From: Coleofasciculus sp. E2-BRE-01
GTDB taxonomy: Bacteria > Cyanobacteriota > Cyanobacteriia > Cyanobacteriales > Coleofasciculaceae
Reading direction: 5' to 3' (one strand)
Assembly (NCBI GenBank): GCA_040221695.1
Contig: JAVKEA010000190.1
Length of the DNA: 24,000 nt
Each line of letters starts with the position of its first letter. Within the stretch, counting starts at the first letter, position 1. This document shows, piece after piece, positions 1 to 24,000 of the stretch. The translations under genes were made by a program, and so were the position numbers. A model generated the notes under the pieces. That model saw nothing but the letters and a program-made list of their open reading frames with translations, made no database searches and was not told the origin of the DNA.

Positions 1-2291
1 CGTAAAATTTCGTGACGACGCACAATTTCATTAAGACTGCGTTCTAACAACGTCACCTTTAGCGAACCTTCTAAGCGAATAGCAAATGAAATGTTGTAAG
101 CAGGATTACCTGGCTCTAATTGGTCAATAAACCACAGCCGCTGCTGGGCAAAAGAGAGGGGGTGAATATTCGTGTTTGTCGGGACTTTTTTAAGGGTGAG
201 TGATGGTATACAATCTGCCGATTTCAGTTGTTCCAGTATCTTAATCGCCCATTGGGCAATGCTTAATCCTTCAAAAAAGTCCCCTATCGATACGGTTACT
301 TTCAGATCAACTTCAATCCGGTTTTTCAACTCAAACACTCTTAAAGAATCCAATCCCAAACTGCTTAAGGAGTGCTGGAGGTTGATTTTAGACGGTATTA
401 TTTGCATCACCTGAGCCACCAACTTCTGAAGATAAGACTCTAGAAGTAACTGACCCTCACCCGGTGGAAGAGATAGGAGAGCATCGCGATTAAGACTAGG
501 AATTGTTTCTACAAAACCAGCAACGTTCAGGATACTACGTTCTATGATAATCAGATTGCCTGCCAAGAACTTAGCTTTACAAGCACGACGTTGAATCTTA
601 CCACTAGACGTCTTGGGTATACTCCCAGGCTTAATTAAAACCACTCCATAAACTTGCACTTCATGGTCTTCAGTCACAGCCTGACGAATGGTGGCGGTTA
701 CTTCCTCAATATTAGGTTTGGCGCGAAACTCCAGTTCTTGAACCACAACCAATCGTTCTTCATTGTCAACCTCTACCGTAAACGCTGCACCACTTCTTGT
801 TCTCAGGGACGGATGACTACGTTCTACTGTCCGTTCAATATCTTGGGGGTAAAGATTACGACCGCGAATAATAATTAAATCCTTCAATCGACCCGTAATA
901 AAGAGTTCCCCATTCTGTAAAAAACCTAAGTCTCCTGTCCGCAAAAATGGTCCTTGACCTGTATCGGATAAATAGGCGCGGAATGTTTTTTTTGTCTCTT
1001 CCTGTTGATGCCAATAACCATAACCGATACTGGCACTGGATACCCAGATTTCGCCAATCTCATTGGGTAGACATTGGGTTAAGGTTTCAGGATGAACAAT
1101 ATGAATTGTCTGATCCGGTAGGGTTTGACCGCAACCGACTAAAGCGTAAATTGTTTTATTTTGATGCTCGGTGCTGGCTTCAATCGCTTGATTGCGTTCT
1201 AGCGCATCTCCTTGAATCGTTTTGTACACGGGTGGAGCCGTTTTTCGACCCCCAGATACCATCAAACTTGCTTCTGCCATCCCATAACAGGGATAGAAGG
1301 CTTCCGGACGAAAGCCGCAGGGGGCAAATTTGGTACAGAATTTCTGCAAGGTTTCCGGTTGGATAGGTTCAGCACCATTAAACGCGACATCCCAGCGACT
1401 TAAATCTAGGGTTTCTAGTTGCTCTGGCGTAATTCTTTGCAGACATAATTCATAGGCAAAATTGGGTCCACCACTGGTTGTACCTTGGTAACGGGAAATG
1501 GCTTGCAACCAACGGTAAGGACGTTGGAGAAATGCCGCTGGAGGCATTAAGATGCAAGGAAATCCGCCATACAAGGGTTGCAGGATGCCCCCAATTAACC
1601 CCATGTCATGGTACGTCGGCAACCACGACACAAATTTACTCTGAGGCGAATGTTCCATGAGACGGTACGTCATGGCGGCATTATGTAGCAGGTTACCATG
1701 ACTGAGCATGACTCCCTTGGGTGTCCCGGTAGACCCTGATGTATATTGCAGAAAGGCTAATGTATCTGTGGTTATTGAAGGCTTTTGCCAACTTTCTTCT
1801 AGTCCATTGCCCAGACTATCAGTCGTCAGCCACTGTAAATCCCCAAGGGCAGTTTTTTCAGCAAGTAGAGATTGCACCTTAGACAAGGTTGCTGTTGTCG
1901 TCAGAGCGATCGCGGCTTGAGCGTTTGCCACAACTGCCTGTATCCTGGGCATATTCCGTTGGTTGCGAGGTGGGTAAGCCGGAACTGCAACCACCCCAGC
2001 GTACAGACACCCAAAAAATGCTGCCAGATACTCTAACCCTGGTGGATACAGCAATAGGGCGCACTCACCACTTAAACCCATTGCTTGAAGTTGAGAGGCG
2101 ATCGCTCTTGCCTGCCGATCTAACTCTCGATATGTCAAGCGATCGCCTTCGGTTTCGCCATCGGGCAAAAAGGTGAAAGCCACTTGGTTCGGTTGGTGTA
2201 GCGTTCGTTGACGCAGCAGATCCACCCAGGTTGAACTATTCAGGAGGATTTCTGAACACAGGCTTGAAGATTGGATGCGTTTACTTTGCAT
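1..2291 (-). CDS. NRPS initiation module, partial: fatty acyl-AMP ligase (FAAL) - carrier protein - start of condensation domain; continues past the left edge
   Basis: Not in the ORF track because no stop lies in the window. Reverse-complement reading from the ATG at 2291-2289 is open to base 1. It begins MQSKRIQSS...VAFTFLPDGETEGDRLTYRELD and carries adenylate-forming motifs LQYTSGSTGTPKGVMLSHGNL, YHDMGL, GTTSGGPNFAYELC, GYWHQQEET, TGDLGF...GRLKDLIIIRGRN and KTSSGKIQR. A carrier motif LGLDSL follows (Ser codon at 347-345), then the condensation C1 motif PLSFAQQRLWFIDQLEPGNPAYNI at about 170-100. Confidence 0.85.
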   Translation of the reverse strand, partial: MQSKRIQSSSLCSEILLNSSTWVDLLRQRTLHQPNQVAFTFLPDGETEGDRLTYRELDRQARAIASQLQAMGLSGECALLLYPPGLEYLAAFFGCLYAGVVAVPAYPPRNQRNMPRIQAVVANAQAAIALTTTATLSKVQSLLAEKTALGDLQWLTTDSLGNGLEESWQKPSITTDTLAFLQYTSGSTGTPKGVMLSHGNLLHNAAMTYRLMEHSPQSKFVSWLPTYHDMGLIGGILQPLYGGFPCILMPPAAFLQRPYRWLQAISRYQGTTSGGPNFAYELCLQRITPEQLETLDLSRWDVAFNGAEPIQPETLQKFCTKFAPCGFRPEAFYPCYGMAEASLMVSGGRKTAPPVYKTIQGDALERNQAIEASTEHQNKTIYALVGCGQTLPDQTIHIVHPETLTQCLPNEIGEIWVSSASIGYGYWHQQEETKKTFRAYLSDTGQGPFLRTGDLGFLQNGELFITGRLKDLIIIRGRNLYPQDIERTVERSHPSLRTRSGAAFTVEVDNEERLVVVQELEFRAKPNIEEVTATIRQAVTEDHEVQVYGVVLIKPGSIPKTSSGKIQRRACKAKFLAGNLIIIERSILNVAGFVETIPSLNRDALLSLPPGEGQLLLESYLQKLVAQVMQIIPSKINLQHSLSSLGLDSLRVFELKNRIEVDLKVTVSIGDFFEGLSIAQWAIKILEQLKSADCIPSLTLKKVPTNTNIHPLSFAQQRLWFIDQLEPGNPAYNISFAIRLEGSLKVTLLERSLNEIVRRHEIL

Positions 2292-2868
2292 ACTTGGTGC
2301 AACCCTGAACTTTTGCATCTGACGATTTCAGCGATATCAAATCCCGTCAAACTGGATACCATCGATTCGGTACTTCTAATACAGATTGCTCGCTGTGGTG
2401 ATCAAGACAAGAGTTTATCCAAAGGCTCTGGTTTGATCGTCTCATATCATGTCCCTACGATTGCCCATAATTGCAATGCTGCAATAACAGGGGTTTCAGG
2501 CGTTTTTATTAGGGGTGTTTGACCGGACATGATATCAACGGATAGCCGTGCCAGCACAAGATGTTATGCCGCACTGTACGGCTATGGCGTTTTCCCACGC
2601 GCTTATTGATATCAATTTTTAATTAACCTCTGTTAAAGTACAGCAGGTTTCTCAATCTCGTCAAGCCTTAATCGAAAATCTTTTTCATTTATTTATGCCT
2701 CCCTTAGTCTGTCCCAATCTTGCCCAGAGGACCGGAAAGACCAAGAGCCTTATCTAGAGAGGGTTTCGGCAGAATTGTGATCCTGTCCGATCACCGTCTT
2801 TATCAAATCTTCATAATATTTCTCTTGACAGGGGTAACAGCGCCAGTTTAGGTTTAGCTCTTGCTGAT

Positions 2869-2887
2869 GCAAATAGTTATCAATAAA
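2869..2887. promoter_or_regulatory. Candidate Fur-type iron box upstream of the TonB-dependent receptor gene
   Basis: AT-rich gcaaatagttatcaataaa lies about 45 nt upstream of the ATG at 2929 and partly resembles the GATAAT-hexamer Fur consensus. A TTGACA hexamer sits at 2825-2830. Judged by eye only. Confidence 0.3.
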
Positions 2888-2928
2888 TTAGATGGCGCGA
2901 TCGCGCAATTGGGTGTGTAAGGAGAGAA

Positions 2929-5487
2929 ATGAAGCGAACGAAATTACTGCCGTACTTATTGCTGAGCAACTCAGTTGGTGTCTTAGTGGCAACGTCAGCC
3001 TTAGCTGAGGTTACACCAATCAGTCAATCTCCAATAATAGAACGTTCTCATCTTAGTGAGATAGAGTTTCCCCTGACCCCCGTTAAAGGACGAGTTCAGC
3101 AACCTGAGTCAGGGAAATCAGCAGTCGTTGCCCAAGTCGATGGGAACCTTGTCCAAATAACGGGTGTACAGCTTAACCCAACAGAGATGGGGTTGGACAT
3201 CATATTAGAAACCTCAGAAGGAGTCGCGCTGCAAGCCGAAACCAGGAGTGAAGACAATACCTTAATTGCTGATATCCCTAATGCCGTGCTGCTACTTCCA
3301 GAGGGTGAGGCGTTTCGCCAAGACAATCCCGTTGAAGGCATTGCCTCAGTGATAGTAACACAGCAGGATGTCAACAGTATTCGGGTGACGGTGACGGGTA
3401 CAGAAACAATACCGACAGCCGAAGTAATGTCAAGTGCATCCGGATTAGTCTTCAGCCTGACAACTGCCCCGGATACCGCTGAAATGCCGCCTGATGCCCC
3501 AGAAGAAATTGAAATTGTGGTAACGGCTGAGCCAGAAACCGGATATCGCGTCCCTAGGGCGACAACGGGGACAAGAACAGACACCCCAATCCGCGACGTT
3601 CCCCAATCTATTCAAGTTATCCCCCAAGAAGTGATTGAAGACCGTCAAGTCACCCGTCTTAGCGAATTAGCTGATAACGTCAGTGGTGTACAACCGTCTG
3701 TCGGTTATGGTGGACTTCCTTCCAATCAAACCTTTATTCGCGGTTTTCGCTCCGGAGTAAACCTCCGCGATGGTTTTCGGGATTTCGGTTTTTTGTCTCC
3801 TCGTGATGTTAGTAACATTGAGCGAGTTGAGTTTCTCAGAGGTCCAGCATCGGTTCTTTATGGCAACCTTGAGCCAGGTGGAATTGTCAATACCGTAACC
3901 GAACAGCCCCTACCCTATCCCTTCTACGAAGTGAGCATGACGGTTGGCAATTATGATTTTTACCGCCCAACCATTGACCTGACAGGACCACTTACAGAAA
4001 ATAGAGAGCTGCTTTATCGCCTCAACGTCGCCTACGAAAATGCAGACAGTTACCGGGACTTCAATGAGAACGAAAGTATCTTTATTGCTCCCGTGCTAAC
4101 TTGGAACATTGGACCGCGTACCACTCTGACCACAGAAGTTGAGTATCAAAACTATAACTACGTTTTCGATCGTGGCTTTCGACCAGAACCGGAATTTCTG
4201 GAACTCCCTCGGAGCCGATTTTTAGGAGAACCCGATTTTAACGATGCTGAAGTTGACTCCTTCTTTGGTAGCTATAGCTTTCAACATGAGTTTAGTGACA
4301 ACTGGAAATTCCGCCAAGGGTTCAGCGCTATTATCGTCAACAATGATATCCGGGAAGTCAACCTTCGCCCCTTAGAGGATGATCGACGCACCCTGCCCCG
4401 TCGCGCTTCCATGTCCGATGAATCTCAGGAAAACTATACGCTACAAAACGAATTTATCGCTGAATTGCAGACAGGCTCTATCGGTCATCAAATTCTGTTC
4501 GGACTAGACCTGAGCCGCTATGAATTCACCTACGACTTTTTCGGAGCGCCTCTAGCTTCCATTGATATCTTCGATCCGGAGTATGGAGCAGAACCTGGGG
4601 ACTTTGAGCCAAGCTTTGCTGAAGAATACGGCTCTAACACCATTGCCTTTTACATGCAAGATTTGATTGAGGTGTTGCCTCAGTTAAAAATTCTAGTAGG
4701 GGGTCGCTTGGACTGGAGTGATATCTTCTACAGAAACCGTTTTACCGATGAATCCATCAATGATCTATCAGAGTTTGCCTTCTCACCGCGAGCTGGCATA
4801 GTGTATCAGCCAACTGACTCCACCTCCCTTTATTTCAGTTGGGCGAAGTCATTTAATCCCCAGTTTTTCAGTAGGAGTCGGACAGACGAGGCGTTTGAAC
4901 CCGAACGGGGCGAACAATTTGAAATTGGGGTGAAGCAAGAGTTTTTGGATGGCAGACTGGCAGCTAACTTGGCACTTTACGAAATCACCAAGCAAAATGT
5001 TCTAACGCCTGATCCAATTGATCCTATCTTCAGCATTCAGGCGGGAGAACAAACAAGTCGGGGGATTGAATTGGAAATCGTAGGTGAAATCTTACCGGGA
5101 TGGAATATTATCGCCACCTACGCTCACACTGATGCCTTTGTCAGTGAGGATAACACGATTCCAGAAGGCGATCGCTTGGTTGGTATCCCGCTCAATAGTG
5201 CGAGCCTCTGGACAACTTATGAAATTCAACAGGGTGGTTTGCAGGGTTTAGGGTTTGGTGTCGGCGTCTTCTTCGTCGGTGACAGGGAAGCCCGACTGCC
5301 TAATACAGGCTTGGAAATTCCATCCTATGTCAGAGCAGATGCTCGTCTTTCTTATCGACGAGACAATTGGCAAGCTGCCGTTAACTTCAAGAATCTTTTC
5401 AACACCGAATATTACGAAACCCAAGGATTCTTTCTCACTCCCCAAGCTCCTTTCACGATTTTGGGAACGATTGCGGTGGAGTTTTAA
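2929..5487 (+). CDS. TonB-dependent ferric-siderophore outer-membrane receptor (FhuE/FpvA-like) with N-terminal extension
   Basis: 852 aa. Signal peptide MKRTKLLPYLLLSNSVGVLVATSALA. A roughly 150-aa extra domain precedes the plug and looks AMIN-like, as in other cyanobacterial receptors. TonB-box-like EEIEIVVTAE. Plug motifs RDVPQSIQVIPQEVIEDRQ, FIRGF and RVEFLRGPASVLYG. Long beta-barrel ending in a terminal aromatic (TIAVEF). Confidence 0.9.
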   Translation: MKRTKLLPYLLLSNSVGVLVATSALAEVTPISQSPIIERSHLSEIEFPLTPVKGRVQQPESGKSAVVAQVDGNLVQITGVQLNPTEMGLDIILETSEGVALQAETRSEDNTLIADIPNAVLLLPEGEAFRQDNPVEGIASVIVTQQDVNSIRVTVTGTETIPTAEVMSSASGLVFSLTTAPDTAEMPPDAPEEIEIVVTAEPETGYRVPRATTGTRTDTPIRDVPQSIQVIPQEVIEDRQVTRLSELADNVSGVQPSVGYGGLPSNQTFIRGFRSGVNLRDGFRDFGFLSPRDVSNIERVEFLRGPASVLYGNLEPGGIVNTVTEQPLPYPFYEVSMTVGNYDFYRPTIDLTGPLTENRELLYRLNVAYENADSYRDFNENESIFIAPVLTWNIGPRTTLTTEVEYQNYNYVFDRGFRPEPEFLELPRSRFLGEPDFNDAEVDSFFGSYSFQHEFSDNWKFRQGFSAIIVNNDIREVNLRPLEDDRRTLPRRASMSDESQENYTLQNEFIAELQTGSIGHQILFGLDLSRYEFTYDFFGAPLASIDIFDPEYGAEPGDFEPSFAEEYGSNTIAFYMQDLIEVLPQLKILVGGRLDWSDIFYRNRFTDESINDLSEFAFSPRAGIVYQPTDSTSLYFSWAKSFNPQFFSRSRTDEAFEPERGEQFEIGVKQEFLDGRLAANLALYEITKQNVLTPDPIDPIFSIQAGEQTSRGIELEIVGEILPGWNIIATYAHTDAFVSEDNTIPEGDRLVGIPLNSASLWTTYEIQQGGLQGLGFGVGVFFVGDREARLPNTGLEIPSYVRADARLSYRRDNWQAAVNFKNLFNTEYYETQGFFLTPQAPFTILGTIAVEF

Positions 5488-5517
5488 GTATCTTTGAACG
5501 AAATAGTTGAGCGCAGT

Positions 5518-5547
5518 CCCCATCTAGAATCTTTGATTTAGATGGGG
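5518..5547 (+). terminator. Stem-loop downstream of the receptor gene (possible terminator or mRNA-stabilising hairpin)
   Basis: ccccatcta (5518-5526) pairs perfectly with tagatgggg (5539-5547) across a 12-nt loop, 31 nt after the stop codon. No U-tract follows. Confidence 0.35.
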
Positions 5548-5690
5548 TGCGTTCAAACGAATGGCTCTAAAAATCCATGCCGGTGAAAGTTGTCCTCTGC
5601 TTAAAACACAAGAGCGGGTTGAGCTAATTAGACAAACAATGGCTAAGGCTGATTAGATGTCTTGCGTTTATTCAGGAACAGAGAATAGCC

Positions 5691-7016
5691 ATGAACTCAC
5701 AGCATCGACCGAACAGCCTACACACATTTACTATCATTTGGATTGGGCAAGTCGCCTCAATCCTGGGTTCCCGAATGACGAACTTTGCCGTGATCATTTG
5801 GGCGTGGCAAATCACTGGCGAGGCAACACCCTTATCCTTACTCGCCTTTTTTACCCAAATCCCAATCCTCATTGCTGCTGCCTTCGCTGGAGTCATTATT
5901 GACCACTGGAATCGCAAGCTGATGATGATTGTCGGAGATGTCATGGCAGGACTGTCCACAGTTATTATTCTTGTGCTATTCCTAACTGGCAATCTGGCAA
6001 TTTGGCATCTCTATCTAACGGGTGCTGTCAATGGGTTGTTTGGCTACCTCCAGGAACTGGCGTTCTCGGCATCCCAAGCCCTAATTGTTCCTAAACAGCA
6101 TTACGTCAGAGTTGGTGCTATGGGTTCAATGAAGACCTTTGGCTCTGGTGTCCTCGCCCCAGCGCTGGCAGGCGTACTCTACTACATCATTGGTCTTTCC
6201 GGCATTTTGATCATTGACTTCATTACCTTCCTGATTGCCATCGGCACGCTAACCCTCGTAAAAATTCCTCAACCCAAACCAAGTGAAGTGAACCAAGCCA
6301 GCACTGGCAAACGTTGGCAGCAATTGACGTTGGGTTTCCGTTACCTGTTTAACCGTCCTAGTCTCATTGCTCTCCAACTCTTTGCCCTGAGTTATATCTT
6401 CGTTGATAGAGCATCTGAGGTTGTTGCACCGATGATTTTAGCTCGCAGTGGCAATAATACGGCGGTACTCGGTAGCGTCCAAGGAGCTGTTGGTCTTGGC
6501 GGTTTAGTGGGAGCAATTCTGCTAAGTCTTTGGGGAGGACCCAAGCGTCGCATCCAGGGTCTGTTAATCGGTAGAGCGTTAGTCTTTAGCGGTGAAATGT
6601 TCTTGGGTTTAGGGCGTTTGCCCTCTATTTGGATGGGAGCCAACTTTGGTGCGGGTTTATTTAAACCCCTAGCGAATAGCTGTGAAAGTGCCCTTTGGCT
6701 GTCTAAAGTGGAACCGAACGTGCAGGGACGAGTGTTTGCTGCCAGTTCTTTTCTCGAAGGAATCATCTCACCACTAGGGCTATTGATTGCTGGTCCCTTA
6801 GCCGACTATATTTTTGAGCCAGCGATGATGCCGGGAGGCAGTCTCGCTCCCATCTTGGGGAATGTGTTTGGTACAGGTGCAGGTAGTGGGATGGCACTTC
6901 AACTGACCCTCTTCTCGTTTATTGTCGTCCTCATCTGTCTGGGTAGTTATTCTGCCTTCCCAGCATTGCGGGATATAGATGATATTTTGCCCGACCATGA
7001 TGTCGAGGCGAAGTGA
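5691..7016 (+). CDS. MFS transporter, EntS/MFS_3-like (candidate siderophore exporter)
   Basis: 441 aa and highly hydrophobic, with about 12 predicted TM helices. The N-terminus FTIIWIGQVASILGSRMTNFAVIIWAW is typical of enterobactin-exporter-type MFS proteins. It lies between the receptor and acylase genes. Confidence 0.8.
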   Translation: MNSQHRPNSLHTFTIIWIGQVASILGSRMTNFAVIIWAWQITGEATPLSLLAFFTQIPILIAAAFAGVIIDHWNRKLMMIVGDVMAGLSTVIILVLFLTGNLAIWHLYLTGAVNGLFGYLQELAFSASQALIVPKQHYVRVGAMGSMKTFGSGVLAPALAGVLYYIIGLSGILIIDFITFLIAIGTLTLVKIPQPKPSEVNQASTGKRWQQLTLGFRYLFNRPSLIALQLFALSYIFVDRASEVVAPMILARSGNNTAVLGSVQGAVGLGGLVGAILLSLWGGPKRRIQGLLIGRALVFSGEMFLGLGRLPSIWMGANFGAGLFKPLANSCESALWLSKVEPNVQGRVFAASSFLEGIISPLGLLIAGPLADYIFEPAMMPGGSLAPILGNVFGTGAGSGMALQLTLFSFIVVLICLGSYSAFPALRDIDDILPDHDVEAK

Positions 7017-7036
7017 AGAATAAGCAATAGGAAATT

Positions 7037-9142
7037 ATGTCTGTACAATCACGATCAGATAGGGGAACATTTCGACCTGTGGCTGGGCAACAAAAGACCG
7101 AAATCCTTTGGGATACCTATGGTGTTCCCCATATTTATGGTAAAGATGTCCAGAGTCTTTTCCACGCTTTTGGTTGGGCGCAAATGCACAGCCATGGTAA
7201 CTTGCTCTTGCGCTTCTACGGTCAAGCCCGTGGACGAGCAGCTGAATACTGGGGAGAAAACTATGTAGAATCTGACCAGTGGGTGCGAACAATGGGTGTT
7301 CCTAGTCGCGCCCAGCAATGGTACGATGCACAAAATCCGACGTTTCGCAACTACATTGATGCCTTTGCTGCTGGGATTAACACCTATACTCAAAACCATG
7401 CTGAGTTAATTGACAATGAGGTTAAGGGGGTGCTGCCTGTCACAGGCGTAGATGTGCTAGCTCATCTCCATCGCTTGCTTAATTTCACCTTTATTGTTGA
7501 ACCCCAGACTGTTGCCAGTTTAAGGGAAGAGTGGGAAAGTCCTCAGGATACTTCAAAAGAATTCAACACGCAAAACATCACACCCCAGAAACCCTTAGGA
7601 TCTAACGGTTGGGCGATCGCACCTTCTCGTTCTGCCAGTGGCAATGCTATGCTGCTAGCCAATCCCCACCTCCCTTGGTCAAATTTATTTCTCTGGTATG
7701 AAGCTCAGTTCAATGCCCCAGGTATCGATACCTACGGCGCAACTTTGGTTGGTATCCCAGTCTTAACGATTGGTTTCAATGATAATTTGGGCTGGACTCA
7801 CACGGTCAACAAATATAATGGGTGGGATGCCTACGAGCTAACCTTAGCTGACGGGGGCTACCGCTTTGACGGTAAAATTCACGCCTTTCAAACCGAAACA
7901 CAAACGCTAAACGTTAGGCAGCCTGATGGGACTCTACAGCAAAAACCCTTGACTGTACAATGTTGCGTCCATGGTCCAGTTATCGCCCAGAAGGAGGGTA
8001 AAGCCCTTGCCTTACGGGTGGTTGGTCTTGACCAGCCAGGGGCATTGGAGCAATGGTGGAGGATGGGGCTTGCCAAAAACCTAACTGAATTTGAAGCGGC
8101 AATCAAGCCCTTGCAGATTCCCATGTTCACGGTGATCTATGCGGATCGAGAGGGGCATATCATGCACCTATTTAACGGTCAAGTGCCAGTGCGTTCACAG
8201 GGCGATTATGCCTACTGGTCAGGCATTATTCCTGGTGACACCTCGACTACCTTGTGGACTCAATTTCACCCCTACGGTGATCTGCCTCGCGTTCTCGATC
8301 CCCAAAGTGGTTGGTTACAGAATGCAAATGACCCCCCTTGGACAACAACGTTTCCAGCACCCCTTAAACCCGATGATTATCCCTCCTATATAGCGCCGCG
8401 AGGTCCGGTGGAGTTTCGGGCGCAACACTCGGCGAAAATGCTCAAGTCAGATGAATGGATTTCCTTTGAGAAAATGGTTGAGTACAAACACTCGACCCAC
8501 GTAGAACTAGCGGAACGTCTGTTAGACGATCTAATTACGGCGGCACGGCAGCAAAGTGGAGAGGTAGCAAAAAACGCGGCGGATGTATTGGAAAACTGGG
8601 ATCGTAAAACAGAATCCGATAGTCGTGGCGCCGTGCTGTTTGCATTCTGGAGTGAAGAAGTCGATTTCTCTAACTTGTTTGCTAGTCCCTGGAATGAGCA
8701 AGAGCCATTAACTACACCCAATGGTCTTGCCGATCCGGTTAATGCCGTGACAGCCTTGGAAGCCGCTGCTCAAAGGGTTATGGCAACCTATAGAACACTG
8801 GACGTACCTTGGGGAGACGTTTTTCGGCTATGCTCTGGTAATTTAGACTTACCAGCCAATGGAGGTGAGGTTGGCATTTTCCGCAACCTCTGGTTTAGTC
8901 CTTTAGAAGACGGGCGTTTTGAAGCCATTGGTGGGGATTCCTATGTTGCCGCGATCGAGTTTTCTAATCCAGTCCGGGCGATGGCACTTACCAGTTATGG
9001 GAATGCCACTCAACCCAACTCACCCCATGTTGGCGATCAGCTAGAGCTGTTTGCCAAGAAACAGTTGCGACCGATTTGGCGATCGCGCCAGGAAATAGAA
9101 GCTCACTTGGCTACTCGCGAGGTCTTGACTGATGTGGAATAA
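7037..9142 (+). CDS. Penicillin-acylase-family Ntn hydrolase (PvdQ / acyl-homoserine-lactone acylase-like)
   Basis: 701 aa. Alpha-subunit start ILWDTYGVPHIYGKD. Autoprocessing site and nucleophile G-SNGWAIAPSRSASGNAMLLANPHLPW (Ser codon at 7601-7603). NANDPPW motif. An in-frame TAG at 7028-7030 prevents any N-terminal extension. Confidence 0.85.
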   Translation: MSVQSRSDRGTFRPVAGQQKTEILWDTYGVPHIYGKDVQSLFHAFGWAQMHSHGNLLLRFYGQARGRAAEYWGENYVESDQWVRTMGVPSRAQQWYDAQNPTFRNYIDAFAAGINTYTQNHAELIDNEVKGVLPVTGVDVLAHLHRLLNFTFIVEPQTVASLREEWESPQDTSKEFNTQNITPQKPLGSNGWAIAPSRSASGNAMLLANPHLPWSNLFLWYEAQFNAPGIDTYGATLVGIPVLTIGFNDNLGWTHTVNKYNGWDAYELTLADGGYRFDGKIHAFQTETQTLNVRQPDGTLQQKPLTVQCCVHGPVIAQKEGKALALRVVGLDQPGALEQWWRMGLAKNLTEFEAAIKPLQIPMFTVIYADREGHIMHLFNGQVPVRSQGDYAYWSGIIPGDTSTTLWTQFHPYGDLPRVLDPQSGWLQNANDPPWTTTFPAPLKPDDYPSYIAPRGPVEFRAQHSAKMLKSDEWISFEKMVEYKHSTHVELAERLLDDLITAARQQSGEVAKNAADVLENWDRKTESDSRGAVLFAFWSEEVDFSNLFASPWNEQEPLTTPNGLADPVNAVTALEAAAQRVMATYRTLDVPWGDVFRLCSGNLDLPANGGEVGIFRNLWFSPLEDGRFEAIGGDSYVAAIEFSNPVRAMALTSYGNATQPNSPHVGDQLELFAKKQLRPIWRSRQEIEAHLATREVLTDVE

Positions 9143-9197
9143 AACTACATCTGAAGTTCAATGTTTGTTGCAAAATTAAATAGATATTTTCTAGAAG

Positions 9198-9600
9198 ATG
9201 GATTACCTCGTTGACCCTGGGGTTACCTATCCTAAACTTAATCCCCAGGCAAACTTACGTTTGTTTTGTTTTCCCTACGCCGGAGGTGCTGCTCGGATAT
9301 TTCGGACGTGGAGTGATAGCTGTGCTAGAGAATGCCGAACTGATGCAGTTTATTCTGCCTATCCTGCGATCGGATTTTGCGGTACTTGAAACCTATGTTT
9401 ACACCCCTAAGTCACCCCTGAATTGTCCGATTTCCGCGTTTGGGGGTTCGGATGATCCAGAAGCGACTTGGGATGATTTGGAAGGATGGCGGATTCAGGC
9501 TAGGGCTGCATTCTCATTGCGTATGTTGCCTGGAGATCACTTCTTTTTGCATTCAGCCGAGAGGTTGCTGTTGCCAATTCTTGCCGAGAATTGTCATTGA
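9198..9600 (+). pseudogene. Type II thioesterase remnant with an internal, frame-shifting deletion of the catalytic core
   Basis: The frame starting at 9198 gives a TEII N-terminus, LRLFCFPYAGGAARIFRTWSD. From about 9317 the next frame gives a TEII C-terminus, VLENAELMQFILPILRSDFAVLETYVY...CPISAFGGSDDP...LPGDHFFL. The roughly 110 aa that normally carry the GxSxG serine are absent, and the two halves are out of frame. Confidence 0.7.
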
Positions 9601-9618
9601 CAAAGCGTGCGATCGCCT

Positions 9619-10020
9619 TTACTGTCTCTGAGCAGCGATCGCTAATTTGGTTCCCTCAATTTGACGCAACCGATCCATCACACTCACCACCCGACCATGA
9701 TCAACTTTTTCATCAGCATTGACAATGACAAGGGATTCACTATTCGGCACAACTAAAGCGCGAACGGCTTCTTCAAGCGCCTCTAATTCAATCGGCTGGC
9801 GATTCAGGGCAATTTTTCCATCGGGCTGAATCGTAACCGTAATTTCAGTACTCGGCTGATTTTGGGCAGTTGTAGCATTCGGTAAATTCACCGACAACCC
9901 TTCTGAACGGGTCAAGTATAGCGTCGAAATAATGAAAAATGCCAAAATCGAGAAAATCACATCGATCATCGGCACGATGTTAATTTCTCCTGGCTTCTCT
10001 GACTCATCGGGAAGCCGCAT
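9619..10020 (-). CDS. exbD: ExbD/TolR-family biopolymer transport protein
   Basis: MRLPDESEKPGEINIVPMIDVIFSILAFFIIST, followed by a periplasmic domain. The ATG at 10020 is preferred over 10041 because AAGGAG lies 8 nt upstream of it. Either start overlaps the end of exbB. Confidence 0.85.
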   Translation of the reverse strand: MRLPDESEKPGEINIVPMIDVIFSILAFFIISTLYLTRSEGLSVNLPNATTAQNQPSTEITVTIQPDGKIALNRQPIELEALEEAVRALVVPNSESLVIVNADEKVDHGRVVSVMDRLRQIEGTKLAIAAQRQ

Positions 10021-10654
10021 AAACCTCTCTCCTTTGCTCATATTGACGACGATAAAGCAGTTCTAACTGACCGCCATATTCCTGAATCAACGCCAGTTGT
10101 CGCTGATAAAAGCTCCGGAAAATATTGGAGAAAAAGAGGGTGAAAATTGCCACAACCAACCCCATGACGGTTGAAACCAAAGCTTCGGAAATTCCCCCCG
10201 TGACTCCCGTCGTGCGGGTTCCGCCAACATCACCAATATTCAGGGAAGAAAACGCTGTTATCAAGCCCAAAATCGTTCCCAAAAGACCGAGGAGAGGAGA
10301 AATACCAACAATCGTATCAAACACGGTATTAAATCGCTTCAACGTTGGCAATTCTGCCTGAGCTGCACTCTCTAAAGCCAGACGGAATTCCTCCGGGTTG
10401 GGGTTGTCAAGCTCTAACGCTTCGAGAAAAATCTTGGCAATCGGCAAATCAGCATTCTGCTGTAGATAGTTGATCGCCACGTCTGGCTTTTCTCGGTAAA
10501 GCTTCAGAACGTCTCTCACAACTCGGCGTTGCCGACGAGTGACCCGAAACCAAAAAAACAATCGCTCTACAATCAGGGTGACTGCCGCCAGGGAAAATAG
10601 GAGTAGGGGCCAAGCGACGATTCCGCCTGACTGGAAAAATGGAATAATGGGCAT
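10004..10654 (-). CDS. exbB: ExbB (MotA/TolQ/ExbB proton-channel family)
   Basis: 216 aa with three TM segments. Contains the conserved LLGLLGTILGLI and GGISEALVSTVMGLVVAI regions. Confidence 0.9.
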   Translation of the reverse strand: MPIIPFFQSGGIVAWPLLLFSLAAVTLIVERLFFWFRVTRRQRRVVRDVLKLYREKPDVAINYLQQNADLPIAKIFLEALELDNPNPEEFRLALESAAQAELPTLKRFNTVFDTIVGISPLLGLLGTILGLITAFSSLNIGDVGGTRTTGVTGGISEALVSTVMGLVVAIFTLFFSNIFRSFYQRQLALIQEYGGQLELLYRRQYEQRREVYAASR

Positions 10655-10720
10655 AGCCTCTCTTGCAATTGTGATTCAACAAGCTCAGCCAGCTTTCCGG
10701 CGTACCGTGAGAGTACAAGC

Positions 10721-10735
10721 TGATAATTATTTTCA
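10721..10735. promoter_or_regulatory. Candidate Fur box in the exbB/tonB divergent intergenic region
   Basis: TGATAAT-T-ATTTTCA differs at one position from the 7-1-7 palindrome TGATAATnATTATCA. It lies 67 nt upstream of the exbB start codon. A weaker GAAAATAACTATCAAAA is at 10941-10957. Confidence 0.45.
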
Positions 10736-11102
10736 ATAGATGTATTCCTAAATCGGTTTCCTTGTCAAGGTGTTGAGCGAAATATTTTTCGTTACTCAAG
10801 AGTCTGCTAGGACGTTTAGCGATCGCTTATCCAGCCAAAACCACGGATAATCGGGCGTTTAGCGACTCTTGGGGGGACTAAGTTCGGAACTCTTCCTACT
10901 TGACAGGAATAGTGAATTGGTGTAGTTAAGCCAATTTGTTGAAAATAACTATCAAAACAATTTTGTGGATATTCGTGACTAGGTTTGTCATGTTATACTT
11001 GCCAAGTTCATTTATTGTTTCACCGTTAATGCAACTTATATGCAATAATCTGGAGTGGTTGAGACGATAGGCGCTTGAGTAATCAGGAAAGGTGCGTAGC
11101 GT

Positions 11103-12863
11103 ATGAGCATATCGAGCTTCTGTATAGAGCAGCACAAAAAAGAACAAGAGGCTCTCAAAAAGTTTCTCATCTACAGCTTTGCTGGGAGTGCGGTGCTGCA
11201 TATAGTGCTAGCCCTTGGCATAAGCTGGGCTTGGGAAACAAGACCAGAACTTGCCGAAGACCCCATTGAAATCATACTTGTGGAGGAACCTGAAGTACCT
11301 AAACCAGAAGAACAACCTCTAAAAGAGACTCCAAAGCCAAAAGCAAAGACAGTTGAAACCCTAACTCCACCGCAACCGACCAAAACGCAGATACCAGAGC
11401 CAATTAAACCGCAGCAACGGGCTGACGCTTTACCTCAAAAACCCGTCCAGCAACCCGTACCTGCTCTACCAGCAACACCTCAAAAACCCGTAACGCCACC
11501 TGCACCCACCTCAGTAGAGCCACCCACTGAACCGACAAGGGAACGCAGCCCCGTTGTTACACCTCCCTCAGAACCCGTTCGTGAACCCTCAGAACCTGCT
11601 CTATCACCACCTGAACCCGTAGCCATTAATAATTCAGCACCGCCACGCCCAGAAAACAATTCCCAACCACTTCAGACTGACTCAGACGTAGGAAAACTTA
11701 GAGAACGCTTAAGCGAACCAACGACGACACAATCAACAGCACCACCCAATGATGACGCCTCTGAAGCCAACCCCACATCCCCAGGTGCAGTGGCAACCAA
11801 TCCCTCTGCACCCCCACGACCCAGAGGAGTTTCTGGAATACTTTCTGATGCGTCAAAGATTACCGAAAACATCAGAGATCGCTTAGGCGGTAGCTTTTCA
11901 GAATCGACAGGTTCTCCAAGTGCCGAAGACTCAATGGCTGACCCTGGCTTGCCAGGAGCAGTGGCGACCAATCCCTCAGCCCCTACACGACCCAGCGGTA
12001 CTTCCCAACCGCTTTCAGGTTCTTCTTCGGGTTCCCAACCATTCAGAGAAAGCTTGGGCGGTGGCAGTTCTGGCGAACGAGCTTCATCAAGTGAGGGCGA
12101 CTCAATAGCTAATCCTGGCTTGCCAGGAGCAGTGGCGACCAATACCTCAGCTCCTACGCGACCAAAACCAGGGGGTAACGCAGGGGGGGATCGAACTGAA
12201 GATGGAGGCGGGGGATTGCGTTGTATTAGGGGGTGCAATCCCGATTATCCATCCTCTTTGGAAGGTGAGGAAGGGAGAGTCCCTGTCAATGTTGAGCTGG
12301 ATAGAAACGGTAATGTAGTGAATGCGCGAGCGAGTGGAGGTACTCGCAGTAGACAATTTGTGCAAGAAGCGGAGGCAGCCACCAGGAGGATGAAGTTTAC
12401 AAAACCTGAAGGTAGAGACCGTGTTACCGTCACAGTAAATATTAACTTTACACAACCAGGCTCTGAGTTTGATCGCCAAGCTCGCGAACGTCGAGAACAG
12501 AATGAGCGCGAACGCCAGCAGAGAGAACAGGAGCGTCAGGCGCAGCTCGAACAGGAACGCCAAGAACGGGAACGTCAGGCGCAGCTTGAACAGGAACGCA
12601 AAGAACAAGAACGCCAAGAGCAACTCGAACGCGAACGTCAAGAACAGCTCGAACGCGAACGTCAAGAACAAGAACGTCAAGAACAACTTGAACGCGAACG
12701 CCAAGAACAAGAACGTCAAGAACAACTTGAACGCGAACGCCAAGAACAAGAACGTCAAGAACAACTTGAACGCGAACGCCAAGAACAAGAACGTCAAGAA
12801 CAACTCGAACGCGAACGCCAAGAACAGGTGGAAGAAGTACCCCCTCCCGAACCTACAGAGTAA
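11103..12863 (+). CDS. tonB: TonB-family energy transducer with atypical repeat block and C-terminal charged tail
   Basis: 586 aa. N-terminal anchor FLIYSFAGSAVLHIVLALGISWAW contains the SxxxH motif. A Pro/Glu/Lys-rich spacer follows, then 3 repeats of about 57 aa. TonB C-terminal domain: DYPSSLEGEEGRVPVNVELDRNGNVVNARASGG...RRMKFTKP...VTVTVNINF. About 130 aa of E/R/Q-rich sequence then follow that domain. Confidence 0.85.
   Translation: MSISSFCIEQHKKEQEALKKFLIYSFAGSAVLHIVLALGISWAWETRPELAEDPIEIILVEEPEVPKPEEQPLKETPKPKAKTVETLTPPQPTKTQIPEPIKPQQRADALPQKPVQQPVPALPATPQKPVTPPAPTSVEPPTEPTRERSPVVTPPSEPVREPSEPALSPPEPVAINNSAPPRPENNSQPLQTDSDVGKLRERLSEPTTTQSTAPPNDDASEANPTSPGAVATNPSAPPRPRGVSGILSDASKITENIRDRLGGSFSESTGSPSAEDSMADPGLPGAVATNPSAPTRPSGTSQPLSGSSSGSQPFRESLGGGSSGERASSSEGDSIANPGLPGAVATNTSAPTRPKPGGNAGGDRTEDGGGGLRCIRGCNPDYPSSLEGEEGRVPVNVELDRNGNVVNARASGGTRSRQFVQEAEAATRRMKFTKPEGRDRVTVTVNINFTQPGSEFDRQARERREQNERERQQREQERQAQLEQERQERERQAQLEQERKEQERQEQLERERQEQLERERQEQERQEQLERERQEQERQEQLERERQEQERQEQLERERQEQERQEQLERERQEQVEEVPPPEPTE
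11766..12165 (+). repeat. In-frame 171-bp (57-aa) repeats inside tonB, two full copies plus one partial
   Basis: Copies start at 11766, 11937 and 12108. Each opens with A(N/D)P(T/G)(S/L)PGAVATN(P/T)SAP(P/T)RP and ends with S-rich ...LGG.S....S.E(D/G)DS(M/I). Confidence 0.7.
12651..12827 (+). repeat. Near-perfect 39-bp tandem repeat inside tonB, 4 full copies plus a partial
   Basis: Unit gaacgcgaacgYcaagaacaagaacgtcaagaacaactY encodes ERERQEQERQEQL. Copies start at 12651, 12690, 12729, 12768 and 12807. More degenerate E/R/Q copies extend back to about 12469. Confidence 0.9.
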
Positions 12864-12953
12864 GACTGTAACCCAATGCCAGATGCAATCTCTAAAAATA
12901 ACTCAACAATTAGCCCCATCTATTTCAATTTCAATAAAGGAGGTATTTGTCTA

Positions 12954-14015
12954 ATGCTTCGTACAATCGGACGATTCGGAATAACGTTACTTATTGCCTC
13001 AAGCGTAGATATTGCCAGCCATGTTATCAATCCCTCGATCGCAGTAGCAGGTGTTGTAACCTTACCCGATGGGGGTCGCTGTGAAGGGGCAATGAGCAAC
13101 GGTAACCTCAACGGTGAAGTCGTCTGTGAATACGCGAATGGCGATCGCTATGAAGGAAACTTTGTCGATGGTAACAAGAAAGGTCAAGGCACCTACACCT
13201 TTGCTGATGGCGGTCGTTATGAAGGTGAGTTTAGCAACGACCAACCCAATGGCAAAGGTGTTCGGGTGTACGAAAATGGCGATCGCTACGAAGGGGAGTT
13301 TAAGGACGGTCAGCCTAACGGTACGGGAACCTACATTAGCGCCGATGGCGGTCGCTATGAGGGACAGTTTACGGATGGCAATCCCAGCGGTACAGGAGCC
13401 TTTATTTTAGCCAATGGCGATCGCTGTGAAGGCGAAATTCAAGACGCTAACCTCAATGGTATGGGGGTGTGCGACTATGCTAATGGCGATCGCTATGAAG
13501 GTGAACTGAGTGATGGTAAGGCGAACGGTCAAGGAGTCTACACCTTCTCTGAGGGGGGGCGCTACGAAGGAACGTTTAGCAATGGTCAGTTCAGTGGCAA
13601 AGGGGTTCGGGACTATCCCAATGGCAATCGCTACGAAGGGGAATTTAGTAATGGCAAACCCGAGGGTCAAGGCGTGTACGTCTTCGCTAATGGAAACCGC
13701 TACGAAGGTCAATTCAGTAACGGTAAATTTAACGGCGAAGGTGTTTTCACCGACGCCAATGGTAATCGTTACGAAGGACAGTTTAGTAACGGTAAGTTCA
13801 ACGGCACTGGAATTTATACGTTTGCTAATGGCGATCGCTGCGAAGGACAGTTCAGTGAGGGTCAGTTAAACGGCAAAGCTGTCTGTAACTATGCCAGTGG
13901 GGATAGCTTTGAAGGAGAATTCCTCAATGGACAAAGGCAGGGAGAAGGTGTCTATATTTTCGCTGACGGAACCCGTGTGGAGGGAAATTGGGAAAATGGG
14001 GAGATTCAAAATTAG
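12954..14015 (+). CDS. Secreted MORN-repeat protein (14 x 23-aa repeats)
   Basis: The ATG at 12954 is preceded by AAGGAGG, and the track start at 12876 adds 26 implausible residues. Signal-like N-terminus MLRTIGRFGITLLIASSVDIASHVINPSIAVAG. Then 14 repeats of G(D/G/N)RYEG.F..G...G.G.Y.F. Confidence 0.8.
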   Translation: MLRTIGRFGITLLIASSVDIASHVINPSIAVAGVVTLPDGGRCEGAMSNGNLNGEVVCEYANGDRYEGNFVDGNKKGQGTYTFADGGRYEGEFSNDQPNGKGVRVYENGDRYEGEFKDGQPNGTGTYISADGGRYEGQFTDGNPSGTGAFILANGDRCEGEIQDANLNGMGVCDYANGDRYEGELSDGKANGQGVYTFSEGGRYEGTFSNGQFSGKGVRDYPNGNRYEGEFSNGKPEGQGVYVFANGNRYEGQFSNGKFNGEGVFTDANGNRYEGQFSNGKFNGTGIYTFANGDRCEGQFSEGQLNGKAVCNYASGDSFEGEFLNGQRQGEGVYIFADGTRVEGNWENGEIQN

Positions 14016-14096
14016 TTGGGGAATGGGGCTTTGGACATTGGCAGTGCTACAACCTTTCTAGTGGCGATTGGAATAGTTGATTGAGGGCAGAAGCGA

Positions 14097-15131
14097 TTGG
14101 TAAGCAAGAGTGCTACGGCAAGAGAAACGAGTAGGGGGCGATCGCGCCTTTTACTCCCCGTGGGTTTGTCTCTGAGTCTGTTGATTCTGCTCGTCAGCTT
14201 GGTGGCAAGCATTACCTATGGTGCCGCCGATATTTCCTTCGATACTGTCTATGCCGCTTTAACCAACTTTGATGGCTCTACCGATCACCTGATTATCCGC
14301 ACAGTCAGATTGCCGCGATCGCTGATTGCCATGCTAGTGGGTGCTGCCCTTGGGGTGGCAGGTGCCCTGATGCAGGGATTAACTCGCAACCCTTTAGCTT
14401 CGCCGGGAATCCTGGGAGTTAATGCGGGTGCGGCAATGGCAGTCGTCATCGCTGTTTTCCTCTTCGGCTCATCTTCCCTGAGTGTCTATGCTTGGTGTGC
14501 CTTTGGGGGGGCAGGTGTTACGGCAATCACCGTCTATTTGCTCGGATCTCTGGGTCGAGGGGGACTGACTCCACTCAACCTGACGATTGCGGGTGCGGCA
14601 TTGACTGCCTTACTGTCCTCACTCACCACTGCCATCCTCATCCTTAGCCAACAAACCCTGGATGAAATCCGCTTCTGGTTAGCTGGATCGGTGGCGGGTC
14701 GGGATTTCACGTTGTTCTTACAAGTGCTGCCTTACATCGGCATTGGATTAGCGATCGCGTTTGCCTTAGGGAAACAAATGACCACCCTAACTCTTGGTGA
14801 CGATGTGGCTAAAAGCTTGGGTCAACAAACCCTATGGGTGAAACTAACCGCCGCCGTGAGTGTGGTTTTGCTGGCAGGGAGCGCTGTCGCGGCAGCTGGT
14901 CCGATTGGATTTATTGGTCTGGTTGTTCCCCACATTGTCCGCTTTTTAGTGGGCGTTGATTATCGCTGGATTCTGCCTTATTCTGCCATTTTTGGTGCCA
15001 TCCTACTCCTGGTCGCTGATATCACTGCCAGGGTGTTGATTAGTCCTCAAGAACTGCCCGTGGGAGTCATGACTGCTCTAGTGGGCGCTCCGTTCTTCAT
15101 TTATCTGGCGCGGTTCAAGGTGAAACGGTGA
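14097..15131 (+). CDS. FecCD-family iron-siderophore ABC transporter permease
   Basis: 344 aa and polytopic. Motifs [43 protein letters not shown] and [15 protein letters not shown]. Confidence 0.9.
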
Positions 15132-16174
15132 GAAAAAACTGGCTAGTTATTCGTCCTCGACTGTTGCCTATATCGTTCCGTATAGAACGGCGCGTACCAA
15201 CCGTACTACTCGTATTGGTTTTGGTGACTCTCGCGGCGATCGTGATCAATGTGGGGCAAGGGGAATATCCCATTCCACCATTGGCTGTTTTAAAAACGAT
15301 TGTGGGGTTGCCGACGGCTAACCCCGACTATGCCTTTATTGTGAATGTGCTGCGGTTGCCCAGAACGTTAGTCGCCTTTGGGGTAGGAGTAGGATTAGCC
15401 ATCTCTGGGACGATTCTGCAAGGACTGACACGCAATCCCTTAGCCGATCCCGGCATCATTGGCGTGAATGCGGGTGCGAGTTTAGCGGCTGTCAGTTTAA
15501 TCATTTTATTTCCAGATGTGCCGCTGTTTGCCCTACCTTTGTCTGCCTTTGCTGGAGCGTTGGTTGTTGCCATCTTTATCTACCTTCTGGCTTGGGATCA
15601 GGGCAGTTCTCCCATCCGGTTAATTCTCGTCGGTGTCGGGATAGCCGCTATCCTAGGGGCTTTGACGAATTTAATGGTCACATTGGGGGAAATTAATAGT
15701 GTCAGTCAGGCATTGGTTTGGCTGGCGGGAAGTGTCTACGGACGGGGTTGGCAGCATGTCGGGGCATTATTCCCTTGGCTGGCGGTGTTTGTACCCCTGT
15801 CGTTGGCGCTTTCGATGCCACTGAATGCCCTCTCACTGGGAGATGACCTTGCCAGAGGACTGGGGGCGAGAGTGGAGTGGCAGCGGGGTTTGTTATTGCT
15901 CATGAGTGCGGCAATGGCGGGTGCGGCTGTGGCTGTGGCGGGTACGGTTGGCTTTGTGGGATTGATGGCACCGCACTTGGGGCGTCAGTTGGTTGGACCC
16001 AATCACGAAGGGTTAATGCCAACAGCAGCGCTGATGGGTGGACTAATTATTGTGCTGGCTGATTGGTTGGCACGGGTACTCTTTGCACCCATCGAGTTGC
16101 CCTGTGGTGCGATTACCGCCGCTGTCGGTGCCCCTTATTTTCTCTATCTGCTGGTTCGCAACCGCAAGCGATGA
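15128..16174 (+). CDS. FecCD-family iron-siderophore ABC transporter permease (second subunit)
   Basis: 348 aa. Its GTG start overlaps the upstream stop (GTGA). Motifs [43 protein letters not shown] and [15 protein letters not shown]. Confidence 0.9.
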
Positions 16175-16213
16175 CCCTATCTAATTTAGGGGTTGCTGAA
16201 TAAGTGTTGTGGT

Positions 16214-16320
16214 GAGGGGGAGCGGGGGAAGCTGGGGAAGCTGGGGGAGCTGGGGGAGCTGGGGAAGCTGGGGAAGCTGGGGAAGCTGGGGAAGCTGGGG
16301 AAGCTGGGGAAGCTGGGGGA
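16214..16320 (+). repeat. Nonamer tandem array (AGCTGGGGA/G), about 11 copies
   Basis: Units are phased from 16221 to 16319. The array lies in the spacer between the second permease gene and the ATPase gene. The G-rich strand is the sense strand. Confidence 0.9.
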
Positions 16321-16379
16321 GGTGAACTCAAAACTCTACCTTACCTATTGCCCATGAAACACCGAGCGAAGCCGAGGTG

Positions 16380-16470
16380 TTGCCCATTGCCTATTGCCCA
16401 TTACCCATTACCCATTGCCCATTGCCTATTGCCCATTGCCTATTGCCTATTGCCTATTCCCTGTTCCCTT
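16380..16470 (+). repeat. Heptamer tandem array (TTGCCCA/TTGCCTA/TTACCCA), about 13 copies; STRR-type
   Basis: Direct reading shows 13 consecutive 7-nt units, ending 38 nt before the ATPase start codon. Confidence 0.9.
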
Positions 16471-16507
16471 TCCTAACCAAAATGTCCTGCTTTAGACGGA
16501 TAACCAA

Positions 16508-17293
16508 ATGAGCTTATTGTCAACTCGCCGACTTTCTCTGGCGTATGATGGAACACCTGTGATCACGAACCTCGACCTGGCAATTCCTGTCGGGAAGATT
16601 ACGGCTTTGGTTGGACCCAACGGCTGTGGCAAATCAACCCTGTTGCGGGGACTGGCGAGGTTGCTCAAGCCTTGTGCAGGTACAGTTTACTTAGACGGGA
16701 CTGATATTTTCAAGCGCTCAACCAAAGCTGTGGCGAAGCGATTGGGAATTCTCCCCCAAAGTCCAGTAGCTCCGGAGGGGTTGACGGTTCGAGATTTGGT
16801 CGCTCAGGGTCGTTACCCTTACCATAACTGGTTGCAGCAATGGTCAAAAGATGATGAAATCCTGGTGGAGAAGGCGCTTTTCATTACAGGGATAACCCAA
16901 CTGGCAGACCGAGTATTGGACACGCTTTCGGGTGGACAACGACAACGAGCTTGGATTGCTATGGCACTAGCTCAGGATACAGAGATTCTGCTATTGGATG
17001 AACCGACAACGTTTTTAGACTTGGCGCATCAAGTCGAGGTATTGGATTTGTTGTATGAGTTGAACCAGAGCGAAGGGCGGACGATTGTTATGGTACTGCA
17101 CGACCTGAATCAGGCGTGTCGCTACGCCAATCATCTGGTTGCCGTGCGCCAGGGTCAAGTTTATACAAAAGGAGAGCCAATGCAAGTTGTGACGGAGGCG
17201 ATGGTGCGTGAAGTGTTTGGTTTGGAGTGTCGGATTGTGCCTGACCCGGTAGCGGGGACGCCAATGTGTGTACCAATGGGTCGTTGGGTGTAA
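16508..17293 (+). CDS. Iron-siderophore ABC transporter ATP-binding protein (FecE/FhuC-like)
   Basis: 261 aa. Walker [10 protein letters not shown], signature LSGGQRQR, Walker [10 protein letters not shown]-loop VLHDLN. Confidence 0.9.
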
Positions 17294-17313
17294 GTAGGGG
17301 CTGCTGAATAAGT

Positions 17314-17366
17314 ATTGGGGAGATGGGGAGCTGGGGAAGCTGGGGAAGCTGGGGGAGCAAGGGAAG
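17314..17366 (+). repeat. Short nonamer array (CTGGGGAAG-type), about 5-6 copies
   Basis: Same unit family as 16214-16320. It begins about 20 nt after the ATPase stop codon. Confidence 0.8.
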
Positions 17367-17536
17367 CAGTGATACATTTTCCCTGATAGCGGTGCAAGGG
17401 TATGAAAGGGGTTTTACCTTATGTCCTTGAAGATAAGCTAATGTCCATGCTACTCAAAGCCTTGATAGCTAAGGGTTTTGGACTTGCGCCGCAAACCCTA
17501 AGTAGGTGGACACAATCAAAGCTAACGGTGGAGATC

Positions 17537-17569
17537 GTCATTTGTCATTCGTCATTCGTCATTCGTCAT
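17537..17569 (+). repeat. Heptamer array GTCATTC/GTCATTT, about 4.5 copies
   Basis: gtcatttgtcattcgtcattcgtcattcgtcat read directly. Confidence 0.8.
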
Positions 17570-17684
17570 AAGCTGTTCGGCATTTAAACCTTAATGTCAA
17601 GAATGGCAAAATCCTTGTAGTGCGAGCATCTTGCTCGCTGCTAATATAGCACTACGCTCTAAGGTTAGGACAAAAAAAGAAAAA

Positions 17685-17825
17685 TTTAAATCGCTTGACC
17701 CTGAATTTCGACAGGACTTCGGCGTGAGCGCGACTCGACTGAGCGCTCGCCGAACGTCTCAGTCGAACGCTCAATTGCCGCGAAGCGACGCCCTGAGTGT
17801 GCCGAAGGGTCGAAGGGTCAATCCC
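17685..17825. repeat. Dispersed hairpin repeat, split by about 104 nt of further hairpin-type repeats (nested insertion)
   Basis: The left end TTTAAATCGCTTGACCCTGA (17685-17704) and right end GTCGAAGGGTCAATCCC (17809-17825) match the two halves of the compact copy at 19068-19118. The interior holds further GC-rich repeat-like segments (gagcgc...gcgctc, ccct...aggg). Confidence 0.6.
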
Positions 17826-17979
17826 TTGTCAGCTAAGCTTTTGTCTTCACTATTGCCTATGACACACCGAGCGAAGTCGAGGTGTTGCCTATTGCCTATT
17901 CCCGCTTCGCGTAGCGCTATAACTGCATAGGTTCCAAAACGTCAGAGATATAAAGGGTTATGCTCCTTCCTACATAACC

Positions 17980-18008
17980 CCCTCAGGCAATATCTGAGGG
18001 TTTTTTTT
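17980..18008 (+). terminator. Rho-independent terminator
   Basis: ccctcag-gcaatat-ctgaggg is followed by T8 (18001-18008). An 8-bp hairpin, gggttatg...cataaccc (17955-17980), lies immediately upstream. Confidence 0.6.
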
Positions 18009-18083
18009 GACTTTTCACCTTTTTTTCACAATTGTTCGATAGGTTTAATCATAGTTGTTACCCTGATGTGGAAGTGATTACCC

Positions 18084-18117
18084 ACCCCCTGCTAAAATGG
18101 CGGGGGTCTTTTTTTGT
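18084..18117 (+). terminator. Rho-independent terminator (bulged GC stem plus U-tract)
   Basis: accccc(t)gc-taaaatg-gcgggggt is followed by cttttttt. Confidence 0.55.
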
Positions 18118-18215
18118 CTATTTTTTTTTGTCAATGTTGGTCGGTGCGCCGATCATCAGCTTCATATCTTGATTTACACTCTTTACAGGGAAAACGCAAT
18201 GACCAAGGATAATTA

Positions 18216-19112
18216 ATGAGTTCAACACTTCAGCGTCAAATTCAGCAGTTTTACGACGCCTCCTCCGGACTGTGGGAACAGGTTTGGGGCGAACACATGC
18301 ACCATGGTTATTATGGTCCGCTGGGTCGTGAGAAAAAAGGTCGGCGTCAGGCGCAGATTGATTTAATTGAGGAACTGCTGAATTGGGGTGATGTGCAGCA
18401 CGCCGAGAACATCTTAGATGTAGGGTGTGGGATTGGCGGAAGTTCTCTGGACTTAGCCCAACGGTTTGGGGCAAAGGTACAAGGGATTACGCTGAGTCCC
18501 GTCCAAGCCGCCAGAGCAACCGAACGGGCAAAAGAGGCGGGGTTAGAGGCTGAGGTGGAGTTTCAGGTGGCTGATGCCTTGGATATGTCGTTTGCGGATA
18601 ACTGTTTTGATTTTATCTGGTCGTTAGAAAGTGGGGAACATTTACCCGATAAGCATAAATTTCTGGCAGAATGCTACCGGGTTCTGAAACCAGGTGGGAC
18701 ATTTCTGATGGCGACGTGGTGTCATCGTCCGATTACGCCAGCCACGGGAGAGTTAACGGCAGATGAAAAGCAGCATTTAGAGCAAATTTACCAGGTTTAC
18801 TGTTTACCTTATGTGATTTCATTGCCAGAGTACGCCGCAATTGCCCGTGAGTTATCTTTTGCGGATATTCGCACTGATGATTGGTCAGATGCAGTCGCAC
18901 CGTTTTGGGATATTGTCATTGATTCAGCCTTTGAACCCCAAGCATTAATCGGTTTACTCAAAAGTGGTTGGGGTACAGTGCAAGCGGCGCTATCGTTGGG
19001 ATTAATGAGTCGGGGGTATCGGCGGGGTTTGATTCGGTTTGGTGTACTCTCTGCTCAGAAACCATCTTTAAATCGCTTGACCCTGAGCGAAGTCGAAGGG
19101 TCAATCCCCTGA
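18216..19112 (+). CDS. SAM-dependent methyltransferase, gamma-tocopherol methyltransferase-like
   Basis: 298 aa. FYDASSGLWEQVWGEHMHHGYYGP, SAM motif I ILDVGCGIGGSS, then WSLESGEHLPDK, LKPGG and ATWCHR. From memory it is collinear with the Synechocystis gamma-TMT (slr0089). Confidence 0.8.
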   Translation: MSSTLQRQIQQFYDASSGLWEQVWGEHMHHGYYGPLGREKKGRRQAQIDLIEELLNWGDVQHAENILDVGCGIGGSSLDLAQRFGAKVQGITLSPVQAARATERAKEAGLEAEVEFQVADALDMSFADNCFDFIWSLESGEHLPDKHKFLAECYRVLKPGGTFLMATWCHRPITPATGELTADEKQHLEQIYQVYCLPYVISLPEYAAIARELSFADIRTDDWSDAVAPFWDIVIDSAFEPQALIGLLKSGWGTVQAALSLGLMSRGYRRGLIRFGVLSAQKPSLNRLTLSEVEGSIP

Positions 19113-19118
19113 AGGGGT
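19068..19118. repeat. Compact copy of the dispersed hairpin repeat, overlapping the last 15 codons of the methyltransferase gene
   Basis: TTTAAATCGCTTGACCCTGAGCGAAGTCGAAGGGTCAATCCCCTGAAGGGG. The 8-bp stem is TTGACCCT/AGGGTCAA, and a second small stem is CCCC-TGAA-GGGG. The stop codon TGA (19110-19112) lies in the second loop. Confidence 0.65.
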
Positions 19119-19143
19119 GACAAACTCGCGTAAAAGGTAGGTA

Positions 19144-19174
19144 GGGTATGGGGTGTGGGGTATGGGGTGTGGGG
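19144..19174 (+). repeat. G-rich heptamer array (GGGGTAT/GGGGTGT)
   Basis: gggtatggggtgtggggtatggggtgtgggg lies in the 77-nt gap between the convergent methyltransferase and ureE genes. Confidence 0.8.
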
Positions 19175-19189
19175 AAAATATTAGAGAAA

Positions 19190-19627
19190 CTAACTGTGAT
19201 GGTGATACGCCCCAATTTCGGGTTGAAAGGGAGCGATTTCTGGCTTCACATCCACGCCTAACTGATTCAACATCGCCTGTAAAACGGAGTCAGGTGACAA
19301 GCGTAAATAGTGGGGAGTGACTTCCAAGGGGACGTGGCGATTACCAAGGTGATAGGCGGCTCGCAGTAAACTCAGGGGATGGGGAGACGTAACGGTTAAA
19401 ACAGGTTCGGGTTTCGCCGCAATCTGCACCACTATCTCACCTGTCTCAGATTGGAGTAAATCCCCATCATTGAGAATCGTCCCTCTCGGTAAACGCAGAT
19501 ACAAACCCTGACCCTCTGGGGTTTCAAAGCGGTAGCGTGTCCGGGTGCGTTCCTCGGCGGTGAGGGAAAGTGTAAAATTAGCGGAGAGTTTTGTCGCTGA
19601 GTTCAAGCGTTGCGTCAACGTCAGCAT
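19190..19627 (-). CDS. ureE: Urease accessory protein UreE
   Basis: 145 aa. Contains [13 protein letters not shown] and a His-rich C-terminus, GAYHHHS. Confidence 0.85.
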
Positions 19628-19659
19628 AAATTGCCCAATCTGTCAAGCTAAAGTGCAAG

Positions 19660-20124
19660 CTAAAGTGACCGTTTCAGGCGAATCAGTTGATTCTGAATTT
19701 GCCGTTGTAAATCGGGGTCGAATTGAGCTGTATTCGTAATAGCGTTAAATTGAGCCATGTTGAACCCCTGGCTTTCGCCAATTTCTTTGGCTTTATTGCA
19801 GTAGTTGACGGCAATTCCTTGGACATCAGAGGGGAGTTCTTTGAGAGAATCGGGTTGGGTACAGGTAATATTAGGAATCTGATCTTGGTTTATCTGTTGC
19901 TGAATTTCGCTGAAGGCAGTTTGACGGCTATTTTCGATCGCCAGAAGTGCCTTGGCGTAATTCCTGATTTCCTCTTCGGTGATAGTTTCGGCTGATAATG
20001 GGGAGATAGACGGACTTGCCTCTGGAGTGGAGTTAGAGGAACATCCAGAGAGAATGAGGGCGAGTGCGGTTACACAACTCGTCCAGGAAATCCTATAGGT
20101 TCGCGATCGCGCCTGTATGGGCAT
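19660..20124 (-). CDS. DUF4168-like lipoprotein
   Basis: The ATG at 20124 is preferred over the TTG at 20151. Lipobox LILSGC. Body EEEIRNYAKALLAIENSRQTAFSEIQ...ITCTQP...NYCNKA. Confidence 0.65.
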   Translation of the reverse strand: MPIQARSRTYRISWTSCVTALALILSGCSSNSTPEASPSISPLSAETITEEEIRNYAKALLAIENSRQTAFSEIQQQINQDQIPNITCTQPDSLKELPSDVQGIAVNYCNKAKEIGESQGFNMAQFNAITNTAQFDPDLQRQIQNQLIRLKRSL

Positions 20125-20268
20125 GGAATCCGATTCAAGTAGCAACGGCAAAGTGTAGCTCTATTTTGACAGGTTTTGACCGTTTGGATCTCAGGAACTT
20201 AGTAAAACTCAGGGTTCTTGCTTATATCTAGAGTTCCTTACCGAGCGTTATGATACCACAATAGGGGC

Positions 20269-20757
20269 TTATCGTTGGCTGGATTCTTGCTGTCTTTGTA
20301 ATGCATCTTGAATCCGCTGTCGTAAATTACCATCTTTTTCCGCCAGACGTGTAATTTGATTGAATCGGGAGGGGGTTAAATAATTATTCACCAGCGCTAA
20401 AGCTTGGTTACAATAAGTATTGGCAATTTTTCGCGCCTCCTGAGACGGCAGTTGATTGATGGTTTCTGAGCGATGACACTGGATATCAGGAATGTTGCCA
20501 TTTACGATTTTTTTAATTTCGTTATAGGCAACTTGGCGCAAGGGTTCCATGGCTAAAACTGCTCTAGCATAGTTGGTAACTTCCGCCTCGGTAACCGCTT
20601 GTTGAGCATAGACAGCACGGCTGAAGTCCAAACTTAGAGACTGTCGCGAAAGTTCGGGAATGAACCCAGACAGTAAACCTAAGCTGGTTAGTGCAGCTAC
20701 AATAAGTGGACGAGAGAAACGAGGCACATGAGGGTGATTACAGTAGGACGTGATCAT
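20269..20757 (-). CDS. DUF4168-like secreted protein (paralogue of the preceding gene)
   Basis: 162 aa with a signal-like N-terminus. EAEVTNYARAVLAMEPLRQVAYNEIKK...IQCHRS...TYCNQA is collinear with 19660-20124. Confidence 0.65.
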   Translation of the reverse strand: MITSYCNHPHVPRFSRPLIVAALTSLGLLSGFIPELSRQSLSLDFSRAVYAQQAVTEAEVTNYARAVLAMEPLRQVAYNEIKKIVNGNIPDIQCHRSETINQLPSQEARKIANTYCNQALALVNNYLTPSRFNQITRLAEKDGNLRQRIQDALQRQQESSQR

Positions 20758-20844
20758 GACGATCGCAAATAATTAAACAGTACACAACAAAACCCAGAGT
20801 GGGCTTGTTTTTCCTGAACTATTTTAGGGGATAGAAGTTCCGCT

Positions 20845-20957
20845 GTCGGGTGTCGGGTGTTGGGTGTTGGGTGTGGTGTCGGGTGTGAGGGTGTGAGGGT
20901 GTGGGGTATGGGGTGTCGGGTGTGGGGAAGTTGGGGAAGCTGGGGAAGCTGGGGAAG
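20845..20957 (+). repeat. G-rich heptamer array (GTCGGGT/GTTGGGT/GTGAGGG/GTGGGGT) running into 4 nonamers (TGGGGAAGC-type)
   Basis: Read directly. Heptamers span about 20845-20926 and nonamers 20922-20957. Confidence 0.85.
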
Positions 20958-20994
20958 TTAACTTAAAACTCTACCTTAACTATTCCCTATTCCC

Positions 20995-21105
20995 TGACAA
21001 ATGACCAATGACAAATGACCAATGACCAATGACCAATGACAAATGACAAATGACAAATGACAAATGACAAATGACAAATGACGAATTAATGACAAATTTG
21101 ACACA
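20995..21105 (+). repeat. Heptamer array TGACAAA/TGACCAA (minus-strand TTTGTCA/TTGGTCA; STRR-type) reaching into the 3' end of holA
   Basis: About 13 consecutive units span 20995-21085. Degenerate copies lie at 21090-21096 and 21099-21105, inside the last codons of the minus-strand gene. Confidence 0.85.
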
Positions 21106-22066
21106 ATTTTATCACTTGAGTTTGCAGAGTGGAGAGTCCCTCAGCACCTCGTTTTAGGCTAACCTCTAACTCTAATAAAACTCGTAGCGTTGCCATTAAT
21201 TGATCCAGGCTGAGGTGTTGCACATCTTTCTTCAGAAAGTAAATACGCTTAGGGTTACCAACTTCGGCGGCGTTAGCAATAACTTTTATATCCTTTTCTC
21301 CCTCACTCATCATTAGCTTCACCCATAACCATGTGCGAAATTGTCCCACAAGGGTGGCGATAATTCGTAATGGGTGTTCGTTGTTGTTGATTAAGTCAGC
21401 AATCAATCCTAATGCTTTAGTTGTATCGCCTTTGAGGATACTCCCGGCTAATTGTAGGCTATTGTGAGTTGTGGTGGTGACTAACGTAGAAACAGCGCGT
21501 TCATCTAAGCTAGTCGTCTCATCGCCAGCGTAAAGGCGTAATTTGTCGAGTTCGTTGGTAAGTTGACGGGTATTGTTACCCACTGTATCAGCCAGGAGTT
21601 CAGCCGCTAGGGGAGTGAGTTTAACACCAGTGGTTTGGGCGTAGGATTTAACCTGTTGGACTAATTCCTCGGTTTTCCAGGGGGGAATTAGCGGAAATTC
21701 TCGGATTTTGGCGTGTTTTTGCAGCAGTTTGGTGGATTTGAGCCGTCCATCGGGGCGATTATGACTGGTGAGCAGTAATATAGATTCTGGTGGAATGGCG
21801 GGGAGAGTGCGTCCAAGTTCAGCGAGAACATTTTCGGAACAGTTTTGGCAAACGGTGGTATCGACTAGCCAGACTAATCGTCCTCCCATCCCAAATGGGG
21901 GAGTCATCGCTTGATTGAGTCCCTGAATTACGGCATCGGGTTGGTCTGGGGGAATTCTATCATAGTTAAAACTCAGCCAGTTGGGGTCGAGGACGGACTG
22001 GCGCAATTCTTTGACGGCTTGGGTAAGGGCGAAGTCATTGTCTCCCCAATAAAGATAAATTGGCAT
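21086..22066 (-). CDS. holA: DNA polymerase III delta subunit
   Basis: The internal ATG at 22066 gives MPIYLYWGDNDFALTQAVKELRQ, a typical HolA N-terminus. The track start at 22165 adds 33 residues and would overlap the divergent gene. Confidence 0.8.
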   Translation of the reverse strand: MPIYLYWGDNDFALTQAVKELRQSVLDPNWLSFNYDRIPPDQPDAVIQGLNQAMTPPFGMGGRLVWLVDTTVCQNCSENVLAELGRTLPAIPPESILLLTSHNRPDGRLKSTKLLQKHAKIREFPLIPPWKTEELVQQVKSYAQTTGVKLTPLAAELLADTVGNNTRQLTNELDKLRLYAGDETTSLDERAVSTLVTTTTHNSLQLAGSILKGDTTKALGLIADLINNNEHPLRIIATLVGQFRTWLWVKLMMSEGEKDIKVIANAAEVGNPKRIYFLKKDVQHLSLDQLMATLRVLLELEVSLKRGAEGLSTLQTQVIKLCQICH

Positions 22067-22099
22067 AAGGACGTTTAGCGTATTCGGAGGAAATTCAAC

Positions 22100-22885
22100 G
22101 TGGATGATACTTATCCAACCTATGTCAATCGGGTGGCGAGGATGACTGTACCCGATAGTTATCACTCCCAGTTACCCAATATCCAGGAGTCACCGAAGTT
22201 TGAGCATCTGGCTGATGGCACAACTAAGGCGGTTAATTTTCCAGGATACACGGTGATGACTCCACCCTGGGAGGATGAGTCGGAGAATGGGGCGTTTTAT
22301 GGGAGTTTACAGGAGTTACAAGGGATATTAGAGCAGGAATTGCCCAGTTTCATGATATCGCTTCCGCCTGAGAGTTTTCATTTCACGCTGGCGGATTTAA
22401 TTTGGGAAAATAATTATCGGGATGCGGTGCAGAATAATCCAGAGTTTGATCCACAACTTCAGGGACGCATTCGAGAGAGTTTTGGGCAATATCAGGAGTT
22501 GTATAGGAGTTCTTATCCTATATATTGGCAGTTTTTTGGCGTGATTGTTATGCCCCGTGCGATTGGGGTTTGTTTGGTGCCAAAAGATGAGGAGTCTTAT
22601 CAACGAGTGGTTGAGTTCCGGCGTTGTCTTTATCAAAATCCGGGATTAATTGGTTTGGGGGTTGAGCAGCAGTACCATTTTACGGCGCATATTACGTTAG
22701 GATACTTTGGAAAAATTCCAGCACAGCTTGAGCGCGATCGCATTAGTAGTATGTTATCGGATTTGAATCAGCAATGGTTAGCGAAGGAGGATAATTTATT
22801 CTGGGTGAAGCGGGCTGAGTTGCGGAAGTTTGATAATATGACTCATTTCTATCGCAAATCGGATTTTCCGGTTGTTGAGTTTTGA
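22100..22885 (+). CDS. 2H-phosphoesterase-superfamily-like protein (DUF1868-like)
   Basis: 261 aa. GTG start with GGAGG 9 nt upstream. Two H-x-T-x motifs, SFHFTLADL and TAHITLGYF, have the spacing expected for the 2H fold. Confidence 0.55.
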   Translation: MDDTYPTYVNRVARMTVPDSYHSQLPNIQESPKFEHLADGTTKAVNFPGYTVMTPPWEDESENGAFYGSLQELQGILEQELPSFMISLPPESFHFTLADLIWENNYRDAVQNNPEFDPQLQGRIRESFGQYQELYRSSYPIYWQFFGVIVMPRAIGVCLVPKDEESYQRVVEFRRCLYQNPGLIGLGVEQQYHFTAHITLGYFGKIPAQLERDRISSMLSDLNQQWLAKEDNLFWVKRAELRKFDNMTHFYRKSDFPVVEF

Positions 22886-23017
22886 TCTGAGTTAGTGTGG
22901 GGTGGGGGCAATGTTTACGTTGATAAGTTTAAAACCCGCCCTCTTTTAGGTTGTTAAAGATGGGATTTGTGTATTTGCGGTGTGAATGGTTTTGTCTCAA
23001 GATTGAATCGTTTTTAA

Positions 23018-23058
23018 CGCAGAGGTTCGCAGAGGTAAGCGCAGAGGGACGCAGAGGG
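23018..23058 (+). repeat. Four direct copies of CGCAGAGG at 10-12 nt spacing
   Basis: cgcagaggttcgcagaggtaagcgcagagggacgcagaggg lies about 35 nt upstream of the ATPase start codon. Confidence 0.6.
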
Positions 23059-23090
23059 TTTGGCGTTAGTTGTGAGTAGGAGATGGTAGG

Positions 23091-24000
23091 ATGTATTTGG
23101 CTAAGTTTCGATTGTATAACTATAAATCGTTTCGGGATTCGGGTTGGTTGGAGTTTTCGCCCGGTATCAATATTATTGTGGGACAGAATAATTCAGGTAA
23201 GACGGCGCTGTTGGAGGCGCTGACGCTGAATTTTGAGAATGTGCCGCATCGGAGTTTGAGAACCTTACCCAATTCAGATTCACGATTAGATGATGAATCG
23301 AGGGCGGCAATTATAGTAAGTTTATCCAAGGCAGAATTTATTGATTTCATAAACAAATTACCTGAGCATTCCTTTGGGATATTGCCGCACAATCATCAAA
23401 AATTAAAAGAATTTGTTGACCTTTTACAAGAATGGTTATACAGTCCTAAGGACATTAACATTCAAGCTTCTCAAGCCGGAAATTCATATATTGAAGATAA
23501 TGAGATACAAGTCAATGATCTCAAGACTACTATGAAGCTTTACCATGTCACAAAGAACAATCGGAAGAGCCTATTGATAACAAATCATCAAACAAGAATA
23601 ATTTATTTTGAGGTGCTAGGGGATAATAAATTAAAGGTTGGCAATGAAATAACTGTTGAGGGAGATAGAAAATATATTTGGATTACGATATTTAATAAAT
23701 TTAAATACCGTATATATCGTTTTCAGGCTGAACGTACCGCTCGGTCAATATGTGCTTCTGGAAGTAGCCGTCATCTAAAATCTGATGCATCTAATCTTCC
23801 TGAAGTTATCAATAAACTAGAGGAGCGAGGAAATCGAAAAATATTTGATAAGTTTAATGAGTATGCATCAAGGATTTTTCCAGAAATACAAGAATTTTCT
23901 GTTCGTAATATAAAGTCCAAAGCAAAACCCTCGCTGTTCTCTTCTTCAATAGAGATTTTAGTGTGGTCGAAAGATGCTGCTGAAAATGATAGAGAGGATT
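23091..24000 (+). CDS. AAA/ABC-type (AAA_15/AAA_21-like) ATPase, partial; continues past the right edge
   Basis: Not in the ORF track because no stop lies in the window. I translated the frame from the ATG at 23091 (AGGAG upstream) to 24000 and found no stop. It begins MYLAKFRLYNYKSFRDSGWLEFSPGINIIVGQNNSGKTALLEALTL, an SMC/RecF/OLD-type N-terminus with Walker A GQNNSGKT. YRFQAER looks like a Q-loop region. Confidence 0.75.
   Translation, partial: MYLAKFRLYNYKSFRDSGWLEFSPGINIIVGQNNSGKTALLEALTLNFENVPHRSLRTLPNSDSRLDDESRAAIIVSLSKAEFIDFINKLPEHSFGILPHNHQKLKEFVDLLQEWLYSPKDINIQASQAGNSYIEDNEIQVNDLKTTMKLYHVTKNNRKSLLITNHQTRIIYFEVLGDNKLKVGNEITVEGDRKYIWITIFNKFKYRIYRFQAERTARSICASGSSRHLKSDASNLPEVINKLEERGNRKIFDKFNEYASRIFPEIQEFSVRNIKSKAKPSLFSSSIEILVWSKDAAENDRED

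Follow-up and report, generated by a model that had tools for sequence, protein, structure and literature searches.

Two recently described cyanobacterial siderophore systems offer the closest points of comparison for the locus examined here. The cyanochelin C cluster of Myxacorys chilensis includes the acylase CcsQ, and this system was shown to give a deacylated siderophore, with the product detected (Di Matteo et al., bioRxiv 10.64898/2026.07.24.740629). The same study places such cyanobacterial acylases in a monophyletic lineage closest to glutaryl-7-ACA (GL-7-ACA) acylases, finds about 47% of its members beside cyanochelin-like clusters, and reports an acylase in 22 of 31 cyanochelin-like clusters. 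For cyanochelin B, the cassette CctA-J of Leptolyngbya sp. NIES-3755 has a receptor of the AMIN-domain class and is found 5′ of the cluster, on the opposite strand; upon reconstitution, the binding protein CctB proved indispensable for uptake (Masek et al., bioRxiv 10.64898/2026.07.30.741596).

We compared these systems with a 24-kb stretch of the Coleofasciculus sp. E2-BRE-01 genome (the window). With a probability of roughly 0.8, it contains the upstream end of a hybrid NRPS-PKS cluster for a cyanochelin-like siderophore together with the divergent maturation/transport cassette, abutting what is probably the general TonB-ExbBD iron-uptake locus of the lineage. On this reading, the locus is a cyanochelin-type system, a kind only recently described, that is partly decayed here, with several accessory genes damaged. 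The biosynthetic cluster proper lies nearly all outside the window, on its left side. Using the cyanochelin-like cluster markers of Di Matteo et al. 2026 and Galica et al. 2021, we found NRPS modules, a FAAL starter domain, and a TonB-dependent siderophore receptor in the vicinity. For the β-hydroxy-aspartate marker, the genome itself holds a stand-alone TauD and a T-C-TauD fusion, and an Asp A-domain code was seen only in a 94-97%-identical relative. Homologous FAAL-NRPS starts with a receptor, MFS gene, and/or acylase divergently upstream occur in L004, L007, L009, L011, L014, L016, L083, and L089.

The assembly line enters the window with the 5′ end of NRPS1 (3..2318, minus strand; 772 codons), which encodes FAAL-ACP-starter C and runs off the left edge. 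Its AMP-binding domain (Pfam, 1.6e-66) is accompanied by a DIP2-like C-terminal domain, and fatty-acid-AMP ligase models score 467 and 439 bits versus at most 345 bits for acyl-CoA ligase models (NCBIfam). A second contig (L082), 100% identical to window positions 1-2471, adds 11.5 kb leftwards and carries NRPS1, a stand-alone TauD, KS-AT-KR-ACP-C, and the beginning of a C-A gene. Complete NRPS1 reads FAAL-ACP-C-A(Ser)-T, about 1780 aa, with the Ser code DVWHISLIDK. The PKS protein is the same as MEQ9237079.1 of Coleofasciculus sp. E2-BRE-01, and its terminal C domain is E-like (TIGR01720 match). The partial C-A gene belongs to P0378 (MEQ9237078.1, same strain; 494/494 residues identical), with the domains C-A(Gly, DILQLGLIWK)-T-C-TauD. 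This roughly 20 kb of assembly-line sequence (L082 and P0378) is free of stops and frameshifts. In relative L091/L092 (94-97% nucleotide identity), the next module is C-A(Asp, DLTKIGHIGK)-T-C, and beyond it come a stand-alone C domain, an Aminotran_3 gene, and a Dab-like module; only this relative, not the sequence of the window's own genome, showed the Asp-specific module and the end of the cluster. The Dab-type module and its aminotransferase lie downstream in this closest relative, an arrangement we take to be reminiscent of PvdL/PvdH. A Gly module followed by C-TauD, along with the relative's Asp module, would correspond to the β-hydroxy-aspartate logic of cyanochelins.

The sequence-only reading of the window had proposed a FAAL-primed cyanobacterial lipopeptide siderophore locus with an acylase, to be checked by extending leftwards for A-domains and tailoring genes. 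That proposal is supported by contiguous DNA of the same genome, in which L082 and P0378 provide A(Ser), KS-AT-KR, A(Gly), and TauD hydroxylases, both stand-alone and as C-TauD following the Gly module. As in cyanochelin C, the FAAL is joined to the first NRPS module in a direct fusion and would therefore attach the fatty acid via a cleavable amide bond. The two clusters also share a Gly module followed by C and TauD, an Asp module (here seen in L091/L092), a class-III aminotransferase within the cluster (here seen in L092), and a GL-7-ACA-like Ntn acylase that is divergent from the NRPS genes and beside the transporter cassette. They differ in that Ser comes first here, followed by the hybrid KS-AT-KR module, whereas Val and then a cyclized Thr are used in cyanochelin C, and in the extra stand-alone TauD of the present locus.

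The NRPS and receptor genes diverge from an intergenic region (2319..2928) in which a Fur-box-like site, at about 2863-2887, is weak, with 6-7 mismatches to the 19-mer consensus, and a promoter scan gave nothing above chance. On the other side lies a gene for an AMIN-domain TonB-dependent siderophore receptor of the CctA class (2929..5487, plus strand; 852 aa with signal peptide), 72% identical to that of relative L083. Pfam identifies AMIN at residues 80-161 (3.4e-14), Plug, and a full barrel, and the siderophore-receptor subfamily model TIGR01783 scores 389 bits, exceeding its cutoff of 223.5. A FhuF_C-like gene follows as a remnant of its final 32 codons (5558..5653, plus strand); this piece is 81% identical over 32 aa (tblastn) to a 67-aa ORF of L085, which itself matches Pfam FhuF_C weakly (E = 0.0034). 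Next is an MFS exporter candidate of the CctC/EntS-like type (5691..7016, plus strand; 441 aa; Pfam MFS_1 and MFS_3; NCBIfam EntS, 72 bits), a gene that also adjoins FAAL-NRPS starts in L007, L009, L014, L016, and L089.

We also considered whether the NRPS-PKS product could be a bioactive lipopeptide other than a siderophore, with the iron-transport genes adjacent by coincidence. FAAL starts do occur frequently in cyanobacterial lipopeptide clusters that serve other functions (bioRxiv 10.64898/2026.07.24.740629), and the exbBD/tonB-MORN-fecCDE block described below exists independently of any NRPS. However, the same FAAL-NRPS start is adjoined by a receptor, MFS gene, and/or acylase across cyanobacterial orders, the TauD domains and Gly/Asp modules fit the cyanochelin chelating motif, and the receptor passes the cutoff of the siderophore-receptor subfamily model, leaving coincidence very improbable.

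Measured against CctA-J, the cassette retains the AMIN-Plug-barrel receptor gene in first position on the strand opposite the cluster, the CctC-type MFS exporter, and two FecCD permeases (CctE/F). It differs in lacking CctB, CctD (a thioredoxin-like, Suc_Fer-like ferredoxin), and the DevBCA-like CctGHJ within the window; in having an inserted acylase and thioesterase remnant; and in the presence of an ATPase, exbBD, and tonB, where the NIES-3755 cassette has no ATPase. Using the binding proteins of L083 and L089 as tblastn queries, no periplasmic substrate-binding protein was matched in the 24-kb window, and the Peripla_BP_2 profile found none among the window ORFs scanned. In both of those relatives, the binding-protein gene lies directly 3′ of the receptor gene. 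CctD likewise gave no match in the window, and homologues are present in L088 and L089. The sequence-only reading had listed eight gene types, all of which are present where it placed them according to Pfam and NCBIfam profiles, with Pfam E-values far past chance level. Its statement that every component type of a siderophore system was included does not hold, as the binding protein is missing from the 24 kb, nor can the locus be termed self-contained when that protein was indispensable in the cyanochelin B study.

Directly after the MFS gene is a CcsQ-like Ntn acylase of the penicillin-amidase family (7037..9142, plus strand; 701 aa), which matches the Pfam profile over its full length (453 bits, 3.9e-135). 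Its predicted catalytic Ser, residue 189, lines up with the first β-chain residue in solved acylases of the Protein Data Bank, among which glutaryl-7-ACA acylase scores 642 bits and PvdQ 223 bits. The earlier label "PvdQ-type" was dropped accordingly: the PvdQ equivalog model (NCBIfam NF051460) has a cutoff of 950, and the acylase reaches 252.5 bits. Pyoverdine maturation in Pseudomonas nonetheless resembles the present system in beginning the NRPS with an N-terminal acyl-ligase module (the best NCBIfam match of the NRPS1 N-terminus is the PvdL-type PRK05691, 669 bits) and in using an Ntn hydrolase for acyl-chain removal, here predicted. Pyoverdine differs in its acylase PvdQ, of which the present enzyme is no equivalog, in its chromophore chemistry, which is absent here, and in the periplasmic location of PvdQ.

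The acylase of the window has no N-terminal signal peptide. The conserved core is preceded by no more than 18 polar residues (MSVQSRSDRGTFRPVAGQ), with an in-frame stop codon 6 nt before the ATG; CcsQ, in contrast, has a 36-aa signal sequence, and hydrophobic signal peptides are clear in the homologues of L009, L011, and L089. With no export signal, deacylation would therefore be cytoplasmic or would fail to occur. A periplasmic maturation enzyme would be expected to carry such a signal. Its absence, together with glutaryl-7-ACA/cephalosporin acylases as nearest solved structures, could suggest an AiiC-like quorum-quenching or β-lactam-type enzyme with no connection to the siderophore. We give this explanation hardly any weight, since the slot between the MFS gene and the remaining cassette is kept in L002, L009, L011, L085, and L089, and since the monophyletic lineage of the preprint, with nearly half of its members beside cyanochelin-like clusters, is likewise nearest to GL-7-ACA acylases. 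The gene is under purifying selection (dN/dS 0.25 versus L002), and it sits beside the FAAL-NRPS cluster in the window as in L009, L011, and L089. A siderophore-linked acylase agrees with the acylation/deacylation step that had been proposed from the sequence, and the homologous cyanochelin C/CcsQ system does give a deacylated siderophore (bioRxiv 10.64898/2026.07.24.740629). The implied novelty did not survive: because the layout of an AMIN receptor, MFS exporter, and Ntn acylase beside a FAAL-NRPS start was already described in the 2026 preprints (cyanochelin C/CcsQ; CctA-J), the idea is right but known. What is new is another cluster of this layout, with a predicted product that is uncharacterized.

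Beyond the acylase, the thioesterase remnant noted earlier proved to be a type II thioesterase pseudogene (9198..9600, plus strand). Aligned with L002, a 94%-identical relative in which the gene is intact (247 aa), it shows an internal deletion of 341 bp (9317|9318) that removes the GHSMGG (GxSxG) serine motif and shifts the frame; only positions 134-222 of the 226-position Pfam profile remain. The gene is intact in L085. Such damage raises the question of whether the locus is decaying in this lineage, with the retained fragments varying among strains (a receptor-only "user" versus a producer lacking the receptor would be one case), and whether synthesis, maturation, or re-import of the siderophore may have ceased in this strain. 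The lost acylase signal peptide, the absent binding protein and CctD homologue, and the 32-codon FhuF_C-like remnant point in the same direction. Among sister strains, the receptor gene is deleted in L002/L085/L091, with the first ~65 codons left in L002/L091 and L085/L090; in L085, the acylase start codon is the exact site of an IS605 TnpB element; a sulfotransferase indel is found; and the module-1 A-domain has been replaced, with Ser, Asn-like, and Gln versions. Nevertheless, the assembly line is uninterrupted over these roughly 20 kb, the dN/dS values versus L002 for the FAAL (0.12) and MFS (0.18) genes, as for the acylase, reflect purifying selection, type II thioesterases are accessory, and a binding-protein gene could sit elsewhere, like the ATPase gene in Leptolyngbya NIES-3755. 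On balance, we consider a decaying locus the less likely explanation, albeit a serious contender, and retain a cyanochelin-type system with damaged accessory genes.

To the right of the cassette lie exbD (10041-9619, minus strand; Pfam ExbD, 1.2e-30) and exbB (10654-10004, minus strand; Pfam MotA_ExbB, 2.2e-34), with orthologues 72-99% identical across filamentous cyanobacteria. Of the Fur-box-like sites in the window, the closest to consensus (10716-10740) falls in the divergent exbB/tonB intergenic region (10655..11102); at 5 mismatches it is still weak and putative. The long TonB (11103..12863, plus strand; 586 aa; TonB_C by Pfam and NCBIfam) consists of a TM anchor, a Pro-rich spacer, three ~57-aa repeats, TonB_C at 381-449, and a C-terminal ERQ-rich coiled-coil tail encoded by 39-bp tandem repeats (12524-12827), an architecture shared by L086, L087, and L089. 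Between tonB and fecC lies a gene missed by the sequence-only reading, for a secreted MORN-repeat protein (12954..14015, plus strand; 353 aa from MLRTIG...; Pfam MORN, 2.7e-85; dN/dS 0.11), which also follows tonB in L085, L086, L087, and L089. The importer (14097-17293), which lacks a binding protein, comprises FecCD permeases at 14097-15131 and 15128-16174 and, after a 333-bp spacer rich in short tandem repeats, a FecE-like ATPase at 16508-17293 (all plus strand; Pfam, with FhuB/FecD/FecE-like matches in NCBIfam). In gene order and annotation, to which the match is confined, the exbBD iron island of Synechocystis sp. PCC 6803 is similar, with tonB directly followed by a MORN-type secreted protein gene (slr1484-slr1485); both are iron-induced IutR targets (PMC11221513). 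The TonB had been called dedicated to the siderophore. As the exbBD/tonB-MORN(-fecCDE) block recurs in L086 and L087 with no NRPS within 10 kb, we favor a general TonB locus of the lineage, as judged from this recurrence.

Together, these features suggest a pathway in which the domains are read from the sequence and the chemistry is what we infer. The FAAL would adenylate a fatty acid and transfer it to the ACP, and the starter C domain would link it to Ser through an ordinary amide bond. The KS-AT-KR module would contribute a reduced C2 unit, followed by Gly, TauD-hydroxylated Asp, and further residues. After export of the lipopeptide by the MFS protein, the CcsQ-like acylase would cleave the fatty acyl-Ser amide, yielding a hydrophilic β-hydroxy-aspartate siderophore. 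The ferric complex would re-enter via the AMIN-domain receptor, powered by TonB-ExbB-ExbD, and cross the inner membrane via FecCD/FecCD/FecE. This scheme is incomplete in E2-BRE-01, where the binding protein is elsewhere or missing, the editing thioesterase is dead, and the acylase has no export signal.

A bolder proposal, which we regard as improbable, is that the scheme is rewired rather than broken. Since the acylase has lost its export signal yet remains under purifying selection, the acyl chain would come off in the cytoplasm, ahead of export, and import would proceed with no cluster-encoded binding protein, perhaps with the MORN protein as a periplasmic partner of TonB or of the ABC importer. 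The MORN protein is secreted and conserved, and its gene, flanked by tonB and fecC, occupies the slr1485 position. If this proposal were true, the acyl chain would be a purely biosynthetic handle.

We mapped the window by ORF listing, six-frame translation, Pfam, and NCBIfam, and we read it, with a probability of roughly 0.8, as the edge of a cyanochelin-like siderophore cluster together with its cassette, lying beside a general TonB locus. At the left, the first 772 codons of an NRPS gene (FAAL, ACP, and the beginning of a C domain; 2318..3, minus strand) run past the edge. On the plus strand follow a TonB-dependent siderophore receptor with an N-terminal AMIN domain (2929-5487), an EntS/MFS_3-like MFS protein (5691-7016), a 701-aa acylase of the penicillin-amidase family (7037-9142), and a broken type II thioesterase (9198-9600). 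Minus-strand exbB-exbD (10654-9619) precedes four plus-strand features: a 586-aa TonB (11103-12863), a secreted MORN-repeat protein (12954-14015), two FecCD permeases (14097-16174), and a FecE-like ATPase (16508-17293), the last downstream of a 333-bp repeat-filled spacer. From 17.3 kb onward the genes have unrelated housekeeping roles (a methyltransferase, ureE, two DUF4168 genes, and holA). Since this mapping recovers them all, the eight gene types listed by the sequence-only reading are real; its inventory missed the MORN gene, and the window lacks a binding protein.

Scans for Rfam families and tRNAs gave no matches in the window, and those for sigma-70 promoters and terminators performed no better than chance. 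Fur-box matching returned weak sites only (~10716-10740 and 2863-2887, with 5-7 mismatches), from which iron regulation of the locus is tentatively proposed. Arrays of 7- and 9-bp tandem repeats occupy intergenic spacers at 16216-16318, 16380-16458, 17316-17367, 17535-17569, and 20844-21086, the spacer separating fecD from fecE among them, with units GGGGAAGCT (x11), TTGCCCA (x11), TGGGGAAGC, TGTGGGG (x12), and TGACAAA (x13), recalling the short tandemly repeated sequences known from filamentous cyanobacteria. The first 66 bp (22100-22165) of a 2H-phosphoesterase-like ORF (22100-22885, plus strand) coincide with the GTG start region annotated for holA (22165-21086, minus strand), and the true holA start is probably further downstream.

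The locus had been proposed to be self-contained and to carry its own TonB. Using ExbB as an anchor, we surveyed the TonB block in five contexts. Across Coleofasciculaceae, Phormidium, and UBA8553, a long TonB and the MORN protein that always follows it form a conserved pair adjoining divergent exbBD, the MORN gene lying at 12954-14015 in the window, 5823-6884 in the sister strain L085, 3281-4342 in L086, 6820-7854 in L087, and 3995-4984 in L089 (UBA8553). The TonB proteins share the N-terminus MSISSFC..., internal repeats, and an ERQ-rich C-terminal tail, and the MORN proteins (~330-353 aa) have a signal peptide (MLRTIGRFG...). The 9.3-Mb genome of L086 holds tonB-MORN and fecCDE with no NRPS within 10 kb, and the Phormidium genome L087 holds tonB-MORN with neither fecCDE nor NRPS. 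Because the block recurs in these two genomes without a nearby NRPS, we read exbBD/tonB-MORN-fecCDE as the probable general iron-uptake locus of the lineage, with the siderophore cassette adjoining it, and a dedicated TonB finds no support. The same juxtaposition occurs in UBA8553. Synechocystis has the same gene order, tonB slr1484 followed by slr1485; both genes are iron-induced IutR targets, and slr1485 is annotated both as a 'phosphatidylinositol phosphate kinase' and as a 'salt-induced periplasmic protein' (PMC11221513). The literature cited here states no function for the MORN protein after tonB. The ERQ-rich tail is a coiled coil of ~130 aa, C-terminal to the TonB_C domain and encoded by 39-bp tandem repeats (window 12524-12827; five copies, 97% matches); it is conserved but length-variable in L086 and L089, and short in L087.

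Nor is the block self-contained, because tblastn with binding proteins from two relatives found no periplasmic substrate-binding protein within the 24 kb. The 353-aa genes of L085 and L086, considered as hidden binding proteins, were rejected as the MORN protein. AMIN-domain receptors are a cyanobacteria-specific class; in Synechocystis, uptake of cyanochelin B requires the receptor CctA together with the binding protein CctB, and the two suffice for it (Masek et al., bioRxiv 10.64898/2026.07.30.741596). L089 carries the complete cassette (AMIN receptor, binding protein, MFS, Suc_Fer-like CctD, and an acylase with a clear signal peptide), relative to which the window is without the binding protein and CctD. 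Between its receptor and MFS genes, a FhuF_C-like gene (2Fe-2S siderophore-reductase type) is reduced to its final 32 codons (5558-5653); sister strains retain a 67-codon version. The deletion end points differ, which suggests that this gene was lost independently among strains; no full-length homologue of the remnant occurred among the loci retrieved.

Recent papers already treat this arrangement. In Myxacorys, a FAAL-NRPS cluster yields the deacylated siderophore cyanochelin C; the deacylation is credited to CcsQ, an Ntn acylase with a 36-aa signal sequence, whose gene adjoins a transporter cassette and lies upstream of the NRPS genes in divergent orientation (Di Matteo et al., bioRxiv 10.64898/2026.07.24.740629). 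Acylases of this kind, present in 22 of 31 cyanochelin-like clusters, form a cyanobacterial lineage nearest glutaryl-7-ACA (GL-7-ACA) acylases, not PvdQ (bioRxiv 10.64898/2026.07.24.740629). The window acylase, whose catalytic β-Ser is residue 189, likewise scores 642 bits to GL-7-ACA acylase structures versus 223 to PvdQ, and its 252 bits against the PvdQ equivalog cutoff of 950 do not sustain the earlier 'PvdQ-type' label. Whereas CcsQ has its signal sequence, the window acylase has none: it starts MSVQSRSDRGTFRPVAGQQKTEILWD with an in-frame stop directly upstream. Signal peptides are obvious in the homologues of the relatives L009, L011, and L089, and degenerate in that of the sister strain L002. 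Homologous FAAL-NRPS starts in many cyanobacteria (L004, L007, L009, L011, L014, L016, L083, and L089) have receptor, MFS, and/or acylase genes divergently upstream, and this synteny confirms a general pattern. The acylation/deacylation idea of the sequence-only reading was therefore correct, matching both cyanochelin C/CcsQ maturation and the synteny, although it was already known.

Leftward extension, which had been suggested as a check, supplied A-domain codes (Ser and Gly) and TauD hydroxylase domains. An exact look-up of the receptor found a Logan contig from run SRR26209243 that is identical to window 2508-12692 and adds nothing leftward; a second contig from this run, L082, matches window 1-2471 at 100% identity and adds 11.5 kb on the left. 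On it, the complete first NRPS is FAAL-ACP-C-A-T with the A-domain code DVWHISLIDK (Ser), accompanied by a stand-alone TauD-family dioxygenase of 288 aa and a 2009-aa KS-AT-KR-ACP-C protein identical to MEQ9237079.1 of Coleofasciculus sp. E2-BRE-01. A further C-A gene begins there, and 494/494 residues of this partial gene match MEQ9237078.1 of E2-BRE-01, whose domains are C-A(Gly, DILQLGLIWK)-T-C-TauD; a homology search with the partial gene had yielded nothing beyond fragments at ≤66% identity. Beyond ~20 kb the cluster was read only in the nearest other genome, Coleofasciculus sp. B1-GNL1-01 (94-97% nucleotide identity), where the next domains are C-A(Asp, DLTKIGHIGK)-T-C, followed by a lone C domain and a class-III aminotransferase adjoining a module with the code DIWEMTADDK (L092 21784-25577), which we take to resemble the codes of Dab-activating domains. 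The aminotransferase and Dab-like module recall pyoverdine PvdH/PvdL.

In the cyanochelin C cluster, ccsJK/ccsL likewise encode a Gly module, then C+TauD and an Asp module (bioRxiv 10.64898/2026.07.24.740629), and because of this match we infer a FAAL-primed NRPS-PKS hybrid that employs β-hydroxy-aspartate chemistry, the Asp step in the window's genome being predicted from the relative. The acylase would act on a fatty acyl-Ser amide, and β-OH-Asp would be the chelating group; the product would be exported by the MFS protein and imported via the AMIN receptor with TonB-ExbBD and FecCDE. At the C-terminus of the PKS protein (L082 ~11000-12515) is a C-like domain with the motif HHLLVDVGSW and the E-domain-associated TIGR01720 signature, at which the thioester α-carbon is a malonate-derived CH2; the next protein (L082 12512 onward) opens with a DCL-type C domain. 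We rejected a pairing of this C-like domain with the stand-alone TauD protein as an 'interface-domain' Asp hydroxylase, since the A domain that comes next is specific for Gly and the C-like domain bears that signature.

The strains differ considerably. The window's thioesterase has lost 341 bp, GHSMGG included, by a deletion that puts the rest out of frame; L002 and L085 carry intact copies. Outright decay is countered by ~20 kb of open assembly-line sequence and by dN/dS values versus L002 of 0.12 (FAAL), 0.18 (MFS), 0.25 (acylase), and 0.11 (MORN), the last denoting strong purifying selection. We consider a non-functional siderophore cycle in this particular strain rather unlikely. In L002/L091 and L085/L090, a deletion between MFS and NRPS has left no more than the first ~65 codons of the receptor gene. 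L085 also has an IS605 TnpB element exactly at the acylase start codon and an RRXRR gene between exbB and tonB (mobile-element insertions at 13988-15303 and 8953-9360). Downstream of the PKS gene, L091 (16112-17080) and L083 (16055-17023) carry a sulfotransferase gene, a hint that some relatives make sulfated congeners; the absence of this gene from the window's genome is a clean 1.15-kb indel (L082 12497-12501). The module-1 A domain (L082 ~3960-4870) has been swapped among strains, with codes for Ser (window genome, L002), Gln (L083), and an Asn-like residue (L090) beside FAAL domains 94-97% identical.

The locus is real, coherent, and correctly interpreted, but it is one more member of a type reported only recently, not a novel system: earlier work already covers both the FAAL-plus-acylase maturation logic and the cassette with the AMIN receptor, and no new principle emerges. 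What remains of interest is the predicted product, the acylase without a signal, and the conserved tonB-MORN pair. The cluster enlarges the small group of cyanochelin-type siderophore clusters by a member from Coleofasciculus, a mat-forming, marine/hypersaline lineage, and its predicted backbone (acyl-Ser-ketide-Gly-OHAsp...) is new. The closely related strains, differing in receptor, acylase start, thioesterase, sulfotransferase, and first-residue specificity, form a natural series useful for following the gain and loss of siderophore production and piracy traits.

Follow-up and report, generated by a model that had tools for sequence, protein, structure and literature searches.

A predicted charged helix follows the C-terminal domain of the main TonB of many cyanobacteria

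The main TonB of many cyanobacteria very probably has a genuine C-terminal tail beyond its C-terminal domain (CTD). In the window, a stretch of 24,000 nucleotides from Coleofasciculus sp. E2-BRE-01, the tail consists of a Gly-Ser N-cap (GSEFDRQAR), one charged helix and a short acidic end containing Pro. The helix is predicted to resemble a single alpha-helix (SAH) domain of the ER/K type, here made of E, R and Q, and not a coiled coil. Its length drifts among homologues while a helix-compatible composition is kept, and its distal part would be a recent product of in-frame 39-bp repeat amplification. We hold this identification with high confidence, the amplification and the nature of the whole tail being judged jointly. 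A role as a stiff spacer or scaffold rod on the CTD is put forward tentatively. Identity and role taken together, as one explanation, are evenly poised between right and wrong.

Table 1. Position of tonB, its parts and its neighbours in the window.
Feature	Position	Strand	Basis and remarks
AMIN-Plug-barrel TonB-dependent siderophore receptor, presumed client	2929..5487	+	Pfam and NCBIfam
exbD	9619-10041	-	Pfam ExbD 1.2e-30; divergent from tonB
exbB	10004-10654	-	Pfam MotA_ExbB 2.2e-34; divergent from tonB
Two Fur-box-like 7-1-7 palindromes, exbB-tonB intergenic region	10721-10735 (1 mismatch), 10940-10954 (2 mismatches)		Consensus pattern match only
tonB	11103..12863	+	586 aa plus stop; ORF list; 100% identical to 'TonB family protein', Coleofasciculus sp. 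E2-BRE-01
Cytoplasmic stub and membrane anchor, aa 1-45, SxxxH (S29, H33)	11103..11237	+	AlphaFold2 helix 5-45
Pro-rich periplasmic linker, aa 46-370 (325 aa)	11238..12212	+	19% Pro; predicted disordered
Three 171-nt (57-aa) linker repeats	11738..12163	+	Repeat family search
TonB_C domain, aa 371-452	12213..12458	+	Pfam and TIGRFAM matches; AlphaFold2
Junction/helix N-cap GSEFDRQARER, aa 453-463	12459..12491	+	Conservation; AlphaFold2 helix start at E455, right after G-S
Predicted single continuous alpha-helix, aa 455-577, 123 residues, ~18 nm, E/R/Q-rich	12465..12833	+	AlphaFold2
In-frame 39-bp (13-aa) tandem arrays, distal helix	12524..12826	+	Loose copies 12524-12647, near-identical copies 12633-12826; Tandem Repeats Finder
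Terminal acidic/Pro motif VEEVPPPEPTE, aa 576-586	12828..12860	+	Last 9 residues non-helical
Periplasmic MORN protein, signal peptide and exactly 14 x 23-aa MORN repeats	12954..14015	+	Pfam MORN 2.7e-85
fecCD-type permeases	14097-15131, 15128-16174	+	Pfam; synteny
ABC ATPase	16508-17293	+	Pfam; synteny; with the permeases, downstream part of conserved cassette (14097..17293)

The tonB product belongs to the TonB family by its SxxxH anchor, its Pro-rich linker, TonB_C matches above curated thresholds and a TonB CTD fold, and by the exbB, exbD and receptor genes nearby. S29 and H33 were invariant in an alignment of 29 full-length homologues. The linker had an AlphaFold2 pLDDT below 50 over most of residues 47-370, and each of its 57-aa repeats contains PG(L)PGAVATNPSAPxRP (residues 224, 281 and 338). 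PF03544 (TonB_C) matched residues 381-449 with 33.1 bits (cut-off 24.6) and TIGR01352 matched residues 381-451 with 39.2 bits (cut-off 27.1). The CTD was modelled as a beta-beta-beta-alpha-beta fold with a pLDDT of about 90, and a conserved CxxxC pair (C374, C378) precedes its YP motif. Foldseek matched the CTD model to 1u07, 8rd6, 1xx3, 2gsk, 2grx and 6i97, all with a probability of 1.00 and TM scores of 0.67-0.74 (target-normalised).

Classical TonB (E. coli; 1u07, 1xx3, 2grx, 2gsk) has the SxxxH anchor, the Pro-rich linker, the TonB_C fold (TM about 0.7), the adjoining exbB and exbD and the siderophore-receptor locus in common with the window protein. The CxxxC pair and the length of the linker, about 325 aa, set the window protein apart. 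The two also differ in their ends. The CTD is the C-terminus of classical TonB, with about 8 residues after the last CTD strand in E. coli, whereas 134 more residues follow it in the window protein, 123 of them in one helix. This departure from the classical layout leaves family membership unaffected. As an orthologue of the published Synechocystis and Anabaena TonBs, the window TonB would energise TonB-box-dependent transport.

The surrounding genes fit an iron-uptake locus of this kind. The divergent arrangement of exbB and exbD is kept in related loci, and the Synechocystis tonB and exbB1D1 genes have a bidirectional promoter under Fur control (PMC8634477). The receptor has a TonB-box-like stretch, EEIEIVVTA, at about residues 192-200. 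Its N-terminal extension holds only this stretch and an acidic/Pro stretch, with no basic or helical segment complementary to the tail.

The tail (residues 453-586) is 34% E, 26% Q, 22% R and 6% L, E/Q/R making up 82%, and has a net charge of -17 with about 10% hydrophobic residues. AlphaFold2 predicted its helix with a pLDDT of 94-99 (about 98) in two independent runs, one from the CTD plus tail alignment (H95-217 of that model) and one from the full-length protein (H455-577), although high confidence on a lone helix is no proof of stability in solution. The N-cap sits five residues past the last CTD strand. F456 and R458 probably pack onto the CTD, as their conservation suggests. Neither Pfam nor NCBIfam has a family for the tail. 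The first-pass annotation had read this gene as a TonB with a CTD at about 12220-12460 followed by some 130 residues, almost all E, R, Q and L in a 13-residue pattern ending in VEEVPPPEPTE, and hence with two spacers, one Pro-rich before the CTD and one charged and helical after it. That reading was borne out by the profile matches, which place the domain at about 12213-12458, by the 39-bp tandem array, by the end of the translation, and by the contrast between a disordered linker and a predicted helix.

The predicted helix has the features of an SAH domain in that it is long, unbroken, rich in E and R and non-amphipathic, with an excess of opposite-charge i/i+4 pairs (27, against 2 same-charge pairs). 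E+R+K amount to about 57%, plus the Q, while SAH domains typically have at least about 70-80% E+K+R, and the composition is therefore helix-favouring but not canonical. SAH (ER/K) domains, for example those of myosin VI/X and caldesmon, serve as stiff spacers or levers. The tail is like them in its high content of E plus R/K, its dense opposite i/i+4 pairs, its lack of a hydrophobic seam and its long unbroken predicted helix. It is unlike them in being Q-rich (26%), in using R almost exclusively over K, and in being periplasmic and bacterial. SAH domains lie between two domains, whereas the tail helix lies at a free C-terminus, except in paralogues with two CTDs.

The junction between CTD and helix has the consensus G-S-x-F-D/E-R-x-A-R. 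G453 was invariant and S454, F456, R458 and A460 were at least 90% conserved. Junction and charged helix were present in every named close homologue, Synechocystis tonB included, and all named homologues were cyanobacterial. An exhaustive, tail-blind search, with the CTD alone as query, generated 91 full-CTD matches. The junction and/or an ERQ-rich tail was found in 48/91, and 44/45 junction-carrying matches had the CxxxC CTD signature. Among the remainder, 18 stop no more than 13 residues past the CTD and 25 continue otherwise, often with more CTD copies. Seven CxxxC CTDs also stop within 13 residues of the domain, among them at least one fragment (P0081, 80 aa). The tail is thus probably not universal, even among cyanobacterial-type CTDs. 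A locus scan using the pattern [ED]FDRQARE, taken from an 8-sequence alignment, gave 9 loci, and the taxonomic survey is a sample and not a census. The tail, which Synechocystis tonB also has, is conserved as a feature of the clade and is not a peculiarity of the window gene, which makes it less singular than first assumed.

Across homologues the charged helix ranged from 21 to 207 aa, with a median helical stretch of 63 aa. Given this tenfold variation, no particular length seems to be required. The variation weakens a reading of the helix as a 'ruler' and is compatible with partly neutral expansion. Composition was more constant than length. In 91 tail-bearing homologues the tails stay free of helix breakers across 60-200 residues, and their summed i/i+4 pairs were 982 opposite-charge and 163 same-charge (about 6:1). 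Terminal motifs differ from clade to clade, and many homologues have a Pro-rich end segment or motif. Tail ends akin to that of the window protein (EEVPLSVPGE, EEVPLPVPGE, ENVPLTPPSQ and EELPQPTAVE) occur in relatives. Several clades have a further conserved motif behind the helix, for example LRKFRERIE among sequences of the Pleurocapsales type. Small secreted TonB_C paralogues have their own junction and ERQ helix behind each CTD. In the two-CTD paralogues the ERQ helix is the connector between domains, so its role there matches that of a spacer.

The distal part of the window helix is built of the unit LERERQEQERQEQ, which occurs four times exactly, at residues 516, 529, 542 and 555. The four copies differ in nucleotide sequence at third codon positions only (synonymous). 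Tandem Repeats Finder assigned 5.0 copies with 97% matches (score 360) to the tight 39-bp array, which is preceded by the looser one. Close Coleofasciculus relatives have differing copy numbers, and tail length changes through in-frame gain or loss of the 39-bp repeat. Alternative-frame ORFs across the repeat, at 12147..12821 (- strand) and 12469..12954 (+ strand), are by-products of the low-complexity sequence.

In the reading that we tentatively prefer, the tail would be a stiff, highly soluble rod with a fixed orientation on the CTD, attached to the strand that binds the TonB box. It would act as a spacer or scaffold in the periplasm of cyanobacteria, which is wide and contains a thick peptidoglycan layer. 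The rod would keep the CTD monomeric, and would offer its conserved helix base and its terminal peptide to periplasmic partners from the same iron-regulated operon. It would lie outside the force path running from the membrane anchor to the CTD.

An unlikely alternative is that function resides in the first 20-35 residues alone, namely the N-cap and the conserved charged base of the helix, which might for instance cap the edge strand of the CTD or block strand-swapped dimers. The remainder of the tail, 134 aa in all, would then be tolerated low-complexity filler from replication slippage. Conservation is indeed centred on the junction, the 97% identity of the distal copies points to recent amplification, and copy number varies even among close relatives. 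Tail length is also loose, and several complete TonBs whose genes adjoin exbBD and MORN genes (P0020, P0025 and P0026) manage on tails of 34-42 aa; yet the median helical stretch is far above this minimum. Mere filler is also difficult to reconcile with the lack of helix breakers and the ratio of charge pairs among homologues. Conserved post-helix motifs such as LRKFRERIE would be pointless unless the helix carried them to some destination.

The gene just downstream of tonB encodes the MORN protein. Its likely true start is the ATG at 12954, with AGGAGG upstream, and a scan of the + strand between tonB and this gene detected no terminator-like site. The protein was classified as periplasmic on the strength of its signal peptide and three Cys pairs. 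A MORN gene was found just downstream of tonB in 16/17 related loci with a Phe-containing junction, with a small secreted TonB_C gene between the two in three of the 16, and in 0/2 Nostocales-type loci with a diverged junction (P0077 and P0078). In Synechocystis sp. strain 6803, slr1484 encodes the iron-regulated TonB and shares a transcript with slr1485, and iron starvation induces both genes (PMC8634477, PMC11221513, PMC3516471). Synteny together with this co-transcription and iron regulation supports a functional link between tonB and the MORN gene.

Whether this link extends to contact is more doubtful. The first-pass annotation had suggested that the tail could dock the MORN protein, and the functional part of that suggestion stood. 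Docking proper, in which the groove of the MORN beta-sheet would clasp the tail or its conserved base to form a cyanobacteria-specific TonB accessory complex, we consider rather improbable. MORN sheets are known to bind long helices, as in MORN4-Myo3a and junctophilin, and chains of 6jle, 7rw4 and 7rxe are sequence relatives of the MORN protein. The protein is also in the right compartment, and its gene is absent from both loci in which the junction has diverged. In the 8 pairs for which length was measured, however, mature MORN proteins were always 319-320 residues long (two more taxa gave about 300) and had 14 repeats throughout, against tails of 34 to 135 aa. Their net charge was -1 to -23, against tails that were acidic or neutral. 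No matching of charge or length between tail and MORN protein was found in the 8 pairs, and docking along the whole tail is unlikely on these figures. Stenomitos keeps a 101-aa tail with no adjoining MORN gene, and synteny is a sign of a shared pathway, not of contact.

A broader proposal, which we rate as a long shot, is that the Ton system of cyanobacteria has an accessory layer of its own, so far unrecognised, made up of the post-CTD helix, the co-transcribed 14-MORN protein (Slr1485 family) and small secreted paralogues of the TonB_C-plus-ERQ type. The tail, as a rigid element, would draw these proteins to a place beneath the receptor or hold them there, perhaps to pass siderophores across a wide periplasm with thick peptidoglycan or to control access to the TonB box. 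Cyanobacteria would then depend for energy transduction on components absent from the E. coli paradigm.

We give little credence to the idea that the helix or its terminal Pro/acidic peptide anchors the CTD at the cell wall or the outer membrane, parking the TonB head by the receptors across the thick peptidoglycan. Tethering of TonB to peptidoglycan or the outer membrane was among the functions that the first-pass annotation had proposed. The helix, at about 18 nm, is comparable to the gap of about 32 nm that separates the outer from the plasma membrane in Anabaena (PMC8597729), and a Pro-rich end is widespread among homologues; the terminal motifs, though, are clade-specific. Pfam and NCBIfam searches found no known peptidoglycan- or lipid-binding domain or motif in the tail. 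A strongly acidic or neutral tail is also a poor match for anionic peptidoglycan and LPS.

The first-pass annotation had left the choice between a single alpha-helix and a coiled-coil rod, and had listed oligomerisation among the possible functions. The evidence favours the former, and dimerisation or oligomerisation of TonB by way of a coiled coil was rejected on the periodicity of the window tail. There is one Leu per 13 residues, a step of 220 degrees round the helix, and no peak at periods of 3.5, 3.6 or 7 was present. With so few hydrophobic residues, no heptad signal and Leu stepping in this way, oligomerisation through a coiled coil is unlikely. A highly charged tail (-17) and the unequal repeat periods of homologues (13, 10 and 8 residues) also argue against it. 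The predicted helix is long, and in some other lineages L/A residues recur at a spacing of about 11, possibly as a weak stripe, but overall we regard a coiled coil as very improbable.

An assembly or annotation artefact, with the true stop right after the CTD, has nothing in its favour except that tandem repeats are difficult to assemble in general, and was rejected, as there are 134 open codons and an identical protein on record, independent assemblies of relatives (P0002, P0003, P0004, P0005 and P0007) keep the tail and its terminal motif with differing copy numbers, the motif persists across genera, and tails follow the CTD in the finished genomes of Allocoleopsis (CP003630), Gloeothece (CP001291), Stanieria (CP003653) and Synechocystis (CP007542). 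The same relatives dispose of the possibility that the tail is missing from all homologues.

The usual description of TonB as an anchor, a linker and a C-terminal head rests on proteobacterial proteins. The main TonB of many cyanobacteria adds a conserved, N-capped helix, predicted to be rigid, right on the strand that grips the receptor, and is accompanied by a periplasmic MORN protein in an iron-regulated operon. Iron uptake limits the growth of cyanobacteria and hence primary production. Cyanobacterial envelopes are wider, and their walls thicker, than those of E. coli, and a rod added to the head of its force transducer could be a way in which the Ton system accommodates such an envelope. 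The tail would also exemplify an SAH-type domain in the bacterial periplasm. Searches of the open-access literature found no function described for the tail or its MORN partner, in line with the first-pass annotation, which named no established one for this layout. They found only remarks on the slr1484-slr1485 co-transcription and, in a figure legend, a 'C-terminal extension', which is drawn for Anabaena TonB2/3/4 (PMC8597729) and is analysed in none of the papers covered.

Several known proteins resemble the window TonB in part. Synechocystis tonB (P0071/L014, CP007542) has the same layout, with the junction GSDFDRQARER, a charged helix of about 65 aa that leads into a Pro-rich end, exbBD in divergent orientation and a MORN gene downstream, and could serve as a model for direct study of the tail. 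The window helix is about twice as long and is built of near-identical 13-aa repeats. TonB3 (All5036) of Anabaena sp. PCC 7120 is of the same family. In the Nostocales relatives P0077 and P0078 the diverged junction reads GSQRHRQ and is followed by a short charged stretch and then a P/S/T-rich one. TolA, a force transducer of the TonB superfamily, likewise has a long charged periplasmic helix (domain II), and TolA III CTDs were weaker Foldseek matches to the window CTD. The TolA helix is rich in A/K/E/D and lies between anchor and CTD, in the force path, whereas the window helix comes after the CTD and the disordered Pro-rich linker does the spanning.

Of the defining features of TonB that could be tested, the tonB product lacks only one: its C-terminal domain (CTD, aa 371-452) is not the C-terminus. 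The TonB_C model of Pfam scored 33.1 bits over aa 381-449 (cut-off 24.6), and TIGR01352 scored 39.2 bits over aa 381-451 (cut-off 27.1). In the SxxxH motif of TonB anchors, S29 and H33 are invariant in an alignment of 29 full-length homologues. AlphaFold2, run with the full-length alignment, predicted a helix at aa 5-45 containing the N-terminus and membrane anchor, a disordered linker at aa 46-370 (19% Pro, pLDDT below 50) and a confident β-β-β-α-β CTD. When the globular part was compared with the PDB, Foldseek returned the solved TonB CTDs 1u07, 8rd6, 1xx3, 2gsk, 2grx and 6i97 (TM 0.67-0.74, target-normalised). These are ~80-90 residues each with nothing C-terminal of the domain, whereas 134 residues follow it in the window TonB.

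The first-pass annotation described ~130 residues past the CTD, almost all E, R, Q and L in a 13-residue pattern, with VEEVPPPEPTE at the end. This description was borne out. The 134-residue tail (aa 453-586) is 34% E, 26% Q, 22% R and 6% L, and it does end in VEEVPPPEPTE. The unit LERERQEQERQEQ occurs four exact times, with nucleotide differences at two third-codon positions only. According to Tandem Repeats Finder, looser copies of 39 bp begin at 12524 and lead into an array of the same period at 12633-12826, with 5.0 copies and 97% matches.

The same AlphaFold2 model makes aa 455-577 a single helix (pLDDT ~98), so that the protein has, as first described, two spacers, the Pro-rich disordered linker and a charged helix after the CTD. 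A separate AlphaFold2 run on aa 361-586 with 36 CTD plus tail sequences agreed (mean pLDDT 91.3, helix at model residues 95-217, which are aa 455-577). At 0.15 nm per residue the 123 residues extend ~18 nm. The helix starts at E455, right behind G453-S454. In the homologue alignments this junction (GSEFDRQARER in the window TonB) keeps G453 without exception, and its S454, F456, R458 and A460 reach 90% conservation or more. In our interpretation G-S-x-F-D/E is an N-cap and sets the start of the helix five residues beyond the last CTD strand. In the E. coli complexes 2grx and 2gsk, the TonB box pairs with that strand. The conservation of F456 and R458 suggests that these two residues pack on the CTD.

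Within the helical segment 27 i/i+4 pairs are of opposite charge and 2 of the same charge. Hydrophobic residues make up ~10%, and the only recurrent one is Leu, every 13 positions, which is a 220-degree step round an ideal helix. A Fourier scan of the segment found no power at periods of 3.5, 3.6 or 7. These features are the signature of an ER/K-like single alpha-helix (SAH) and not of a coiled coil, so of the two rods first proposed the SAH is favoured over the coiled coil. The tail is predicted to be SAH-like with Q in place of much of the usual K/R, and its sequence logic is similar to that of eukaryotic ER/K single alpha-helices. TolA likewise has a long charged periplasmic helix, but on the opposite side of the CTD. 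The structural description, a conserved N-cap and a single charged helix after the CTD, has high confidence.

Because the first homologue search was biased by tail-derived words, 1.84 billion representatives were searched exhaustively with phmmer, the query being only the CTD (aa 371-452). This generated 156 hits with E-values no higher than 1e-3. The counts that follow rest on the 91 full-length CTD matches among the best 150 of the 156. The junction and/or an ERQ-rich tail was present in 48/91. The classical layout, ending within 13 residues of the CTD, accounted for 18/91, and 25/91 had another continuation, often more CTD copies. A CxxxC pair at the CTD start was found in 44/45 junction-bearing matches. 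Seven CxxxC-type sequences, at least one of them a fragment, end within 13 residues of the domain; the tail is therefore typical of the CxxxC-type CTD but probably not universal. Homologue alignments show no exception at one Cys and at least 90% conservation at the other. The pair probably forms a disulfide in the periplasm or serves as a metal or redox site; such a pair before the YP motif is not known from proteobacterial TonB.

All taxonomically named hits were cyanobacteria (Coleofasciculaceae, Symploca, Moorena, Leptolyngbyaceae, Pleurocapsales, Chroococcales and Synechocystis), and the tail is restricted to cyanobacterial-type CTDs. Nostocales relatives have a diverged version. The window protein is identical to one recorded for Coleofasciculus sp. 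E2-BRE-01 as 'TonB family protein'. That the tail is unique to this genome was rejected, as it occurs in other cyanobacteria including Synechocystis, where a real and conserved feature becomes directly testable. In the searchable literature, with subscription-only papers outside it, the sole mention is the phrase 'C-terminal extension' for Anabaena TonB2/3/4 in a Figure 1 legend (PMC8597729); the helix nature, conserved junction, distribution, and MORN and small-CTD partners are absent from it. A layout with such a tail is also missing from a 2025 survey of TonB/TolA architectures (PMC12204202).

Among 91 tail-bearing homologues there were 982 opposite-charge versus 163 same-charge i/i+4 pairs, with a median of 9% hydrophobic residues. 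The repeat period is 13, 10 or 8 residues depending on lineage, so the conserved trait is composition plus helicity, not the repeat unit. Tails are 21-207 aa long (median 98). Counted only as far as the first Pro, the median is 63 aa, and the window tail, with 127 aa, is among the four longest. The tail evolves by in-frame repeat gain and loss. In many lineages a Pro-rich segment follows the helix, and some clades have a terminal motif of their own: tails of Coleofasciculaceae finish with an EEVP-type motif and those of another group with an IDEILKRN-type one. Pleurocapsales-like tails (P0032-P0066; locus L012, 2854-4005) have a ~60-aa charged helix, then ~20 Pro-rich residues and, at the end, a strongly conserved, amphipathic LRKFRERIE-type motif, EE[LM]LRKFRERIExYQ, which suggests that this rod delivers a docking peptide.

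In some genomes, genes for small secreted proteins that contain one or two TonB_C-like domains lie between those for TonB and MORN; the window has no such gene. Their signal peptide is close to that of the MORN protein. The Allocoleopsis protein has a single domain (217 aa), and one CTD type, found there and in the two-domain forms, carries a ~25-aa insertion. Since a GSxFxRQ junction and an ERQ helix follow every one of their CTDs, CTD and N-capped charged helix behave as one evolutionary module. In two-CTD forms the helix connects the domains and is thus used as a spacer. These proteins could be soluble TonB-box decoys or adaptors.

For the window TonB, the tail would be a stiff, soluble rod mounted at a fixed orientation on the CTD edge, outside the anchor-to-CTD force path. 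It may act as a spacer or scaffold in the periplasm, offering its base or terminal peptide to partners, a role we propose tentatively. The Anabaena periplasm is ~32 nm wide (PMC8597729). Somewhat unlikely is that only the helix base matters and the remainder is slippage-driven filler.

The first-pass annotation also suggested that the tail docks the MORN protein, which has a signal peptide, exactly 14 repeats of 23 aa and three Cys pairs; it has no domain entry in the precomputed Pfam tables. A terminator scan found no terminator-like site on the + strand between the two genes. In 19 further loci, a MORN orthologue lay just downstream of a Phe-junction tonB in 16/17 cyanobacterial loci with readable downstream sequence (a small secreted TonB_C gene intervening in 3 of the 16), the exception being a Stenomitos MAG. 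It was absent next to Nostocales-type tonB (2/2 loci). The Synechocystis neighbour corresponds to Slr1485, annotated 'phosphatidylinositol phosphate kinase' or 'salt-induced periplasmic protein'. In Synechocystis 6803 tonB (slr1484) and the gene of 'periplasmic protein Slr1485' share one transcript; its bidirectional promoter is under Fur control and also serves exbB1D1, and iron starvation induces both genes (PMC8634477, PMC11221513, PMC3516471). A common function is supported by synteny and co-expression. Two tests, of length and of charge, disfavour binding along the entire tail: in eight pairs the mature MORN protein is constant at 319-320 residues while tails measure 34-135 aa, and net charges are -1 to -23 for MORN proteins and +1 to -17, most acidic, for tails. 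Any contact would involve the conserved first ~30 tail residues, and docking of MORN at the helix base is unlikely. The N-terminal extension of the receptor has no complementary basic helix.

A wall or outer-membrane tether is improbable. Oligomerisation through a coiled coil is very improbable given the lack of hydrophobic periodicity and the opposite-charge i/i+4 excess. An assembly artefact or false stop has almost no probability, because close relatives in independent assemblies have the same tail and end with differing copy numbers, and finished genomes (Allocoleopsis franciscana, Gloeothece citriformis PCC 7424, Stanieria PCC 7437 and a Synechocystis) carry a tail after the CTD.

The window locus is a siderophore system.

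Features of the window siderophore locus and of related loci (L numbers)
Feature	Position	Strand	Remarks
AMIN-Plug-barrel receptor	2929-5487		
EntS-like MFS transporter			
PvdQ-like acylase			
exbB-exbD	9619-10654		divergent from tonB
Fur-box-like palindromes, 7-1-7	10721-10735; 10940-10954		exbB-tonB intergenic; TGATAATTATTTTCA and TGAAAATAACTATCA; consensus match only
tonB	11103-12863	+	ORF, 586 aa
57-aa direct repeats, three	11738-12163		TonB linker; 171 nt each, with PG(L)PGAVATNPSAPxRP
CxxxC pair, C374-C378	12222-12236		directly before CTD YP motif
MORN gene	12954-14015	+	start most likely 12954, behind AGGAGG; listed start 12876 a probable upstream extension
Two FecCD permeases, ABC ATPase			after MORN gene
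MORN orthologues	L001 10444-11502; L003 9475-10533; L014 7626-8672; L015 3244-4290; L018 1592-2509; L019 6229-7140; L020 6913-7968		
Small secreted TonB_C proteins	L001 9685-10338; L004 8001-9080; L009 1300-2367		P0016-P0024; two CTDs in P0016-P0024, L004, L009

The palindromes parallel the Fur-guarded bidirectional promoter reported for Synechocystis. The TonB linker has a weak AlphaFold2 helix at aa 250-261. A SAPTRP-like segment also lies immediately before the CTD in both the window TonB and the small secreted paralogues, so the linker may hold duplicated 'pre-CTD' segments. Between the acylase gene and exbD, 9198-9631 contains short overlapping ORFs, and one translation starts 'NLRLFCFPYAGGAARIF', resembling a type II thioesterase start. 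A thioesterase gene occurs close by in related loci (L004, 11729-12142), and the window ORFs may be a frameshifted or degraded copy of such a gene.

Follow-up and report, generated by a model that had tools for sequence, protein, structure and literature searches.

The TonB-ExbB-ExbD complex is usually described as an assembly of three proteins, and the route that TonB takes across the periplasm to reach its receptors is debated, especially in cyanobacteria, whose walls are thick and whose TonB linkers are very long. A soluble periplasmic protein encoded next to such a transducer is known from the Tol system, where the gene for TolB directly follows the TonB-like transducer gene tolA, in an operon that includes the ExbB and ExbD paralogs TolQ and TolR, and where TolB binds the C-terminal domain of TolA. 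TolB, a beta-propeller whose N-terminal strand binds TolA, differs from the protein described here in having no sequence or fold relation to arrays of MORN repeats, a family that is common in bacteria.

A further system of this kind is found in Vibrio. There, TonB2-dependent uptake cannot proceed without TtpD2, a TPR-repeat protein whose gene comes last in the operon, behind tonB2; TtpD2 is iron-regulated, is needed for siderophore uptake and was proposed to act by protein-protein contacts (PMC6957404). The 24-kb stretch of Coleofasciculus sp. E2-BRE-01 DNA that we analysed over its whole length (24,000 nucleotides; hereafter the window) carries, directly after tonB, a gene for a protein consisting only of MORN repeats, and is in this respect like Vibrio vulnificus, where the repeat-only TtpD2 is encoded directly after tonB2. 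The two proteins differ in that TtpD2 has alpha-helical TPR motifs whereas MORN repeats are beta-hairpins, without homology between them, and a Pfam search of the MORN protein returned no TPR match; the Vibrio TonB2 system, moreover, also needs TtpB and TtpC, both of which are absent here. We regard TtpD2 as the closest functional precedent by analogy, the likeness being one of operon position and of a build from repeats alone, and not one of descent.

The nearest described locus is that of Synechocystis PCC 6803, in which tonB is slr1484, the next gene is slr1485, and the transcription unit TU37 (slr1484-slr1485-slr1488) is induced 19-fold by iron stress (PMC4195498). Few genes are as strongly iron-induced as slr1485 and slr1484 (PMC3516471), ChIP-seq and RT-qPCR place slr1485 among the targets of the activator IutR1 (PMC11221513), and the bidirectional promoter of tonB and exbB1D1 carries four Fur boxes (PMC8634477). 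[quoted passage not shown] Slr1485 was first described as a salt-induced periplasmic protein and accumulates under salt stress (PMC6584798), an annotation quoted in two of the later studies (PMC4195498, PMC11221513). As in the window, slr1485 directly follows tonB and exbB1-exbD1 are divergent from it (PMC4195498, PMC8634477); in contrast to the window, slr1485 is followed by the ABC exporter-type gene slr1488 and not by FecCD permease genes. That Slr1485 is the ortholog of the MORN protein in the window is very likely, judging from the place of its gene behind tonB and from the earlier annotations 'PIP kinase' and 'periplasmic'. The label 'putative phosphatidylinositol phosphate kinase' is what would be expected of a protein consisting only of MORN repeats, because in a PDB sequence search the window protein itself matches a PIP5K chain (9e5c_3d) through its MORN repeats.

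The tonB-slr1485 gene pair is, accordingly, already known from Synechocystis transcriptomes, as is the MORN repeat family, whose founding paper, as quoted in PMC7725318, already listed a cyanobacterial protein. The literature searched yielded no link between MORN repeats and TonB and no function or mutant phenotype for such a protein, and a search combining MORN, cyanobacteria and periplasm had no relevant match. A reading of the window made from the sequence alone (the sequence-only reading) had held that no MORN protein is known to belong to a TonB system, which stands as far as function is concerned; as to the gene unit, iron-induced slr1484-slr1485-slr1488 had in fact been published, with Slr1485 called periplasmic (PMC4195498, PMC8634477, PMC3516471, PMC11221513).

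Repeat architecture and predicted fold of the MORN protein

The gene and the parts of its product are as follows.

12939..12943, + strand: Shine-Dalgarno sequence GGAGG, read from the sequence, 10 nt 5' of the ATG at 12954
12954..14015, + strand: MORN-repeat coding sequence, 353 aa plus stop, based on translation, Pfam MORN, full-length orthologs, AlphaFold2 and Foldseek
12954..13049, + strand: predicted Sec signal peptide, residues 1-32, with cleavage after A30-V31-A32
13050..14012, + strand: mature protein, comprising an N-terminal capping strand (VVTLPDGG), 13 full MORN repeats and a half repeat, as judged from register and composition
13080..13127, + strand: first Cys pair, repeat 1, C43 (codon 13080-13082) and C58 (codon 13125-13127)
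13425..13472, + strand: second Cys pair, repeat 6, C158 and C173
13839..13886, + strand: third Cys pair, repeat 12, C296 and C311

Translation and Pfam confirmed the 353-residue MORN reading frame that had been placed between tonB and the ABC permease genes, and in an alignment of 25 orthologs from different genera the N-termini agree with a start at the ATG at 12954. MORN (PF02493) is the sole Pfam match of the protein, at 277.4 bits against a cutoff of 22.5 (E = 7.9e-86); neither a TonB_C match (Pfam) nor an S-x3-H motif (N-terminal alignment) was found in it. The existence of the gene and its conservation are far beyond chance. The repeats carry the elements of the published motif (GxG, a Gly at position 10, YEGE[WF], 23 residues; PMC7725318), and from residue 42 onwards an R-[YC]-E-G anchor is found every 23 residues exactly. 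The sequence-only reading was correct in describing an exact array of 23-residue repeats, and its count of 14 was slightly generous, because there are 13 full repeats followed by a C-terminal half repeat of 13 residues. A super-repeat of five repeats is weakly supported, with a shift-5 identity of 0.53 against a background of about 0.49. The mature protein, of about 34 kDa, is acidic, with a pI of 4.4, and the mature N-terminus of the orthologs follows the conserved pattern x-V-[VI]-T-L-P-D-G-G-R-C-E-G.

The N-terminus, noted earlier as signal-like, is borne out as a conserved predicted signal peptide, with a basic n-region (R3, R7), a hydrophobic core, an N-P helix breaker and an AxA motif, in which A32, the -1 residue of an A/T/V-x-A motif, is invariant in the 25 orthologs. 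These features read as the signature of Sec export and cleavage by signal peptidase I, and the conserved signal peptide predicts that the MORN protein is very probably exported. Export by the Tat route was ruled out because the twin-arginine motif is not conserved in the 25 orthologs, and a lipoprotein was ruled out because a lipobox is absent.

All six cysteines of the protein are invariant in the 25 orthologs. They form pairs in repeats 1, 6 and 12, as the sequence-only reading had proposed, with a spacing within each pair of 15 residues (i, i+15), not 16. By the published repeat definition, the first Cys of a pair replaces the Tyr of YEGEW (position 13), and the second replaces position 5, the L of LxY, in the next repeat (PMC7725318). 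[quoted passage not shown] Accordingly, the thiols of each pair should touch, and in an exported protein a disulfide is plausible; from the published repeat register, the three conserved pairs probably staple the rod as disulfides.

AlphaFold2, run on the MORN protein of the window together with its database matches, returned an all-beta rod of 28 strands with a mean pLDDT of 89.7, in which an N-terminal capping strand occupies residues 31-36 and residues 1-29, corresponding to the signal peptide, are disordered. At about 4.8 Å per strand, the 28 strands give an estimated length of roughly 13 nm. The best Foldseek matches are MORN1 crystal structures (6t69, 6t4r and 6t4d), with target-normalised TM-scores of 0.84-0.88 and an rmsd of about 2 Å over about 195 residues, and a PDB sequence search retrieved only eukaryotic MORN proteins, with E-values down to 5e-42. 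As modelled, the MORN beta-hairpins, of which the protein wholly consists, join into a single uninterrupted beta-sheet rod that is acidic.

The same repeat family and fold occur in eukaryotic MORN proteins, namely MORN1 of Toxoplasma, Trypanosoma and Plasmodium, junctophilins, MORN4 and the radial-spoke proteins RSP1/RSP10. The solved MORN proteins are all cytoplasmic and eukaryotic, and no bacterial MORN structure was found among the PDB sequence and Foldseek matches; the window protein, in contrast, is predicted to be exported, has three conserved Cys pairs within the array and is tied to a system that energises the outer membrane. Where solved MORN complexes exist, the arrays bind proteins, as in MORN4 with Myo3a (6jle) and junctophilin-2 with a CaV1.1 peptide (7rxq).

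Such a rod could also act without binding TonB, by attaching to lipid, peptidoglycan or the outer membrane and, as a tether or spacer, setting the shape of the periplasm near the Ton complex. Membrane binding is the role historically assigned to MORN repeats, and phosphatidylethanolamine co-purifies with TbMORN1 (PMC7725318); the modelled rod appears rigid, is about 13 nm long by our estimate and would be stapled by its cysteines, and the linkers of the cyanobacterial TonB proteins compared here, at several hundred residues, suggest a long distance to span. [quoted passage not shown] The window protein also has neither a recognisable wall-binding domain nor a lipobox, and we consider a tether of this kind quite unlikely.

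Linkage of the MORN gene to tonB in the window and across cyanobacteria

The MORN gene of the window lies in an iron and siderophore island, whose other features are given below in order of position.

2929-5487: TonB-dependent siderophore receptor with an AMIN domain
5691-7016: EntS-like MFS gene
7037-9142: PvdQ-like acylase gene
9211-9600: truncated thioesterase reading frame
9619..10041, - strand: exbD (Pfam ExbD)
10004..10654, - strand: exbB (Pfam MotA_ExbB), divergent from tonB
10722..10740, strand not assigned: best Fur-box-like match, 14/19 to GATAATGATAATCATTATC, in the divergent exbB-tonB promoter region
11103..12863, + strand: tonB, 586 aa (Pfam TonB_C, TIGR01352)
12864..12953, + strand: spacer between tonB and the MORN gene, 90 nt, unconserved apart from the Shine-Dalgarno sequence
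14097..15131, + strand: first FecCD permease gene (Pfam)
15128..16174, + strand: second FecCD permease gene (Pfam)
16508..17293, + strand: ABC ATPase gene (Pfam)

The TonB protein of the window has an N-terminal transmembrane helix with the conserved residues S29 and H33, a Pro-rich linker of about 320 residues, the TonB_C domain at residues 381-449 and then a tail of 137 residues rich in E, R and Q. Neither terminator-like nor promoter-like sites were found on the + strand in the 90-nt spacer between tonB and the MORN gene or in the 81-nt spacer between the MORN gene and fecC, and a search of the former for a conserved RNA element or an internal promoter was likewise negative. The Fur-box-like site at 10722-10740 is the top match to the consensus across all 24 kb, a weak signal, and such matches are weakly enriched in the orthologous exbB-tonB spacers, which is suggestive. 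A spacer without a terminator-like site, together with a Fur-box-like site upstream, is compatible with iron-induced co-transcription of tonB and the MORN gene.

To follow the pair across genomes, we scanned for orthologs using one genome per species and took the best 80 loci, of which 79 are reported. Of these 79 listed loci, 73 look cyanobacterial by gene content and come from about 20 genera, and full-length MORN orthologs with 51-97% identity are present in at least about 70 species-level cyanobacterial genomes. The genera comprise Coleofasciculus (96-97% identity), Microcoleus, Symploca, Symplocastrum, Kastovskya, Argonema, Microseira, Phormidium, Lyngbya, Tychonema, Laspinema, Oscillatoria, Hormoscilla, Desertifilum, Lusitaniella, Pleurocapsa, Cyanobacterium and others. 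Among the loci listed, the same-strand reading frame directly 5' of the MORN gene has a Pfam TonB_C match in 66 of 71; four of the five remaining frames belong to non-cyanobacterial loci (L069 and L077-L079), and the fifth is probably L044, in which tonB is frameshifted. When the loci were counted again with TonB_C queries matched to each lineage, tonB lay next to the MORN gene in 69 of the 70 listed loci with upstream DNA, the sole exception (L073) apparently being a second copy in Hormoscilla. The pairing is thus conserved in the informative loci listed and not unique to this strain. Its near-universal occurrence across cyanobacterial orders and gene orders is new here, and establishes co-inheritance and makes co-expression probable, without being proof of a physical interaction.

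The genes around the pair vary. In most listed loci exbB-exbD are divergent from tonB-MORN, as in the window, and the same genes lie on one strand in the order tonB-MORN-exbB-exbD in Argonema and exbB-exbD-tonB-MORN in Desertifilum. Permeases of the FecCD type are encoded directly 3' of the MORN gene in Coleofasciculaceae-type loci alone, 13 among those listed; in Microcoleus the genes 3' of it encode a PvdQ-like acylase, an MFS protein, a PepSY protein and a receptor, and in Pleurocapsa an MFS protein. The FecCD and ABC ATPase genes are lineage-specific downstream neighbours, outside the conserved core.

This bears directly on the proposal that the MORN protein serves the adjacent FecCD importer as a periplasmic adaptor or substrate shuttle in place of a missing binding protein. 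The sequence-only reading had stated that no binding-protein gene is visible, and this held: we found none among the larger reading frames of the window by Pfam, and the unscanned small frames are far too short to encode one. The absence of a Peripla_BP_2 gene from the 24-kb window and the start of the permease genes only 81 nt downstream are what speaks for such an adaptor. Binding-protein genes are, however, often unlinked from their permease genes. A scaffold for this particular uptake route is, moreover, at odds with the confinement of the FecCD neighbours to the 13 Coleofasciculaceae-type loci among those listed, their place being taken elsewhere by acylase, MFS or exbB genes, and a replacement for a missing binding protein is contradicted by Laspinema and Lusitaniella (L039 and L029), which encode canonical Peripla_BP_2 proteins beside tonB-MORN. 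The protein itself has no Pfam match to Peripla_BP_2 (PF01497), and its model is an all-beta, open-sheet rod, unlike a two-lobed alpha/beta binding protein. A substitute for the substrate-binding protein was largely refuted by this synteny, with the predicted fold also against it, and we regard the adaptor as highly improbable.

The other role offered earlier, that of a membrane or peptidoglycan anchor partner for the tailed TonB, fared no better. The E/R/Q-rich tail is present in some lineages with the tonB-MORN pair and absent in others: in Microcoleus, Laspinema, Oscillatoria, Tychonema and Hormoscilla, TonB ends 4-5 residues past TonB_C and the pair is kept. Because these five genera keep the pair with a tail-less TonB, a partnership with the tail was ruled out. 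Varied downstream genes, coexisting binding proteins and tail-less TonBs together point to the Ton system as what the MORN protein is associated with, rather than the ABC importer or the tail; among the Ton genes, the conserved unit is tonB plus the MORN gene. What is new here is that the ABC importer and the TonB tail are both excluded as the basis of the pairing, and that the tonB partner is recognised as a MORN rod, predicted to be exported and probably stapled by its cysteines.

Possible roles beside the Ton complex

Two kinds of protein combine MORN repeats and TonB_C in one polypeptide. The first, from Burkholderiaceae (P0029), has a signal peptide, about 11 MORN repeats and TonB_C, and is encoded away from exbBD. 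To the second, from Microcoleus (P0040/P0008), the local MORN protein contributes the signal peptide and repeats 1-8, which continue in frame into the Gly/Ser linker and the TonB_C domain of the local TonB; the gene for this chimera sits between tonB and the intact MORN gene (L080). The Microcoleus chimera seems to have arisen by tandem duplication with recombination, perhaps accidentally; it is tolerated, and as evidence for function it is weak.

These fusions enter into the weighing of a further alternative, in which the MORN protein has a general stress role in the periplasm or envelope (structural, cation-buffering or tied to the wall, for instance), shares the tonB promoter and has no part in TonB energy transduction. 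The salt induction of Slr1485 (PMC6584798) fits a broader envelope role of this kind, as does the very acidic mature protein of the window. Bacterial MORN arrays are, in addition, fused to PG_binding_1, SH3_3, SLH, caspase-like and trypsin-like peptidase domains, and fusions to so many domains of envelope type suggest a generic extracytoplasmic module. Shared regulation, however, leaves unexplained why the linkage to tonB persists in 69 of 70 listed loci, through three gene orders and changing neighbours, and also why MORN-TonB_C fusions recur. We consider a general stress protein unlikely.

We favour the view that the MORN protein is an accessory protein-protein scaffold of ExbB-ExbD-TonB that is made with TonB under iron limitation, a proposal for which we judge the balance to be even. 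According to this proposal, the protein would be exported by Sec and cleaved after Ala32, as its conservation indicates, and would then be oxidised to a triple-stapled, soluble periplasmic rod. It would be produced together with TonB from the iron-regulated tonB promoter, an arrangement that the literature has shown for Synechocystis and with which the sequence of the window is compatible. In the periplasm, it would serve as an accessory scaffold of ExbB-ExbD-TonB, as suggested by synteny, by the fusions and by the binding of proteins by solved MORN arrays. Its target may be the long periplasmic part of TonB or the TonB C-terminal domain, either of which it could bind or hold in place with respect to the thick wall and the receptors in the outer membrane; the inner-membrane ABC importer would not include it. 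The rod would be in physical contact with the Ton complex, and may be required for uptake.

A stronger form of the scaffold proposal, which we put forward tentatively and hold to be possible but doubtful, is that the rod is an obligatory fourth Ton subunit, a disulfide-stapled periplasmic strut that would physically engage TonB and guide or anchor it on its way through the thick wall to its receptors. Here, the conserved N-terminal V-[VI]-T-L-P strand might be donated to the C-terminal domain of TonB. The TonB box and the N-terminus of TolB each donate a strand to their partner in a comparable way. Should the MORN rod be such a subunit, it would be the first MORN protein of bacteria with an assigned function, none having been found in the literature searched.

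A conserved, co-transcribed periplasmic rod would constitute a new component of the Ton system to test, and the tonB-MORN gene pair gives a concrete phenotype to look for. Synechocystis offers a tractable model for this, with slr1485 as the presumed ortholog and with expression data at hand. Even if the MORN protein were dispensable for uptake, it would still mark a reliable iron- and salt-responsive periplasmic protein. We conclude that it is likely, by inference, to be an extra part of the machine that powers outer-membrane iron uptake, and that a Ton system with an additional, accessory repeat protein, acting through the mechanism suggested above, is a well-defined and easily testable lead.

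TonB tail and tandem arrays of the operon

In the window, the TonB_C domain encoded by tonB is followed by a C-terminal tail, which is partly made of a tandem repeat, and two further short arrays lie downstream, between the second FecCD permease gene and the ABC ATPase gene:
12453–12863, + strand: tonB tail, 137 aa, rich in E, R and Q, C-terminal to TonB_C
12633–12826, + strand: tandem array in the tail, five 39-nt repeats, 97% identical
16216–16323: short tandem array, ~12 copies of GGGGAAGCT
16380–16468: short tandem array, ~12 copies of the heptamer TTGCC[CT]A

In Coleofasciculus-type genomes the tail is variable, at 88–166 aa. Our tail survey also found it in Pleurocapsa, Lusitaniella, Desertifilum and Cyanobacterium, and did not find it in Microcoleus, Laspinema or Oscillatoria.

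Both short arrays sit inside the 333-nt gap that separates the second FecCD gene from the ATPase gene. At two orthologous loci (L004 and L005) these genes are only ~20 nt apart, and the arrays of the window are therefore a recent insertion or expansion within the operon.

Fusion proteins and unusual ortholog loci

At a locus of Microcoleus sp. MON1_C1 (L080, 10001–11008), we observed a chimera in which the signal peptide and repeats 1–8 of the MORN protein are fused in frame to a TonB linker and TonB_C. The chimeric gene is flanked by tonB and an intact MORN gene, related versions occur in further assemblies (protein matches P0008 and P0081), and the chimera is probably the product of tandem duplication and recombination. 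A 596-aa protein encoded in a Burkholderiaceae MAG (L081, 5641–7431) likewise combines a signal peptide, ~11 MORN repeats and TonB_C, with an additional C-terminal region. This fusion is independent; its gene adjoins a two-component system, and exbBD is not nearby.

Among the loci of the ortholog scan, one in a Hormoscilla MAG (L073, 1842–2969) is the sole cyanobacterial-type MORN ortholog that has adequate upstream DNA (1.8 kb) yet no adjoining tonB. Because other Hormoscilla loci (L062 and L068) hold the tonB-MORN pair, this gene may be a second, unlinked copy. The whole cyanobacterial-type exbBD-tonB-MORN cluster was also seen on contigs labelled as Actinomycetota and Sphingobacterium MAGs (L064 and L071), the latter with FecCD genes of 60–65% identity; these are probably mis-binned cyanobacterial contigs.

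Siderophore genes and other neighbours

Further features were noted elsewhere in the window:
2863–2881: a second Fur-box-like match, 13/19, shortly upstream of the receptor gene start (2929)
2929–9142: consecutive genes for a siderophore receptor (AMIN domain at its N-terminus), an EntS-like MFS protein and a PvdQ-like Ntn acylase
9211–9600: thioesterase-like ORF (Pfam Thioesterase), 129 aa
19660–20757, − strand: two DUF4168 genes, adjacent paralogs beside ureE

The DUF4168 pair has no connection to the tonB-MORN finding. The thioesterase-like ORF covers just the C-terminal part of the Pfam profile (positions 134–222 of 226), and is probably what is left of a type II thioesterase that belonged to a siderophore NRPS/PKS cluster. 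The acylase-MFS-receptor set is also present in Microcoleus, where it lies downstream of tonB-MORN; this suggests that an acylated siderophore is taken up or recycled.
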